A DNA stretch of 39,798 nucleotides, taken from Candidatus Levyibacteriota bacterium (GTDB lineage: Bacteria > Patescibacteriota > Microgenomatia > Levybacterales > UBA12049). The notes beneath the pieces were generated by a model, which did no database searches, was not told the origin of the DNA, and saw only the letters and a program-made list of their open reading frames with translations. Positions 1 to 39,798 of this stretch are shown here, piece by piece. How positions within the stretch are numbered: position 1 is the first letter of the stretch; each line of letters opens with the position of its first letter. Location of the stretch: contig JACPGP010000033.1 of the NCBI GenBank assembly GCA_016182425.1, positions 1-39,798 on the forward strand. The letters run 5' to 3'. The translations under genes were made by a program, and so were the position numbers.

Positions 1-8
1 TTGTTGGT

Positions 9-878
9 ATGCTTGGAGGATTCACTCCCGTAATGATTAAATTCGGAGTAAGAGAGTTTCCTCCTTTACTTCTTACAACGCTTCGATTTTTGGTTGCGAG
101 TATTGTTTTTTATCCTTTTTTCTTCAGATATCAGAGGAACCTAGCGCGTCATGATATTTGGTTTCTTTTTACAAGGTCGCTTTTCTTTGCGGGGAATGTG
201 GGATTTTTTAGTGTTGCTATTCAGTACACAACAACAATTGTTTCTCAGTTACTTTATACACTTGTGCCAGTAATTGTATTGTTGATGAGTAGGTTTCTCT
301 TTAAAGAGACAATGACAATGCAAAAAATTGCAGGATTAATTATAGCATCATTTGGCGTTGGGTTAATTTTAAAAGAATCTATTGTTAAGACAGAAATTCT
401 GGCTTTTGGTACACCTTTAGGGAACTTATTAACTCTTATTGCAGTATTTTCATGGGCTTTTTATGTGCTTGTTTCAAAAGATCTTACCAAAAAATATAGT
501 CCGGTGGTAACTAGTTTTTCCAGTTTTGTTACCACAGTAGTTGTTCTTCTTTTTTTACTTCCTTTTGAGGGAAGTGTAAGATCTTTTCAGATATACGATG
601 TAACTACAACAGGAATATTAAGTATTTTTGGCCTAGGTATATTTTCTTCTGCATTAATGTTTTTTCTTATCCAGTTTGTTATTAAAAAAACAAGCCCGTT
701 TACTGCATCTTTGCATCAATATATAGGCCCATTTTCAAGTGGGGTTATCTCGGTGCCAATTTTAGGTGAAAAGCCAACGCCGATACTTTTTGTTTCTGGC
801 TTATGTATTATTTTTGGCGTTTTGCTTGCAACGGCATATGAGCATCTAAGAAAACAGTTCAAATCCGTGCTACAATAG
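9..878 (+). CDS. EamA/DMT family transporter (probably 5'-incomplete at the window edge)
   Basis: About 10 hydrophobic segments in two repeats. Motifs such as PPLLLTTLRF and GEKPT..L..G. The frame stays open upstream of the ATG to the window start. Confidence 0.85.
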   Translation: MLGGFTPVMIKFGVREFPPLLLTTLRFLVASIVFYPFFFRYQRNLARHDIWFLFTRSLFFAGNVGFFSVAIQYTTTIVSQLLYTLVPVIVLLMSRFLFKETMTMQKIAGLIIASFGVGLILKESIVKTEILAFGTPLGNLLTLIAVFSWAFYVLVSKDLTKKYSPVVTSFSSFVTTVVVLLFLLPFEGSVRSFQIYDVTTTGILSIFGLGIFSSALMFFLIQFVIKKTSPFTASLHQYIGPFSSGVISVPILGEKPTPILFVSGLCIIFGVLLATAYEHLRKQFKSVLQ

Positions 879-883
879 GCTTT

Positions 884-1327
884 ATGCGGGAGGTGGAGTT
901 TGCTGAGCAAACGTGGGACAAGAGAAAAATTCTTATGGCAGTAATTGCCCTTTTTTTTCTGTCAGGAGTAGCATATGCTGCCAAGACCTATGTTTTTGAT
1001 GCTAAGGAAACAAAATTCCCCAAAAAAGTATCAACAAAATCTTCAGAGTCAGTTGCGGGGATAACTACCGGAGAGGAGAACAACGAATCTTCATCTTCCT
1101 CATCGGATGAAAATAAAGATCCGTTTCCTTTTTCTCCTTCGGTAATTCGGCAGGATGCGCAGCAAAAATTTGAAGAAATAAAAAATCAAGTGACAAATTT
1201 AACAGTAGACGATGTGGCTTCCGCATCTCCGCAAATACAAAAAGTTATTAACGACCTAAAAGCGTTAGAGCAGTACCCAAAATCTCAGGCCAAACAAATG
1301 TGCGAGAATATTTGTAAAAGCCTATGA
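884..1327 (+). CDS. Hypothetical membrane-anchored protein
   Basis: 147-aa ORF with one N-terminal TM helix, a Ser-rich linker and a helical C-terminus. Its stop overlaps the next start. Confidence 0.7.
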   Translation: MREVEFAEQTWDKRKILMAVIALFFLSGVAYAAKTYVFDAKETKFPKKVSTKSSESVAGITTGEENNESSSSSSDENKDPFPFSPSVIRQDAQQKFEEIKNQVTNLTVDDVASASPQIQKVINDLKALEQYPKSQAKQMCENICKSL

Positions 1328-2583
1328 AGTTTGTAAAAAAGATTATTAAAATTTTAGGCCCTGGGTTTATTACTGGAGCATCGGATGATGATCCGTCGGG
1401 CATTGCCACCTATTCCCAAACTGGCGCCCTGTTTGGATTTTCACAATTGTGGACGGCGCCATTTTCGTTTCCGTTGATGGTAGCGGCGCAGGAGATGTGC
1501 GGAAGAATCGGACTTGTGACAGGCAGAGGACTGGCTGGAGTTATACGGCAGTATTACACAAAAAAAGTTTTATATGGAGCAGTTTTACTCCTTTTTGTGG
1601 CAAATACCATTAACATTGGCGCAGATTTAGGCGCCATGGCAGCATCCCTGCAGCTTATTTTAGGTTTGCCATTTTGGATGCTACTTATTAGTATAGCAGT
1701 AATAACATTGTGTTTAGAAGTTTTTATTTCATACAAAACGTACGCACAATACTTAAAATACCTTACATTTGCTCTGTTTTCATACTTTTTTGTGGTACTT
1801 ACAATTCATATTAATTGGAAGGAGGTTTTCTCCTCAACGGTTTTTCCCACAGTCCAATTCACTAAAGATTATCTTTTGAATATTGTGGCAATTTTGGGAA
1901 CAACAATTTCTCCTTATCTTTTCTTTTGGCAAGCATCAGAAGAAGTGGAAGAGGAGGTTGCACATCATAAGTTGCGGCAAATGGGAGCTGGGCAGCCAAA
2001 AGTTACGCCAAAAGATATATCCAGGCTTCGAATGGACACGATTATAGGGATGTTTTTTTCAAATCTTGTCATGTGGTTTATTATTATTGCCACTGGCGCA
2101 ACATTGTTTACGCAGGGCATAAAAACCATACAAACAGCATCGGATGCGGCTTTAGCGTTGCGGCCTATAGCTTCGGATTTTGCCTTTTTGCTTTTTGCAT
2201 TAGGTATTATTGGTACAGGGTTTTTGGCAGTTCCAATTTTAGCAGGATCGGCATCTTACGCTGTTTCCGAAGCATTTGGATGGAAGGCAGGGTTATATAG
2301 AACACCAAAGACCGCACCGCAATTTTACTTAGTTATTGTTATTGCGACTGTAATTGGTATTACTATTAATTTTATTGGCATAAGCCCATTTTCAGCACTT
2401 TACTACACAGCTGTATTAAATGGCATTGTCGCGCCTCCACTCCTTTTTATTATTCTTATTATCGCCAATAACAAAGAAATTATGGGAAATAGGGTGAATA
2501 ATAGATTATTAAATATTATTGGTATAGTAACAATTATTATTATGGCAATTTCTGCAATTGGATTGCTTCTGACATTTCTTTAA
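1324..2583 (+). CDS. NRAMP-family divalent metal cation transporter
   Basis: [25 protein letters not shown] and [12 protein letters not shown] motifs; about 11 TM helices. Confidence 0.9.
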
Positions 2584-2591
2584 TAACACAT

Positions 2592-3605
2592 ATGGAAGAA
2601 CTAAAAGAAAAAGTTAAAAAATTTTTAGAAAAAGTAGATATAGAGGAGAAAAAGCGCCAAATCCGTGAAATTGAAGAGATGAGTGCTAAAGCAACATTTT
2701 GGCAAGACCACCTTAGAGCAGGCAAGAAAATGAAAATGTTATCTGATTTACAAAAAGAAGTTGAGGAATTAGATTGGCTTGCGGAGCTTGTTAAACATGG
2801 CGAATATAAAGAAGCAGAAAAATTACTTCATAAACTAGAGACCATCCTGTATTTTTCCAATCCCCATGATAAGGGCGCAGCTATTCTTTCTATTCATTCT
2901 GGACAAGGAGGGGTTGAAGCAATGGACTTTGCGCAGATGCTCTATCGAATGTATACGCGATTTTGCGAAAAAAAGGGATGGTCGTACGAAATTATAGAAG
3001 AAACATTGGGCGAGGAAGCAGGAATAAAAGAAGTAACGCTTTCTATTGACGGCAAGTATGTGTATGGTTTTCTTAAATGGGAGCAGGGCGTGCATAGGCT
3101 TGTTCGTCAATCTCCTTTTAATGCCGATAAGTTACGTCAAACATCTTTTGCTTTAATTGAAGTATTGCCAGCAATAGAGGATGAGAAGGAAATAATAATT
3201 CTAGATGATGATTTAGAATGGGAGTTTTTTCGAAGTGGGGGCAAAGGTGGACAAAATGTTAATAAAGTATCAACTGCAGTGCGTCTTAGGCACAAACCAA
3301 CAGGCATTGTGGTTACTGCGCAGAAAGAGCGATATCAGGGGCAAAATAGAGAAAATGCCCTGCGGATTTTGCGAGCAAAATTGTGGATGTTTGAAGAAGA
3401 AGAACGAAAAAAAGAGGAGCAAAAATTAAAAGGCGGGTATAAAACGCCAGGATGGGGAAATCAGATTCGATCCTACGTTTTGCATCCTTACCATATGGTA
3501 AAGGACTTGCGGACCAATTTTGAAACATCAGATACAGACGCGGTGTTAAATGGCGAACTCGAAGGGTTTATAGAAGAAGAATTGCGCCAGTTGTCAAATG
3601 TATAA
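2592..3605 (+). CDS. prfB: Peptide chain release factor 2
   Basis: SPF anticodon-mimic motif (RQSPF), [23 protein letters not shown]. Confidence 0.97.
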
Positions 3606-3645
3606 AAATGTGGTTTACTAGAGTAAGTGGAGGAGGTGAGGAAAC

Positions 3646-4104
3646 GTGGAGAATCAAAAAGAAAAAAAAGAAGAGATGCTCCATGGGTTTGACCAAAAGG
3701 AAATGTCTACTATATTTTCTACAAAATTTATTATCGCCCTAATTATGATAGCCATTTTCGGAGTGGGCAGTGGTTATCTGCTTGCCAAGAATGACACCAG
3801 CGTGTCGAGTGTTGGTATGCTGGATAATGATTCTTCGATTGAGGTTGGAACAGTTGTTGGGTCAAGCGACACAAAAACGTTTAGGGATTCTGCGGAGGGT
3901 GTTTTAGAAGAAGGCGGTATCGAAGGAGAAGGGCAATATCATTTAGTACGTCCAGGCGGGGATAGTCAAAACGTGTATCTTACCTCTTCCGTTATTGACC
4001 TCTCTATATTTATACAAAGAAAGGTAAAGGTTTGGGGAGAAACAAACGCCGCCAAGAGTGCCGGCTGGCTGATGGATGTTGGAAAAGTAGAAGTATTAGA
4101 GTAA
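3646..4104 (+). CDS. Hypothetical membrane-anchored protein, beta-rich (OB-fold-like) C-terminus
   Basis: GTG start with a strong GGAGGTGA SD; a single TM helix, then a glycine-rich beta domain. Confidence 0.75.
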   Translation: MENQKEKKEEMLHGFDQKEMSTIFSTKFIIALIMIAIFGVGSGYLLAKNDTSVSSVGMLDNDSSIEVGTVVGSSDTKTFRDSAEGVLEEGGIEGEGQYHLVRPGGDSQNVYLTSSVIDLSIFIQRKVKVWGETNAAKSAGWLMDVGKVEVLE

Positions 4105-4117
4105 TTTAATTTGTCCT

Positions 4118-4801
4118 ATGATAAAGCTTGATAAGGTTTCCAAAACATTCATTCTTGGTTCCTCTGGTCTTGTCGATATTACCCTGGTCATAGATAAAGG
4201 CGAGTTTGTCTTTTTAGTTGGCCCGACAGGATCGGGTAAAACAACGATTTTTCGGCTCTTAATCCGCGATATGCTTCCATCAAAGGGAACGATTATTGTA
4301 GGAGATTTTGATATTGTGAAACTCCCTCATCACAAAGTGCCACATTTACGAAAAAAAATCGGTGTGGTGTTTCAGGATCTAAAGCTGTTAATGGATAGGA
4401 CTATATTTGAAAATGTGGTGTTGCCTTTGGAAGTTTCTGGTGTAAAACCAGAGGAAGCAAAAAAAAGAGTTGAAGCAGTATTAACCCAGGTGGGAATTTT
4501 GGAGCATTACAATAAGTTTCCCATACAGCTTTCGGGAGGGGAGCGTCAAAGAGCGGCAATTGCGCGAGCACTGGTATTTTCCCCAGACCTGCTTTTAGCA
4601 GATGAGCCGACTGGCAATTTAGACCCATCAACCGGTCGTGATATCGTGAATCTTCTTTTGGGAATCAACGAAAAAGGCACAACCGTGGTGATGGCTACCC
4701 ATAATATAGACATTGTTAATAATCTACAGAAGCGTGTTGTTGCGTTGGATAAAGGGAGAGTAATTCGAGATCAGAAGAAAGGGAAATATGCGACATCTTA
4801 A
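4118..4801 (+). CDS. ftsE: Cell division ATP-binding protein FtsE
   Basis: Walker A GPTGSGKT, LSGGERQR signature, LADEPTGNLD, LRKKIGVVFQD; adjacent to ftsX. Confidence 0.95.
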   Translation: MIKLDKVSKTFILGSSGLVDITLVIDKGEFVFLVGPTGSGKTTIFRLLIRDMLPSKGTIIVGDFDIVKLPHHKVPHLRKKIGVVFQDLKLLMDRTIFENVVLPLEVSGVKPEEAKKRVEAVLTQVGILEHYNKFPIQLSGGERQRAAIARALVFSPDLLLADEPTGNLDPSTGRDIVNLLLGINEKGTTVVMATHNIDIVNNLQKRVVALDKGRVIRDQKKGKYATS

Positions 4802-5654
4802 AACAACCTGGCGCCACATTAGGCGTTCTCCTTACCAAGCGTTTGCCGCTGTTTTTATTATGGCACAGACGTTTTTTGTCTTAACTTTTTTTGCGTTTTT
4901 TATCTTTACATCATCAAGAATTATCGCCTACTTTGAGTCTGTTCCTCAGGTAACCGCTTTCTTTAAAGATGAGGCAAAACAGGAAGATATAGACTCTTTG
5001 CGCCAAAAACTGGAAGATACCGATAAGATTGCAAAAATTGAATTTTCCTCAAAACTTGATGCGTTTGAAAAATATAAAGAACTATTTAAAGACGATCCAC
5101 TATCCTTAGAATTAGTCAACGCAGACATTTTACCTTCTTCTTTTGGAGTTTCTACAAATAAAATAGAGGATTTGTCTTATGTTGCCGATATGCTAAGTAA
5201 ATCAGCGGTTGTAGAACGAGTCGTATTTCAGCAAGATCTTGTTAAAAATCTTTCGATTTGGACAAATGCGCTGCGAAAAATAGGCATAGTTTTAAGTATT
5301 ATCTTGGCATTAGATGCGATGTTTCTTATGATTATTATTATTGGTATTAAAATTTCCCAGAAAAAAGAAGAGATAGAAATTGTGAGGCTTATTGGCGCGA
5401 CAAGTTGGTATGTAAGGTGGCCATTTATTTATGAAGGAATATTTTACGGCATTGTGGGCGCGTTTTTTGGCTGGCTTTTAGGCGTTGGGCTATTTTGGTA
5501 TGCCACGCCATTTTTAGAATCTTTCTTAAAGGGCATTCCGCTTTTTCCAATTCCGGCTGTTTTTTTTGCTCAACTTCTTGGAGTAGAATTTCTTATCGCT
5601 ATTTTTTTGGGAATTTTTTCCAGCTTTTTGGCGGTGTTGCGATACCTAAAATAA
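4788..5654 (+). CDS. ftsX: Cell division permease FtsX
   Basis: Four-TM FtsX topology with a large extracellular loop; EIEIVRLIGATSWYVRWPFIYEG. Confidence 0.93.
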   Translation: MRHLKTTWRHIRRSPYQAFAAVFIMAQTFFVLTFFAFFIFTSSRIIAYFESVPQVTAFFKDEAKQEDIDSLRQKLEDTDKIAKIEFSSKLDAFEKYKELFKDDPLSLELVNADILPSSFGVSTNKIEDLSYVADMLSKSAVVERVVFQQDLVKNLSIWTNALRKIGIVLSIILALDAMFLMIIIIGIKISQKKEEIEIVRLIGATSWYVRWPFIYEGIFYGIVGAFFGWLLGVGLFWYATPFLESFLKGIPLFPIPAVFFAQLLGVEFLIAIFLGIFSSFLAVLRYLK

Positions 5655-5662
5655 GATTTATG

Positions 5663-5685
5663 ACCTGCCCGTCCGGCAGGCGGGT
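5663..5685. repeat. REP-like palindromic element, copy 1 (intergenic)
   Basis: acctgcccgtccggcaggcgggt has a CCTGCC/GGCAGG stem. Its ends match the elements at 24388, 26823 and 32770. Confidence 0.75.
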
Positions 5686-5701
5686 TTAAGATATATGATT
5701 T

Positions 5702-6937
5702 ATGGTTTTACCAAAAGAAATATTCACATCTTTTATCATCTTTTTTCTAGCCGTTAGCTTCTTTGGCGATATTGTATTTGCGCAAACACCCACATTAACT
5801 CCTACGCCAACTCCTGATACGAGCAAACAAGAGCAGGATCTGCAAAACAAAATAAATGAGTTGCAGGGAAAAATTAAAGAGTTACAAGGTCAGCAGCGCA
5901 CACTTTCTTCGCAAATTAGCGTGATGGATAATCAGATCCAACTAACTGAACTGCGTATAAATGCGACAAAACAGCAAATAATAGGTATTACTGGTGATAT
6001 TAAGACAGCAACTAAAAAAATTGAATCACTTGAAGAGGCGCTTGAGAAATTGACAAAGGTGCTGATAAATAGAATTGTTGAGACGTATGAGGTAGGGAGT
6101 ATTCAGCCATTTTATATACTGTTATCTACCACTAGCGCAACAGATTTTATTTCCAAGCTCAATTACCTGAAAATTGTTCAGGAGAACGACAAAAAACTTA
6201 TTTTTGCCACCCAACAAGCGAAAAATGATTACGTGACGCAAAAAAATATTTTTGAAGATAAAAAGAAAAAAGTTGAGTCGTTAAAGACACAGTTGGAGGG
6301 ATACACAGCGCAACTTGCTTCCGAGAAACAAGCCAAGCAGACACTTCTTGAGATCACCAAAAACGATGAGAAAAGATATCAGGATTTATTGGCGAGAGCG
6401 CGGGCCGAATTTGAGGCAATTAAAGGCATTATAGCTGGTCGCGGACAAGAGACAGAGATTGGCGCTGTCTCGGAGGGACAAACGATTGCATCAGTTATTG
6501 CAGGTTCTTCTTGTAATTCAGGCGGCGAACACTTACACTTTATTGTGAGTCGGAGCGGTACTACAGAAAATCCATTTAACTATCTAAAAGGTGCTGACTA
6601 TGAAAACTGTTCGGGTTCATCGTGTGGGAGCGGCGATGGTGATCCGTTTAATCCATCTGGAGGTTGGAATTGGCCTATTGATCCTAAAGTAAAATTGACC
6701 CAAGGGTATGGTAACACATGGGCAACGCTTTACAACCCGATTGTGAGACAGATATATAATTTCCACAATGGTATAGATATTATGGGATCTTCCTATAGTG
6801 TGAAAGCTGTGCAATCTGGTACACTGTACCAGGGAAGCTATACGGGGCTAAATGGTTGCAGATTGCGCTACGTTAGGGTTCGTCATAAGGATTCGGACTT
6901 AGATACCTTTTATCTTCATGTCAACTACAACTCTTAG
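5702..6937 (+). CDS. Secreted coiled-coil protein with an M23/LytM peptidase domain (EnvC/PcsB-like FtsEX partner)
   Basis: Signal peptide, long coiled coil, HLHF and HNGID motifs; directly downstream of ftsEX. Confidence 0.85.
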   Translation: MVLPKEIFTSFIIFFLAVSFFGDIVFAQTPTLTPTPTPDTSKQEQDLQNKINELQGKIKELQGQQRTLSSQISVMDNQIQLTELRINATKQQIIGITGDIKTATKKIESLEEALEKLTKVLINRIVETYEVGSIQPFYILLSTTSATDFISKLNYLKIVQENDKKLIFATQQAKNDYVTQKNIFEDKKKKVESLKTQLEGYTAQLASEKQAKQTLLEITKNDEKRYQDLLARARAEFEAIKGIIAGRGQETEIGAVSEGQTIASVIAGSSCNSGGEHLHFIVSRSGTTENPFNYLKGADYENCSGSSCGSGDGDPFNPSGGWNWPIDPKVKLTQGYGNTWATLYNPIVRQIYNFHNGIDIMGSSYSVKAVQSGTLYQGSYTGLNGCRLRYVRVRHKDSDLDTFYLHVNYNS

Positions 6938-7754
6938 AAAAATATTGTTTGTATTTATATCAGTTATTTTTTTTCTTTTCTATCCCCAATTGGTTTTTGC
7001 CGCAGATGTGGTCATTAATGAATTTTTAGCAAATCCCGCAAGTGGCGAAAAAGAGTGGGTAGAATTATATAATTTAAGTTCAGGCGATGTGAATCTTACT
7101 GGTTGGAAGCTTGTTGATGCTAAAAATAACACAAAATCTCTTGATAGTTTAGGAATTATTAGCGCAGGTGGATTTGTTGTTTACGAGACAGGCGAAGGAT
7201 GGCTAAATAATAATGATCCCGAAATAATCAATTTAAAAGATAATACTGGCACTGTTGATAGTTATTCTTATTCAACTAAACAAAATGAGAATATTACAAC
7301 TGGACGAGATCCAAATGGAACAGGAGATTTTACTATTTTAGCATCTGCAACAAAAGGATCTTCCAATAGTCCTGCATTGCCGACTACGACACCGACACAA
7401 GTTCCAACAGCAACTCCAACAAAAACTCCAACCCCAACACCAACCAGCAAGCCCACGGTAACGCCGAAACCAGTTGCAACGGCAACATCCTCTCCAGCAT
7501 CTTCTCAAACAAAAAGCGTTTCTCCAACTACAACAAAACCAATGGTTCAAGAAAACACCAAACCAGAAGATGAAGTTCCAACATCAATTTTGGGAGAAAT
7601 GGTAACAGCGTCTCCCTCGGCATCGCCGACATTAGTAGAAGCAAAAAAAGCATCGCTTTTTAGCTTCTCAAATCTTGCAATTGGTACTGGTTTTGTGTTT
7701 CTGGTTGCCTCTGGTATACTAGCGTTTCGAGAATGGAAAAAAAGATCTTTATAA
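6918..7754 (+). CDS. Lamin-tail-domain surface protein with Pro/Thr linker and C-terminal TM anchor
   Basis: VVINEFLANP...EWVELYN...VNLTGWKL LTD motif; PT-rich repeat; TM helix followed by a basic tail. Confidence 0.85.
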   Translation: MSTTTLRKILFVFISVIFFLFYPQLVFAADVVINEFLANPASGEKEWVELYNLSSGDVNLTGWKLVDAKNNTKSLDSLGIISAGGFVVYETGEGWLNNNDPEIINLKDNTGTVDSYSYSTKQNENITTGRDPNGTGDFTILASATKGSSNSPALPTTTPTQVPTATPTKTPTPTPTSKPTVTPKPVATATSSPASSQTKSVSPTTTKPMVQENTKPEDEVPTSILGEMVTASPSASPTLVEAKKASLFSFSNLAIGTGFVFLVASGILAFREWKKRSL

Positions 7755-8161
7755 CCCAAAGTGCTAATGAAACTCAAGAGATTGCCAAGTTGTTTGGTAA
7801 GACGTTTAAGGGTAGTATTATTGCTTTATATGGAGATTTAGGAGCAGGCAAGACAACGTTTGCGCAAGGATTAGCAAAAGGCTTGGGGATAAAAAAGAGA
7901 ATTATATCACCAACGTTTGTTATTGTAAGGCAATATAAAGCAGGTTTTAAGAATTTTTACCATATAGATTTGTATAGGATTGAAAGCCAAAAAGATATTG
8001 AAGGATTAGGAATTAAAGAGATATTAAAAGACCCCCAAAATATAATAGTTATTGAGTGGGTGGAGAAGATAAAAGATTTACTACCAAAGGAAAGAATTGA
8101 TATCTATTTTGAGTACCTAGATGAGAACAAGCGCAAAATTACCTATGAGTTTGGATATTGA
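7733..8161 (+). CDS. tsaE: tRNA t6A biosynthesis ATPase TsaE
   Basis: LYGDLGAGKTTF, SPTFVIV, YHIDLYR, VIEW. Confidence 0.96.
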   Translation: MEKKIFITQSANETQEIAKLFGKTFKGSIIALYGDLGAGKTTFAQGLAKGLGIKKRIISPTFVIVRQYKAGFKNFYHIDLYRIESQKDIEGLGIKEILKDPQNIIVIEWVEKIKDLLPKERIDIYFEYLDENKRKITYEFGY

Positions 8162-9035
8162 AAAAGCGATTAAAATTCTTAAAGTTGGTGGGATGGTAAT
8201 TTTTCCGACAGATACGGCTTTTGGTATTGGGTGCCGAGTAGATGATGAACAAGCAATAAAAGGGCTATTTGCAATTCGAAAGCGGCCAGAAACACAGCCA
8301 ATGTCCGTTCTTATTGACAGTGTTAAAATGGCAAAAAAATATGTTACTGCGATTCCAAAAGAAGTAATTGATAAACTTATTGAGCCATATTGGCCTGGCG
8401 CGTTAACGATTGTTTTGCAAAGTAGGACTGCCATGGTGCCAAGTCTTGTGCGGGGTGGCGGAAACACAGTTGGTATTCGAATTCCAAATCACAGTGTTGC
8501 ACGAGCGCTTATTCGCGGTGTTGGAGTTGGTATTTTGGGTCCATCGGCAAATTTTCATGGACAAAAAACGCCGTACAAATTTGAAGATCTTGATCCCAAA
8601 CTTCTGAAGCTTGTTGATTATGTGATGCCTGGAGAATGCGAGGTTGGAAATGTTTCGACAGTAATTGATTGTACGCAAAAGCCATGGAAGATATTGCGTC
8701 AGGGCGCAGTAAAATTAAAAAATAATATCGTTTTGATCATTGATACGTCAAGTAGCCACTATATTAGCGTTGGATTACGAATTGCTGGAAAAAAAGATTT
8801 AATAAAACAAAAAATAGACGCAAGAAGGGCACAGGTTGTACTTCCTATGGTAGATAAGCTGTTAAGGAAACATCAACTAAAATCAACAGACATTACTTCG
8901 ATAGAAGTACATACAGGCCCAGGCTCTTTTACTGGTCTTCGGGTTGGCATTTCTATTGCAAACGCGCTTGCGTTTATACTGAAAATTTCCTTAAACGGTA
9001 AGCCGGCTGGCGCATTTGTTGAGCCAAATTATTAG
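8145..9035 (+). CDS. tsaC: TsaC/YrdC threonylcarbamoyl-AMP synthase fused to the N-terminal half of TsaB
   Basis: FPTDTAFGI, YWPGALT, VGIRIP and PSAN (YrdC), then IIDTS...GPGSFTGLRVG (TsaB) from about 8721. Start moved to the ATG at 8145. Confidence 0.9.
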   Translation: MSLDIEKAIKILKVGGMVIFPTDTAFGIGCRVDDEQAIKGLFAIRKRPETQPMSVLIDSVKMAKKYVTAIPKEVIDKLIEPYWPGALTIVLQSRTAMVPSLVRGGGNTVGIRIPNHSVARALIRGVGVGILGPSANFHGQKTPYKFEDLDPKLLKLVDYVMPGECEVGNVSTVIDCTQKPWKILRQGAVKLKNNIVLIIDTSSSHYISVGLRIAGKKDLIKQKIDARRAQVVLPMVDKLLRKHQLKSTDITSIEVHTGPGSFTGLRVGISIANALAFILKISLNGKPAGAFVEPNY

Positions 9036-9044
9036 TGCTATACT
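9036..9044 (+). promoter_or_regulatory. Extended -10 promoter element
   Basis: TGCTATACT, 9 nt upstream of the ATG at 9054. Confidence 0.55.
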
Positions 9045-9053
9045 GGTTTAAGA

Positions 9054-9926
9054 ATGAAACGGTTCTTTCACCATTTTTTTTTGCCTCACGAGTCAAATAA
9101 TCATCGTCCTAAACTTTTGCATCATAAGACCATAGTCTTTTTTATCGCCTTTTTCCTCATAGGCCAAATTTTGCTTGAAAAGGCCAAAACAGACTTTTCT
9201 GATGTGCTTGGTGCAACCGCAGATATATCGGTAGAAAAGCTTCTTTTGTTGACAAATAGGGAAAGACAAAGTAAGGGACTTGGTCAACTCGTATTAAACG
9301 AACAGCTTTCCAAAGCAGCGTTTTTAAAGGGAACAAATATGTTAGAAAAAAACTACTGGGCGCACAATGCTCCAGACGGTACAACGCCATGGCATTTTAT
9401 TAAACAAACAGAGTACAACTACGTCTATGCAGGAGAGAACTTAGCGCGAGGTTTTACGCATTCGGAGGATATTGTTGACGCGTGGATGACCAGCCCAACC
9501 CATAGAGACAACATGTTTTCACCAAACTATCAGGATATTGGATTTGCCGTGCTGGAAGGAAAGCTGGTGGGAGAAAATACCACGCTTGTGGTTGAGATGT
9601 TTGGCAGCGCACAGCCGTTACAGCTTGCCAAGACGCCTGAGACTGTTTTGCAACCTGTTTCTCCACAGCTTGCAGGAGAAAGAAGCTTATCTTCTGAAAT
9701 AGCACCTTCTTATCTTAAGAATCAGCCGATTATCAATAGCATTTCTTTATCTTGGTACATTGGCATTGGTACGATCACGCTGTTTATTTTTATTCTTTCA
9801 ATAGATATGATTATTATAGAGCGAAGAAAAATTATTAGGTTTGTCGGCCATAATATAGATCATGTTGTCTTTCTTGGTTTGGTATTGTTATTTATTATTC
9901 TCGTGAACCACGGATATATCTTATGA
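9054..9926 (+). CDS. CAP (SCP/PR-1) domain membrane protein
   Basis: LTNRER, YWAH, AGENLARGF, WMTSPTHRDN motifs; N- and C-terminal TM helices. Confidence 0.9.
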   Translation: MKRFFHHFFLPHESNNHRPKLLHHKTIVFFIAFFLIGQILLEKAKTDFSDVLGATADISVEKLLLLTNRERQSKGLGQLVLNEQLSKAAFLKGTNMLEKNYWAHNAPDGTTPWHFIKQTEYNYVYAGENLARGFTHSEDIVDAWMTSPTHRDNMFSPNYQDIGFAVLEGKLVGENTTLVVEMFGSAQPLQLAKTPETVLQPVSPQLAGERSLSSEIAPSYLKNQPIINSISLSWYIGIGTITLFIFILSIDMIIIERRKIIRFVGHNIDHVVFLGLVLLFIILVNHGYIL

Positions 9927-10189
9927 TGAGCGAGTACATAAAGTCACACATAATATATTCCATTTTTCTTTTTATTGTCGTGGCACTTGGGATTGTGCTT
10001 GCTTTACAATTTACCAACAGCAAGCAGATGCAAATGCTTGTTGTTGTCATGACGACATTTTTTTATGTGGCCATTGGAATTATGCATCATAGAGAAAACC
10101 ACGATGTGACGGCAAAAATTGTGGTAGAATATATCTTAATTGGCAGTCTGGGTATGACGATTGCCTTTTTTTTCTTAGGAGCTTTGTAA
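9923..10189 (+). CDS. Small 3-TM hypothetical protein (loosely CyoD/CoxIV-like)
   Basis: 88 aa with three hydrophobic helices and an HH motif; translationally coupled to the upstream gene. Confidence 0.7.
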   Translation: MMSEYIKSHIIYSIFLFIVVALGIVLALQFTNSKQMQMLVVVMTTFFYVAIGIMHHRENHDVTAKIVVEYILIGSLGMTIAFFFLGAL

Positions 10190-10201
10190 GCCAAAGAGAC
10201 T

Positions 10202-10945
10202 ATGAAGGGGATTGTTTTAGCAGGAGGATTAGCAACAAGACTTCGGCCCTTAACGTGGGTAACGAATAAACATTTACTGCCAATTTATAATAAGCCCATG
10301 ATTTTTTTTCCGCTTGAAGTGATGGCAAAAGCAGGTATACGCGATGTTCTTATTACTACTTCTTCAGATCATGCTGGTCACTTTATAAATTTACTAAAAG
10401 GAGGAGAAGAATTTGGGTTAAAGCTGGAGTTTGCTGTGCAAGAGAATCTTAAAGGCGGTATTGCTGATGCCATTGCATTGGGAGAGGAGTTTGCAAAAGA
10501 CAGCGATGACATTCTTGTTATCTTAGGAGATAATATTTTTACTTTTAATCTTAAAGTTAGCATTGACAGATTTGAGAAGAGAGAAAAAGGAGCAGTTGTT
10601 TTCGGCGTTAAAATGGATACAGGGTCTAAACAATATGGCGTAATTGAGGTAGATATAGATGGAACGGTACTTTCTATCGAAGAAAAACCGGAACAACCAA
10701 AATCTAATATTGCCCAAGCAGGAGTTTACATGTACGACAGAAGAGTATTTTCTTTTATAAAACTACTTTCTCCGTCTAAAAGAGGAGAGCTTGAAGTAAC
10801 CGATCTAAATAATATGTATGTCAAAGAGGGAACGATGAGATGCGAAATGCTTGATTTTTGGATTGATGCGGGTACATCGTTTGACGAATTATTGCGAGCC
10901 AATAACCTTGTTGCAGAAAAGATAAAGAAAGGAGAATTACTATGA
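10202..10945 (+). CDS. rfbA: Glucose-1-phosphate thymidylyltransferase (short RmlA type)
   Basis: MKGIVLAGGLATRLRPLT, NKHLLPIYNKPMI, EEKP, RGELEVTD. Confidence 0.9.
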   Translation: MKGIVLAGGLATRLRPLTWVTNKHLLPIYNKPMIFFPLEVMAKAGIRDVLITTSSDHAGHFINLLKGGEEFGLKLEFAVQENLKGGIADAIALGEEFAKDSDDILVILGDNIFTFNLKVSIDRFEKREKGAVVFGVKMDTGSKQYGVIEVDIDGTVLSIEEKPEQPKSNIAQAGVYMYDRRVFSFIKLLSPSKRGELEVTDLNNMYVKEGTMRCEMLDFWIDAGTSFDELLRANNLVAEKIKKGELL

Positions 10946-11370
10946 GTTTGGCAAGACTTGAAGATACAAAAAAGGTAAGCACATTTGACCTTTCTGGTAC
11001 AGAAAATGGTTTTTTAACCGAACTTTATAAAGAAGGCAACAAAACTGTTGCATATCTTACTTCTGTAAAGCCAGGGATGTTTAAGGGATACCATCTTCAC
11101 AGAGTTCGGGCTGCCCGCTATGTTATCTTGAGAGGAAAAATGAAAATTGTATTGTATAAACCAGGCAGTGGTGAAAAAGAAGAATATGTACTTGATGCTA
11201 ATACTCCCCAACGTTTATTTATTCCAAAAGATATTGCAACAGGACTTTTGAATATTGGGACAGATGAAGCTTGGCTTATAAATTACCCAGATCCTCCCTA
11301 CGACCCAGATCTTAAAGATGAACAAGTTGAATATGCCTTAGAGGAATTAGAGCAGGGAATTGTTAAATAG
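10942..11370 (+). CDS. RmlC-like cupin (dTDP-keto-deoxysugar 3,5-epimerase or 3,4-ketoisomerase)
   Basis: KPGMFKGYHLH cupin motif; lies between rmlA and rmlB. Confidence 0.75.
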   Translation: MSLARLEDTKKVSTFDLSGTENGFLTELYKEGNKTVAYLTSVKPGMFKGYHLHRVRAARYVILRGKMKIVLYKPGSGEKEEYVLDANTPQRLFIPKDIATGLLNIGTDEAWLINYPDPPYDPDLKDEQVEYALEELEQGIVK

Positions 11371-11371
11371 T

Positions 11372-12379
11372 ATGAAATTACTAGTGACAGGAGGGGCAGG
11401 GTTTATTGGCTCCAATTTTATTCTCTACTGGCTCAAACATTATCCACAAGATTCGGTTGTTAATTTCGATAAACTAACCTACGCTGGGAATTTGGAGAAT
11501 CTTAAAGAGGTTGAGAATAATTCTCATTACAAATTTATCCAGGGAGATATTTGTGATGCAGAATCAGTAAATGTTGCAATGCAAAATATTGATGCTGTGG
11601 TGCATTTTGCAGCCGAGAGTCATGTTGACAGATCAATTCTTGAGCCAGCTCCTTTTGTTATGACAAATGTTGTTGGTACACAAGTGCTTTTAGATAGCGC
11701 TGTTAAAAATCGAGTAAAAAAATTACACCATGTGTCTACAGATGAGGTATTTGGAAGTCTATCTCTAGAGGATACGAATAAATTTAATGAACGAACACTT
11801 AATAACCCCAGAAGTCCTTATGCGGCAAGTAAAGCAGGATCAGATCATTTGGTGCGAGCGTACCATACCACATATGGTTTGCCTATTACAATTACCAACT
11901 GTTCAAACAATTTTGGCCCTTATCAGTTTCCAGAAAAACTTATTCCTTTGGCAATTACGAATCTTTTAGAGGGTAAAAAAGTGCCGGTATACGGAGATGG
12001 ACTATATGTACGAGATTGGCTATATGTTGAAGATCACTGTCGTGCGATTGATATAGTTTTACAAAAAGGACGAGTTGGCGAAACATACTGTGTTGGCGGT
12101 CTAACAGAGGATATTAATAACCTGGCAATTATAAAGAAAATTTTGTCTCTTCTTGGAAAAGGTGAAGAGTTCATAGAATTTGTCAAAGATAGACCAGGAC
12201 ACGATAGAAGGTATGCAATTGATTGGTCAAAGATAAAAAATGAGCTGGGATGGCAGCCTCGGCATTCGTTCGATGAGTATCTTTTGAAGACTGTGGAATG
12301 GTACAAAACTCACGAAAGTTGGTGGAAGCACGTTAAAAGTGGCGAGTATCAGAAGTACTACTCAAGACAGTATGATTGA
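11372..12379 (+). CDS. rfbB: dTDP-glucose 4,6-dehydratase
   Basis: LVTGGAGFIGSNF, DKLTYAGN, HFAAESHVDRSI, YAASK, DRPGHDRRYA. Start set at the ATG at 11372. Confidence 0.96.
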   Translation: MKLLVTGGAGFIGSNFILYWLKHYPQDSVVNFDKLTYAGNLENLKEVENNSHYKFIQGDICDAESVNVAMQNIDAVVHFAAESHVDRSILEPAPFVMTNVVGTQVLLDSAVKNRVKKLHHVSTDEVFGSLSLEDTNKFNERTLNNPRSPYAASKAGSDHLVRAYHTTYGLPITITNCSNNFGPYQFPEKLIPLAITNLLEGKKVPVYGDGLYVRDWLYVEDHCRAIDIVLQKGRVGETYCVGGLTEDINNLAIIKKILSLLGKGEEFIEFVKDRPGHDRRYAIDWSKIKNELGWQPRHSFDEYLLKTVEWYKTHESWWKHVKSGEYQKYYSRQYD

Positions 12380-12500
12380 CTTAACTTACCAAATTACCCT
12401 AGCACAACCCCCTTTTTTCTTAGCTGTGATTGCTGTGGCTGTTGTTTACTATGTTTTTGGTAAAAAATCCCCCGCTTGTCAAATTGCACGCATTTTTTAA
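12372..12500 (+). CDS. Putative 42-aa single-TM small protein (below the ORF-track cutoff)
   Basis: MIDLTYQITLAQPPFFLAVIAVAVVYYVFGKKSPACQIARIF*. The ATG overlaps the end of rfbB; a TM helix is followed by KK. The last codons come from the inverted repeat. Confidence 0.5.
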   Translation: MIDLTYQITLAQPPFFLAVIAVAVVYYVFGKKSPACQIARIF

Positions 12501-12514
12501 CCAAAATTTTGCAA
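12476..12514 (-). repeat. Left 39-bp inverted repeat (site A)
   Basis: ttgtcaaattgcacgcattttttaaccaaaattttgcaa. Confidence 0.95.
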
Positions 12515-12585
12515 AAAATGAAAGATTAAAAGTAGATTTTAGATCACTATTATAGTCTAAAGTAGTAATTATACCAGTGAAAAAT

Positions 12586-12623
12586 TTGCAAAATTTTATA
12601 CCTTTTTTTATTGCAATTTGACA
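12586..12623 (+). repeat. Internal copy of the two-arm site (site B)
   Basis: TTGCAAAATTTT-N14-TGCAATTTGACA. Arms and spacing are identical to sites A and C; the spacer sequence differs. Confidence 0.85.
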
Positions 12624-12758
12624 CTATGTGTAAGGTTTATACGAAATATATAGATATGTTTAATAAAAACTGTTGATTTTAAGCCTAAGATTATACGTTT
12701 TATTAAAGGTCTTCTAAACTTTTTGATTAAAACTTACATCCGAGAGAGGCCATCGAAT

Positions 12759-13301
12759 ATGAGCAAGGAGATACCACAATCACAACCGGATTTACCACGC
12801 CCTGGCGATGGCCAGGGCTTCCAGGCGCCCAGCCCAGTCCGACCCTCAGAGCTGCACCCTTTCCAGGGGGGCATGCCCCCTATCCCGCCAGTGGGAGACC
12901 CGCCGACATGTACTCCCAATAGACCAGAGTTCCACCAGCCACGCAGTGAGCTGCCCCCACCAGAACCGCCATTACCCCACCCTGCACATGGTCTAGGCTA
13001 CTCCCCGACGGCCGAAGAAGTCGCCAGGCTGGAGGAGCTGGAGTTGCGGCGCAGAGCGCAAAACCGAGAGCGGCAACGCTGCTGGCGGCAACGTCACCCC
13101 GATAAACACAGCGAAAACAAGAGGAAGTGGCGCGAGCGCCATGCTGCTCAAATTGCTCAACACAGGGCTGCGTATGATAAGAAGTACAATAGCAAGCCCG
13201 AAGTGAAAGAGCGTAAGGCTAGGCAAGCCCGAGAGCGGTACGCACGGAAAAGCGCAGCCTCGGCCCACTCCTCACTCGAAAAAGTCTCGCCAGGGGCGTA
13301 A
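12759..13301 (+). CDS. Orphan protein: Pro-rich disordered N-terminus, Arg/Lys-rich helical C-terminus (possible nucleic-acid binder)
   Basis: GC-rich ORF; the ATG at 12759 has an upstream GAGAGAGG. C-terminal RRRAQNRERQRCWRQRHPDKHSENKRKWRERH. Confidence 0.65.
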   Translation: MSKEIPQSQPDLPRPGDGQGFQAPSPVRPSELHPFQGGMPPIPPVGDPPTCTPNRPEFHQPRSELPPPEPPLPHPAHGLGYSPTAEEVARLEELELRRRAQNRERQRCWRQRHPDKHSENKRKWRERHAAQIAQHRAAYDKKYNSKPEVKERKARQARERYARKSAASAHSSLEKVSPGA

Positions 13302-13396
13302 CGTGACGGCGGTTCCCGTGTTATATTCTATACACTGTAGTATAACTTAATACCGGGCAGACAACCGGAAACCCCCGCGCTTGTGTGTGTAAGATT

Positions 13397-13588
13397 TCAG
13401 TCAAAATTTGAGGTATTTTTCAATGTTTTGAGGCTAGAACATTGAAAGATAGAGTATAATAACATTGAAATCTTACACTCAAAGGGGATATTCGCCTCTG
13501 GCCAGTCGGTATCCTGTGGTAGATGACGGTAACGTCGCGCAAACATGTCCAGAGGGTATATAAAACTCTGTTCATAGGGGGTTGTCAT
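13397..13588 (-). CDS. Hypothetical small ORF or degraded gene
   Basis: 63-aa ORF starting 17 nt after the stop of the 159-aa ORF; weak SD; composition changes halfway along. Confidence 0.3.
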   Translation of the reverse strand: MTTPYEQSFIYPLDMFARRYRHLPQDTDWPEANIPFECKISMLLYSIFQCSSLKTLKNTSNFD

Positions 13589-13605
13589 CTGTTATCGTAT
13601 CCAAA

Positions 13606-14085
13606 TTACCGATGAGGGAGAAAGCCTCCGTCCCAGAGGAGTTCCGGTTGCAGGTTTCTGTCACCATTACCATATCGGAGCTTAATATCGTTCCTGGCAG
13701 CTTCGACCAAATCTACATCCTCCCCGTGGCAGCCCTGATAGAGGTCTACAAAGACCTTCTTCGGCCGGAGAGCTAGAGACAGTTCAACAAATATCGGACC
13801 GATAGCATCTGCCTTAGGGCTGCGGCGCTCCTGTGATGCAGGCGGACGCTCCTCCAGATAAATAACACGGCGTTCACGCCCTAACTCATCTTCGGCATCC
13901 AAGATACCCATCCACGAGTATCGTCCTGACGAATATACTGCGTAAAACAGGCCTTGCCAGAGGGCGTTAATACGCTCGTCCCGGCCGGGGAAGTTTGCTT
14001 TCAGAACATCGGCAAGGGGAGGAGGTGGTTTGATACCTATATTATTTTCGGTAGCAAACATGGGAAGTTCGTGACGCGGTACCAT
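13606..14085 (-). CDS. Orphan hypothetical protein
   Basis: 159-aa ORF with a GGAGGA SD 5 nt upstream and a canonical promoter. Confidence 0.7.
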   Translation of the reverse strand: MVPRHELPMFATENNIGIKPPPPLADVLKANFPGRDERINALWQGLFYAVYSSGRYSWMGILDAEDELGRERRVIYLEERPPASQERRSPKADAIGPIFVELSLALRPKKVFVDLYQGCHGEDVDLVEAARNDIKLRYGNGDRNLQPELLWDGGFLPHR

Positions 14086-14102
14086 TATATTCCTCCGTGT
14101 TG

Positions 14103-14131
14103 ATTATTTCATAGCTGTTGCTTGATGTCAA
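14103..14131 (-). promoter_or_regulatory. Sigma70-type promoter for the 13606-14085 ORF
   Basis: Minus strand TTGACA-17nt-AATAAT, then GGAGGA and ATG. The -35 lies inside the palindrome gcttga-tg-tcaagc (14120-14133). Confidence 0.65.
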
Positions 14132-14340
14132 GCCGGTTCGCAAGCCCACTCATAACACCAAGCGCGCTGGCCTATTACAGACAATCGGTCGGACGGAAGA
14201 CCCCTTAACGCTATCGACCACAACGGACTTGGAGGTTGCTTGCACACCATCTTGAATCGTTCGGCTCTGCCGGTGGCCCCTTGCTGTAGATGCTGGAGGC
14301 CCCGGAATAACCGAAACGCAGTCCACGGGAGGATGTCAAA

Positions 14341-14379
14341 TTGCAAAATTTTGGTTAAAAAATGCGTGCAATTTGACAA
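14341..14379 (+). repeat. Right 39-bp inverted repeat (site C)
   Basis: ttgcaaaattttggttaaaaaatgcgtgcaatttgacaa. It also forms a 12-bp IR (tgtcaaattgca 14334-14345 / tgcaatttgaca 14367-14378). Confidence 0.95.
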
Positions 14380-14449
14380 ATAATACTATTTTTGTCAGAA
14401 GCGTGAACTGTTACTGGCTTAGAGTGCCCTTCCGTTTTTCCTTATGGCA

Positions 14450-14458
14450 TGTTAGAAT
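14450..14458 (+). promoter_or_regulatory. Extended -10 promoter element for ugd
   Basis: TGTTAGAAT, 9 nt upstream of the ATG at 14468. Confidence 0.5.
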
Positions 14459-14467
14459 AAGATTCTT

Positions 14468-15757
14468 ATGACGATAACATTTGTGGGGCATGGATATGTT
14501 GGGCTTGTGTCTGCCTCGATTTTTGCGGAGTTGGGCAATACGGTTTGGGTTATTGGACATACTTCTGAAAAAATCGAAAACCTCAAAAAAGGGATCATTC
14601 CCATCTACGAACCAGGACTTGAGGAAATAGTTAAAAGAAACGTTAAGGCAAAGCGTTTGCTGTTTACTCTTTCCTACAAAGAAGCAATACCCGCGTCAGA
14701 CGCGGTTTTTATTGCTGTAGGTACGCCTCCGAAGAAAAACGGCGAAGCAGATCTTTCGGTTGTTTTTGCAGTGGCAGAAAAGATTGGGAGAAATCTTGAT
14801 GGGTATACAGTTGTTGTAACAAAAAGCACAGTACCAGTTGGGACAAATTTTGAAGTTAAAAAAATTATTGAAAAAGTTTTGCCACAGAAAGCCACGTTTG
14901 ATGTAGCCTCAACACCAGAATTTTTGCGCGAAGGCCAGGCCATTTCCGATACACTGCATCCAGATAGAATTGTAATTGGCACAGAAACAAAACGAGCAGA
15001 GGAAAAACTGGTCGAGCTTCATAAACCAATTGATGGAACCATGGTCCTTACCACTATTCCAACTGCTGAAATGATAAAGTATGCGGCAAATGCTTTTTTA
15101 GCCACAAAAATTTCGTTTGCCAACGCCATCGCGCAGCTTTGTGAAGTAACAGGAGCAGATGCTTTAGGGGTACTGGAGGGAATTGGTTTGGATAGCCGGA
15201 TTGGCAAGTCATTCCTTTCTCCAGGGCCAGGGTATGGCGGAAGTTGTTTCCCCAAAGATGTTAAAGCGCTTATTGCCATAGCAAAACAACATGGGTACAA
15301 GTTTTTGCTTCTTAAGGATGTTGAGGCGATTAACGCTCAGGCGATGGAAGGGATTGTATACAAAGCGAAAAAACTGCTTAAAAATCTTAAGGGAAAAACA
15401 ATTGGAATTTTGGGCCTTTCATTTAAGCCGGATACCGATGATATGCGAGATGCCCCTTCGATTGTTATTATCAATCAATTACAAACAATGGGAGCAAAGA
15501 TGAAGGTGTACGATCCGATTGCGATGGATAATGCGAAGAAAATCTTAAAACATGTTATTTTTTGCAGCGATTCCTACGAGGCCGCTAAAGATACAGATTT
15601 GCTTATTGTTATTACAGAATGGAATGAATTTCGACAGCTTAACTTAGGTAAAATAAAAGAATATATGAGGCAACCAGTTCTTATTGACGGAAGAAATATT
15701 TACGATCCTAATGTTGTACAAAGGCTTGGTTTTATCTATAGAGGGGTGGGAAGATAG
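14468..15757 (+). CDS. ugd: UDP-glucose/GDP-mannose 6-dehydrogenase
   Basis: VGHGYVG, IAVGTP, KSTVPVGT, PEFLREG, GYGGSCFPKD, FKPDTDDMR. Confidence 0.95.
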   Translation: MTITFVGHGYVGLVSASIFAELGNTVWVIGHTSEKIENLKKGIIPIYEPGLEEIVKRNVKAKRLLFTLSYKEAIPASDAVFIAVGTPPKKNGEADLSVVFAVAEKIGRNLDGYTVVVTKSTVPVGTNFEVKKIIEKVLPQKATFDVASTPEFLREGQAISDTLHPDRIVIGTETKRAEEKLVELHKPIDGTMVLTTIPTAEMIKYAANAFLATKISFANAIAQLCEVTGADALGVLEGIGLDSRIGKSFLSPGPGYGGSCFPKDVKALIAIAKQHGYKFLLLKDVEAINAQAMEGIVYKAKKLLKNLKGKTIGILGLSFKPDTDDMRDAPSIVIINQLQTMGAKMKVYDPIAMDNAKKILKHVIFCSDSYEAAKDTDLLIVITEWNEFRQLNLGKIKEYMRQPVLIDGRNIYDPNVVQRLGFIYRGVGR

Positions 15758-15763
15758 GCGTGT

Positions 15764-16726
15764 ATGGCAAAAAAGGTTTTAATTACTGGTATTTCTGGAT
15801 TCGCGGGCAGCCATTTAGCAGAGGCTTTAATTGCAAAGAATCAGTATGATGTAAGCGGTACATATCTTTCTGCCTCTAGTCTTGTAAATCTAGCCACGGT
15901 TAAAAAAAAACTGCGTCTTTCCCAGATTGATTTGATAAAGAAAGAAGATATTGCCTCTTTTGTTAAAGAGGTAAAGCCCGATTTAGTATTCCATTTGGCA
16001 GCGTTTCCGGCAGTCGGAGAAAGTTTTGGTCACCCCGAAGAAACCATTATGAACAACATTGTTGCTCAATTAAATTTATTGGAGGCACTAAGAAAGTTTG
16101 AATTTTTTGAATGCCGTGTTTTGGTTGTTTCCTCGGCAGATGTTTATGGAGAAGTAGCAAAAAAGGATTTGCCTATTGATGAAGAAACGCGTTTTTCTCC
16201 AGTTAGTGCATACGCCGTTTCTAAAATAACTCAAGATTTTTTAGGTTTGCAATATTTTTTATCTTATGGTATGAAAGTTATTCGAGTTCGCCCCTTTAAT
16301 CATATTGGTCCTCGTCAATCACCAGGATTTGTAGTAGCTGATTTTGCACAAAAAATTGCCAAGATAGAAAAAGGATTATCAGAACCTTTTATTACAGTTG
16401 GAAATTTAGACTCGAGAAGAGATTTTACTGATGTAAGGGATATAGTTCATGGTTATGTACTTCTGCTTGAGCAAGGCAAGATAGGTGACGTATACAATAT
16501 TGGTTCTGGAAAATCATATAAAATTTCTGAAATACTTGATATGCTTCTTTCTTTTTCTAAAGAAAAAATTACGGTAAAAAAAGATCAATCTTTGATTCGC
16601 CCTCAGGATTTATTAGAGCGAGTGTGTGACAACAGTAGGTTTGTAGAGTTAACTGGTTGGAAGGCGGAAATTCCCTTAAAGCAAACATTGAAAGATACCC
16701 TGGATTATTGGAGGAATATTGTTTAA
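15764..16726 (+). CDS. GDP-4-keto-6-deoxymannose reductase (Rmd-like) / GMD-family SDR
   Basis: VLITGISGFAGSHL, YAVSK, RPFNHIGPRQS, VGNLDSRRDFTD; adjacent to gmd. Confidence 0.75.
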   Translation: MAKKVLITGISGFAGSHLAEALIAKNQYDVSGTYLSASSLVNLATVKKKLRLSQIDLIKKEDIASFVKEVKPDLVFHLAAFPAVGESFGHPEETIMNNIVAQLNLLEALRKFEFFECRVLVVSSADVYGEVAKKDLPIDEETRFSPVSAYAVSKITQDFLGLQYFLSYGMKVIRVRPFNHIGPRQSPGFVVADFAQKIAKIEKGLSEPFITVGNLDSRRDFTDVRDIVHGYVLLLEQGKIGDVYNIGSGKSYKISEILDMLLSFSKEKITVKKDQSLIRPQDLLERVCDNSRFVELTGWKAEIPLKQTLKDTLDYWRNIV

Positions 16727-16744
16727 AATAAAGGAGCGGTTTTT

Positions 16745-17716
16745 ATGAAAAAAGCACTCATAACTGGAATTACGGGGCAGGATGGATCATACTTGGCAGA
16801 ATTTCTTTTAGGAAAAGGATACAAAGTTTATGGACTAACACGCCGTACCAGCACTGTAAACAACGAACGAATTGCCCACATTCAAGATAGAGTGACTTTA
16901 GTGCAGGGTGACCTTTTGGATCAAAGTTCTCTGTCTTCGGCACTTATGGAAGCAGCTCCTGATGAGGTATACAATCTTGCGGCTCAGTCATTTGTAAAAA
17001 CTTCTTGGAATCAACCCGTGCTTACAGGAGAATTTACGGCACTGGGTGTGACGCGTATGCTTGAGGCTATTCGCGTTGTCAATCCAAAGATTAAATTTTA
17101 TCAAGCATCTTCATCTGAAATGTTTGGGAAAGTAACGGAAACTCCGCAGAAAGAAACGACCCGCTTTCATCCCAGAAGTCCCTATGGCGTAGCAAAGGTG
17201 TATGGGCACTACATTACGGTTAATTACAGAGAGAGTTTTGGCATATTTGCTTGTTCGGGTATTCTTTTTAACCATGAGTCGCCAAGGCGCGGTCTTGAAT
17301 TTGTGACCAGGAAAATCAGCAATGCGGTTGCTCGAATCTATCTTGGTAAACAAAAAAAAATAGAACTGGGGGATTTACGGCCAAAGCGAGATTGGGGATT
17401 TGCGGGAGATTATGTTGAGGCAATATGGCTGATGCTTCAGCATGAGAAAGCAGATGATTATGTAATAGCAACAGGCAGGAACCATAGCGTAGAGGAGTTT
17501 GTTAAATTGGCGTTTAATGTGGCAGGAATTAGCAATTGGAAAGATTACGTTTTGGCAAATAAGCCTGAACACATGCGCCCGGCAGAGGTAGATTTTTTAA
17601 TTGGAGATTACAGTAAGGCTAAAAAAGTGCTTGGTTGGAAACCAAAGACAAGTTTTGAGCAATTGGTGGAGATGATAGTGAAAAAAGATATAGAGATGGA
17701 GCGGGGAAGCAAATAA
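16745..17716 (+). CDS. gmd: GDP-mannose 4,6-dehydratase
   Basis: [50 protein letters not shown]. Confidence 0.96.
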
Positions 17717-17719
17717 AAT

Positions 17720-17857
17720 ATGGAGACGGTATTAATTGCTGGAGGAGCAGGGTTTATCGGCTCACATCTAAGTGAATCGCTCCTTGACGAAGGATACAAC
17801 TCCAAGACGACATGTATCTGTATTAAAAAAGCCATAGACTATTTTAGAAAAGCATGA
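17720..17857 (+). pseudogene. Internally deleted NAD-dependent epimerase/decarboxylase remnant
   Basis: METVLIAGGAGFIGSHLSESLLDEGY is joined in frame to ...IKKAIDYFRKA*: both termini of an extended SDR with the middle missing. Confidence 0.75.
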
Positions 17858-19023
17858 AGGTTGTTATTATTATTCCCACATACAACGAAAAAGGAAATAT
17901 TGAGCGGGTAATAGAAATACTCGAAACTAAAATTTTCCCCCAGATAAAAAATCACCAAATGCATATTTTGGTTGTTGACGATACTTCGCCAGATGGAACA
18001 GCTGTCACCGTCGAGGGTCTCATGATGAAAAATAAAAATCTTCATTTGCTAAAAAATGGAGAAAAACTGGGATTAGGAGCAGCGTATGTACGCGGTATGA
18101 CTCATGCGGTTGAGAAATTGCAAGCAGAGATTATGTTTGAAATGGACGCAGATTTGTCTCATGATCCTCGTAAGGTTCCTGAATTTTTGAGGAAAATAGA
18201 TGAAGGATACGACATGGTTATTGGAACTCGCTACAGTCAAGGCGGATCAATTCCCCAAAATTGGGGTTTACTGCGAAAGACATACTCTGTTTTTGGTAAT
18301 TTATTAGTAAGATCAATTTTGATGAGATTTTGGATACATGACTGGACAGGCGGATTTCGGGCATTGCGAAAAGAGGTGTTTTTGAAAGAGAAAAAAGAAC
18401 TGGCCTCTTTTAGAGGATATACGTTTCAGGTTTCTTTTTTGCACAAAACTGTCCGTGATGGATTTAAAGTGGCGGAAGTTCCTATTCATTTTACGGATAG
18501 AACTCTTGGCCGATCAAAAATAGCTCCCAAAGAATACATTGCAGAGTTGCTCGAGTATGTTATTGCGGCAAGATTTTGGGAACTTGTTTTCTCTCCCTTC
18601 TTAAAGTACGCAATTACAGGATTTGTTGGGTATCTTATAAACGCCTTTTCTCTTGAATTATTTAAGATTTTTGGCATACACTCTGGTGTAGCAGGGGCAT
18701 TAGGAGCAGAACTTTCCATTATGTGGAATTTTACCCTCAATAATTTTTGGGCATTTTCTAAATATAGAATAACACGAGTTCAAAAAATTCCTTTAAAGTT
18801 TATTCAGTTTAATATGGTGTCTTTTGGCTCTGTGCTTATTATTTTTACTGTAATTACTGTTGGTACTTCTCTTTTTGGAGATACTCGTTTAGTGAGACAG
18901 CTATTTTTAATAATTGCTATAGCTTTTTTTGTTATTCCTTACAGTTATTCGATGTATAATATCTTTATATGGAAAAGGTGGCATATTTCTTTTCTTTCGG
19001 GACTGCAAAAAATGGTAGGATGA
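17854..19023 (+). CDS. GT2 polyprenol-phosphate glycosyltransferase (DPM1-like) fused to a GtrA domain
   Basis: IIPTYNE, VVDDTSPDGT, EMDADLSH, GTRY, DWTGGFR; C-terminal 4-TM GtrA (WNFTLNNFWAF). Confidence 0.9.
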   Translation: MKVVIIIPTYNEKGNIERVIEILETKIFPQIKNHQMHILVVDDTSPDGTAVTVEGLMMKNKNLHLLKNGEKLGLGAAYVRGMTHAVEKLQAEIMFEMDADLSHDPRKVPEFLRKIDEGYDMVIGTRYSQGGSIPQNWGLLRKTYSVFGNLLVRSILMRFWIHDWTGGFRALRKEVFLKEKKELASFRGYTFQVSFLHKTVRDGFKVAEVPIHFTDRTLGRSKIAPKEYIAELLEYVIAARFWELVFSPFLKYAITGFVGYLINAFSLELFKIFGIHSGVAGALGAELSIMWNFTLNNFWAFSKYRITRVQKIPLKFIQFNMVSFGSVLIIFTVITVGTSLFGDTRLVRQLFLIIAIAFFVIPYSYSMYNIFIWKRWHISFLSGLQKMVG

Positions 19024-20627
19024 GATTCAATTTTCAATTGCGAAGTCATCATCTGCTACTTTTTAGCATTCTATTATTTGCTGCTTTTTTGCGACTCTAT
19101 AGAATTGATGAATACATGACTTTTTTGGGGGATGAAGGAAGAGACGCGTTAACTGTATACAACATTCTCCATGGCAAATTTACACTTCTTGGTCCAACTG
19201 CTTCTGTAGGAGGATTTTTCTTAGGTCCTATTTACTACTATTTTATGGCGCCTTTTCTATGGTTGTTTAATTACAATCCAGCAGGCCCTGCGGTAATGGT
19301 GGCTATCTTTGGAGTAGCTACTGTTTGGTTGATATATAGAGTGGGAAGTGTTTTTTTTAGTGTTTTTACCGGTCTTGTAGCCGCATCTTTATATACGCTT
19401 TCGCCTGTAGTTATTGCGTATTCCCGTTCATCTTGGAATCCAAACCTGATACCATTTTTTTCACTGCTTACCATTTATACCGTTTACTTAGCTACAAGAA
19501 AAAGAAACATGTTTCTTTTTCTTGTCTGTGGTAGCCTTTTGGGTATTGCAATGCAACTTCATTATCTTGCGTTATTTTTGGGCGTTATTATTGGGGTATA
19601 CGTACCTTTTATTTACATCTTGAGATGGTTTAATAATCGAAAGTACGGTTTTCTTTTCGAAACCATCAAGACTTATATTTTGATATTTTTAGGATTTCTT
19701 TTTGGTTTTACGCCGTTTTTGGCATTTGAGTTTCGCCACGGATTTCCCAACATTCAAAGCATTGTAAGATTTGTTTTTTCATCGGGCGAAACAGGGGGAA
19801 ATAGTAAGTTTTTTACGATTGTTGGTGATGTTTTTTCTCGTTTGTTTGCCAGACTTGTTACTGCTTTTCCTCCTCCCGAGCAGGTATCGCTGCAAGAGTC
19901 GGTTGCGTCATTAGACCTTTTTTTGGGAAACATTACTATTTCTGTTGGATCATGGTACATTTTTACGCTGTTTTTAGCGTTTTTGGCAACAGGTTTTTTT
20001 CTGATGCAATTTTATAGAACGATAAGAGATAATAATCAGCATTTAGAAAGTCGTCTTATTATTTTTTTATGGCTTATTTTAGGCGTTGGGCTGTTTGGCT
20101 TTTACAAAAAGCCAATTTACGATTATTATTTTGGTTTTATGTTTCCTCTCCCCTTTTTACTCGTGGGTAATATGCTCCAATTATTTTGGGGAAAAAAGAG
20201 AAAAAAGTATTTAGTTTTCGGGCTTATCGTTTTTTCTATAATATTAGTATTTAATCTACAAGGGATTCCATTTCGGTATGCCCCAAACCGCCAGTTGGCG
20301 CAGGTTGAGAAGATTGCGCAGTTTGTTTTGAGCAAAACAGAAAGAAAGCCATTTAATTTTGCTCTTATTACCCAGGGTAACTCAGATCATTCATACCGGT
20401 ACTTTTTTAGACTGGCAAAAAAAGATCCAATAAAGATTGAAACGTTTGAAAAAGATCCAAATAGATTAACTGTTAGAGATCAACTGTTTGTTATTTGCGA
20501 AACACACCCCTGTTATCCACTTGGGCACCCGTTATGGGAAGTTGCCGGATTTGGACGAGCTGAGATTGTAGAGACGTGGGATGTTTCGGTTGTAAAGGTA
20601 TATAAACTGGTTCATTACAAACCTTAA
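19020..20627 (+). CDS. GT-C glycosyltransferase (ArnT/PMT family)
   Basis: LRLYRI...FLGDEGRD, LGPIYYY, YSRSSWNPN; multi-TM. Start set at the ATGA overlap at 19020. Confidence 0.85.
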   Translation: MRFNFQLRSHHLLLFSILLFAAFLRLYRIDEYMTFLGDEGRDALTVYNILHGKFTLLGPTASVGGFFLGPIYYYFMAPFLWLFNYNPAGPAVMVAIFGVATVWLIYRVGSVFFSVFTGLVAASLYTLSPVVIAYSRSSWNPNLIPFFSLLTIYTVYLATRKRNMFLFLVCGSLLGIAMQLHYLALFLGVIIGVYVPFIYILRWFNNRKYGFLFETIKTYILIFLGFLFGFTPFLAFEFRHGFPNIQSIVRFVFSSGETGGNSKFFTIVGDVFSRLFARLVTAFPPPEQVSLQESVASLDLFLGNITISVGSWYIFTLFLAFLATGFFLMQFYRTIRDNNQHLESRLIIFLWLILGVGLFGFYKKPIYDYYFGFMFPLPFLLVGNMLQLFWGKKRKKYLVFGLIVFSIILVFNLQGIPFRYAPNRQLAQVEKIAQFVLSKTERKPFNFALITQGNSDHSYRYFFRLAKKDPIKIETFEKDPNRLTVRDQLFVICETHPCYPLGHPLWEVAGFGRAEIVETWDVSVVKVYKLVHYKP

Positions 20628-21781
20628 TGCAACGAATTACTCTTTATCTGTTGTTTCTATTTCTTCTTTGGCGAATGTTTTTATTTGTTCCCTTATGGTT
20701 CGGTAGCACTCTTTTCTCATATAGAGAGGGTTACGATTACACAAGTATATGGAAATTTATAAAACCTTATTCACCAGTTGACAGTGTTTTTTTATATCCC
20801 TGGGCAAATTTCGATGGCGTCTATTACTTATCTATTGCAAGCAATGGATACACCGTTGATAATGCTGGTTTTTTTCCTGTTTTTCCATTCCTTATCCGTT
20901 TACTAGCTGGAATATTTGGACAGGGTGAGCAGTTTGGCAAGATACAATTTTTTAGCGCTCTTTTTATTGTTCATGCATCTTTTTTTACCAGCCTGGTGGT
21001 GTTTTATAAGCTACTTAGATTTAACTATAATCATAAAATTTCAATGCGAGTTATTTTTTTTCTGCTTGTTTTTCCAACTTCTTTTTATTTTGTCAGCATC
21101 TATACAGAAAGTGTATTTTTCTTGCTTTCGGTTTTGTCATTTTATTTTGCAAGAAAAAAACAATGGGCGGCTTCCAGTGTTAGCGCAATTATACTTTCGG
21201 CAACAAGAATTGTGGGAATTGCGATATTTCCTGTTCTTCTTTATGAGTTTTTTAAGCAGGAAAAAACATTTAGAACAGCACGTATCATCCCCTTGCTATT
21301 AATACCACTTGGGATTACAAGTTATGGATTATTTAATTTATGGCAATGGGGAGACTTTTTCCATTTTTTACAGATTCATGGCACTTTAGGAAATAGTCGA
21401 TCTACTGATTCAATAATACTTTTTCCACAGACTATTTTTAGATATATAAAAATTCTTATTTCCGTCTCTCCAAGTGTTTATGAATGGTGGATTGCGCTTT
21501 TGGAGTTTGGTGTTTTTTTCCTTGCTGTTTTTCTTTTTTATGTTGCTTGGAAGAAGAAAATTCGTTTTTCTTATCTCCTTTTTGCTTTGTTGAGTTTTTT
21601 GATTCCAATTTCTTCTGGAACATTTACCGGCCTTCCAAGGTATGTGGTCGTTTTATTCCCGTTGTTTATCGTATCGGCGCTTATCAAAAGCAAATGGCTA
21701 AGGTTTGCATATGTTACCGTTTCCATAGTCCTTTTAGGCTTGTTGCTTATGCTTTTCTCTCTCGGTTATTTTGTTGCGTAA
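20627..21781 (+). CDS. GT-C mannosyltransferase-like protein (PIG-V family)
   Basis: WANFDGVYYLSIASNGY, GFFPVFP, FPTSFYF...YTESVF, PRYVVVLFP. Confidence 0.8.
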   Translation: MQRITLYLLFLFLLWRMFLFVPLWFGSTLFSYREGYDYTSIWKFIKPYSPVDSVFLYPWANFDGVYYLSIASNGYTVDNAGFFPVFPFLIRLLAGIFGQGEQFGKIQFFSALFIVHASFFTSLVVFYKLLRFNYNHKISMRVIFFLLVFPTSFYFVSIYTESVFFLLSVLSFYFARKKQWAASSVSAIILSATRIVGIAIFPVLLYEFFKQEKTFRTARIIPLLLIPLGITSYGLFNLWQWGDFFHFLQIHGTLGNSRSTDSIILFPQTIFRYIKILISVSPSVYEWWIALLEFGVFFLAVFLFYVAWKKKIRFSYLLFALLSFLIPISSGTFTGLPRYVVVLFPLFIVSALIKSKWLRFAYVTVSIVLLGLLLMLFSLGYFVA

Positions 21782-21788
21782 GTTAGTC

Positions 21789-21817
21789 TTGACAACAAGA
21801 GTGAAACAAGTTAAACT
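21789..21817 (+). promoter_or_regulatory. Sigma70 promoter of the rrf2-suf operon
   Basis: TTGACA-17nt-TAAACT upstream of the ATG at 21840. Confidence 0.7.
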
Positions 21818-21839
21818 ATCACCTCATTAGTATTAGTTT

Positions 21840-22262
21840 ATGATTCGATTTTCACGAAGAGAAGATTATGCGGTTATTTTAGTTACCACACTTGCTATAG
21901 AGTATAACAAGCGTCTGGTGTCGCTTTCCGAAATTGCAAAATCTTACAAGATATCACTTCTTTTCTTGCGAAATGTCGCAAATGATTTGCGAAACAAGAG
22001 TATTGTGCAGGCAGTGGAAGGAAAAAGGGGAGGATATGAACTTGCAAAAGATCCTAAAAATCTTAAGATGGGGGAGATATTAAAAGCATTTTCTACAGAG
22101 CCACTTTTGGAGTGTTGTTCTACATTTTCTGCCGCTTCTGCGAAAGACAGGTGTCCGCAAGAGGGATTTTGCAGGGCTGGGTATATTTGGCGAAAGCTTA
22201 ATCGGGAATTTTTGGAGAAGGTATCGAGCTTAAGCGTACACGATTTTATGCAGTATCGATAA
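21840..22262 (+). CDS. Rrf2-family transcriptional regulator (IscR/SufR-like)
   Basis: EDYAV, SLSEIA, G.RGGYEL motifs; three C-terminal Cys groups (CC..C..C); first gene of the suf cluster. Confidence 0.9.
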   Translation: MIRFSRREDYAVILVTTLAIEYNKRLVSLSEIAKSYKISLLFLRNVANDLRNKSIVQAVEGKRGGYELAKDPKNLKMGEILKAFSTEPLLECCSTFSAASAKDRCPQEGFCRAGYIWRKLNREFLEKVSSLSVHDFMQYR

Positions 22263-22264
22263 AT

Positions 22265-23005
22265 ATGTTAGTTATCAAAAATCTCCATATTACCACACAA
22301 GAAAAAGAAATTATTAAAGGTTTAGATATTACGATAGAAAGTGGAGAAGTTCATGCTGTTATGGGTCCAAATGGCGCAGGAAAGACAACACTGGCGATGG
22401 GACTTATGGGACAACCGCAATTCAAAATTCAATCCGGCGATCGCCGGACAAAATTCAAAATTAATGGTGAAGATATGCTTAATAAGTTACCCGAAGAGAG
22501 GGCGAGAGCAGGGTTATTTGTGTCGTTTCAGCAGCCAGTTGAAATAACCGGCGTATCTGTTCTTTCTTTTTTGCGAACCGCATACAAAGCGCTTTATCCA
22601 GAAGAAAAAGTGTCTCTTTCTGAATTTAAGGAACAAGTTAAAAGAGCACTAAGCACAGTTTCATTACCACAAGAGTTTATGCAGCGGTCGCTTAACGAAG
22701 GGTTTTCTGGTGGTGAGAAAAAACGGGCGGAAACTGCCCAACTTTTGATCCTAAAACCAAAGTATGCGATTTTGGACGAGATAGATTCGGGTCTTGATGT
22801 TGATAGTTTAAGGGCTGTTGCAAGGGCAATTAAACAGGCAGTTGAAAAATATAAAATAGGTATACTTCTTATTACCCATTACCAGCGAATTCTTCATCAT
22901 CTTAAGCCCAATTATGTGCATGTGTTGATTGATGGCAAGATCAAAAAATCTGATGGGATGACACTTGTTGAAAAAATCGAAAGGGATGGTTATGCAGCAG
23001 TTTAA
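22265..23005 (+). CDS. sufC: Fe-S assembly ATPase SufC
   Basis: [46 protein letters not shown]. Confidence 0.95.
22418..22462 (+). repeat. Heptamer repeats flanking a perfect 16-bp palindrome inside sufC
   Basis: caattcaaaattcaa-TCCGGCGATCGCCGGA-caaaattcaaaatt. Confidence 0.8.
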
Positions 23006-24383
23006 CCTTTCAAATTACCAATTTGGTTTCCATGACAAAATAAAACCAGTTTTCTCAACTGCTAAAGGGCTATCTGAAGATATAGTGAAAGAAATCTCAT
23101 GGATGAAAAAAGAGCCTGATTGGATGTGGGAAAAAAGGCTTGCTGCGTTAACTCTTTTTTACTCCAAAAAAATGCCAAACTGGGGAGGAGATTTGACTAA
23201 AATTAATTTTGACAATATTTATTACTACATTAAGCCTACAGATAAGCAAGGAAGAACATGGGAAGAGGTGCCAGCGGATATTAAAAATACATTTGACAAA
23301 ATCGGTGTTCCAGAAGCAGAGAAAAAATTTCTGAGTGGAGTTGGGGCTCAATATGATTCGGAAATGATCTATCATAGCATTTCTAAAATGCTTGAAAAAA
23401 AAGGGGTTATTTTTGTAGATACAGATACCGCAGTTAAAAAATACCCAGAATTAGTAAAACAGTATTTTGGGACAATTATTCCTGCCGCAGATAATAAATT
23501 CGCTGCGCTTAATACGGCCGTGTGGAGCGGAGGAAGCTTTATTTATGTACCAAAAGGCGTACGAGTTGACCTTCCTTTACAGGCATATTTTCGTATTAAT
23601 GCCAAGAACATGGGGCAGTTTGAGCGAACGCTGATTATTGCCGATGAAGGGTCATATGTTCATTACGTGGAGGGGTGCTCGGCCCCAATTTTTACTACTG
23701 ATTCGTTGCATAGTGCGGTGGTTGAAATTTTGGTCAAAAAAGGTGCTCGCGTTAGATACACAACAATTCAAAACTGGAGTAAAAATGTCTATAACTTAGT
23801 TACCAAGCGTATGTTTGTTGAAGAAGAAGGCTTCGGAGATTGGATAGACGGAAACCTTGGGAGTCAATTAACAATGAAATATCCTTCGATATATCTAAAG
23901 GGTCGAAAAGCACGGGGAGAAGTGTTATCGCTTGCTTTTGCTGGAAAAGATCAACACCAAGATGCTGGTGGAAAAGCAATTCATTTGGCTCCAGAGACAA
24001 GTTCGGTTATTACTTCAAAATCAATCAGTAAAGACGGCGGTCGAACTTCGTATCGTGGGCTTTTGAAAGTTGCAAAAGGAGCAGTCAATAGTAAATCAAC
24101 AGTTCGTTGTGATGCGCTTATTTTGGATGAGAAGAGCAGATCCGATACCTACCCAACAATGGAAATTAATGAAGAGCGAGTGACAATTGGACATGAGGCG
24201 TCAGTATCGCGAATTGGTGAGGAGCAGCTATTTTATTTTCAATCTCGAGGAATCCCGCAAACACAGGCAGAAGTAATGATTGTCAATGGGTTTGTGGAGC
24301 CAATTGTGCGTGAGTTGCCTATGGAGTATGCAGTAGAGCTAAACCGACTAATTCAATTAGAAATGGTGGGGTCAGTTGGATAA
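22992..24383 (+). CDS. sufB: Fe-S assembly protein SufB
   Basis: [45 protein letters not shown]. Start uncertain (22986 or 22992). Confidence 0.96.
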
Positions 24384-24387
24384 GTAA

Positions 24388-24429
24388 ACCTGCCCGCAAT
24401 CGCTAAAGCGACAGCTTTTGCAGGCGGGT
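24388..24429. repeat. REP-like palindromic element, copy 2 (sufB-sufD intergenic)
   Basis: acctgcccgc-aatcgctaaagcgacagctttt-gcaggcgggt; same ends as the 5663 copy. Confidence 0.75.
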
Positions 24430-24444
24430 GACAGGAGCAGTGGG

Positions 24445-25014
24445 ATGAGAAATATAAAAATAGTTGTTAAAAAAAATGAAGAAAAAGTGTTGCCGTTTGT
24501 GTGGGTTAATGGTGACGAAAAAGAAGTGGCTATAAATGCGCGTTTGGTTGGAGAAGGTGGGAATTTACGTATTGTTGGGGTGTTTCTAGGTAAAGATGCG
24601 AAATCAGTTGTGTTTAACACGCATGTTGTGCACGAAGCACCAAACACTAAAAGCCTAACAACTATTCGGGGCGTATTTAAAAATCATGCATCGTTTAACA
24701 ATGACGGTATGGTGCGCATTAACAAAGGGGCAAAAAACGCAGATGGATATTTTGCTTCAAAAATTCTTCTTTTTGATAATGCAAAAGGCAGAAGTGTTCC
24801 CTCCCTAGAGATTGATGAAAACGAGCTTAAAGCTGGTCATGCCTCAACGGTTGGCAGGCCAGATGAAAACCAATTGTTTTACCTTCGCAGTCGGGGATTA
24901 TCGGAGAAGGAGGCGGCAAATCTTATTGTTACAGGTTTTTTTGAGCCTGTAATAGCGTTACTTTCTAATGAGGATCAAAAAAACATTAGGAGGAAAATAC
25001 ATGAGATCTTATAA
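24445..25014 (+). CDS. sufD: Short SufD-like protein (C-terminal beta-helix only)
   Basis: H.APNTKS, SVPSLEIDENELKAGHASTVG, LFYLRSRGL. ATG at 24445 with an AGGAG SD. Confidence 0.85.
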   Translation: MRNIKIVVKKNEEKVLPFVWVNGDEKEVAINARLVGEGGNLRIVGVFLGKDAKSVVFNTHVVHEAPNTKSLTTIRGVFKNHASFNNDGMVRINKGAKNADGYFASKILLFDNAKGRSVPSLEIDENELKAGHASTVGRPDENQLFYLRSRGLSEKEAANLIVTGFFEPVIALLSNEDQKNIRRKIHEIL

Positions 25015-26206
25015 AAACGATTTTCCAATTTTTCAAAAGAACAAAAAATTTGTTTATTTAGATTCTGCAGCAACATCACAAAAACCAAAAATAGTTCTTG
25101 ATGCGATACAGGAGTATTATGCAACATACAATGCTAATGTAAGGCGGGGGTTATATCCAATTGCCGAAAAAGCAACAAAAAAGGTAGAGAAGGTACGAGA
25201 ACAAGTTGCAAGGTTTATTAATGCCAAAGATCCATCCGAGATTATTTTTGTCCGCAATGCCACAGAAGCAATCAATCTTGCTGCATACTCTTTCGCGTCG
25301 CACAATATTGCTAAGGGGGATAGTGTTGTAACGACTATCATGGAGCATCACAGTAATTTTGTGCCATGGCAACAGCTCGCCATTCAAAAAAATGCTGATT
25401 TTGTTGTTTTAGATATTAGCGAAGATGGTTTTCTTGATCTAGATTTAAAAATCAAAAAAGCCAAGATACTTACATTGACTCATGTGTCAAATGTATTAGG
25501 AACAATTAATCAAATTAAAGATATTATTAAACAGGCAAAAGCAATAAATCCTCAAATAAAAGTTCTGGTAGATGCTGCGCAGTCTATACCTCACATGAAA
25601 GTTGATGTGCAAAATCTGGATTGCGATTTTCTGGCTTTTTCGGGGCATAAAATGATGGCAGCAACTGGTATTGGCGTTTTGTATGGCAAGAGGGAGCTGT
25701 TAAAACAAATGAGGCCATTTTTGTATGGCGGGGAAATGATTAAAGAAGTTAGTATTGCAAAAACAACCTTTACAGATATTCCATATAAATTTGAAGCGGG
25801 AACACCGGATATTGCTGGGATTGTAAGCTTTGGTGCAGCAATTGAGTACTTAAAAAGTACGGGTATAGAAACTATTCAAAAACATGAAAATCGGCTTATA
25901 GCTTATAGCTTATCGCGTATGAAGGAGATTGAGGGATTAACAATATATGGACCAAAAGATATCGAAAAACGCTCTGGAGTAGTTTCGTTCAATCTCAATG
26001 GTATTCATGCGCATGATGTGGCACAAGTGTTAGGGGATATGGATATTTGTATTAGGTCCGGCCACCATTGCGCTATGCCTCTTCATAAGCGATTGGGTAT
26101 CACCGCCTCCGCCAGAGTAAGTTTTTATATTTATAACAATGAGGAAGATGTTGATAAACTTATTGAAAGTATTAAAAAAGTAAAAAAGATATTTAAGTAT
26201 GGATAG
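25001..26206 (+). CDS. sufS: Cysteine desulfurase SufS
   Basis: YLDSAATSQKP, EHHSN, VDAAQS, FSGHKM, RSGHHCA. ATG at 25001 with an AGGAGG SD. Confidence 0.95.
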   Translation: MRSYKNDFPIFQKNKKFVYLDSAATSQKPKIVLDAIQEYYATYNANVRRGLYPIAEKATKKVEKVREQVARFINAKDPSEIIFVRNATEAINLAAYSFASHNIAKGDSVVTTIMEHHSNFVPWQQLAIQKNADFVVLDISEDGFLDLDLKIKKAKILTLTHVSNVLGTINQIKDIIKQAKAINPQIKVLVDAAQSIPHMKVDVQNLDCDFLAFSGHKMMAATGIGVLYGKRELLKQMRPFLYGGEMIKEVSIAKTTFTDIPYKFEAGTPDIAGIVSFGAAIEYLKSTGIETIQKHENRLIAYSLSRMKEIEGLTIYGPKDIEKRSGVVSFNLNGIHAHDVAQVLGDMDICIRSGHHCAMPLHKRLGITASARVSFYIYNNEEDVDKLIESIKKVKKIFKYG

Positions 26207-26582
26207 GCAGACTTTATACAGGGAGGAACTTTTGGAACACTACAGAAATCCCCTTAATTTTGGAGAGCTTTCAGATTACACTGTTTCTGCAAAGCAGACA
26301 AACCCATTTTGTGGAGATGATGTGGAAATGTTTATAAAACTTAATGAGGATAAGGTTGAAGATATAAGATTTACCGGCCAAGGTTGCGCTATTAGTATGG
26401 CAGGAGCATCGATTCTTACAGAACGTGTAAAAGGAAAGGTAAAAAGCCAATTGACAAAGTTTTCGGAAAACGATATGCTCAACCTACTTGGCATTGAAGT
26501 TTCTGAAACACGCAAGAAATGCGCCCTGCTGGCGTTATCGGTGCTAAAAGATTGCATTTATGGCGTTAAAAGTAAAAGTTGA
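26199..26582 (+). CDS. sufU: SufU-type sulfur-transfer/scaffold protein
   Basis: HYRNP.NFG, NPFCGD, GCAIS, RKKCA. Confidence 0.9.
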   Translation: MDRQTLYREELLEHYRNPLNFGELSDYTVSAKQTNPFCGDDVEMFIKLNEDKVEDIRFTGQGCAISMAGASILTERVKGKVKSQLTKFSENDMLNLLGIEVSETRKKCALLALSVLKDCIYGVKSKS

Positions 26583-26832
26583 TCGGGAGTTATGTATTGG
26601 AGCAGCAAGTTGCGTTGCAGTTGCACCAAATACATTTGAATTAGATAACGAGGGGAAAGCTGTTATTAAGAAAAAAGACGGTACCATGACTTCTGATTTT
26701 GTCAACTACACAGATATTGGCGATAATGAGATAAATATCTCGAATGCCGCAAAATCATGTCCTGTTAATGCAATTATTATCGTTGAGGTAGATGATGCGG
26801 GGAACGAAATCCGCCAAGTCTGGCCCGCCTAG
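26560..26832 (+). CDS. Single-cluster ferredoxin, probably [3Fe-4S]
   Basis: CIGAASC...CPVNAI; the second Cys of CxxCxxC is replaced by Ala. Confidence 0.88.
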   Translation: MALKVKVDRELCIGAASCVAVAPNTFELDNEGKAVIKKKDGTMTSDFVNYTDIGDNEINISNAAKSCPVNAIIIVEVDDAGNEIRQVWPA

Positions 26833-26898
26833 TTTTCCCATTCGCCTTTTGGGGTACTATTCGTACACGGCTCATGGAGCAACTTTCGGCGGGCAAGC
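26823..26898. repeat. REP-like palindromic element, copy 3 (overlaps the ferredoxin stop)
   Basis: gcccgcct...ggcgggcaagc; the arms match the secD copy; long interior. Confidence 0.6.
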
Positions 26899-26939
26899 CA
26901 GAAGTATAAATCCTCCACTTTTTTTGATAAAATAACTCT

Positions 26940-28679
26940 ATGGTTGATATTGCGTGGATAATTGGAGGCGAAGCAGGATATGGAATCATGACAACGGGTC
27001 TGATGATGTCGAAAATTATGACCCGACTTGGCCTTTTTGTATTTGACTATGTTGAGTATCCTTCTTTAATTCGCGGTGGACACAATGCATATTATGTTAG
27101 AGCATCGGATGAGCAAATTTTTTCGCAAAAAAGACCGGTTGATATTTTAGTTGCACTAAACCGCGAAACAATTGACAAGCATAAAACAGAACTTTCTTCA
27201 AACGCTGCCATTTTATACGACCCCAATGTTACAAAAGTAGAGCAAAATGAATTTTCTTCCTCTATTCTTTTGGTTCCTGTACCACTTCTTGAGATTACCA
27301 AACAAGTGGGAGCTGACAGGCTAATGATTAATACTGTGGCAGTCGGGGCTAGCCTTGCTTTATTTTATAATGACTACCAAGTGTTACAAGATATACTGCA
27401 AAGTATTTTTGGAAGGAAGGGAGAAAAAGTTGTGGCAGTAAATGTGAATACATCAAAAGCAGGATTTGATTATGTTGCCAAAAACTTTGCGGGAAAGTCG
27501 CCATGGAAAGCTGAAAAAAAGCCACAAGAAAATCTTCTTGTTGGGGGAGCAGAGGCAGCCGCCATTGGAGCAATAAGGGCTGGAGTAAAATTTGCGGCAA
27601 TTTACCCAATGACACCAATAAATGGAGTATTAAATACTCTTTCAGCGCATGCGTTAAAGTACAATATTGTTGTTAAAGAGCCGGAAGATGAGATCGCAGG
27701 AATAAATATGGCAATTGGAGCTTCATATGCTGGAGTTAGGAGTCTTGCGGCAACAAGTGGTGGTGGATTTTCGTTGATGGTTGAAGGTTTAGGACTATCA
27801 GCCCAGACAGAAGTGCCACTGGTTGTTATTGAAGGAATGCGGCCAGGGCCTGCAACTGGTTTTCCCACCTGGACAGCACAGGGAGATTTGCGGTTTGTGA
27901 TGCATGCGGCACAAGATGATTTTCCAAGAATTGTGGTGGCGCCAGGTGATTTTTTGGAAGCATTTACTTATACGATGGAAGCATTTAATTTGGCAGAAAA
28001 ATATCAGTTATTAGTTATCGTGCTGGTTGATAAGTATTTAATGGAGGGACACGCTTCGGTTACAACAGAAAAATTCAAAATTCAAAATGCAAAATTCAAA
28101 ATTGAGAGAGGAAAGATACTCTCTGATCAGGAGGCAGCGGCACAGACGGATTACAAACGTTATGCGTTTGTTGAGGATGGAGTGTCTCCTCGTTCAATCC
28201 CAGGACAGCAAGGAGGTATTGGGCTTTCGGGTTCTGACGAGCACGACGAGCGGGGTCTGTATAACGAAGAGGCAGACAACAGAGTAAAAATGATGGATAA
28301 ACGATTTAAGAAGTTAGAGGAAGCAATAAAGGAAATTCCAGCACCCGCATTCTACGGAGAAAAAGAAGCGCCCATCACTATTGTCGGGTTTGGCTCAACA
28401 AAACTGCCTGTACTTGAAGCGATGAGATGGTTGAAAAAAGAGGGAGTTAATATTAATTTTTTTCAGGTAGCATTCCTTCACCCATTTCCTGTCGATGCAG
28501 TGGCACAAACAATTAAAAATGCTAAAAAAACGCTTGTTATCGAAGGAAATAAAACAGGGCAGTTTGAAGGTTTAATTCGCGAGCGAACTGGACTATCTAT
28601 TAATCACAATTTTAGAAAGTACGATGGCAGACCATTTTATCCGGAAGAAATTGTGCAAAAAGTAAAGGAACTTTTATGA
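26940..28679 (+). CDS. korA: 2-oxoacid:ferredoxin oxidoreductase alpha subunit (with fused gamma domain)
   Basis: IGGEAGYG, YPSLIRGGHN, YPMTP, EDEIAG, ATSGGGFSLM, MRPGPATG. Confidence 0.93.
   Translation: MVDIAWIIGGEAGYGIMTTGLMMSKIMTRLGLFVFDYVEYPSLIRGGHNAYYVRASDEQIFSQKRPVDILVALNRETIDKHKTELSSNAAILYDPNVTKVEQNEFSSSILLVPVPLLEITKQVGADRLMINTVAVGASLALFYNDYQVLQDILQSIFGRKGEKVVAVNVNTSKAGFDYVAKNFAGKSPWKAEKKPQENLLVGGAEAAAIGAIRAGVKFAAIYPMTPINGVLNTLSAHALKYNIVVKEPEDEIAGINMAIGASYAGVRSLAATSGGGFSLMVEGLGLSAQTEVPLVVIEGMRPGPATGFPTWTAQGDLRFVMHAAQDDFPRIVVAPGDFLEAFTYTMEAFNLAEKYQLLVIVLVDKYLMEGHASVTTEKFKIQNAKFKIERGKILSDQEAAAQTDYKRYAFVEDGVSPRSIPGQQGGIGLSGSDEHDERGLYNEEADNRVKMMDKRFKKLEEAIKEIPAPAFYGEKEAPITIVGFGSTKLPVLEAMRWLKKEGVNINFFQVAFLHPFPVDAVAQTIKNAKKTLVIEGNKTGQFEGLIRERTGLSINHNFRKYDGRPFYPEEIVQKVKELL
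28070..28104 (+). repeat. Five heptamer units (AAAATTC-type) inside korA
   Basis: aaaattc aaaattc aaaatgc aaaattc aaaattg, encoding KFKIQNAKFKI. Confidence 0.85.
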
Positions 28680-29566
28680 CAACACTTAAAGATTTAGAGA
28701 TAACTTATGATAAGCCAAACTGGTGTCCGGGGTGTGGCGATATAGGCGTTTGGGTATCGTTGAAAAATGCCATTGTGCAATTAAATCTTAATCCTTGGGA
28801 AGTGGTACTTGTGTCTGGCATTGGGTGCTCGGGAAAACTTCCCTACTGGGTCAAGACTTATGGATTTAATGGTTTACATGGAAGGCCAATGCCGCCTGCA
28901 GAAGCAATTTCCCTTGTCAATCACGGATTAACAGTTATTGTGATTGGCGGTGATGGTGATCAGTATGGAGAAGGCATGGGTCATTTAGTACATGCAGCGC
29001 GTCGAAATGTAAACCTAACACTTCTTGTTCACAATAACCAAATTTATGGTTTAACAACCGGTCAGTATTCACCTACCACCGATATTGGCGAAAAGAATAA
29101 AGCAACGCCTGTACCAACTGTTGAATCACCAGTAAATCCAATTTCTGTGGCGCTTGCTGCTGGCGCAACATTTGTTGGAAGGGGTTTTGCAGGAGACAAC
29201 AAACAAGAAACAGAGCTTTTAGTTTCGGCAATAAAACACAAGGGGTTTTCGATAATTGACACTATGCAGCCATGTGTGACGTTTAACCATAAAAATACCT
29301 TTGCATGGTTTTATGAACGAGTATACAAACTTGAGGCAGAAGGGCATGATCCAAAAGACAAAGCAAAAGCCTTCGCAAGAGCCGAGGAGTGGCCATTGAA
29401 ACGTATGTTAAAAGAAGGGGAGAAAGAGCGTATTGCAACAGGAATTTTTTATAGAGAAGAAAGACCGACATGGCAAGATGGTATTCCCCAAATTGGGGAA
29501 ACCCCACTTGTTAAGCAGCCAATTGATAACGTTGATATTACTCCAATTTTAGATGAGTTAGTCTAA
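28676..29566 (+). CDS. korB: 2-oxoacid:ferredoxin oxidoreductase beta subunit (TPP-binding)
   Basis: WCPGCG, SGIGCSG, HGR, GGDGD, NNQIYGLTTGQYSPT. Confidence 0.93.
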   Translation: MTTLKDLEITYDKPNWCPGCGDIGVWVSLKNAIVQLNLNPWEVVLVSGIGCSGKLPYWVKTYGFNGLHGRPMPPAEAISLVNHGLTVIVIGGDGDQYGEGMGHLVHAARRNVNLTLLVHNNQIYGLTTGQYSPTTDIGEKNKATPVPTVESPVNPISVALAAGATFVGRGFAGDNKQETELLVSAIKHKGFSIIDTMQPCVTFNHKNTFAWFYERVYKLEAEGHDPKDKAKAFARAEEWPLKRMLKEGEKERIATGIFYREERPTWQDGIPQIGETPLVKQPIDNVDITPILDELV

Positions 29567-29571
29567 GAAGC

Positions 29572-29605
29572 AAAACCCCCACGGTGCGAACCTTTTGGGG
29601 GTTTT
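29572..29605. terminator. Likely bidirectional intrinsic terminator
   Basis: AAAACCCCC...GGGGGTTTT 9-bp stem with an inner GGT-GCGA-ACC hairpin, between convergent genes. Confidence 0.7.
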
Positions 29606-29635
29606 CTTGTGTTCGTAAATACTAGAAAGGTTTAC

Positions 29636-29776
29636 TTATCCACCAATCTTGTACATGCCAGTTCCACAGACTGGACATTTACCTTTGAGTGCTGGTTTGC
29701 CATTCTTCATGGTAACTTTCTGAGCATTTGGATCATCTCTCTTGCTGCGACATTTTACACAATACATCGATGCCAT
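29636..29776 (-). CDS. 46-aa zinc-ribbon protein (DUF5679-like), absent from the ORF track
   Basis: MASMYCVKCRSKRDDPNAQKVTMKNGKPALKGKCPVCGTGMYKIGG*; strong GGGGGTGA SD. Confidence 0.85.
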   Translation of the reverse strand: MASMYCVKCRSKRDDPNAQKVTMKNGKPALKGKCPVCGTGMYKIGG

Positions 29777-29798
29777 ATTTTTTATTCACCCCCTTTCG

Positions 29799-30074
29799 TT
29801 AGTAAGCTAGATTGGGAATCTTAATGATATGAGTTTTTAAGAAATAAAACAGGAAAAATTCACCTACAATAATACCTGTAGTCAGGATGGAGGTTTTTAT
29901 AAGATCATACATAAGATATGAGTATGGGCGACTTGTTGTTATTGCCATCGATTGTTGGGGCACATATGTCGAAGTGCTTAAAGTAGAAAAGGTTTGAGCC
30001 TGCTTTTGGAACTGTAGTTTTCGATGCAAATCCGCCAGCATTTTTTCTTTACGAGTTTTTTTGTGCTTATTCAT
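29799..30074 (-). CDS. Hypothetical protein, basic N-terminus and C-terminal TM helix
   Basis: 91-aa ORF downstream of a divergent promoter. Confidence 0.65.
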   Translation of the reverse strand: MNKHKKTRKEKMLADLHRKLQFQKQAQTFSTLSTSTYVPQQSMAITTSRPYSYLMYDLIKTSILTTGIIVGEFFLFYFLKTHIIKIPNLAY

Positions 30075-30096
30075 AGAATAGGCAAAGATTACACTA

Positions 30097-30115
30097 TTGA
30101 CAGAAGTATTGTCAA
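30097..30115. promoter_or_regulatory. Back-to-back -35 boxes of divergent promoters
   Basis: TTGACA-N7-TGTCAA. Each -35 has a TAnnnT hexamer at 18 nt (TAATAT on +, TAATCT on -). Confidence 0.55.
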
Positions 30116-30136
30116 GAGGCTAATATAAGAGTAGAT

Positions 30137-30604
30137 ATGGTATTCAGTTTCGAGCTGGTGGGGCTTATTGTTAGTATTCTTTGGTTAATTTTTCTTACCA
30201 CACTTTTATGGCAACTTTCTTCTCACTATAATAATTTAACCCGGGGCATAAGCCAGAAAACACTCAAATCAATTCTAGATCATGTTTTAACAGGAATAGA
30301 AGCAGCGGATAAAAGCATAGTGTCTTTGAAAGCCAGATGTGATAAGCTAGAAAAAGATGGATTGTTTCATATTCAAAAAATTGGACTCTTGCGATTTAAC
30401 CCTTTCAAAGATACAGGAGGAGATCAAAGTTTTATTCTTTCTCTTATAGACGCGAATGATACTGGAATTATTATTACCGGTCTATATTCTCGCTCCGGCA
30501 CACGCTGGTATGCCAAAAAAGTGGAAAATGGAAAAGGGATAGAACACGAGTTGTCAGATGAGGAAAAAAAGGCGATAAAAGAGGCAAAAAGCAGCAATGG
30601 ATAA
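30137..30604 (+). CDS. DUF4446-family protein
   Basis: N-terminal TM helix; QKIGLLRFNPFKDTGGDQSFILSLID...GIIITGLYSR. Confidence 0.85.
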   Translation: MVFSFELVGLIVSILWLIFLTTLLWQLSSHYNNLTRGISQKTLKSILDHVLTGIEAADKSIVSLKARCDKLEKDGLFHIQKIGLLRFNPFKDTGGDQSFILSLIDANDTGIIITGLYSRSGTRWYAKKVENGKGIEHELSDEEKKAIKEAKSSNG

Positions 30605-31760
30605 AAAAATTATAAAACTTATCATCATCGGGCTTGCCATCTACTTATTTTCAGCAGGAGCATCGTATCTGTTTTTTGCTCGTACTGCGGCATTTAATGA
30701 ACTTATTACTCCTCAGGTTCCGACGACCAAAAATGGAGAAGGTGCCGCATTTGATGATACACTTCCCAAAACGGAAGAGTGCCCAATAAATGGCGTTTTG
30801 TATTCGACAAAACAGCGCGAATGGTGGGAAAAGCACAGGCCGCTTACTGTTATGATTGAAAATCACGAAGATTCTCGGCCTCAGTCAGGGCTTTTGTCTG
30901 CTGATGTTGTTTACGAAGCTGTCGCCGAAGGGGGTATTACGCGTTTTTTGGCAGTTTATTACTGTCAGGATGCCAATCCAATCGGACCGGTACGATCGGC
31001 CAGGACCTATTTTATTGACTTTGCCTCCGAGTATGGAGATGCTCCGCTTTACGCTCACGTGGGAGGAGCAAACGCGCCAGGACCCGCCGACGCGCTATCG
31101 CAGTTGTCGGACTATGGATGGATCGGCTATAATGACTTAAACCAGTTTTCTATTGGTTTCCCCACATTCTGGCGGGATTACGATCGGTTAGGTCACACTA
31201 CAGCCACAGAACATACCATGTATTCGACAACCACCAAATTGTGGGATTTCGCCAAAAAATCGCGAGCACTAGCAAATGTTGACAAAGAAGGAAATCCCTG
31301 GGATAAAAAATTTGTGAAGTATTCCTTTAGGGACGACCAGGCAACAGGCATGGCGAATCAGACAATTCATCTTGAGTTTTGGAAGGATTACAAAGATTAT
31401 TTTGTGGATTGGATATACGATAAAGCAACCAATAGCTATAAAAGAAGCAATGGTGGTGCTTACCATATTGACAACAATACAAAAAAGCAGTTGACAACCA
31501 AAAATATTGTTGTATTATTCATGCAGGAGAGCAATGCCCTTGATGGCTATGAGGATAATATACATCTTCTTTACAGGACAAAGGGTACGGGTAAAGCAAA
31601 CATTTTTATGGACGGAAAACAAATTGTCGGTACATGGAGAAAAGACGGACGCACAGGAAGAACGCTTTTGTTTGATAACGCCGGTTCGCCGATAAAGCTT
31701 AATAGAGGAACCATTTGGTTTGAAATCCTGCCCACAACTGGAGTAGTAACATTAAAATAG
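30597..31760 (+). CDS. DUF3048-family membrane-anchored protein
   Basis: RPL.VMIENH..SRPQSGL..ADVVYE..AEGGITRF, GPVRSARTYF. Confidence 0.88.
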   Translation: MDKKIIKLIIIGLAIYLFSAGASYLFFARTAAFNELITPQVPTTKNGEGAAFDDTLPKTEECPINGVLYSTKQREWWEKHRPLTVMIENHEDSRPQSGLLSADVVYEAVAEGGITRFLAVYYCQDANPIGPVRSARTYFIDFASEYGDAPLYAHVGGANAPGPADALSQLSDYGWIGYNDLNQFSIGFPTFWRDYDRLGHTTATEHTMYSTTTKLWDFAKKSRALANVDKEGNPWDKKFVKYSFRDDQATGMANQTIHLEFWKDYKDYFVDWIYDKATNSYKRSNGGAYHIDNNTKKQLTTKNIVVLFMQESNALDGYEDNIHLLYRTKGTGKANIFMDGKQIVGTWRKDGRTGRTLLFDNAGSPIKLNRGTIWFEILPTTGVVTLK

Positions 31761-31770
31761 AAAGGCAGGT

Positions 31771-32346
31771 ATGTTAGGAGATTTAATCACATCAAAATCG
31801 CGGGTGACGTTAATTTCGGTTTTTCTTTTGTCTCCCTTCGATATGTTTCACGTACGGGAACTCGTTCGTCGAACAGGCGATGAGATTAATGCGGTGCGGC
31901 GGGAGCTTGCTTTTTTGGAGAAAAAGGGTATCTTAGTAAGAGAACCGCGCGCGAATAGAATCTATTATTCGTTAGCAAAAAATTATCCGTTTTATTATGA
32001 TTTGTTGGCGATTGGTGCCAAGATCATGGGTTTGGGATCTGAAATCTTAAAGAATCGGACAAAGCTTGGGAGAGTGAAATATGCCATGTTTTCGGGGGGA
32101 TTCGTGCGAAAAGTCAAAAAAGAGCAGGAGAGCGTTGACCTTTTAATAGTAGGTACGGTTGTCCTACCGGAACTTGCGCTTTTGGTGAAAGACGAAGAGA
32201 AGCGGATAGGCCGAGAAATCAACTATACGGTTATGTCGGAAGATGAATTTCATTTTAGGAAAAAGCGTAGCGATCCATTTATTCTTTCGATCCTTCATGG
32301 ATCGAGATTAATGCTGATTGGGGATGAGCAACAAATGTTGTCATAA
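31771..32346 (+). CDS. Winged-helix protein with a degenerate nucleotidyltransferase-like C-domain
   Basis: SKSRV.L, HVRELVR, INAVRREL..L..KGIL (wHTH); SVDLLIVG...GREINYTVMS..EF. Confidence 0.75.
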   Translation: MLGDLITSKSRVTLISVFLLSPFDMFHVRELVRRTGDEINAVRRELAFLEKKGILVREPRANRIYYSLAKNYPFYYDLLAIGAKIMGLGSEILKNRTKLGRVKYAMFSGGFVRKVKKEQESVDLLIVGTVVLPELALLVKDEEKRIGREINYTVMSEDEFHFRKKRSDPFILSILHGSRLMLIGDEQQMLS

Positions 32347-32352
32347 TGCTTC

Positions 32353-33672
32353 ATGAAAAATCCACGAGTTCTTTTTTGGCTCATTATTATTTTAACCATT
32401 ATTGCTATTTTTATCGATTTACCATTTCTTTCTTCACCAAACTTTTTTATTGGATCCTTTCATGTACAGAGAGATTTTTCCATACGGCGCGGATTAGATT
32501 TGGCTGGCGGGGTAAGTATTATCTATAAAGCGCATGTTGACAGTCTGCCATCCGATCAACAAAAAGATGCGCTTATTGCGGCAAAAACTGTTATTGAGCG
32601 CCGAATTAACTTCTTTGGTGTCTCCGAACCGGTCGTTCAGACAGCAACAGTTAATAATGAGGAAAGAATTATTGTGGAGATTCCAGGAATTTCTGATGTT
32701 GATTCGGCAATTAATCTTATTGGCACCACAGCTCAATTAACATTTTGGGAAGAAGGTGCGACCGAATCAGCCCGCCTGCAGTCGCCTGAGGCGACAGCTG
32801 ATGGCGGGCAGGCTAAACTTGCCACCCCTTCGGCATTACCTGTTGGTTTTACTCAAAAAACAGACTTAAGCGGAAAAGATTTACAAAAAGCCGGAGTAAC
32901 ATTTAATCCCAATACAGGTGTACCAGAGGTATCACTTGTTTTCAACAGTGATGGAGGAAAAAAATTTGCCGATATTACAACCAGAAACGTGGGAAAGCCA
33001 GTAGCGATAGTTTTGGATAATCAAATTATCTCGGCCCCGAAAGTAAATACGGCAATTACAGATGGTAATGCTGTTATTACCGGTGGGTTTACCACAGAAC
33101 AGGCAAAAAATTTAAGTATTCAATTAAACGCTGGTGCGCTTCCTGTTACGCTTTCTATCCTTGAACAAAAAACAGTTGGTCCAACACTAGGAGAGACCTC
33201 GCTTAAGACGAGTCTTTTTGCAGGAGGAATTGGTTTTATGGTGATAGTTTTGTTTATGAGTATTTTGTATGGAAGATTTGGCATGATTGCAAGTGCGGCG
33301 CTTGTTTTGTATACACTTTTTGTTTTAGCTATTTTTAAGGCAATTCCAATTACTTTAACGCTTGCTGGAATTGCAGGGTTTATCTTATCTATTGGTATGG
33401 CCGTTGATGCCAATATTCTTATTTTTGAACGAATGAGGGAGGAGTTAAGACACGGTAGAAATCTGCCTGTTTCCTTAGAGCTTGGGTTTGTCAGAGCATG
33501 GAGTTCGATTCGTGACTCCAATATTTCAAGTCTTATTACCAGTTTTATTTTGTACTATTTTGGGACAGGAATTGTTAAAAATTTTGCTCTCACTTTGGCT
33601 ATTGGTGTTTTGGTTTCGATGTTTTCGGCAATTGTTGTTACAAGAACATTTTTAAGACTAGTTTATAAGTAA
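32353..33672 (+). CDS. secD: Protein translocase subunit SecD
   Basis: GLDLAGG, IERRIN.FGVSEP, IIVEIPG, LNAGALP, GMAVDANILIFER. Confidence 0.96.
   Translation: MKNPRVLFWLIIILTIIAIFIDLPFLSSPNFFIGSFHVQRDFSIRRGLDLAGGVSIIYKAHVDSLPSDQQKDALIAAKTVIERRINFFGVSEPVVQTATVNNEERIIVEIPGISDVDSAINLIGTTAQLTFWEEGATESARLQSPEATADGGQAKLATPSALPVGFTQKTDLSGKDLQKAGVTFNPNTGVPEVSLVFNSDGGKKFADITTRNVGKPVAIVLDNQIISAPKVNTAITDGNAVITGGFTTEQAKNLSIQLNAGALPVTLSILEQKTVGPTLGETSLKTSLFAGGIGFMVIVLFMSILYGRFGMIASAALVLYTLFVLAIFKAIPITLTLAGIAGFILSIGMAVDANILIFERMREELRHGRNLPVSLELGFVRAWSSIRDSNISSLITSFILYYFGTGIVKNFALTLAIGVLVSMFSAIVVTRTFLRLVYK
32770..32813. repeat. REP-like palindromic element, copy 4 (inside the secD coding frame)
   Basis: gcccgcctgca-gtcgcc-tga-ggcgac-agctgat-ggcgggcaggc; nested stems; encodes ARLQSPEATADGGQA. 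Confidence 0.75.
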
Positions 33673-33675
33673 ATT

Positions 33676-34560
33676 ATGGATATTGTTGGAAAAAAATATT
33701 GGTATTTTGCCTTCTCGTTTCTGGTAATTATTCCAGGTATTATTTCTTTGCTTCTTTGGGGCTTACGGTTATCAATTGATTTTACCGGAGGAAGCAGATT
33801 TGAATATCAAATATCAAACGGTGAGGTAGAAAAGATTGTAAAAGAGCAAGGGGTTGAGGTAAACTCGGTTGCGCGATCAGGAAGGGATATCTTCATCGTT
33901 CGAACAAAACCGCTAGATCAAAAAGAGCATCAAAAAGTAAAAAATGCTATAGAGAAAAAATTCGAAGGTGCAAAAGAATTGAGTTTTCAAACTATTGGAC
34001 CAACAATTGGACAAGAGACCACTCTTAATGCATTAAAAGCTATTATTATTGCATCTATTCTTATCGTGCTTTATATTTCGTGGTCGTTTCGCAGCGTTCC
34101 AAAACCAGCCAGCAGTTGGCGATTTGGGATTTGCGCGATTGTAGCACTTTTGCATGATGTATTGGTAGTTGTTGGTGTATTTTCTCTGTTTGGCCATTTC
34201 TTACAAGTTGAGGTTGATAGTCTTTTTGTCACGGCTTTACTTACCATTATTGGATTCTCGGTGCACGATACGATTGTGGTGTTTGATCGAATTCGAGAAA
34301 ACTTGCGACGCCTTCCAGGAGTTGCTTTTACAACAGTTGTGAATGATTCAATATTACAGACATTAACTCGATCTCTAAACACATCAATTACAGTTCTCCT
34401 GGTTTTATTTACCATGCTGCTATTTGGGGGAGAAACAATACGCTGGTTTATTGTGGCACTACTTATTGGTATTGCTAGCGGCACATTTTCCTCAATCTTT
34501 AACGCTGCCCCGCTTTTAGTTGTGTGGGAAGAATGGAGCAGGAAAAGAATTAAGATATAA
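33676..34560 (+). CDS. secF: Protein translocase subunit SecF
   Basis: LSIDFTGG, TIGPTIG, LLHDV, GFSVHDTIVVFDRIRE, TLTRSLNTS. Confidence 0.96.
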   Translation: MDIVGKKYWYFAFSFLVIIPGIISLLLWGLRLSIDFTGGSRFEYQISNGEVEKIVKEQGVEVNSVARSGRDIFIVRTKPLDQKEHQKVKNAIEKKFEGAKELSFQTIGPTIGQETTLNALKAIIIASILIVLYISWSFRSVPKPASSWRFGICAIVALLHDVLVVVGVFSLFGHFLQVEVDSLFVTALLTIIGFSVHDTIVVFDRIRENLRRLPGVAFTTVVNDSILQTLTRSLNTSITVLLVLFTMLLFGGETIRWFIVALLIGIASGTFSSIFNAAPLLVVWEEWSRKRIKI

Positions 34561-34669
34561 TGAAAATACAATAGAGATAATTACTGTACATGTAATTTCA
34601 AGTAAAGAAATAAATAATAAGGTGCGTTTAGGAAGGTGGAAAAAGTATGAAGAAAATGAGAAAAACTAA
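34553..34669 (+). pseudogene. 3' remnant of a BrnT/DUF4258-like toxin gene
   Basis: RYNENTIEIITVHVISSKEINNKVRLGRWKKYEENEKN* has no credible start and overlaps the start of the DUF2283 gene, as in toxin-antitoxin pairs. Confidence 0.55.
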
Positions 34670-34883
34670 ACAGAAAGTATATTACGATAAAGAATCAGAT
34701 ATTTTATGGTTTCTTGTAAAAAGTGGCCCAGAAGTTGAGTATAAAGAAATAGCGCCGGGTATAAGTGTTGAACTTGGGGAAAGTGGGGAATTATTGGGTA
34801 TCGAAATCCTTAATGCTTCAAAAGTTTTAAATCCGATTCTTAGTCAAAAGCAGATGCAGATTTCACAAGTGGTAGAGATTTAA
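34647..34883 (+). CDS. DUF2283-family protein (putative antitoxin)
   Basis: YYDKESDILWF...EIAPGISVEL...GELLGIEILNASK. Confidence 0.85.
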   Translation: MKKMRKTKQKVYYDKESDILWFLVKSGPEVEYKEIAPGISVELGESGELLGIEILNASKVLNPILSQKQMQISQVVEI

Positions 34884-35053
34884 GAATTCTTTTAGTTTCA
34901 TTGGTTGTCGCATTGGTAATGAACATCGGAGGATTTTTTAAAGTTACTAATGGCGAACTGTTTTTATACTGGTTATTAAATTTTTTTCTTTGGATTATTT
35001 TGGCGATGGTGGTAATTAGATTGGTAGTTTTGGTATTCAAGAAGGTTTCTTAA
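34880..35053 (+). pseudogene. 5'-truncated or very small 2-TM membrane gene
   Basis: Open frame LRILLVSLVVALVMNIGG...WLLNFFLWIILAMVVIRLVVLVFKKVS*, with no clear start before the first helix. Confidence 0.4.
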
Positions 35054-35065
35054 TTAAGCTAACAA

Positions 35066-35512
35066 TTAGGAAAGTTTCTCTTTTACTATTTTACTAACTA
35101 AACTTCCGTCGGCTTTGCCTTTGGTTTTTGGTATTAAGGCTCCCATCACCTTTCCTATATCGGCAATTGTTGTTGCACCGATTTCGCGGATTGTTTGTTT
35201 GATCTCGCTGATTTCATCCTCAGCCATTTGCGCTGGAAGATATTTTTGCAGCATTTCGAGTTCTTTTGTTTCTTTATCAGCAAGTTCTTGTCTTCCTGCA
35301 GCACTAAATTGTTCGATAGAATCTTTTCTCTGCTTTGCTTCTTTCTGAATAACTGCTAAAACATCTTCGTCTGTTGCGCTGTATCCTGCCCCGCCTTTTT
35401 GGATTTCATAGTAATTTATGGCAGAAAGAAGCAGTCGAAGCACAGAGGTTTTAAGTATGTCTTTTGCCAGCATACTTTGCTTTAATGCTTCTTGTAGTTT
35501 TTGTTTTTGCAT
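35066..35512 (-). CDS. GatB/YqeY domain protein
   Basis: LK.SMLAKD..K.SVLR, KEAKQRKDSIEQF..AGR.ELA.KE..E, DIGKVMG. Confidence 0.92.
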   Translation of the reverse strand: MQKQKLQEALKQSMLAKDILKTSVLRLLLSAINYYEIQKGGAGYSATDEDVLAVIQKEAKQRKDSIEQFSAAGRQELADKETKELEMLQKYLPAQMAEDEISEIKQTIREIGATTIADIGKVMGALIPKTKGKADGSLVSKIVKEKLS

Positions 35513-35519
35513 AAAAGTA

Positions 35520-35528
35520 ATTATAGCA
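35520..35528 (-). promoter_or_regulatory. Perfect extended -10 element
   Basis: TGCTATAAT on the minus strand, 7 nt before the YqeY ATG. Confidence 0.65.
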
Positions 35529-35532
35529 GTTT

Positions 35533-36321
35533 CTAACCTTCGTTTCTGGCAAATTGGCCTATGTCCTTGGATTTCTTAAGCATATAGTTAAAAAACCAGA
35601 GGGAGATAAGAAGATAGACAATGTTTCCAGCAAACGCTATTGTTGTTGCTTGCCAATTAACTGAAGGATTGCTAAGACCTGCTCGCGCAGCCTCAAATAC
35701 ATACGTTGGTGGAAGAAGATATGCTATCGTTTTTAACGTATCGGGAAGTATGCTCACTGGAAAAAATACCGCAGTGAGTGGCTGGAAGAGGAAAATAAGA
35801 CCCCAGGCGAGTGCTTGGAGCCTTTGACCATAGCGGAAAATAATGGCAAGTATAGTAATGCCCACAGACCAGGCAAACAGAGATAAATTGACAAAAAACA
35901 ATCCCAAATTGACAATGCCAATAGTAAAGATATTGAAATTAAAAATAAAATATGCAACAGCAGATATTATAAGAACTGTTGGTATTGTCTTTATTGCGCC
36001 AGATAGCATTGCCGCAGCCAAATACTCAAAAATGGTAAGAGGAGCAATAAACATATTGCTTAGATTTCGGGACCAAATATTCCAAAGTGCGCCAACTGAT
36101 ATGGAGTACTGTGTGATGCGTATGACTTCCCAGAGAATCATCCCCAAAAGGATATACACTGCTCCAACGCTATCTTCTTGTTTGGAAAGGAATGTAAAGA
36201 CAAAGCCAAACACGATAATATTAATAAGAGAGAAATAAAAAAGGTCAAGTATTACCTCAAGCGATTTTCTTGTTATATACCATTCTTGAAGAAGTATTGC
36301 TTTTATTCTTTCAAACGGCAT
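35533..36321 (-). CDS. ABC-2 type transporter permease
   Basis: Six TM helices; WSRNLSNMFIAPL, VFFPVSILP, PPTYVFEAAR. Confidence 0.88.
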   Translation of the reverse strand: MPFERIKAILLQEWYITRKSLEVILDLFYFSLINIIVFGFVFTFLSKQEDSVGAVYILLGMILWEVIRITQYSISVGALWNIWSRNLSNMFIAPLTIFEYLAAAMLSGAIKTIPTVLIISAVAYFIFNFNIFTIGIVNLGLFFVNLSLFAWSVGITILAIIFRYGQRLQALAWGLIFLFQPLTAVFFPVSILPDTLKTIAYLLPPTYVFEAARAGLSNPSVNWQATTIAFAGNIVYLLISLWFFNYMLKKSKDIGQFARNEG

Positions 36322-37237
36322 GTGTTTTACCTCTTACAATCTCTAAGAAAACGTCCTCCAGAGTTGGTTTTTTAACGTCTATATCAGTAAGCCAAATATG
36401 CTTGCCAAGATCAAAAATAATGCTTGGAATTTTTTTCTCTTCGGTTTGGATATGAACAAGATAGTTTTTTACAAACGTAAAGGGTATTTTTTCTTTCTTT
36501 AAATATGATTCAACTGTTTGTTTTTTCCCATCGAATGTCAACGCTAGGGTTGCCAGACCAACTTGCTTTGTCAGGTTAAGCGGTGAATCTTCTGCCACAA
36601 TTTTTCCATGATCCAAAAAGATGACGCGATCACAAAGACGAGTTACCTCTTCCATATCATGGCTGGTGTAGAGAATTGCAATATTTCTTGACTCTCGCAA
36701 ATGCTCAATAAATGATAGCGTTTTATCTGCAACATCAGGGTCAAGGCCAGCCGTTGGTTCATCCATAAGCAGGAGCTGCGGATCATTAAGCAGAGATTTG
36801 ATAATATTGACAATACTTTTTTGTCCGGTTGAAAGATCCCAATACCGATTGTTAAGAAACGAATGAATCGAGAATTGCTCAACAAGATCCATAATTTTCT
36901 TTTTGGGATTTTTAACCTGGTAAAGGTGCGCAAAGACCAGAAGATTTTCCCATACAGAAATCCTTCCCTGAAGTGTGTTAAATGCAGAAGCAAAGTTGAT
37001 GTGTTGGAGACAGTATTGCCGATTTGTCAAAAAATCTTTTCCAAAATAAGAGATAGTGCCGCCATTGGCAAGCGTTATCCCCAACAGCATATGCATGGCG
37101 GTTGTTTTACCAGCGCCGTTTGGGCCAAGTAACCCTAAAATTTCGCCATCGGCAACAGAAAAAGAAATATTGTCAACTGCAGTAAAGCTGCCAAAGTTTT
37201 TTGTTAAATTTTTTACTTCAAGAATTGAATTTTGCAT
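36311..37237 (-). CDS. ABC transporter ATP-binding protein (DrrA/NodI-like)
   Basis: [37 protein letters not shown]. Start set at MQNSIL. Confidence 0.9.
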   Translation of the reverse strand: MQNSILEVKNLTKNFGSFTAVDNISFSVADGEILGLLGPNGAGKTTAMHMLLGITLANGGTISYFGKDFLTNRQYCLQHINFASAFNTLQGRISVWENLLVFAHLYQVKNPKKKIMDLVEQFSIHSFLNNRYWDLSTGQKSIVNIIKSLLNDPQLLLMDEPTAGLDPDVADKTLSFIEHLRESRNIAILYTSHDMEEVTRLCDRVIFLDHGKIVAEDSPLNLTKQVGLATLALTFDGKKQTVESYLKKEKIPFTFVKNYLVHIQTEEKKIPSIIFDLGKHIWLTDIDVKKPTLEDVFLEIVRGKTHAV

Positions 37238-38579
37238 ATTCGTGAATACGTTTAATGAGATATTCTTTTGTGTTTTTTGAGAGGTCGGCATCTACCTCTT
37301 CAAAAAGTTTTTGGAGGATTTCGCCGACTTTTGGGCCTGGTTTTATGTTTAATTCTCTCATTACATCATTGCCATCGATTGATAAATCATTTATCGAAAA
37401 TGCCGCAGGAGCTAATTCTTTTTCGACTCTCTCTTTAAACAATTTTAGCCTCCAGCTCTCTGCAGTTTTTGTGCCGCTGCCTAATCTATCTGCCACGCGA
37501 AGATCTAGCATGTCTTGGATATTTTCAATGCCAACACGTCGTATAAATCGTCTGATTGCGGCATCAGTTGATTTTTCGTCTACTGTAAACATATGCCACC
37601 TGATTAGCGTTACTACTTTGTCTCTATCTTTTTTGGAAAACTTTAAGCGATCACAAATATCTTTAGCAATTCTTGTTCCGACAATTTCGTGGTTGTGGAA
37701 AATAACCAGTCCTTCTTGGTCTTCTCCTTTTACTTTTGGTTTTCCTACATCATGCAAAAGAGTGGTAAAACGAACAATTGGATCTTTTGATGGACAGAAT
37801 TTAAGAGAAAGCATATTGTGGGTAAAGACATCTGTGGTATGATGACGCCCAGGCCTGACCTGCGAAACACCAACTCCCTCTAATAGTTCGGGAAGTATCT
37901 GTTCAAGAAGCAAGGCATTACGAAGCAGCATTATACCGTCGTAGGGATATTCACTGGAAAGTATACGCAAAAGCTCAACGCGTATTCGCTCACCTGAAAC
38001 ATGGGTGATAAGTTTTGCGTCTTTTTGGATTTCGTTACAGGTTTGTTCTTCGATGGTAAATCCAAGCTCGGTTGCAATGCGGACTGCCCGCATAAGCCGC
38101 AAGGCGTCCTCTTTGAATCTAAGTTTTGGGTCGCCAACGGCACGAATAAGCCTTGCTTGGATATCTTCTTGTCCTTCGTAAGGATCGATAATGGAAGATG
38201 GTAATTTAAGAGCGATAGCGTTTATGGTAAAGTCTCGGCGGGCGAGGTCTTCTTCGATTGTTTTTCCCCATTTGACTTTGTCCGGACGACGTTTGTCCGA
38301 GTAGGCTGTTTCTGTTCGAAAAGTTGTTATCTCGACAATATGTTTTTCATTCTCAATTTCGATAGGAACGCCGACAGTGCCAAATTGATTGTCGTAAAAA
38401 CCATCGGGGAAAATTTTTAGTAACTCTTCTGGCACAGCGTTTGTAGTAAGATCCCAGTCTTTGACGGGTTTTTTCATAAGCAGATTTCGAACACAACCAC
38501 CGACAAAATAAACATCAAAATTAGCACTTACCAGCTTTTTATAAACAGCAACAATTTCTGATGGGATAAAATCAATCAT
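37218..38579 (-). CDS. cca: CCA tRNA nucleotidyltransferase with HD domain
   Basis: VGGCVRN, DWDLTT, EITTFR, DLARRDFTINA, EDALRLMRA, LLHDVGK. Start set at MIDFIP. Confidence 0.92.
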   Translation of the reverse strand: MIDFIPSEIVAVYKKLVSANFDVYFVGGCVRNLLMKKPVKDWDLTTNAVPEELLKIFPDGFYDNQFGTVGVPIEIENEKHIVEITTFRTETAYSDKRRPDKVKWGKTIEEDLARRDFTINAIALKLPSSIIDPYEGQEDIQARLIRAVGDPKLRFKEDALRLMRAVRIATELGFTIEEQTCNEIQKDAKLITHVSGERIRVELLRILSSEYPYDGIMLLRNALLLEQILPELLEGVGVSQVRPGRHHTTDVFTHNMLSLKFCPSKDPIVRFTTLLHDVGKPKVKGEDQEGLVIFHNHEIVGTRIAKDICDRLKFSKKDRDKVVTLIRWHMFTVDEKSTDAAIRRFIRRVGIENIQDMLDLRVADRLGSGTKTAESWRLKLFKERVEKELAPAAFSINDLSIDGNDVMRELNIKPGPKVGEILQKLFEEVDADLSKNTKEYLIKRIHEYAKFNS

Positions 38580-38582
38580 ATC

Positions 38583-38597
38583 TGCTATAGTATAGCA
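38583..38597. promoter_or_regulatory. Palindromic overlapping extended -10 elements for cca and recJ
   Basis: TGCTATA-G-TATAGCA reads TGCTATAGT on + and TGCTATACT on -. Confidence 0.6.
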
Positions 38598-38611
38598 AAG
38601 AAATTTCATTT

Positions 38612-39798
38612 ATGAAGAAGTGGAAAATCATAGGCAAATCAAAAACTGGTAATATCCTTGATCTTCTTTTACAAAATCGAGGGATAAAGACAAAAAAAGA
38701 AATAGAAGAGTTTTTGCATCCAAAACTTGAGAGTGTTACCACAAAAACTGTTGGGGTAGATCAAAAGCAGCTTAAAATTGCGGTAAAGAGAATTCAAAAA
38801 GCAATTGAAGATAAAGAGCAGATTGTCGTTTTTGGTGATTATGATGTAGATGGTATATGCGGCGCTGCGATTTTGTGGGAAACACTTTATGCTCTTGGCG
38901 CATCGGTTATTCCATATATTCCTCATCGGGTTGATGAGGGATATGGCCTGTCGAAGACAGGAATTTCCAATATCCAATCTCAAATGTCAAATGTCAAATT
39001 AATAATAACGGTGGATAATGGGATTGTGGCAAATGATGCAGTTGAATTTGCAAAAAGAGAGGGAATTGATGTAATTATTACCGATCATCACGTGCCAGGG
39101 AAAAAACTTCCAAAAGCGCACGCGATTGTGCATACAACAAAATTATGTGGCACCGCAGTAGCGTACTTATTAGCGCAAGAATTCAAAATTCTGGAAGACC
39201 ATCTTGGATTAGTGGCACTGGCGACAGTTGCGGATTTGGTGCCATTGACAGGAGCTAATCGAACGCTATTAACTTATGGGTTAAATATCCTTCAAAAAAC
39301 AAAACGGACAGGAATTATGGCAATATGTAGTGAGGCGGGAATAGATCAGAGAACAATCGGCACATACGAAATTGGACATGTAATTGCGCCCAGACTTAAT
39401 GCGATGGGAAGATTGGAATATGCCATGGACAGTCTTCGCCTGTTGTGTACAAAAGATCAGCAACGTGCAAAGTTGTTGGCGGAGAAGTTGGGATCAACGA
39501 ATAGAGAAAGACAAGAGTTGACGTTAGAAACAGTGCTGCACGCAACGTCAGGAATCAGGAATCAGGAATCAGGAATCAGGAAAAAATTACTCTTTATTTC
39601 CCATGAATCGTATCAGCAGGGTGTTATTGGGCTCGTGGCGGGAAAATTAGTTGAAGAGTTTTATCGTCCTGCAATTGTTGTTTCAAAGGGGGAGAAAGTT
39701 AGTAAAGCTTCGGCGCGGTCTGTACATGGGTTTAATATTATCGAATTTATTCGTCTTGCTTCGGAGCATTTGGTTGATGTCGGAGGACACCCAATGGC
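38612..39798 (+). CDS. recJ: ssDNA exonuclease RecJ (3'-incomplete; absent from the ORF track because it has no stop in the window)
   Basis: My translation from the ATG at 38612: GDYDVDG, PHRVDEGYG, ITVDNG, ITDHH, ATVAD, APRLNAMGR, GVIGLVAGK, SARS, GGH. Confidence 0.96.
   Translation, partial: MKKWKIIGKSKTGNILDLLLQNRGIKTKKEIEEFLHPKLESVTTKTVGVDQKQLKIAVKRIQKAIEDKEQIVVFGDYDVDGICGAAILWETLYALGASVIPYIPHRVDEGYGLSKTGISNIQSQMSNVKLIITVDNGIVANDAVEFAKREGIDVIITDHHVPGKKLPKAHAIVHTTKLCGTAVAYLLAQEFKILEDHLGLVALATVADLVPLTGANRTLLTYGLNILQKTKRTGIMAICSEAGIDQRTIGTYEIGHVIAPRLNAMGRLEYAMDSLRLLCTKDQQRAKLLAEKLGSTNRERQELTLETVLHATSGIRNQESGIRKKLLFISHESYQQGVIGLVAGKLVEEFYRPAIVVSKGEKVSKASARSVHGFNIIEFIRLASEHLVDVGGHPM
38962..39000 (+). 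repeat. Degenerate heptamer array inside recJ
   Basis: aatttcc aatatcc aatctca aatgtca aatgtca aatt, encoding ISNIQSQMSNVK. Confidence 0.75.
39548..39582 (+). repeat. Perfect (TCAGGAA)5 array inside recJ
   Basis: Five exact units, encoding SGIRNQESGIR. Confidence 0.95.

Follow-up and report, generated by a model that had tools for sequence, protein, structure and literature searches.

Small hairpin-ended insertion elements in ultra-small bacteria, with interiors that may be spares of the tRNA genes and gene ends they interrupt

Introduction

In this article, I will argue that four sequences in a 39,798-nt stretch of DNA from Candidatus Levyibacteriota bacterium (GCA_016182425.1, JACPGP010000033.1:1-39798; the window) belong, with good probability, to a family of DNA insertion elements that are small, GC-rich and non-coding. 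The hairpin element is scattered through the ultra-small (CPR) bacteria and some other phyla, and where it enters a tRNA gene or the 3' end of a gene it brings a spare, either a whole tRNA with the same anticodon or a new gene end, with the interrupted original left behind as a relic that in some cases has decayed. A first-pass annotation of the window had described a palindrome with fixed arms and swappable interiors, proposed that it was selfish or regulatory, and likened it to REP or Rickettsia RPE elements; that the interior can be a spare of the interrupted tRNA or gene end, and that the family can be followed across phyla, goes beyond that description. No Rfam family matches the elements and no published description of the hairpin element was found.

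Results

The ends of the element read 5'-CCCGCCTGC ... (G)CGGGCAGG-3', and each copy is a single long imperfect hairpin between these invariant ends, which form terminal inverted repeats of 9 nt with two fixed mismatches (CCCGCCTGC against CCTGCCCGC from the other end) and can pair in two registers, each leaving a 4-nt single-stranded tag, CCCG or CAGG (CCTG or CGGG on the opposite strand), with no GTAG/CGTC head. The unit is about 20-135 nt long and contains no ORF, and the exchange of interiors between fixed arms is borne out over a range from 4 nt up to a whole tRNA, with interior hairpins that stay paired through compensatory changes. Each copy in the 21-42 nt range folds into one hairpin; in the predicted folds the helix runs on without a break and finishes either flush or with a 4-nt tail, and no 3-nt bulges spaced by 4 bp (bulge-helix-bulge) are found.

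The family extends well past the window, in which a relaxed scan returned nothing beyond the known four. Searching with both arms, as the annotation had proposed, recovered many further copies: a strict pattern, CCCGCCT N0-120 CGGGCA, matches 9 times in the 797-kb source genome (G000; relatives are labelled G008, G011, G018, G020, G026 and so on), against 0-2 times in twenty third-order Markov shuffles, and the ends are present in 19 of 41 relatives, 119 of 301 genomes of the class and 84 of 401 genomes of the phylum. A reversed control pattern gave 0, 0 and 2 matches in the same 41, 301 and 401 genomes, where real matches number in the hundreds. The ends, and even entire short forms, recur at sites unrelated to one another; they also occur outside the CPR, in low-GC Bacteroidota, Desulfobacterota and Chloroflexota records, and identical 21-, 30- and 33-mers recur in such non-CPR low-GC records; the number of exact-end copies per genome reaches a maximum of 24 and is 0 in most genomes.

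All four window copies (Table 1), whose exact bounds were fixed by comparison with empty orthologous sites, are lineage-specific precise insertions without target duplication, and none of them is conserved at the orthologous site. Copy 1, one of two intergenic copies, lies in the spacer between FtsX and an M23 peptidase, 10 nt past the FtsX stop codon, and folds into a 4-nt tag and a perfect 6-bp stem (CCTGCC/GGCAGG); the FtsX spacer lacks it in 9 of 9 relatives, and the same 21-mer turns up unchanged in Bacteroidota records as well as in many CPR genomes. Copy 2, the other intergenic copy, is a member of a 40-nt subfamily with the same hairpin orientation that also occurs in G151, G269 and G275, and its site is empty in three of three relatives (G011, G026 and G020), where the SufB stop and SufD start overlap as ATGA. 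SufB ends as ...EMTGAVG-stop or ...EMTGSVG-stop in relatives, and in the source genome the order is new SufB end, then copy 2, then old SufB end, the last of which now serves as the SufD leader and Shine-Dalgarno region. The spare thus lies outside the element ends in the SufB case, which a simple model of cargo between ends does not predict.

Copy 3, the one copy with degenerate ends, was inserted exactly between TGG and CCA of a 4Fe-4S ferredoxin gene and provides its last two codons (P and A) and its stop; all four ferredoxin orthologues compared lack the element and end as ...VWPEA-stop (G008, G011 and G020) or ...VWPA-stop (G026). Copy 4 is a 14-codon in-frame insert that is missing from all 29 aligned SecD orthologues, and SecD minus exactly these 42 nt reads ..TESAKLA.., resembling the ..SAKIA.. 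and ..SAKLA.. of relatives, while a near-twin differing by 1 nt sits in the same frame in another protein in genus G018. On the plus strand, copies 2 and 4 both read A(A/G)TCGC(C)-loop-(G)GCGACAGCT and have oppositely oriented ends, so that the flipping of this module relative to the arms, which the annotation had pointed out, is real. The opposite outcome that it had allowed for, with the same sequence ancestral at these loci and no further genomic copies, does not hold, because further copies are many and the orthologous loci are empty at all four sites.

Table 1. Element copies and associated gene ends in the window
Feature	Position	Strand	Description
Copy 1	5664-5684	-	21 nt, reads CCCGCCTGCCGGACGGGCAGG; minimal form CCCGCCTGC-CGGA-CGGGCAGG
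New SufB end	24363-24388	+	ATG GTG GGG TCA GTT GGA TAA (MVGSVG-stop) and 5-nt spacer GTAAA; directly before copy 2
Copy 2	24389-24428	-	40 nt, reads CCCGCCTGCAAAAGCTGTCGCTTTAGCGATTGCGGGCAGG; between SufB and SufD
Displaced old SufB end	24429-24448	+	tgACAGGAGCAGTGGGATGA (TGAVG-stop); counterpart, by alignment, of the SufB/SufD overlap in relatives (G011: ACGGGGGCGGTGGGATGA); includes the SufD ATG (24445)
Copy 3	26824-26897	+	74 nt; degenerate ends CCCGCCTAG...GGCGGGCAAG; ferredoxin stop TAG at 26830-26832
Displaced old ferredoxin end	26898-26909	+	CCAGAAGTATAA (PEV-stop); matches ccagaagcataa (PEA-stop) after the W codon in G011 and G008
Copy 4	32771-32812	+	42 nt, in frame in a loop of the SecD P1 domain; read as RLQSPEATADGGQ

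Beyond the window, copies within ORFs (the hosts include SecD, NusG, a membrane protein and L1) keep the frame open in 20 of the 20 examined, and lengths of intergenic copies include 32, 34, 37, 38, 40, 41 and 43 nt; judging from the reading frames, copies in protein genes appear to be carried as translated loop inserts, and only frame-keeping ones were found. A new end paired with a displaced one is seen at four genes, two of them in the window (the ferredoxin and SufB) and two in relatives (a permease and topA), the old end remaining just downstream of the new one, as in an FtsX-type permease of a relative in which the new end PARKASNMQPIEALRYE-stop is followed by the old end PARRAANLQPIEALRYE-stop. 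Some copies lie where a gene ends or immediately before a start codon.

The tRNA genes provide the most regular pattern. Each of the 26 tRNA-bearing copies is nested in a tRNA gene whose anticodon and sense match those of the tRNA it carries, none (0 of 26) being found outside its cognate tRNA, and the orientation of the ends is 13:13. Insertion points are tRNA loops, mostly the anticodon loop, and removal of the element restores a perfect tRNA-Val and a perfect tRNA-Gln with no target duplication, the junctions being flush at both, as they are in SecD and the ferredoxin gene. The outer tRNAs range from perfect, as tRNA-Val and tRNA-Gln still are in the source genome, to decayed (T-loop U55 to G, a broken T-stem, deletions), and several of these outer genes could still retain function; short copies without cargo were seen only in tRNA relics that had already been displaced. 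The inner tRNA-Gln is identical at 72 of 72 positions between G000 and G018 and has the same insertion point, with compensatory differences between the outer tRNAs and flanks that cannot be aligned, a pattern that indicates recent, independent and site-faithful insertion.

Discussion

The best reading of these observations, and one I consider likely, is a mobile palindromic element that moves at the DNA level, resembles REPs and RPEs, and carries 'break-and-replace' cassettes. The element enters DNA precisely at its two ends and leaves no target duplication. It would probably move as single-stranded DNA in folded form, on which a structure-specific enzyme acts in trans; for this enzyme RAYT-like HUH proteins or small GIY-YIG nucleases, present in several copies in these genomes, are candidates; the ends being invariant would indicate a widely shared enzyme that recognises DNA hairpins. 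Insertion would favour the unpaired loops of structured DNA, namely the anticodon, D and T loops of tRNA genes and the loops of other elements, and cassettes carrying a spare may then pass between lineages into the cognate gene, probably guided, in a homing-like manner, by the homologous tRNA halves or the gene sequence around the cassette. Such homology-guided spread into the cognate gene would follow because no other insertions are viable. Against this reading, selection alone cannot explain the lack of any tRNA-bearing copy outside its cognate tRNA, so that a targeting step would be needed. Element number correlates weakly with the copy number of RAYT-like genes (rho 0.36, p 0.02) and of GIY-YIG genes (rho 0.33), and both correlations could simply track the general load of mobile DNA.

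An ordinary CPR REP-RAYT system, with REP/REPIN-type repeats moved specifically by one RAYT (HUH Y1) transposase of the source genome, comes closest among the alternatives, being unlikely rather than far-fetched, and would share with the element a short imperfect palindrome with a single-stranded tag, dispersed, non-coding and, as with HUH enzymes, without target duplication, in genomes that encode HUH Y1 (RAYT-like) proteins. The annotation was correct that the window holds no RAYT/TnpA, and five RAYT-like ORFs with the motifs YHxxNRG, PNHxHLL and YIHxNP sit on other contigs of the source genome, which together with the weak correlation favours such a system. However, the nuclease association that it had proposed to look for failed to appear: all 25 RAYT-like genes examined (these five and 20 in G008, G018, G027 and G029) are flanked by different hairpins of their own and never by CCCGCCTGC ends, and Y1_Tnp matches are missing from 6 of the 19 relatives that carry the element. 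Unlike REPs, which normally co-vary with their RAYT, the element has identical ends across phyla, no GTAG/CGTC head, no conserved tetranucleotide at its junctions, a low copy number, copies inside genes and tRNA genes, and a whole tRNA or gene end as cargo. The REP/RPE analogy survives in the tag plus hairpin and in the in-frame genic copies, but not in the head or in an extragenic location.

A new protein-dependent bacterial intron, in which the end helix would be the recognition signal in RNA, with a flush cut at its base and exon rejoining to give outer and inner tRNAs and insert-free mRNAs, is very unlikely. Like the archaeal bulge-helix-bulge tRNA introns, including the mobile ones of Thermoproteales, the element is short, helix-flanked and found at varied positions in many tRNAs, mostly in the anticodon loop, and flush excision would restore the tRNA; many outer tRNAs are intact, and positions 3 and 7 of the predicted 9-bp end helix would be pyrimidine-purine mismatches (C.A and U.G) whichever strand is read. 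But the geometry is not that of a bulge-helix-bulge, RtcB is missing from the source genome and from about 90% of the class (present in 30 of 301), among them genomes that contain nested tRNAs, and none of 41 relatives encodes the tRNA splicing endonuclease (tRNA_int_endo), the four archaeal controls having been detected, which makes RNA splicing unlikely. Moreover, the ends are oriented at random to the transcript, the open frames of the genic copies would be needless for an intron, gene-end copies come with a stop codon of their own and a spare end, and several outer tRNAs lack universal features or large parts. Least probable of all, and barely credible to me, are host-functional hairpins (terminators, RNA stabilisers, uptake or binding sites) under selection, whose spread would reflect recruitment and not selfish mobility. 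It is uncommon for a selfish repeat to keep exact 9-nt ends across phyla, and this could speak for a host function, as could the compensatory changes and the copies near gene ends and starts, but all four window copies lack conservation in place, copies 1, 2 and 3 gave no terminator-like call because a T-run is missing, copy number is low, and tRNA genes and coding sequence are interrupted. The 'selfish' half of the original suggestion fits a dispersed, selfish-looking family, and the 'regulatory' half finds no support.

The mobile element preferred here can also be set beside other systems. Rickettsia RPEs similarly form in-frame palindromes in protein genes, apparently tolerated as peptide loops, and also occupy RNA genes and spacers, but they are 100-150 bp long, are confined to one genus, have no comparable invariant short ends and are not known to carry a spare of the interrupted gene. 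Mitochondria offer a further parallel in the GC clusters of yeast and the hairpin elements of fungi and sponges (for example PMC2800124), which are likewise GC-rich hairpins that invade AT-rich genomes, genes and RNA genes and nest within one another; they are, however, organellar, differ in sequence, often make short target duplications and carry no cargo. Integrative elements of tRNA genes and gene 3' ends (tyrosine-recombinase islands and prophages) also supply a replacement, leave the old part as a relic and favour anticodon and T loops, but they are kilobase-sized, encode an integrase, have att sites and replace only the 3' part of a gene, whereas the element is gene-less, lacks an integrase and bears a complete tRNA between hairpin ends. 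With DDE-derived MITEs it shares terminal inverted repeats, but neither a target site duplication nor a parent IS: no paired ends surround a gene in the source genome up to 3 kb, the search for an autonomous element bounded by them gave none with cargo up to 500 nt, and end pairs 121-500 nt apart, seen in 5 of 201 genomes, are all tRNA nests or neighbouring copies. A bolder proposal, which I offer tentatively and would not yet bet on, is that the copies represent a new, phylum-spanning class of mobile element, gene-less and hairpin-ended, which a structure-specific nuclease (Slx1-like GIY-YIG or RAYT-like HUH) would insert into loops, and whose cassettes would home to the cognate tRNA or gene end and become indispensable once the resident copy is broken, an addiction strategy made from a tRNA gene alone.

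If the mobile-element reading is correct, an element of 20-120 nt without genes would have reached a very large share of the bacterial tree. The pairing of cargo and target in 26 of 26 cases demands some means of targeting, which is not known from any other miniature element. Foreign tRNA genes would take the place of resident ones with the same identity, so that tRNAs would be replaced horizontally by a hidden route. The broken-looking 'Russian-doll' tRNA genes that result would be missed or miscounted by tRNA finders, and the elements would also cause assemblies of CPR MAGs to break. Essential genes of the smallest known genomes would likewise have been reshaped, through peptide loops in SecD, NusG and L1 and through swapped gene ends.

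Insertions and spare gene ends

The element described here is a small GC-rich hairpin DNA with fixed ends, and the four copies that the first-pass annotation had marked in the window were all found in place, while a relaxed scan of the window gave no fifth. The genome (G000), of which the window is contig C11, comprises 797 kb in 38 contigs at 39.6% GC, and the FtsX, PcsB-like, SufBD and SecDF genes of the window mark the DNA as bacterial. The annotation had also proposed a comparison with relatives, and this returned loci lacking the element at all four sites. In SecD, the 14 element codons are missing from all 29 aligned orthologues and removal of exactly 32771-32812 restores ..TESAKLA.., and the element of the FtsX spacer is missing in 9 of 9 relatives. 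Ferredoxin orthologues terminate in ...VWPEA-stop or ...VWPA-stop; copy 3 is inserted precisely at the W/P codon boundary and provides P-A-stop, with the old end ccagaagtataa (PEV-stop) persisting after it. SufB ends in EMTG(A/S)VG-stop, with no element there, in the related genomes G011, G026 and G020, and is joined to SufD by a stop/start overlap (ATGA) in G011 and by a short spacer in the other two; here, a new end MVGSVG-stop is followed by five bases, the element and lastly the old end tgACAGGAGCAGTGGGATGA, now forming the SufD leader. Since all four sites are empty in relatives and none of the four window junctions has a target duplication, the copies do not represent ancestral sequence conserved between orthologous loci, and all four are insertions.

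Coordinates of the features discussed (C numbers, contigs of G000 unless a related genome is named; L193, extracted locus; limits of copies 1-4 from the empty sites of relatives)
Feature	Location	Strand	Remarks
Copy 1	window 5664-5684	minus	21 nt, reads CCCGCCTGC-CGGA-CGGGCAGG
Copy 2	window 24389-24428	minus	40 nt
Copy 3	window 26824-26897	plus	74 nt, degenerate ends CCCGCCTAG...GGCGGGCAAG
Copy 4	window 32771-32812	plus	42 nt
tRNA-Val(CAC) nest	C24		region C24:76850-77100; insertion in D arm; perfect outer gene on element removal
tRNA-Gln(TTG) nest	C7		region C7:3050-3350; insertion in anticodon loop; perfect outer gene on element removal
RAYT-like ORF	C2:8363-8983
RAYT-like ORF	C8:4-696
RAYT-like ORF	C29:7309-7986
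RAYT-like ORF	C37:14529-15197
RAYT-like ORF	C34	minus
Island ORF	window 12723-13301	plus
Island ORF	window 13606-14085	minus
Island ORF	window 14128-14379	minus
GIY-YIG/tRNA-Lys array	C36:17100-17617
Copy upstream of an ATG	C19:31894-31935		42 nt
Copy in Saprospiraceae MAG	L193:1284-1304		21-mer
Element near contig end	G174:C24:23
Element near contig end	G263:C21:78
Element near contig end	G313:C118:167
Element near contig end	G287:C20:20

The pattern of a new gene end carried in by the element recurs in related genomes, for instance in an FtsX-type permease of G015, where ...GWY is followed within the element by PARKASNMQPIEALRYE-stop and directly afterwards by the old PARRAANLQPIEALRYE-stop, and in topA of G014. 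An origin of the duplicated gene ends as one long target duplication was rejected because the two end copies are ~60-70% identical and because, in the permease and topA, the new copy sits between the element ends.

Other irregularities were seen in the SecD of relatives and in the window. In G008, G013 and G017 (loci L033, L051 and G017), ~25 extra codons with the frame open interrupt the SecD match near residue 27; this is another lineage-specific insert, at a site distinct from that of copy 4, and the SecD of G006 (L050) carries an unrelated 12-residue insert, VTSKSDLGML-F, in the very loop that holds copy 4, suggesting that this loop tolerates insertions. Window positions 12700-14400 form an island of 55-66% GC that looks foreign in origin; its three ORFs gave no Pfam match and the region no Rfam match.

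Nested tRNAs and the question of excision

Two copies in G000 carry a whole tRNA and each lies within a tRNA of identical anticodon, an arrangement called a nest here, with the carried tRNA as inner and the interrupted one as outer. With 24 further tRNA-bearing copies gathered from about 20 genomes, the outer tRNA matches the inner one in anticodon and in sense in 26 of 26, while the orientation of the element ends is split 13:13. Insertion points fall in the anticodon loop (34/35 to 37/38), at the D loop/stem border (..GGTAGA or ..GGCAGA immediately before the element) and in the T loop. Inner tRNAs are canonical in every nest. Of the outer genes, some are perfect and others decayed to differing degrees, showing a T-loop that reads TGCGAGT, a broken T-stem or deletions both small and large; some hold up to three additional elements, these multiply interrupted genes having been judged by reading their flanks since brute-force removal of hairpins gave spurious rebuilds. 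Short copies devoid of cargo were seen in tRNA sequence only in relics with a working copy inside or adjoining, and the same logic of carrying a spare holds for the protein genes, namely the permease, topA and the ferredoxin and SufB of the window.

That removal of the element restores perfect outer tRNA-Val and tRNA-Gln genes could also be expected of an intron excised from RNA, but RtcB is missing from G000 and ~90% of the class, and a tRNA splicing endonuclease (tRNA_int_endo) was detected in 0 of 41 relatives with positive archaeal controls, so this reading was downgraded. The orientation of the ends is moreover random relative to transcription, gene-end copies come with a stop codon of their own, decay has affected some outer tRNAs, and copies within ORFs keep the frame open in 20 of 20 cases with effective lengths in multiples of three, whereas intergenic lengths are arbitrary; excision from RNA is thus very improbable. 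A reading of the copies as terminators was likewise rejected, as there are no T-runs and no terminator-like call at copies 1, 2 or 3.

Movement at the level of DNA is the favoured reading. The tRNA-Gln nests of G018 and G000 have inner tRNAs identical at 72/72 positions and the same insertion point, while compensatory changes in both the acceptor stem and the T stem set the outer genes apart, the flanks are unalignable, and in G018 the outer gene has since acquired a further element and is now without its anticodon stem; therefore, the cassette appears younger than the two genera and to have entered the cognate tRNA independently at the same point. This identity suggests that the lineages of inner tRNAs may be mobile and at odds with the host tree. 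Inner tRNA-Ala(CGC) genes from three families share an odd D arm that does not resemble that of their outer genes, and a different insertion site is occupied by one of the three. Another genus has, in a protein other than SecD and in the identical frame, a 42-mer one base away from the SecD copy. Selection alone does not explain why 0 of 26 tRNA cassettes were found outside a cognate tRNA; a homing-like guide is proposed, namely homologous sequence within the cassette or flanking it, which would act for example by recombination following DNA uptake.

Fold, abundance and spread

Each copy folds into a single long imperfect hairpin (predicted RNA free energies of -10 to -28 kcal/mol), and Rfam over the window matched no RNA family. 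The ends can pair as CCCGCC/GGCGGG, leaving a 3' tail CAGG, or as CCTGC/GCAGG after a 5' tail CCCG, and compensatory changes exceed shuffled and slid controls in both registers in an alignment (A1) of 16 42-mers from different genomes, a result that is supportive only since the 16 share kinship. Both mutually exclusive 42-nt folds thus carry compensatory changes, as if both end registers were used. As first annotated, copy 2 carries its interior inverted with respect to the ends when compared with copy 4, and this arrangement is a stable 40-nt subfamily found in other genera; some copies are inserted within the loops of others.

Searching the genome with both arms recovered further copies: the strict pattern CCCGCCT N0-120 CGGGCA matches 9 times against 0-2 per shuffle (twenty Markov-3 shuffles), and with one mismatch permitted, NusG (C8), a tRNA-Lys relic (C36) and the surroundings of tRNA-Asp (C16) also prove to hold copies. 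Of 41 close relatives, 19 carry the full ends CCCGCCTGC...CGGGCAGG, as do 119 of 301 genomes of the class and 84 of 401 of the phylum, against 0, 0 and 2 matches, respectively, for a reversed control pattern, and short forms are common letter for letter to different families (the 21-mer, the 36-mer CCCGCCTGCAACGCTTTGCGTAGCAATGCGGGCAGG, a 33-mer and 42-mers). Among the matches listed in an all-species scan, chance matches in high-GC genomes dominate, and use was confined to low-GC records in which a short form is identical; among these, identical 21-, 30- and 33-mers appear in records labelled Bacteroidota, Desulfobacteraceae, Chloroflexia, Omnitrophota and Scalindua, some lying in frame within long ORFs.

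Individual copies have their own settings. The 21-mer of a Saprospiraceae MAG lies amid a (CATAACT)n heptanucleotide tandem repeat, and the C19 copy finishes 8 nt upstream of an ATG, so that its end ..GGGCAGG occupies the position expected for a ribosome-binding site. In relatives, it is common for elements, and above all tRNA nests, to sit no further than ~250 nt from the end of a contig, which suggests that they break MAG assemblies and make tRNA genes under-counted; G000 itself gave only 33 tRNA matches.

The search for a mobilizer

The HUH/RAYT nuclease that the annotation had thought might accompany the element was not borne out: RAYT-like HUH ORFs exist, five in G000 (206-230 aa) and up to nine in relatives, and element ends flank 0 of the 25 examined, each having its own different hairpin. 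Those of G000 are bracketed by private hairpins such as CCACCTTAGAGGTGG, TCACCTGGGAGGTGA and CCGATCCCGTATCGG, which gives the appearance of multiple distinct REP-RAYT pairs within a 0.8-Mb genome. Small GIY-YIG genes are multi-copy across the class, and the number of elements correlates weakly with the copy numbers of both Y1_Tnp and GIY-YIG, too weakly to be taken as identifying a mobilizer. The C36 array interleaves small GIY-YIG ORFs and tRNA-Lys(TTT) copies; a variant palindrome, CCCGCCCGC...GCGGGCGGG, lies in the acceptor stem of the first tRNA copy, which is decayed, and the second ORF contains an in-frame TAA. As for an autonomous parent, pairing ends up to 3 kb apart in G000 gave only chance pairs, and ends 121-500 nt apart were paired in 5 of 201 genomes, none enclosing a gene.

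Placing the element among known systems

The proposed likeness to REP and RPE (Rickettsia palindromic) elements stands insofar as the element works like REP/REPIN, RPE elements and mitochondrial GC clusters, but the features that define a REP (head, cognate RAYT and extragenic location) are absent, as are the target duplication and parent IS of MITEs, the enzymes and BHB of archaeal introns, and the integrase of integrative islands. Full-text searches of the literature gave no description of the motif strings, of nested tRNAs in bacteria or of tRNA introns in the ultra-small CPR bacteria. I would file the family as a miniature palindromic mobile element and, more tentatively, consider it possible, though the less probable outcome, that it constitutes a new class of homing cassette that brings its own replacement for the gene it enters.

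What the first reader, a model, noticed from the sequence alone, without database searches (positions are those of the whole stretch)
12476..14379. Recombinase-less 1.9-kb cassette with perfect 39-bp inverted repeats splitting the surface-glycan locus
Seen: exact 39-bp IRs (ends TGT...ACA within them), no target-site duplication (ccccgc vs ataata), an AT-rich 250-bp left end, then GC-rich cargo with convergent orphan ORFs. It sits between rfbB and ugd. Known: IR-bounded invertible DNA at polysaccharide loci drives phase variation in Bacteroides, using recombinases encoded elsewhere. Inference: an invertible switch or a trans-mobilised element, possibly an undescribed glycan phase-variation system in a CPR episymbiont. 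Caveat: ugd has its own extended -10 outside the IR, so inversion may act through read-through, antisense or cargo expression instead.
Basis: partly seen in the sequence, partly recalled or inferred. Interest (0 to 1): 0.8.

Follow-up and report, generated by a model that had tools for sequence, protein, structure and literature searches.

The report
Hairpin-bounded foreign cassettes splitting glycan operon
About 2 kb of foreign, GC-rich DNA with two small genes has been inserted between two sugar-pathway genes of an ultra-small Levybacteria bacterium. Its perfect 39-base inverted ends are copies of a small DNA hairpin related to the 90-base hairpins that separate swappable gene cassettes elsewhere in this genome, so it looks like a stray piece of an integron-like gene-capture system, not a demonstrated on/off switch for surface sugars.

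Summary
There is an exact 39-bp inverted repeat (12476-12514 / 14341-14379), unique in the genome, with no target duplication, around GC-rich cargo between rfbB and ugd. Three close relatives have rfbB and ugd adjacent, so about 2.04 kb (12380-14424) is a lineage-specific insertion, larger than the IR-bounded part.

The cargo belongs to a cassette system. Its centre holds a 90-nt structured repeat (R90) that also punctuates a five-cassette array on contig C5 and arrays at two fixed hotspots in Daviesbacteria. ORF1 shares a 97%-identical leader, and paralogues, with the C5 cassettes.

Each IR arm is part of a 45-nt hairpin (H). A covariance model built only from R90 aligns H end to end, so H looks like a miniature R90-type site.

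The assembly (88% complete) has no tyrosine, serine or rve/DDE recombinase, only five divergent Y1-HUH (RAYT-like) genes. The ugd promoter is ancestral and lies outside the insert.

My best reading is an ectopic two-cassette fragment of an integron-like, apparently undescribed CPR cassette system, bounded by inverted miniature sites.

The parts
11372..12379 (+). rfbB (dTDP-glucose 4,6-dehydratase), the last gene before the insertion
   Evidence: TIGR01181, 484.8 bits, above the cut-off. In relatives it abuts ugd.
12372..12500 (+). Possible 42-aa membrane peptide ORF. It overlaps the rfbB stop by 8 nt (12372-12379), and its last 8 codons and stop lie in IR-L. With the IR unit removed it would end ...GKKSPA* exactly at the junction.
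   Evidence: Read from the sequence. No homologue in the fetched loci. Whether it is a real gene is unproven.
12380..12475 (.). Left extra segment: inserted DNA outside the IR, absent from relatives
   Evidence: In relatives the rfbB-ugd gap runs from a 4-nt overlap to a 39-nt spacer. No similarity elsewhere.
12476..12514 (+). IR-L, the 39-nt perfect inverted-repeat arm. It equals the first 39 nt of an inverted copy of hairpin H.
12579..12623 (+). H2, a diverged third copy of hairpin H. It has the same 7+12+14+12 layout and is 27/45 identical, with 24 of the matches in two exact 12-nt blocks. With IR-L it forms the 147-nt left module bounded by inverted 12-mers.
   Evidence: Weak R1 hit, 9.3 bits.
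12655..12779 (+). Leader plus start of ORF1, 97% identical to C5:3147-3271, which is the leader of a cassette in the C5 array
12759..13301 (+). ORF1, 180 aa: proline-rich N-terminus and strongly basic C-terminus. GC 0.61 with a coding-like GC1>GC3>GC2 pattern. Its only relatives are two cassette genes on C5.
13388..13477 (+). R90: a 90-nt structured cassette-array repeat with a 12-bp outer stem, 15x15 internal loop, 10-bp inner stem and 16-nt loop
   Evidence: R1, 106.9 bits. DNA fold -20 kcal/mol, z -6.0. Covariation across the family.
13606..14085 (-). ORF2, 159 aa, a member of a sparse family of ~140-aa proteins of unknown function. It is not a recombinase.
   Evidence: 43 homologues. Conserved motifs. 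AF2 pLDDT 86 with no PDB fold match. Homologues are lone genes in housekeeping neighbourhoods.
14103..14131 (-). Near-consensus promoter for ORF2 (TTGACA-17-AATAAT with TG, 11/12)
   Evidence: a consensus match only
14334..14378 (+). H, a 45-nt hairpin (12-bp perfect stem, 21-nt loop), read as a miniature R90-family site. It overlaps IR-R.
   Evidence: DNA fold -13 kcal/mol, z -5.2. R1 aligns it end to end at 23.1 bits, E 0.0016 in 5 kb, with the three arm differences compensated.
14341..14379 (-). IR-R, the 39-nt perfect inverted-repeat arm
14380..14424 (.). Right extra segment: inserted DNA outside the IR
14425..14467 (+). Ancestral rfbB-ugd spacer with the ugd extended -10 (TGTTAGAAT), conserved in relatives (TGCTACAAT)
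   Evidence: Read by eye against L133 and L131 from the sequences printed
14468..15757 (+). ugd (UDP-glucose/nucleotide-sugar dehydrogenase)
   Evidence: TIGR03026, 463.7 bits

Best explanation
The IR-bounded segment is the core of a ~2.04-kb lineage-specific insertion of foreign DNA into the once-contiguous rfbB-ugd junction. It is an ectopic, two-cassette fragment of a cassette-array system that this genome shares with Daviesbacteria. In that system, units of very different GC content are separated by co-oriented 90-nt folded sites (R90). Each unit carries one or a few genes; toxin-antitoxin pairs and GC-rich orphans are common.

Here the order is: inverted H / H2 module, ORF1 cassette, R90, ORF2 cassette (reversed, with its own promoter), H. 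The 39-bp 'terminal inverted repeat' is simply two oppositely oriented copies of H. H is a 45-nt hairpin that keeps the R90 outer stem (with compensated changes) and part of its internal loop.

Inferred, not shown: the unit was placed by structure- or site-directed recombination or transposition at these hairpins, catalysed in trans. The enzyme is unidentified. It could be missing from the bin, acting from another cell or element, or one of the five Y1-HUH paralogues. Today the insert is most likely a passive passenger. It uncouples rfbB from ugd, while ugd is still served by its ancestral promoter just outside the insert.
For: Insertion:
- Three relatives (Ugd ~80% identical) keep the same gene order, with rfbB and ugd overlapping by 4 nt or separated by at most 39 nt.
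- The window has 2088 nt between them.
- The last ~43 nt align with the relatives' spacer and promoter (read by eye).

Link to the cassette system:
- R90 at 13388-13477 scores 106.9 bits.
- There are five more copies on contig C5, co-oriented and 833-1044 nt apart. They separate VapBC, VapBC, a 230-aa gene, a 216-aa gene and ParE/Phd.
- The ORF1 leader is 97% identical to a C5 cassette leader.
- ORF1 is paralogous to the C5 230-aa gene (E 4e-12).

R90 family:
- Nearly every full-length copy is 90 nt, with sharp ends and unrelated flanks.
- 96.7% of cells are paired, and 7 pairs change on both sides, which 0 of 500 shuffles reached.
- The copies are co-oriented within each array in several CPR genomes, mostly labelled Daviesbacteria.
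- In those genomes they lie at two conserved hotspots, the pcrA...tpiA interval and femAB...'MDL' gene, with different cassettes in each genome.
- There is no target duplication at the repeats.

H as a miniature R90 site:
- The arm 12-mer is 9/12 identical to the R90 arm, with both arms changed together.
- The R90-only model aligns H end to end (23.1 bits, E 0.0016 in 5 kb).
- The only other locus outside the arrays listed in the genome-wide search scored 17.2 bits.
- The exact 12-mer occurs only at the four module ends.

The cargo genes look real and foreign: GC1>GC3>GC2 at 53-61% GC, ORF2 belongs to a conserved family, and ORF2 has its own promoter.
Against: - No event has been observed. I found no empty-site allele of this strain, no excised circle, and no second copy of H or of the 39-mer anywhere.
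- On a genome-wide scale the H score is not significant on its own: similar scores had E 0.15-0.64.
- Array sites are co-oriented, whereas here the left copy is inverted. Simple cassette insertion does not predict this.
- The perfect 39/39 identity, beside a badly diverged H2, needs a recent duplication, gene conversion or ongoing recombination.
- No recombinase is linked to R90 arrays. In at least five array-bearing genomes whose array contig could be matched, every tyrosine-recombinase hit lies on another contig.
- The IS21-like istAB at some array ends is often decayed and also occurs in genomes without R90.
- DNA outside the IRs was also inserted, so the IRs need not mark the ends of the mobile unit.
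Confidence: 0.5

Rival explanations
1. Invertible segment (inverton or shufflon-like). The two 39-bp arms are recombination sites, and flipping the 1.8-kb segment changes expression of the cargo or of the glycan genes, giving phase variation.
For: - The inverted repeats are perfect, with no target duplication, inside a surface-glycan operon.
- Perfect arm identity beside a diverged third copy is what ongoing recombination between the arms would maintain.
- 39 bp of identity might also allow rare RecA-dependent inversion (my own knowledge).
- The sites resemble those of a recombination-type cassette system.
Against: - No tyrosine, serine or rve recombinase in the assembly.
- ugd keeps its ancestral promoter outside the insert.
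- No convincing outward promoter at either end in either orientation.
- From my own knowledge, promoter invertons are usually a few hundred bp. This segment is 1.8 kb and carries two self-contained foreign genes.
- The original assembly gives one orientation.
Confidence: 0.12
2. Non-autonomous transposon. The 39-bp arms are terminal inverted repeats of a cargo-carrying, MITE-like or composite element, mobilised in trans by a DDE transposase (for example IS21-like IstAB) or by a Y1-HUH transposase that acts on the end hairpins. It picked up a fragment of an R90 array.
For: - Perfect TIRs ending TGT...ACA.
- Each end is itself a small palindromic module with 12-bp inverted termini.
- The interior looks like a captured array fragment: a cassette, R90, a cassette, and a possible R90-arm remnant at 12627-12647 (14/21, read by eye from the sequences).
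- All other R90 copies seen in the fetched loci lie at two hotspots, so this ectopic site suggests a different route.
- Five Y1-HUH genes are present, and HUH transposition leaves no target duplication.
- IS21-like genes sit at R90 array ends in 5 of 13 genomes searched, nearly all of which carry full-length R90.
Against: - Single copy, with no target duplication, which argues against DDE transposition.
- No rve or IstA in this genome.
- The Y1 genes are divergent single-copy paralogues with no H-like sequence nearby.
- Inserted DNA extends beyond the IRs.
- No relative of the ends was found in the metagenome scan, and no part of the unit matched phage or plasmid records.
Confidence: 0.2
3. 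Inert relic. The inverted repeat arose from a one-off inverted duplication or rearrangement during or after horizontal acquisition, and it has no present function in mobility or regulation.
For: - The repeat is unique to this strain and single copy.
- No enzyme candidate is linked to it.
- The left module looks rearranged: an inverted H cut after 39 nt, then 64 nt, then the diverged H2.
- The element is identical in contigs from every one of the 16 sequencing runs that returned contigs.
Against: - An old relic is not expected to keep 39/39 identity while a third copy has decayed to 27/45.
- The compensated arm changes relative to R90 suggest the hairpin is maintained.
Confidence: 0.15
4. Assembly artefact or chimera. 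GC-rich DNA from another organism was joined to the CPR contig through shared AT-rich repeats.
For: - The GC jump is sharp.
- The repeat length (39) is close to common assembler k values.
- Logan contigs break at the IR.
Against: - Independent k=31 assemblies from at least 12 runs reproduce flank-to-IR, IR-to-cargo and cargo-IR-ugd paths, all at 100% identity except one contig with a single mismatch.
- The breaks have the exact 30-nt overlaps expected of a true 39-bp inverted repeat.
- Similar GC-rich cassettes sit in AT-rich CPR contigs in several other genomes.
- The ORF1 leader recurs on contig C5.
Confidence: 0.03

Closest known systems
Chromosomal integrons and CALINs (clusters of attC sites lacking an integrase), as defined in Ghaly et al. 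2022, PMC9668308
   Same: - Arrays of co-oriented, imperfectly palindromic sites of ~90 nt, with two stems around an unpaired central region.
- The sites separate unrelated small gene units with differing GC content, many of them toxin-antitoxin pairs.
- The arrays sit at fixed chromosomal positions, and the cassette content differs between genomes.
- No integrase lies beside the array, as in CALINs.
   Different: - The site ends are TGTAAGATTTCA...TGAAATCTTACA, not the RYYYAAC...GTTRRRY boxes.
- The internal loops are sequence-conserved.
- Cassettes face either way and carry their own promoters.
- No IntI was found (this genome has no tyrosine recombinase at all), and no attI or Pc was identified.
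- The unit in the window is bounded by inverted miniature sites, which integron cassettes are not.
Invertible promoters and invertons at polysaccharide loci (Bacteroides fragilis, Mpi and Tsr recombinases; PhaseFinder-type surveys, for example PMC11602134)
   Same: Inverted repeats with no target duplication inside a surface-glycan gene cluster. The recombinase may be encoded elsewhere.
   Different: - The segment is 1.8 kb of foreign genes, not a promoter of a few hundred bp.
- No invertase gene is in the assembly.
- The downstream gene keeps an ancestral promoter outside the repeats.
- No orientation heterogeneity has been shown.
REPINs and RAYTs (REP doublets mobilised by Y1-HUH transposases; Bertels and Rainey 2011, PMC3116915 and PMC3337134)
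   Same: - Short hairpin-forming units.
- The left module is a doublet of inverted H copies separated by a spacer, like a REPIN.
- The genome carries single-copy, divergent Y1-HUH (RAYT-like) genes.
- No target duplications.
   Different: - REP families have tens to hundreds of copies, and copies flank their RAYT gene.
- H has three copies, all in this one insertion and none near a Y1 gene.
- REPINs carry no genes.
MITEs, composite transposons and IS200/IS605-derived palindrome-associated elements
   Same: TIR-like ends (TGT...ACA), hairpin-forming ends, no transposase inside, and passenger genes.
   Different: Single copy, no target duplication, no matching autonomous element, and inserted DNA extending beyond the repeats.

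Membership tests
Integron / CALIN | IntI-type tyrosine recombinase (with the IntI-specific additional domain) next to the array. This defines a complete integron and is absent by definition in a CALIN. | tested here: not met
   No PF00589 hit anywhere in the own genome. In at least five R90-bearing genomes whose array contig could be matched, all PF00589 hits lie on other contigs.
Integron / CALIN | attC sites: an imperfect palindrome with R''/L''...L'/R' boxes (RYYYAAC...GTTRRRY) that folds with an unpaired central spacer | tested here: inconclusive
   The fold architecture is similar: two stems, a 15x15 internal loop, and covariation. The R-box consensus is absent from the conserved ends, read from alignment A2. 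The IntegronFinder attC model was not available.
Integron / CALIN | At least two co-oriented sites delimiting gene cassettes that vary between genomes | tested here: met
   C5 has 5 co-oriented copies. L061 has 5, L044 has 3 and L122 has 5 or more, with different cassettes between the same flanking genes. In the window itself there is R90 plus H on the + strand, but the left site is inverted.
Integron / CALIN | Mostly promoterless cassettes expressed from a common Pc promoter | tested here: not met
   Cassettes lie on both strands. ORF2 has its own near-consensus promoter. Candidate TTGACA -35 boxes lie just before two C5 cassettes (read).
Inverton (phase-variable invertible DNA) | Both orientations present in a population | not testable with these tools
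Logan contigs use k=31, shorter than the 39-bp repeat, so an inversion creates no new words (reasoning applied).
Inverton (phase-variable invertible DNA) | A site-specific invertase (serine or tyrosine recombinase) in the genome | tested here: not met
   No PF00589 or PF00239 hit. The assembly is only 88% complete.
Inverton (phase-variable invertible DNA) | The invertible segment carries a promoter, or a gene part, whose orientation controls a flanking gene | tested here: not met
   The ugd promoter is ancestral and lies outside the insert. The only outward-facing match is weak, 9/12.
IS / MITE / composite transposon | Terminal inverted repeats | tested here: met
   39/39
IS / MITE / composite transposon | Target-site duplication | tested here: not met
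   ccccgc versus ataata
IS / MITE / composite transposon | Several copies, or a matching autonomous element with a transposase | tested here: not met
   Single copy. No rve or IstA. The metagenome scan for H returned only unrelated hairpins. No match to the whole unit in phage or plasmid records.
REPIN / RAYT | Y1-HUH (RAYT) gene in the genome | tested here: met
   Five PF01797 hits, 206-234 aa, 29-50% identical to one another, with HUH and Y motifs.
REPIN / RAYT | Abundant REP family, with copies flanking the RAYT gene | tested here: not met
   The H 12-mer occurs only in this element, and the one-mismatch hits are not near the Y1 genes.

The most novel reading that the evidence does not exclude
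R90 and its miniature H would define an undescribed, integron-analogous gene-capture system of Microgenomates (CPR).
- Folded 90-nt sites at fixed chromosomal hotspots (the 5' side of pcrA, and femAB-'MDL') exchange self-promoted cassettes.
- This happens without an adjacent IntI, using a recombinase that acts in trans. That could be a distant Xer-type enzyme or a Y1-HUH enzyme working on hairpin DNA.
- The inverted H pair in the window would be a functional derivative that lets a two-cassette block invert or move to ectopic sites such as the glycan operon.
Probability: 0.25. Interest if true: 0.8.

Novelty: new variant of a known kind. Interest (0 to 1): 0.55.

Why it matters
CPR bacteria have tiny genomes and are often described as poor in mobile elements. 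This locus shows foreign, GC-rich genes delivered into a core glycan operon. It ties them to a structured-repeat cassette system that recurs at the same two chromosomal hotspots in genomes of another family (mostly labelled Daviesbacteria), and at one of those hotspots (pcrA-tpiA) in this genome, with no integron integrase in sight.

If the sites prove recombinogenic, this would extend integron-like gene capture to a lineage and an enzyme class where it has not been described. It would also give a concrete set of sites (R90 and H) and candidate enzymes to test.

There is no evidence that surface-glycan expression is phase-variable here.

Tried and rejected
Logan contigs support the junction sequences but cannot resolve orientation, because k=31 is shorter than 39.
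- Other copies of the IR or H: none in the own genome or in 60 relatives. A metagenome scan for the paired 12-mers returned only unrelated hairpins with other loops.
- The unit as phage or plasmid DNA: no blastn match. The viral hits to the R90 core pattern were spurious partial matches.
- Known RNA family: no Rfam match to the element or to the C5 array.
- ORF2 as a hidden recombinase: rejected. It belongs to a conserved ~140-aa family with no Pfam hit and no PDB fold match, and its homologues are lone chromosomal genes.
- ORF1: no homologues in 5.8 billion protein clusters, and only a marginal PHROG hit (E 0.003).
- R90 as a MITE derived from the IS21-like element at array ends: considered because the R90 outer arm resembles the sequence at the istB stop (10/15, read by eye). 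Rejected as the main model for three reasons. There are no target duplications. The copies are strictly co-oriented. istA is single-copy, often decayed, absent from most of the R90-bearing genomes searched (8 of 13) and present in genomes without R90.
- R90 as a sigma-70 promoter: no copy has a properly spaced -35/-10 internally. On the reverse strand, however, its end supplies TTGACT 17-18 nt upstream of a TATAAT just outside the last repeat in three CPR loci (L061, L122, L123).
- Analogous long inverted repeats around R90 in eight other loci: none.
Full report
**Observation.**
The window is a whole 39.8-kb contig (C11) of a 797-kb, 38-contig assembly that is 88% complete. Earlier notes of this scan call it Levybacteria, and its closest Ugd homologues come from Levybacteria. 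The two arms 12476-12514 and 14341-14379 are an exact 39-nt inverted repeat, 1826 nt apart. No shuffle produced a match, and these are the only copies in the genome. The flanks show no target duplication. GC falls to 0.225 just inside the left arm, then rises to 0.54-0.66, against 0.35-0.41 outside. Two convergent ORFs fill the cargo. The neighbours are dTDP-glucose 4,6-dehydratase and a nucleotide-sugar dehydrogenase.

**It is an insertion, and larger than the repeat-bounded part.**
Three relatives whose Ugd is about 80% identical keep the same gene order: Sua5/TsaD, CAP, DUF5656, rfbA, a 142-aa gene, rfbB, ugd, epimerases. In them rfbB and ugd overlap by 4 nt or are separated by 9 or 39 nt. 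The window has 2088 nt between the two genes. The last ~43 nt before ugd (14425-14467, with the extended -10 TGTTAGAAT) align with the relatives' spacer (TGCTACAAT). About 2.04 kb (12380-14424) is therefore new in this lineage: the 1904-nt IR-bounded unit plus ~96 nt on the left and ~45 nt on the right. The left extra piece holds a possible 42-aa membrane peptide ORF that overlaps the rfbB stop by 8 nt. Without the IR unit it would end exactly at the junction, which hints at a two-step history, but I found no allele that shows this.

**It is not an assembly artefact.**
Logan contigs from at least 12 runs in two accession series match the window, all at 100% identity except one with a single mismatch. 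They end at the repeat with exactly the 30-nt overlaps expected for k=31. Three contigs run from ORF2 through IR-R into ugd. Because 31 is less than 39, an inversion would create no new words. These contigs therefore support the junction sequences but say nothing about orientation.

**The cargo belongs to a cassette system.**
A search of the genome with the element found its central imperfect palindrome four more times on contig C5, and its ORF1 leader there at 97% identity. C5 carries five co-oriented copies of this repeat, 833-1044 nt apart, between pcrA and tpiA. They separate a GC-rich VapBC pair, an AT-rich VapBC pair, a 230-aa and a 216-aa proline-rich protein, and ParE/Phd. A 70-nt copy of the pcrA/tpiA start region (86% identical) brackets the array. 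ORF1 is paralogous to the 230-aa protein (E 4e-12), which in turn is related to the 216-aa protein. None has homologues elsewhere.

**The repeat (R90).**
- It is 90 nt long in nearly every full-length copy, with sharp ends: TGTAAGATTTCA...TGAAATCTTACA.
- As single-stranded DNA it folds into a 12-bp outer stem, a 15x15 internal loop, a 10-bp inner stem and a 16-nt loop (z -4.6 to -6.1).
- Across 14 distinct copies, 96.7% of cells pair and 7 pairs change on both sides. No shuffle out of 500 reached that.
- A pattern scan of 185,579 species genomes and a covariance-model scan of 401 genomes of the class found it only in Daviesbacteria-type genomes and in this one genome of its own family. Three of the carrier MAGs, 0.6-1.0 Mb in size, are labelled 'Gammaproteobacteria'.
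- In those genomes the copies are co-oriented and lie at two hotspots: the pcrA...tpiA interval, and between a femAB-like gene and a conserved 'MDLxLIISGG' gene. The cassettes differ in each genome: TA pairs, Fic, HicAB and GC-rich orphans.
- No target duplications flank the copies.
- This is the organisation of an integron array or CALIN (PMC9668308), but with different site ends, self-promoted cassettes in both orientations, and no integrase nearby.

**What the 39-bp repeat is.**
The 12-mer TGTCAAATTGCA occurs exactly four times in the genome: 12477+, 12612-, 14334+ and 14367-. On the right it forms a 45-nt hairpin, H (14334-14378, -13 kcal/mol, z -5.2). On the left, IR-L is the first 39 nt of an inverted H. 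After 64 nt comes a diverged third copy, H2 (12579-12623, 27/45 identical, same layout). The H arm differs from the R90 arm at 3 of 12 positions, and all three changes are compensated in the other arm. The covariance model built from R90 copies alone aligns H end to end: the outer stem plus part of the left internal loop, at 23.1 bits and E 0.0016 in a 5-kb search. Genome-wide, that score would correspond to E of roughly 0.2-0.6. The only other locus outside the arrays listed in the genome-wide search scored 17.2 bits. I therefore read H as a miniature R90-family site, and the '39-bp terminal inverted repeat' as two oppositely oriented copies of it. The relation is suggestive, not proven.

**Cargo genes.**
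- Both have coding-type GC profiles at 53-61% GC.
- ORF2 has 43 distant homologues of ~140 aa with conserved motifs and a confident model (pLDDT 86), but no PDB fold match.
- The ORF2 homologues are lone genes near gatCAB or hrcA-grpE.
- ORF2 has its own near-consensus promoter.
- Nothing suggests a recombinase.

**Enzymes.**
The assembly has no Phage_integrase, Resolvase or rve domain and no IstA. It does have five divergent Y1-HUH, RAYT-like genes. Enzymes of this class act on DNA hairpins and leave no target duplication (PMC3116915). No H-like sequence lies near these genes, though. An IS21-like istAB sits at the end of R90 arrays in 5 of 13 genomes searched. It is usually decayed, and it also occurs in genomes without R90, so I treat it as a passenger.

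**Mechanism.**
Shown:
- A lineage-specific insertion of foreign DNA.
- Membership of its centre and of ORF1 in the R90 cassette pool.
- Hairpin modules at both ends.
- No recombinase inside the unit or, among the families tested, in the bin.
- An ancestral ugd promoter outside the insert.

Inferred:
- The unit was placed by hairpin- or site-directed recombination in trans.
- It is now mostly passive: it breaks rfbB-ugd coupling but does not control ugd.

The inverted left site and the perfect arm identity remain unexplained by simple cassette insertion. They keep inversion (0.12) and transposition (0.20) alive as rivals.

**Comparison and novelty.**
The nearest known kinds are CALIN-type integron arrays, invertons, REPIN/RAYT systems and MITE-like transposons. 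Each fails at least one defining test (see the membership table). I found no paper describing integron-like arrays in CPR. Earlier notes of this scan report similar arrays with other site families, and these are unverified leads. I rate this a new variant of a known kind, of moderate interest.

Noticed in passing
own genome contig C5 (L011) 174-4651: A five-cassette array between pcrA and tpiA: VapBC, VapBC, two proline-rich orphans and ParE/Phd, separated by co-oriented R90 repeats. It is bracketed by a 70-nt, 86%-identical duplication of the pcrA/tpiA start region (174-243 and 4582-4651). This looks like the attL/attR of an integrated island.
   Followed up: partly
whole own genome (G000): No tyrosine recombinase at all, not even a Xer type, in an 88%-complete assembly, whereas all nine array-bearing relatives tested have 2-6. 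Either it lies in the missing 12%, or this lineage lacks one.
   Followed up: partly
own genome C2:8363-8983, C34:3645-4331, C8:4-696, C29:7309-7986, C37:14493-15197: Five divergent (29-50% identical) Y1-HUH, RAYT-like transposase genes of 206-234 aa. Their cognate repeats were not identified. They may relate to the GC-rich hairpin elements that earlier notes report in this genome.
   Followed up: partly
L061:4957-6990, L126:1404-3540, L123:3761-5889: In Daviesbacteria-type genomes an IS21-like istA-istB pair follows the last R90 and a TATAAT box, and the istB stop abuts or overlaps the ATG of the next chromosomal gene ('MDL' gene or pcrA). No right IS end is recognisable. The pair looks inserted ORF-precise, like a cassette. 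It is decayed in four of the five genomes that carry it.
   Followed up: partly
L061, L122, L123 (last R90 of each array): On its reverse strand, the end of R90 supplies a TTGACT -35 box 17-18 nt upstream of a TATAAT lying just outside the repeat. The terminal repeat may therefore help drive the adjacent chromosomal gene.
   Followed up: no
L040, L042, L051/L062 (CAYHYM010000010.1, CAZFZP010000003.1, CAZDFU010000009.1): MAGs labelled 'uncultured Gammaproteobacteria' are 0.6-1.0 Mb and carry Daviesbacteria-type loci (femAB, 'MDL' gene, R90 arrays). They are probably mislabelled CPR genomes.
   Followed up: no
own genome C19:1489-2337: Another isolated GC-rich (0.59) gene, for a 282-aa secreted protein, wedged between AT-rich genes and followed by a GC-rich hairpin. 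It has no R90. This is a second foreign single-gene insertion of a different kind.
   Followed up: no
window 13606-14085 and homologues P0123-P0163: The ORF2 family: ~140-aa proteins with the motifs SGRFSWMGLFE...DEL.R.R.V.YL and LALRP..FLDLYY. It has no Pfam family, a confident AF2 model and no PDB fold match. Some homologues lie beside gatCAB.
   Followed up: partly
L063:4393-4680: A Daviesbacteria cassette next to R90 encodes a 95-aa proline-rich protein (PPEPPLRPPGPPLYPPGP). This recalls the proline-rich N-termini of ORF1 and its C5 paralogues, although BLAST detects no homology.
   Followed up: no

Follow-up and report, generated by a model that had tools for sequence, protein, structure and literature searches.

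Why does a tiny groundwater bacterium of the Levybacteria carry the same two-armed DNA motif three times at one locus: are the copies targets of a recombinase, operators of a regulator or parts of a mobile element? The locus lies in a stretch of 39,798 nucleotides (the window), which is the entire contig C11 of a 797-kb genome assembly (38 contigs, 39.6% GC, 88% complete). A preliminary description of the window had noted three copies of the motif TTGCAAAATTTT-N14-TGCAATTTGACA and had interpreted them as a three-site recombination geometry, which would allow small inversion, large inversion or excision of a circle:

12477-12514, minus strand: site A, arm-N14-arm copy
12586-12623, plus strand: site B, arm-N14-arm copy
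14341-14378, plus strand: site C, arm-N14-arm copy

The observation itself was verified in all its parts. A pattern scan matched the 24 arm bases of each copy with 0 mismatches, the spacing of the arms is 14 nt throughout, A and B are separated by a gap of 71 bp, and the starts of B and C are 1755 bp apart; 100 dinucleotide shuffles, which set the chance expectation for the motif, contained it 0 times. A and C form a perfect 39-bp inverted repeat (12476-12514/14341-14379) with the common spacer GGTTAAAAAATGCG, whereas the spacer of B is ATACCTTTTTTTAT, and B shares nothing but the two 12-bp arms with the other two sites. A fourth exact copy of arm 2 (14334-14345, minus strand) overlaps arm 1 of C. 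Each of the three 38-bp sites terminates in ACA and contains two direct repeats of the form TGCAA(A/T)(A/T)T, TGCAAAATT and TGCAATTTG, whose starts are separated by 25 bp and which enclose an A6 or T7 tract.

Both arms are confined to this one locus in the 797-kb genome. The full motif has 0 matches in 60 relatives and 0 matches in 185,579 species genomes (one genome per species), and among 241 million metagenome records it was matched exactly once (L012), on a contig without long ORFs, which looks like a chance match. The preliminary description had considered that the motif might be common genome-wide upstream of ordinary genes, as a promoter or transcription factor site; the scans of the bacterium's own genome and of the 60 relatives found it only here and, being confined to one locus, it is not a generic promoter or regulon site.

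The three sites are located between two host genes, together with the following features:

11372..12379, plus strand: rfbB (dTDP-glucose 4,6-dehydratase), the left host gene; an ORF, the identical product of which matches Pfam Epimerase/GDP_Man_Dehyd
12380..14467, no strand: insertion of 2088 bp, missing from the two closest relatives that share the gene order
12655..12779, plus strand: AT-rich leader and first seven codons of cargo gene 1, delimited by blastn
12759..13301, plus strand: cargo gene 1 (P0001), 180 aa from ATG, GC 55-66%
13388..13477, plus strand: canonical HP palindrome (the 'I2' hairpin) between the convergent cargo genes; covariance model R1, 108 bits, E = 2e-23
13606..14085, minus strand: cargo gene 2 (P0002), 159 aa
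14103..14131, minus strand: promoter-like site for P0002, TTGACA-17-AATAAT with TG, 11/12 positions
14468..15757, plus strand: ugd (UDP-glucose 6-dehydrogenase), the right host gene

In the two closest relatives, which keep the gene order tsaE, tsaC, CAP-domain gene, rmlA, 142-aa gene, rfbB, ugd and epimerases, rfbB and ugd are adjacent, with a gap of 9 bp in one (L023, CP066685.1, a complete Levybacteria genome) and a 4-bp overlap in the other (L024); the 2088 bp are therefore an insertion. Its core has a GC content of 50-66% in a neighbourhood of 38% and carries two convergent genes. The insert splits a surface-polysaccharide (glycan) operon and, with its two genes, is now probably immobile. 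The joins are real, since the insert junctions are reproduced at 99.9-100% identity by independent k=31 assemblies of more than ten runs from two accession series (SRR43434xx and SRR121133xx-4xx, the locus being carried by SRR4343428-30 and SRR12113383-433); these assemblies break 30 nt into A or C, as a 39-nt repeat predicts. Contigs of several runs (Logan) also end at the left border of the central HP (13386-13415); the words that this region shares with the copies on contig C5 are shorter than k=31, and the breaks may reflect hairpin-related coverage loss.

The products of the two cargo genes reveal little about their function. P0001 (in the protein record 192 aa, counted from an upstream TTG) has a Pro-rich N-terminus and a basic helical C-terminus; it has no Pfam or PADLOC match and only one weak PHROG match, and over a stretch of 86 aa it is 41% identical to the product of a cassette in an array on contig C5. 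Its leader (12655-12779) is 96.8% identical to that of a different cassette gene in the same C5 array (L029, 3147-3271): two different GC-rich cassette genes thus have a near-identical AT-rich leader and seven first codons, followed by abrupt divergence. Either a recombination junction or a portable module for expression could account for the common leader. P0002 belongs to an unnamed small alpha/beta family of ~140-aa proteins with the conserved motifs SGRFSWMG and LALRP..FLDLYY; a search returned 43 matches at E ≤ 0.001 including itself, i.e. 42 distant homologues, and those from elsewhere do not adjoin HP repeats. Its AlphaFold2 model has a pLDDT of 87, and no match was obtained in Pfam, PADLOC, PDB folds or PDB sequences. 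Both proteins were rejected as the recombining enzyme, as neither has an informative domain match. Rfam yielded no match over 12300-14500.

The central hairpin turned out to be the key to the three sites. In a blastn comparison of the insert with the genome, its 98 nt (13384-13481) are repeated on C5, and about eight copies of the family are present on two contigs of this genome. HP is an imperfect palindrome of ~90 nt, which begins with TGTAAG and ends with CTTACA: between the outer stem (TGTAAGATTTCA/TGAAATCTTACA) and the inner stem (ATTTT(T/G)CAAT/ATTG(A/C)AAAAT) lie two 15-nt bubbles without complementarity, the inner stem encloses a loop of ~16 nt, and the halves contain ATTGAAA twice, 25 nt apart. 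Compared with shuffled sequences, it folds with z about -5 to -6. Across 18 copies, 94.7% of cells are paired in the two-stem structure, and 8 pairs are changed on both sides versus 2.5 in shuffles; as the outer stem was fixed by the search pattern, only the inner stem is an unbiased test of the structure. A transcription terminator was rejected, since no T-run is present 3' of the stem.

On C5, about five HP copies separate unrelated cassettes between a pcrA/uvrD fragment and tpiA:

174-4651 of C5 (L029): cassette array with two MazE/AbrB-PIN pairs, a P0001 homologue, a 204-aa orphan and a ParE-Phd pair

One of the MazE/AbrB-PIN pairs is GC-rich, the other AT-rich. On either side of the array, the promoter and first codons of tpiA are present as an imperfect direct repeat of ~70 bp (174-243 versus 4582-4651), and one HP copy has a 21-nt insertion (L029, 3885-3905) that forms a GC-rich mini hairpin (CCCGATTAAATCGGG) flanked by repeated CAAA.

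An exact-pattern scan detected HP also in Daviesbacteria, other Patescibacteria and several 0.6-1.2 Mb MAGs labelled as Gammaproteobacteria. The latter ('uncultured Gammaproteobacteria', L038-L040, L045-L047 and L050) are probably mislabelled: the gene neighbourhood of at least L045 (femX, methyltransferase) is that of CPR genomes, which suggests a label error. The copies are often arranged in arrays, in which GC-rich ORFs alternate with 2-5 co-oriented repeats, and a single repeat orientation is kept within those of C5, L043, L045 and L049. Their cassettes, which are foreign and mostly GC-rich and many of which are toxin-antitoxin pairs, have GC contents of 0.51-0.57 in genomes at 0.32-0.40 and lie outside the ends of each HP. 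The arrays occupy matching chromosomal spots across CPR lineages, next to pcrA or between femX and a methyltransferase gene. A target-site duplication was found at 0 of 29 HP-pattern matches (about 25 of which are family members), and no HP was found in viral contigs. In a Saprospiraceae MAG, two ~100-nt elements (L037, 1483-1580; L044, 969-1073) have the 12-nt termini TGTAAGATTTCA...TGAAATCTTACA around an unrelated interior and may represent another miniature element with the end sequence of HP. Neither Rfam nor the searchable literature (integrons, attC or repeats in Patescibacteria, and the box sequence) yielded a description of the HP family, which is apparently undescribed.

Compared with HP, the three sites resolve into two elements, X and Y:

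12477..12623, minus strand (tentative family orientation): element X (site A, 71-nt loop, site B), a 147-bp two-box palindrome
12477..12488, minus strand: X outer box, A side (arm 2, TGCAATTTGACA; terminus TGT/ACA), exact match
12503..12514, minus strand: X inner box, A side (arm 1, TTGCAAAATTTT), exact match
12586..12597, plus strand: X inner box, B side (arm 1), exact match
12612..12623, plus strand: X outer box, B side (arm 2), exact match
12626..12638, plus strand: putative remnant of the HP left outer box (TGTGTAAGGTTTA) directly after B, assigned by eye
14334..14378, plus strand: element Y (fourth arm-2 box and site C), a 45-nt mini palindrome

The order, orientation and spacing of the boxes are the same in the A, B and C sites as in HP, so that A and B, which face outward, together make up one complete two-box palindrome: its inner boxes surround a loop of 71 nt and are separated from the outer boxes by 14-nt spacers that are not complementary to each other. 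Y is the letter-for-letter reverse complement of X minus 102 nt, and the deletion lies between two TTGCA pentamers; both elements start with TGT and end with ACA. Two features of the sites are thereby accounted for. The 39-bp identity of A and C results from two copies of one half-element in opposite orientation, Y being a copy of X, and the differing spacer of B results from the bubble that the two 14-nt spacers of X form. The three-site geometry of the preliminary description is accordingly replaced by a simpler one, in which B is the partner of A and C is a second, deleted copy. B was also proposed to be an accessory or operator site, but A and B are the two halves of a single palindrome, and what had been regarded as a barrier to crossover in its spacer is the normal non-complementary internal bubble of the HP family.

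Several comparisons connect X and Y to HP. Arm 2 (complement TGTCAAATTGCA) agrees with the HP outer box at 9/12 positions, the three differences being mirrored on the partner arm, and arm 1 includes ATTTTGCAA, which is the inner box of HP as found on C5. Relatives from the bacterium's own family have 154-nt HP variants with long loops (63-69 nt), to which X aligns from end to end with ~50% identity (z = 4.5-5.5 for three of four pairings, 2.1 for the fourth), as well as a 57-nt mini variant that lacks the inner stem. The covariance model R1, which was built from HP alone, without X and Y, recognizes Y in a hit over 14331-14381 (21.5 bits, E = 0.002), where the outer stem is matched as a hairpin that has undergone compensatory changes; the A and B halves alone are not significant (E = 0.5-1). 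Judged by these alignments, X and Y are diverged members of the ~90-nt two-stem HP palindrome family, the similarity of X to HP being moderate. As X, Y and HP belong to one repeat family, the insert, with the layout X - P0001 - HP - P0002 - Y, is a mini cassette array.

With their conserved arms, free spacer and mirrored changes relative to HP, the arms behave like candidate protein-recognition boxes, and the mirrored changes would be equally compatible with the folding of a hairpin and with symmetric binding of a protein. Neither X (flanks CCCCCGCT/CTATGTGT) nor the segment from X to Y (flanks CCCCCGCT/AATAATAC) is bordered by a target-site duplication of 4-8 bp. The loop of X contains an extended -10 element (TGGTATAAT; minus strand, 12576-12568), which reads out through A, antisense to the 3' end of rfbB.

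Which enzyme could act on such elements? No conventional site-specific recombinase was found: the assembly (88% complete) encodes no Phage_integrase protein (PF00589), not even XerC/D, and no serine recombinase with a Resolvase domain (PF00239). All 11 other HP-bearing genomes encode 1-6 Phage_integrase-domain proteins, and the missing Phage_integrase and XerC/D genes probably reflect the absent 12% of the assembly; on the HP contigs of these 11 genomes, 0 tyrosine recombinases were found. A different candidate emerges from the neighbourhood of HP, where Pfam identified istA (rve and Mu-transpos_C_2) and istB (IstB_IS21). HP adjoins the istA-istB pair in 5/5 genomes that have both on one contig:

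4760-6883 of L035: HP-linked istA-istB locus
4957-6987 of L049: HP-linked istA-istB locus
1579-3700 of L050: HP-linked istA-istB locus
L040: HP-linked istA-istB locus
L047: HP-linked istA-istB locus

The arrangement is constant, with the cassette array on the HP side. The start of istA is located 41-43 bp from HP in four genomes, and a 5'-truncated istA abuts HP in the fifth (L047); two of the five pairs are intact, one is frameshifted and two are pseudogenes, including the truncated copy. Intact HP-linked loci are those of the Daviesbacteria contig MFDF01000001.1 and of CAZDFU010000009.1. Wherever the 5' end of istA is intact (four copies), its leader is conserved and contributes one half of a split, near-consensus promoter: TTGACT within HP and, 17 nt away, TATAAT in the leader. 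A remnant of the leader can persist without istAB and then precedes the next host gene. On the other side, the stop codon of istB abuts a host gene (pcrA or a methyltransferase gene), and no HP-type box is found downstream of istB at the HP-linked loci. As the far end of istAB has no such box, the pair does not resemble an ordinary two-ended insertion sequence; it looks fixed or domesticated rather than free.

Beyond these loci, the association is less strict. No IstA match was obtained in the window's genome or in seven other HP-bearing genomes, and a 45%-identical IstA in G564 has no HP nearby. Among 194 genomes of the window's family, HP occurs in four and IstA homologues in four, with an overlap of two (P about 0.002), a weak statistic because in one of the two IstA lies on a separate small contig without HP.

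The organization of IS21 ends provides a framework for these findings. An IS21 end consists of two direct repeats (R1 and R2) separated by 23 bp, both of which are required; the terminal dinucleotide is CA, and two like ends are usable by the enzyme (PMC10122671). An IstA tetramer synapses two ends, the DNA being sharply bent at the R1-R2 junction, and insertions generate 5-bp duplications (PMC10122671). On balance, we regard the sites as end modules of a miniature mobile element of the IS21 type and not as three independent recombination targets. An IstA-like DDE transposase would bind to the boxes, the inner repeat being 'structural' and the terminal one 'catalytic', and segments framed by two such elements may have been moved or captured with its help. 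The present locus would most likely be what remains of a composite that carried cassettes between two copies of the miniature IS21-type element; because this genome's assembly contains no IstA-like transposase, it is probably immobile and inert.

Of the idea that the arms are protein-binding sites, one part thus persists, namely the box-like conservation in an IS21-type end layout, and another is given up, the equivalence of the three as recombination sites; neither a tyrosine nor a serine recombinase nor IstA is present in the assembly to serve such a geometry. The link to IstA is the best supported of the explanations. We infer it and do not count it among the observations because target duplications are missing, HP is found on one side of istAB only, and the cassettes lie outside the HP ends. 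The last point in particular fits poorly with simple transposition, which does not explain it.

The main rival to the link with IstA is an attC-like, structure-specific mechanism, which we consider unlikely but serious: HP, X and Y would fold as single strands into hairpins of the attC type, at which a recombinase captures circular cassettes as in integrons. The enzyme could be some other recombinase or the istAB pair fixed at the array edge. The array organization favours this mechanism, in that co-oriented repeats separate unrelated cassettes, many of them toxin-antitoxin pairs, at matching chromosomal spots across CPR lineages (pcrA; femX-methyltransferase). It is also consistent with the structure of the repeats: the two-stem fold is supported by its z of about -5 to -6 and by covariation, the loop varies from near 0 to 71 nt (in X) like the variable terminal structure of attC, G-T wobble pairs are confined to one strand, and target duplications are absent. 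However, no tyrosine recombinase is encoded on the HP contigs of the 11 genomes or in this assembly. The 12- and 10-bp boxes and the 15-nt bubble are unfit for attC, AAC/GTT triplets are lacking, X and Y are oppositely oriented, unlike array repeats, and the cassettes apparently have their own promoters and occur in both orientations.

An alternative source of mobility is provided by HUH Y1 transposases, of which the genome has five, all with intact HUH and Tyr motifs:

8357-8983 of C2: Y1 (RAYT/IS200-like) gene
3645-4346 of C34: Y1 (RAYT/IS200-like) gene
1-696 of C8: Y1 (RAYT/IS200-like) gene
7306-7986 of C29: Y1 (RAYT/IS200-like) gene
14487-15197 of C37: Y1 (RAYT/IS200-like) gene

Two of them (C29 and C37) are bracketed by their own inverted repeats of 17-20 nt. 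That HP and X are REPIN-like hairpin repeats mobilized by these enzymes is improbable. Five intact Y1_Tnp genes in a genome of 797 kb, the build of HP and X as inverted doublets that form long hairpins, and the absence of target duplications would suit such a relationship, but the flanks of all five genes show no similarity to HP or the arms, the repeats carry no GTAG or CGTC tag, and their copies, about eight in number, are clustered at cassette boundaries and not dispersed.

An invertible or excisable switch, closest to the geometry of the preliminary description, would flip the 1.8-kb A-C segment or delete B-C by means of a recombinase and thereby alter the expression of the downstream glycan genes. 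The perfect 39-bp A/C inverted repeat, the position of the locus within a surface-polysaccharide operon and the extended -10 element TGGTATAAT in the X loop, which would face ugd after inversion, invite this explanation. The assembly, however, contains neither a tyrosine nor a serine recombinase, the interior consists of foreign cargo instead of a promoter module, all three independent contigs that pass through C have the window's orientation, no rearranged junction appeared in the assembled contigs, and the origin of Y as a copy of X fully accounts for the identity of A and C. The switch keeps a small probability because 39 bp are long enough for occasional RecA-mediated inversion, which would turn the -10 element of the X loop toward ugd.

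It is very unlikely that the palindromes are operators to which a regulator from the host or from a cassette binds and in which TTGACA serves as a -35 box. Arm 2 does terminate in TTGACA, B is situated 136 bp upstream of gene 1 and C between gene 2 and ugd, and P0001 has a basic helical tail; yet no acceptable -10 element follows any TTGACA of the arms, A points toward the 3' end of rfbB, proteins similar to P0001 occur as mere cassettes in the C5 array, and a motif unique to one locus is no regulon site. Finally, an assembly chimera, in which GC-rich foreign DNA was joined to a Levybacteria contig via the repeat, is hardly credible: the jump in GC from ~38% to 55-66% and repeats able to mislead assemblers might suggest it, but the AT-to-GC transitions lie in unique sequence, and every junction recurs at 99.9-100% identity when many runs are assembled independently with k=31.

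If the link between HP and IstA holds, it would open a new route of cassette capture, for which HP halves and the A, B and C sites are directly testable substrates. A palindromic boundary element that frames cassettes would appear to be a handle on the uptake of foreign genes by ultra-small CPR bacteria: it is common to Levybacteria, Daviesbacteria and other CPR genomes, and it is repeatedly tied to an IS21-type transposase. As a tentative and rather doubtful extension, the arrays might constitute an integron-like gene-capture platform of CPR bacteria that is built on an IS21-type transposase. An istA-istB pair would be fixed at the edge, with its promoter split between HP and the leader, and foreign, often GC-rich cassettes, possibly host-derived, would be stored between co-oriented palindromes at conserved sites; between rfbB and ugd, the same machinery would have produced an ectopic mini-array with a variant palindrome.

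Among known systems, IS21 ends and their MITE derivatives come closest to the elements described here. X, Y and HP share with them the TG...CA termini, and each end has two direct repeats (25 bp apart here compared to ~23 bp) with a bendable junction between them. As in IS21, two like ends would be usable, an outward -35 element in the HP end and a -10 element in the istA leader make up a promoter, and the related HP family is physically linked to istA-istB. In contrast to IS21, there is no 5-bp target duplication and no istA in this genome, the linked istAB pairs have HP on one side only and abut host genes, and the elements occur in arrays with foreign cassettes between them.

These arrays resemble those of integrons and CALINs, in which co-oriented imperfect palindromes separate unrelated, often toxin-antitoxin, cassettes. 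HP has the two-stem architecture, unpaired spacer and variable loop of attC, and HP arrays, like CALINs, are found at fixed chromosomal positions with no adjacent integrase. Unlike attC, with its 7-bp R/L boxes and AAC...GTT, HP has boxes of 12-13 and 10 bp and a bubble of 15 nt, as read from the alignment. Moreover, no IntI is linked in any genome examined, the candidate enzyme being a DDE transposase with an AAA+ helper, the cassettes of HP arrays apparently have their own promoters and lie in both orientations, and X and Y are mutually inverted at rfbB-ugd, unlike the co-oriented repeats of C5, L043, L045 and L049.

Three further systems share individual features with the locus: (i) mobile insertion cassettes and MITE-bounded composites likewise carry transposase-less passengers between perfect inverted repeats (here A/C, 39 bp), but here the target is not duplicated, the genome has no cognate insertion sequence, and one end is a complete mini-element while the other is a deleted copy; (ii) REPINs and RAYTs have in common with it a hairpin-forming inverted doublet of about 90-150 nt and RAYT-like genes in the genome, in contrast to the low copy number, the clustering at cassette boundaries and the lack of a sequence link to RAYT flanks seen here; (iii) in invertons, too, inverted repeats flank a segment within a glycan locus, whereas here no invertase was found, the interior is foreign cargo and 3/3 contigs over C have a single orientation. 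Taken together, the locus combines features of MITE-bounded elements and composite transposons with an integron-like array organization.

Follow-up and report, generated by a model that had tools for sequence, protein, structure and literature searches.

Seven-nucleotide tandem arrays inside ordinary genes of a Levybacteria genome look like a DNA-copying quirk of the lineage filtered by selection

The window, that is, the whole stretch of 39,798 nucleotides analysed here, belongs to the 797-kb genome of a tiny groundwater bacterium and carries tandem arrays of 7-nt units within its open reading frames (ORFs). The host genes and arrays are as follows.

22265–23005, plus strand: ORF of a SufC-like ABC ATPase gene (Pfam PF00005 ABC_tran)
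22418–22432, plus strand: left half-array of the sufC-like gene, CAATTCAAAATTCAA, AATTCAA ×2.1 (read directly)
22433–22448, no strand assigned: 16-nt GC-rich perfect palindrome TCCGGCGATCGCCGGA, which splits the sufC-like array and is translated in frame
22450–22465, plus strand: right half-array of the sufC-like gene, AAAATTCAAAATTAAT, AAAATTC/AAAATTA (read directly)
25894–25913, plus strand: GCTTATA ×2.9 in a class-V aminotransferase (cysteine desulfurase-like) gene, newly listed
26940–28679, plus strand: gene for a KorA-like 2-oxoacid:ferredoxin oxidoreductase alpha subunit (Pfam POR, POR_N, PFOR_II)
28070–28103, plus strand: AAAATTC ×4.9 in the korA-like gene, with one T>G mismatch, peptide KFKIQNAKFKI
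30518–30539, plus strand: AAAATGG ×3.1 (86% matches) in a DUF4446 gene, newly listed
33676–34560, plus strand: secF gene (Pfam SecD_SecF_C, Sec_GG)
33803–33818, plus strand: AATATCA ×2.3 in secF, contracted remnant of a 5.4-unit array
38612–39796, plus strand: recJ gene (Pfam DHH and DHHA1), 3′ end beyond the window
38962–38999, plus strand: RecJ slot 1, AAT-N-TC-(C/A) ×5.4, perfect over 38980–38999
39548–39582, plus strand: RecJ slot 2, TCAGGAA ×5.0, perfect, peptide SGIRNQESGIRK

The preliminary description had reported arrays in sufC, korA, secF and recJ (two in the last); all can be read directly, and all host ORFs are open. The two sufC-like stretches, 22418–22432 and 22450–22465, form a single array with the palindrome between its halves, while RecJ slot 1 reads AATTTCC, AATATCC, AATCTCA, AATGTCA, AATGTCA and a final AAT. 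The GCTTATA array stops where the next in-frame codon is TAG. To call the host genes essential was an overstatement: recJ occurs in 55 of 61 relatives, but korA in only nine, and clear SufC orthologues in approximately 13.

Based on exact matching, 12 arrays of at least four copies were detected at period 7 in the 797-kb genome, and none at each other period from 4 to 15. For arrays of at least three copies, the genome-wide counts were 14 at period 7, one at period 9 and none at periods 5, 6 and 8. The comparison with periods 5 and 8 had been set beforehand as the test able to overturn the finding; period 7 was far in excess, and the finding stands. Mismatch-tolerant scoring detected 19 period-7 arrays in the genome, compared with one per codon-shuffled genome (five shuffles); this single array lies in sequence untouched by the shuffle, and the shuffled genes themselves yielded none. 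Among TRF rows scoring at least 50, periods 7, 14 and 21 predominate, and perfect period-14 arrays exist (e.g. C2 11125–11163). The same specificity for period 7 was observed in twelve sampled relatives, and in 253 kb of sequence flanking recJ in 97 other genomes, which contained seven arrays of at least four copies at period 7 and none at other periods. Arrays of 7-nt units are over-represented both against chance and against other unit lengths, and they consist, as heptanucleotide microsatellites do, of at least three head-to-tail copies of high identity (TCAGGAA ×5.0, 100%; AAAATTC ×4.9, 92%). Outside the arrays there was no excess at lag 7: with arrays masked, 7-mers in the genome recurred at lag 7 no more often than at neighbouring lags, indicating that the process does not act diffusely. 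Across five genomes, 42 of 44 exact arrays (approximately 95%) lie inside ORFs of at least 100 aa, and the exact runs of these 44 arrays measure 30–35 nt, with a mode of 32 and none above 35. Longer arrays occur, of 38 nt in RecJ of genome G038 and of 55 nt in genome G043. These results confirm the observation: period-7 arrays in ordinary genes are real.

Compared with orthologues of other genera, the array slots are equal in position and length, and hold either a different 7-nt unit or ordinary sequence. The arrays are rewritten stretches rather than insertions. Of the distinct RecJ sequences, 27 of the 28 with an array in slot 1 and 44 of the 57 without one have a slot of 51 nt, and the arrays fall into at least 10 unit classes. 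For slot 2, the modal length without an array is 54 nt; 20 of the 23 sequences that carry an array there match it, and at least 13 unit classes occur. The korA, sufC and secF slots show the same fixed-length pattern. At equal slot and length, korA orthologues carry AAAGTTC or CAATTTC arrays or are array-less, and the sufC slot of relatives is occupied by arrays of AGTATCA, AATCAAA, AATATCA, AATATCA/AATTTCA or CAATTTC. An origin by insertion of 21 nt was rejected for the RecJ and korA slots, as the array and array-less forms are equal in length. In RecJ orthologues the arrays are phased on the conserved codons GGAATT (Gly-Ile) and AAATTA (Lys-Leu). The DNA unit differs between genera, with all copies changing together. 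In the AF2 model of RecJ (pLDDT 89), slot 1 (residues 119–129) spans the end of a helix, a loop and the start of a strand, and slot 2 (residues 313–324) the end of a long interdomain helix and a loop (pLDDT 76–83), consistent with the earlier proposal that arrays settle in tolerant loops.

Conservation of the peptides among orthologues had been named in advance as an observation that would speak against an active repeat-generating process. Orthologues do keep the position and length of the slot, and in some cases its peptide pattern (ISNxKSQ, KFK[IV]Q), but the DNA unit is not kept. FKIQNSK-type peptides, which the preliminary description had linked to CPR proteins, do recur across the phylum, (AAAATTC)4 being found with at most one mismatch in 10 of 401 Patescibacteria genomes.

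Array-bearing slots diverge faster than the flanking gene. Among RecJ pairs with 80–99.5% identical flanks, identity is 90% for slot 1 without an array (84% for the flank) and 57–70% for array-bearing slots. For the RecJ sequences L048 and L079, identity is 97% in slot 1 and 93.0% beyond the two slots, but 53% in slot 2 at equal length, and the slot 2 differences are limited to one patch of approximately 40 nt. The search of metagenome contigs for strain-level RecJ relatives gave a best match 71% identical to the present genome, and the microevolution of RecJ was read from close pairs of other populations only. A change in unit number between genomes was found in secF, where the AATATCA array has 5.4 units in G038 and 2.3 here. 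The secF segment spans 19 codons here, compared with 26 in L167 (AATATCA ×5.4) and in array-less orthologues, and more than 26 in two array-bearing orthologues with GC inserts; the present gene falls seven codons (exactly 21 nt, three units) below the other 29 orthologues compared. A step of 21 nt was found only as this contraction.

The arrays all lie on the coding strand, as first described, but this is a consequence of stop codons rather than a property of the mechanism. The reverse complement of the unit contains TGA, TAA or TAG in 26 of 29 arrays, leaving the reverse strand stop-free in three of 29 against an expected fraction of 0.51–0.71. A repeated 7-mer passes through every reading frame, and the reverse complement of most units includes a stop, so that genes can retain just one orientation. 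Genes co-oriented with the local majority hold 26 of the 29 arrays, the counter-examples being too few to separate replication strand from coding strand. Stop-containing units survive only with substitutions placed exactly at the in-frame stops. The C16 525–557 array has an exact period of 21 with an A>T change that abolishes an in-frame TAA, and AATTAAA and AATTGAA arrays in RecJ slot 1 orthologues carry AATTTAA or AATTGTA precisely at the in-frame stop positions.

The formula AAT-N4, proposed for the units, fits all five in the window, but genome-wide the commoner core is TCA, and the wider unit core is TCA(A/G)-rich. TCA occurs in 17 of 29 units of the present genome and 31 of 42 across five genomes, that is, in 59–74% of units compared with 14–25% expected. 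The present genome contains more than 15 different units. A minority of arrays have T-rich units with hydrophobic peptides, which may lie in membrane segments. Pairs of arrays with identical units make up 3.6% within genomes and 1.9% between genomes (permutation p = 0.03), with approximately 0.3–1.2% expected. As a full account of unit choice, a stop filter plus base composition was rejected, because it accounts for orientation but fails to account for the excess of TCA and the restricted vocabulary.

GC-rich inserts like TCCGGCGATCGCCGGA interrupt arrays in orthologues of secF, korA and recJ, and several of these hairpin inserts directly follow GTCA(A) within the arrays.

Arrays are dense only in the closest clade, and array-rich and array-poor genomes coexist in one family. 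There is no correspondence between array density and MutS, ExoVII, DinB or reverse transcriptase. A MutS domain is absent from the present genome and from 48 of 61 relatives, and its loss was rejected as the cause: array-rich genomes are all MutS-less, but so are the array-poor genomes G010, G034, G021 and G029, and no array was found in 200 kb of G010 and G034. ExoVII was absent in 14 of 16 genomes tested (with one further match below the cut-off), array-rich and array-poor alike, and a DinB-type polymerase is present in nearly all genomes of both kinds. The suggested association with reverse transcriptase genes did not hold, RVT_1 being absent from the present genome (G000, 88% complete), from 47 of 61 relatives and from three of four sampled array-rich relatives (G038, G011 and G008). 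Telomerase-like or DGR-like templated addition by a reverse transcriptase was rejected on the absence of RVT_1 and of a single templating unit among the more than 15. The idea of a mobile-element footprint was not supported either, as no flanks or ends are shared between arrays and the phase is set by local conserved codons. A MITE or target-site duplication fails likewise, arrays of the same unit having unrelated flanks.

These observations support the proposal of a repeat-generating or homogenising process specific to period 7, whose products are filtered by selection. From sequence comparison, we consider it probable that the arrays are heptanucleotide microsatellites in coding sequence, produced by serial slipped-strand copying in a 7-nt register combined with selection; this single judgement covers the whole reading, including the status of the arrays as by-products rather than devices. 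They look like a lineage-specific quirk of DNA copying filtered by selection, rather than switches or mobile-element scars. DNA synthesis in this lineage would be prone to re-pairing of the nascent strand out of register by 7 nt or multiples, through serial replication slippage or templated misalignment. The seed would be an imperfect 7-nt periodicity provided by conserved codons, such as GGA ATT nnn AAT in RecJ slot 1, and repeated slipping back and forward would overwrite weakly constrained neighbouring sequence with copies of one unit. Selection would then purge net length changes other than zero (rarely ±21 nt), units placing TAA, TAG or TGA in any sense-strand frame, and units with badly tolerated residues. 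Such a filter would leave A-rich units with a TCA(A/G) core, coding for S/Q/K/N/I peptides in soluble loops, and a T-rich minority. The plateau at approximately four to five units may arise because longer arrays plausibly frameshift too often and shorter ones cease homogenising.

A permissive repair background, without a MutS domain and with ExoVII mostly absent, counts for serial slippage, and so do the earlier cases of slippage at coding heptamers in neuO and pflu0185 and the heptamer excess known from other bacteria. Several points count against it, among them the missing lag-7 signal outside the arrays. It gives no reason for a register of 7 over 5 or 8, and period 8 has no arrays, though a simple model of threshold plus seed frequency predicts a few. 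Expansion by single slips is hard because a slip in a two-unit array adds just one unit; to gain three units in frame, or to rewrite approximately 17 positions without net length change in genes that are 93% identical, several events would have to be coordinated. The perfect period-14 arrays are awkward for single-unit slippage, and unit diversity is below the prediction of the filter (TCA bias, identical-unit pairs). G010 and G034, which lack MutS and have no array in 200 kb, show that MutS loss is no predictor of density. Serial slippage and templated mutagenesis at imperfect direct repeats are concepts from human genetics and phage T4, described as rare one-off events. They would give complex, possibly net-zero templated replacements that perfect imperfect repeats, like the L048/L079 patch, but differ from the present case in lacking a lineage-wide, period-specific upkeep of dozens of loci.

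The sharp period specificity, the narrow range of exact-run lengths and the abrupt rewriting of approximately 40 nt between 93%-identical genes would also suit a dedicated, lineage-specific enzyme with a 7-nt step that writes or renews patches of approximately 30–35 nt at breaks or gaps, which we regard as unlikely. The contrast between rich and poor genomes in one family, which MutS, ExoVII and DinB do not explain, points the same way, as do a TCA-core bias exceeding the stop and composition filters and the GC-rich hairpin inserts, several of them right after GTCA(A). Candidates could be sought among repair polymerases, primase-polymerases and the machinery of the small GC-rich hairpin elements, and the arrays would be the signature of this activity rather than of generic slippage. 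However, no candidate gene was found, reverse transcriptase being absent here and from most of the sampled array-rich relatives, and the 38-nt and 55-nt arrays exceed the supposed patch. Selection through frameshift load and benign Ser/Gln codons can yield both the length cap and the TCA bias, and array richness may partly reflect inherited arrays rather than present-day activity.

Spread between loci, by a copy-and-paste mini-cassette or ectopic gene conversion, would relate the units within a genome by descent. Identical-unit pairs are enriched within genomes, four genes of G038 carry AATCTCA and three carry AATTTCC, both RecJ slots of L009/L050 carry AATTCAG, and identical units reappear across the phylum. 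We nevertheless judge such spread rather improbable, as arrays share no flanks, their phase follows locally conserved codons, and a limited tolerated vocabulary accounts for much of the unit sharing. The strongest within-genome cluster (AATTGAC ×4 in G008) lies mostly in one 8-kb short-ORF region and may be paralogy, and 30 nt does not exceed the minimum length that RecA-mediated exchange usually requires.

Contingency loci, in which ±1 unit toggles a gene and second-order selection keeps the array, had also been offered, and this reading now seems very improbable. Gain or loss of one 7-nt unit does frameshift the gene, and heptanucleotide switches are known in neuO (PMC3046976) and the evolved pflu0185 (10.1101/2024.05.01.592015). 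However, the arrays have merely 4–5 copies and lie mid-gene at positions of conserved length, and the hosts (RecJ, SecF, a SufC-like ATPase and a KorA-like enzyme) are housekeeping genes, without the surface, variable or accessory function expected of phase-variable loci. None of approximately 90 RecJ orthologues spanning the slots was out of frame at either slot (consensus assemblies, from which minority alleles could escape), and the open frames of orthologues from the genome search were all intact. That the repeated peptides are functional and maintained by protein-level selection is hardly credible: two families share ISNxKSQISNxK in slot 1 of RecJ, and KorA partly keeps FK[IV]Q..KFK[IV]ERGK, but peptide selection cannot produce an exact DNA periodicity whose unit is read in three frames, homogenisation extends to synonymous sites, and other orthologues have unrelated peptides or ordinary sequence of equal length.

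With serial slippage plus selection as the preferred reading, the arrays can be compared with known heptamers. An excess of heptanucleotides among long simple sequence repeats of bacteria was reported by Mrazek, Guo & Shah (2007), as cited in Rehm et al. (2015; PMC4692102), where the idea of a polymerase footprint is also attributed to Mrazek 2007. As described there, 7 is likewise the only over-represented long unit in Xanthomonas (GGGAATC), Nostoc (GGGGA(C/T)T) and Calothrix, and the repeats are likewise dispersed over many loci, with length and sequence varying at one locus between related genomes. Those heptamers are mostly intergenic, often have one dominant G-rich unit and reach 26 units (PMC4692102), whereas the present arrays lie in frame within ORFs, with 4–5 units, many A-rich units and positions of fixed length. 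Assignment to the intergenic cyanobacterial STRR/Xanthomonas GGGAATC family was rejected on the coding location and the diversity of units.

The poly-ψ VNTR of neuO in the E. coli K1 prophage CUS-3 (AAGACTC, 2–93 copies, extreme 5′ end) lies in an accessory gene for surface modification, which it has been proven to switch ON and OFF at high frequency (PMC3046976). Like the present arrays it is a coding heptamer in which three units encode one 7-residue peptide and only multiples of three keep the frame, and its unit can be written as TCAAGAC, in keeping with the TCA(A/G) core of the units described here. In contrast, the present arrays lie within housekeeping genes, with low copy number and locked length, and OFF alleles were not observed. 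In Pseudomonas fluorescens pflu0185, slipped-strand mispairing of a seed such as GGTGcccGGTG gave rise de novo to a coding heptamer array (GGTGCCC; bioRxiv 10.1101/2024.05.01.592015), a parallel to AATTnnnAAT of RecJ slot 1. That case differs in concerning a regulator under strong laboratory selection for switching, with a copy-number phenotype and no length-neutral turnover. The literature search found no published account of in-frame heptamers in CPR or Patescibacteria, and the novelty is best read as the coding-region form of the known bacterial heptamer excess.

Repeats that are not multiples of three are expected to avoid coding DNA or to switch genes on and off. The present arrays of perfect 7-nt units instead lie by the dozen in conserved genes, fixed in position and length, with sequence turnover above that of the surrounding gene. 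They offer a natural experiment on how far a protein loop tolerates one 7-mer read in three frames, and on the interplay of mutational bias and purifying selection, which together may give concerted evolution inside a gene. Recurrent low-complexity CPR peptides such as KFKIQNS, NQESGIR and ISNLKSQ are a potential source of error in homology searches, alignments and gene calling. The preference of bacterial slippage for 7-nt units, a question since the heptamer report of 2007, can now be approached through sister lineages that have or lack the trait. Possibly, although we hold it doubtful, a Levybacteria subclade gained, or the loss of a safeguard exposed, a heritable DNA-synthesis or repair activity in a 7-nt register that repeatedly overwrites patches of approximately 30–35 nt at fixed, tolerant positions in genes, the TCA(A)-rich patches then serving as landing pads for tiny GC-rich palindromic inserts. 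If such an activity exists, the bacterial heptamer excess could be approached directly by comparing genomes of one family that are rich or poor in arrays.

The following period-7 arrays were established in the window, which is contig C11 of the source genome (797 kb in 38 contigs, ~39% GC), by TRF and direct reading.

22418–22465, SufC-like ABC ATPase gene: a single AATTCAA/AAAATTC array, interrupted by a 16-nt palindrome, TCCGGCGATCGCCGGA
28070–28103, KorA-like gene: AAAATTC, 4.9 copies
33803–33818, secF: AATATCA, 2.3 copies
38962–38999, recJ, slot 1: AAT-N-TC-(C/A), 5.4 copies
39548–39582, recJ, slot 2: TCAGGAA, 5.0 copies, perfect
25894–25913: additional period-7 array, absent from the preliminary description
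30518–30539: additional period-7 array, likewise absent from it

The identities of the host genes were confirmed by Pfam, and the reading frames of all host genes were open, in agreement with the preliminary description of arrays in sufC, korA, secF and, twice, recJ. Within the window, positions 12001–14000 also showed a GC content of 0.46 (about 0.38 elsewhere) and a collapse of the GC skew.

Genome-wide, exact arrays of at least three copies numbered 14 for period 7, and 0, 0, 0 and 1 for periods 5, 6, 8 and 9, respectively; at four or more copies, 12 were of period 7 and none of any other period of at least 4 nt. A mismatch-tolerant scan detected 19 arrays in the genome versus one in each of five codon-shuffled genomes, this single array lying within sequence untouched by the shuffle. 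Periods 7, 14 and 21 predominated among TRF rows scoring at least 50, and in 253 kb of recJ flanks from 97 other genomes, all seven arrays of at least four copies had period 7. Period 7 is far in excess of the period-5 and period-8 controls, so the signature is real. An assembly artefact is excluded, because many independent assemblies carry arrays at orthologous positions.

To compare the two fixed array positions in recJ, we used 98 loci, of which 30 were from related genomes and 68 from metagenome contigs. Many other genera also have heptamer arrays at both sites, with differing units: AATCTCA, AATGTCA, AATTAAA, AATTGAA, AATTCAG, AATCAAG and others at slot 1, and AAAAATC, AAAAGTC, TCAGGAA, AATCAAG, AATTCAG, TATCAGC and others at slot 2. 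Slot 1 was 51 nt long in 27/28 array-bearing and 44/57 array-less distinct sequences, and slot 2 was 54 nt, the modal array-less length, in 20/23 array-bearing sequences. This locked slot length indicates that the arrays are not insertions, and that ordinary sequence was replaced base for base. No out-of-frame allele was found among ~90 RecJ orthologues spanning the slots, both of which were read through in one frame. Slot 1 is bordered by the conserved codons GGA ATT (Gly-Ile) and AAA TTA (Lys-Leu), and the conserved G-I-x-N motif already supplies an imperfect AATTnnnAAT 7-nt repeat. All slot-1 units begin with AAT, in phase with this motif, and the AAT-N4 pattern attributed to the arrays at large in the preliminary description originates from this phase. 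In an AlphaFold2 model of the N-terminal 395 residues of RecJ (alignment of 37 sequences, mean pLDDT 89), slot 1 covers the C-terminal turn of helix 115–124, loop 125–127 and the start of strand 128–134, while slot 2 covers the end of the long interdomain helix 283–316 and the loop preceding strand 327–331, where pLDDT falls to 76–83. Separately, the RecJ match was split near query residue 190 in six relatives (G029, G007, G015, G028, G052 and G005) by about 30–100 nt of unaligned in-frame sequence, suggesting a third insertion or variable spot that is empty in the source genome.

Array sequence turned over rapidly at these sites. Among RecJ pairs with flanks 80–99.5% identical, array-less slot 1 was 90% identical (flank 84%), versus only 57–70% for array-bearing slots; slots with arrays thus evolve faster than the surrounding genes. 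This is clearest for the loci L048 and L079. Outside the slots they shared 93.0% identity, and at slot 1 97%, but at slot 2, which was of equal length in both, only 53%, and the slot-2 differences were restricted to a single ~40-nt patch (AAAGACTATATAAAAATTAAAAAAAAGAAACTTAAT to ATGAGTAGAATCAAAAATCAAAAATCAAAAATCAAA). Array and non-array states in this lineage were discordant with flanking variants, which implies that the states formed repeatedly, that a polymorphism was retained or that patches recombined.

The korA and sufC-like slots conform to the recJ pattern. The korA slot carries AAAATTC in the source genome and AAAGTTC, CAATTTC or no array in relatives, at equal length throughout. The sufC-like slot carries five other unit types across seven relatives, with canonical SufC shorter by 4 residues. 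In secF, 19 codons follow the conserved Arg in the source genome, compared with 26 in relative G038 (locus L167) and in array-less orthologues, and more than 26 in two orthologues with GC-rich inserts in their arrays. The deficit of 21 nt equals exactly three AATATCA units and the G038 array has 5.4 units, indicating that the weak secF array of the window is a contracted remnant. The KorA-like gene (26940–28679) was present in only 9/61 relatives and clear orthologues of the SufC-like gene (22265–23005) in about 13/61, with largely overlapping carriers (G008, G011, G038, G020, G036, G002 and G033); the suf–kor region looks like an accessory block common to the array-rich clade.

GC-rich palindromic or hairpin inserts of 16–30 nt were also found, in frame, within heptamer arrays: in the source genome at 22433–22448 of the window, C24:64680–64696, C35:7288–7307 and C23:48099–48120, and elsewhere at loci L021, L035, L083, L088, L043 and L067 (recJ), L141 and L142 (secF) and L104 (korA). 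At RecJ slot 2, L083, L035 and L021 share an insert of 24 nt, with a consensus of about TCCATTCGGCAAGCTCAGGACAAG, that directly follows GTCAA; without it, L083 is a perfect (AAAAGTC)5 array, the same as that of L032. The arrays seem to be landing pads for these GC-rich elements. Eight metagenome orthologues (L056, L058, L067, L069, L070, L073, L076 and L077) have a ~48–63-nt in-frame insert after AATGTCA at RecJ slot 1, which contains two hairpins (ATCCTGAAtttattTCAGGAT ... ATGCTGAAacaagTTCAGCAT) and encodes VILNLFQDPK...MLKQVQHD. C21:3585–3686 holds a perfect 42-nt repeat (2.4 copies), which encodes a linker rich in Pro/Thr/Ser (SPTPTPTVEPSPSV) at the C-terminal end of an ORF of 634 aa. Despite 42 = 6 x 7, this repeat has no relation to the 7-nt units and is an ordinary in-frame minisatellite.

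One 7-mer is read in three frames over 21 nt, and a perfect array therefore needs a unit without cyclic TAA, TAG or TGA. Stop-containing units persist only with substitutions at the in-frame stop position: the array at C16 525–557 has an exact period of 21, with an A>T change abolishing TAA, and in RecJ, AATTAAA and AATTGAA arrays bear AATTTAA and AATTGTA, respectively, at the critical unit, repeated 21 nt on. The array at 25894 ends at the point where TAG would enter the frame. The reverse-complement unit contains a stop in 26/29 genic arrays of the source genome (0.29–0.49 expected), indicating that orientation is forced by translation; the arrays do lie on the coding strand, as initially described, but this is not a property of the process that generates them. 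Of the exact arrays, about one in three (15/42) is T-rich on the sense strand, and some of these encode strongly hydrophobic peptides near N-termini (e.g. FIFYFSFFIFHF), possibly membrane segments.

Cyclic TCA occurs in 17/29 units of the source genome and in 31/42 across five array-rich genomes (0.14–0.25 expected), and the unit logo is T-C-A-(A>>G)-(A>T)-(T>A)-N. This excess would be explained if TC is the sole way to pass from T into a run of purines without creating a stop, and TCA/CAA would yield benign Ser/Gln where alternatives yield Tyr, Trp or Cys. Units were identical in 1.9% of between-genome pairs and 3.6% of within-genome pairs (p = 0.03), with about 0.3–1.2% expected. The unit vocabulary is thus less random than the filters predict, a bias that might alternatively stem from enzymatic preference or from copying between loci. 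In an even sample of 401 Patescibacteria genomes, (AAAATTC)4 with up to one mismatch was detected in 10, representing many families, which bears out the FKIQNSK-type peptides in CPR proteins mentioned in the preliminary description.

For the distribution among relatives, exact arrays of at least three copies were counted in about 200 kb of each of twelve genomes (152 kb for G006). G038, G011, G008 and G006 were array-rich (7, 7, 8 and 8 arrays) and belong to the group with RecJ closest to that of the source genome. The remainder were array-poor, namely, G023, G013, G043 and G015 (0, 0, 1 and 0), which have MutS, and G010, G034, G021 and G029 (0, 0, 1 and 1), which lack it. No period other than 7 was enriched in any of the twelve. 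MutS is missing from the source genome and 48/61 relatives, including all array-rich genomes, but its absence from four array-poor genomes rejects MutS loss as a sufficient cause. Neither ExoVII, missing in nearly all of sixteen genomes tested, nor DinB-type polymerase, found in nearly all genomes, tracked array density. RVT_1 was not found in the source genome, G038, G011 or G008, giving no support to the proposed reverse-transcriptase association or templated addition. The trait is therefore clade-limited, and none of the candidate genes MutS, ExoVII, DinB and RVT_1 tracks or explains it.

Exact-run lengths of 44 arrays from five genomes cluster at 30–35 nt (mode 32, none above 35); longer arrays are known in G038 RecJ (38 nt) and in G043 (55 nt). 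The latter, a perfect (AAATTAG)7.9 on G043:C1 (one of L190–L199) in a MutS-positive and otherwise array-poor genome, is the only one in the roughly 3 Mb covered that greatly exceeds 5 units. Locus L271 (G008:C2) carries five GTCAATT/GTCAACT-type arrays within 8 kb (7463–15033), among short ORFs (SIVNCQLSIVNC peptides), and a sixth lies on another contig (L270, 17318); this cluster may reflect an island rich in repeats or a family of paralogous small proteins.

The best-supported explanation is serial replication slippage, a slipped-strand or templated-misalignment process specific to heptamers, followed by selection. Slippage is suggested by the tandem structure, by the three-unit contraction and by precedents in the literature: neuO (PMC3046976), pflu0185 as an evolved locus (bioRxiv 10.1101/2024.05.01.592015), and the excess of heptamers with the polymerase-footprint hypothesis, as cited in PMC4692102. 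It would act where a partial 7-nt periodicity is already set by conserved codons and constraint on the adjoining residues is weak; selection would then retain products according to their frame, their stop codons and how well their residues are tolerated. A dedicated 'writer' of the arrays would be a minority reading, kept in play by the choice of seven, the sharp clade boundary, the confinement of rewrites to one patch, the perfect period-14 arrays and the narrow unit vocabulary. Our literature search found no publication on in-gene heptamer arrays in CPR bacteria. The arrays are a variant, within coding regions, of the heptamer excess known from bacteria; unlike intergenic STRR and GGGAATC families and neuO-type switches, they show no OFF alleles, have low copy numbers, and lie inside housekeeping genes, in fixed-length slots with unit turnover.
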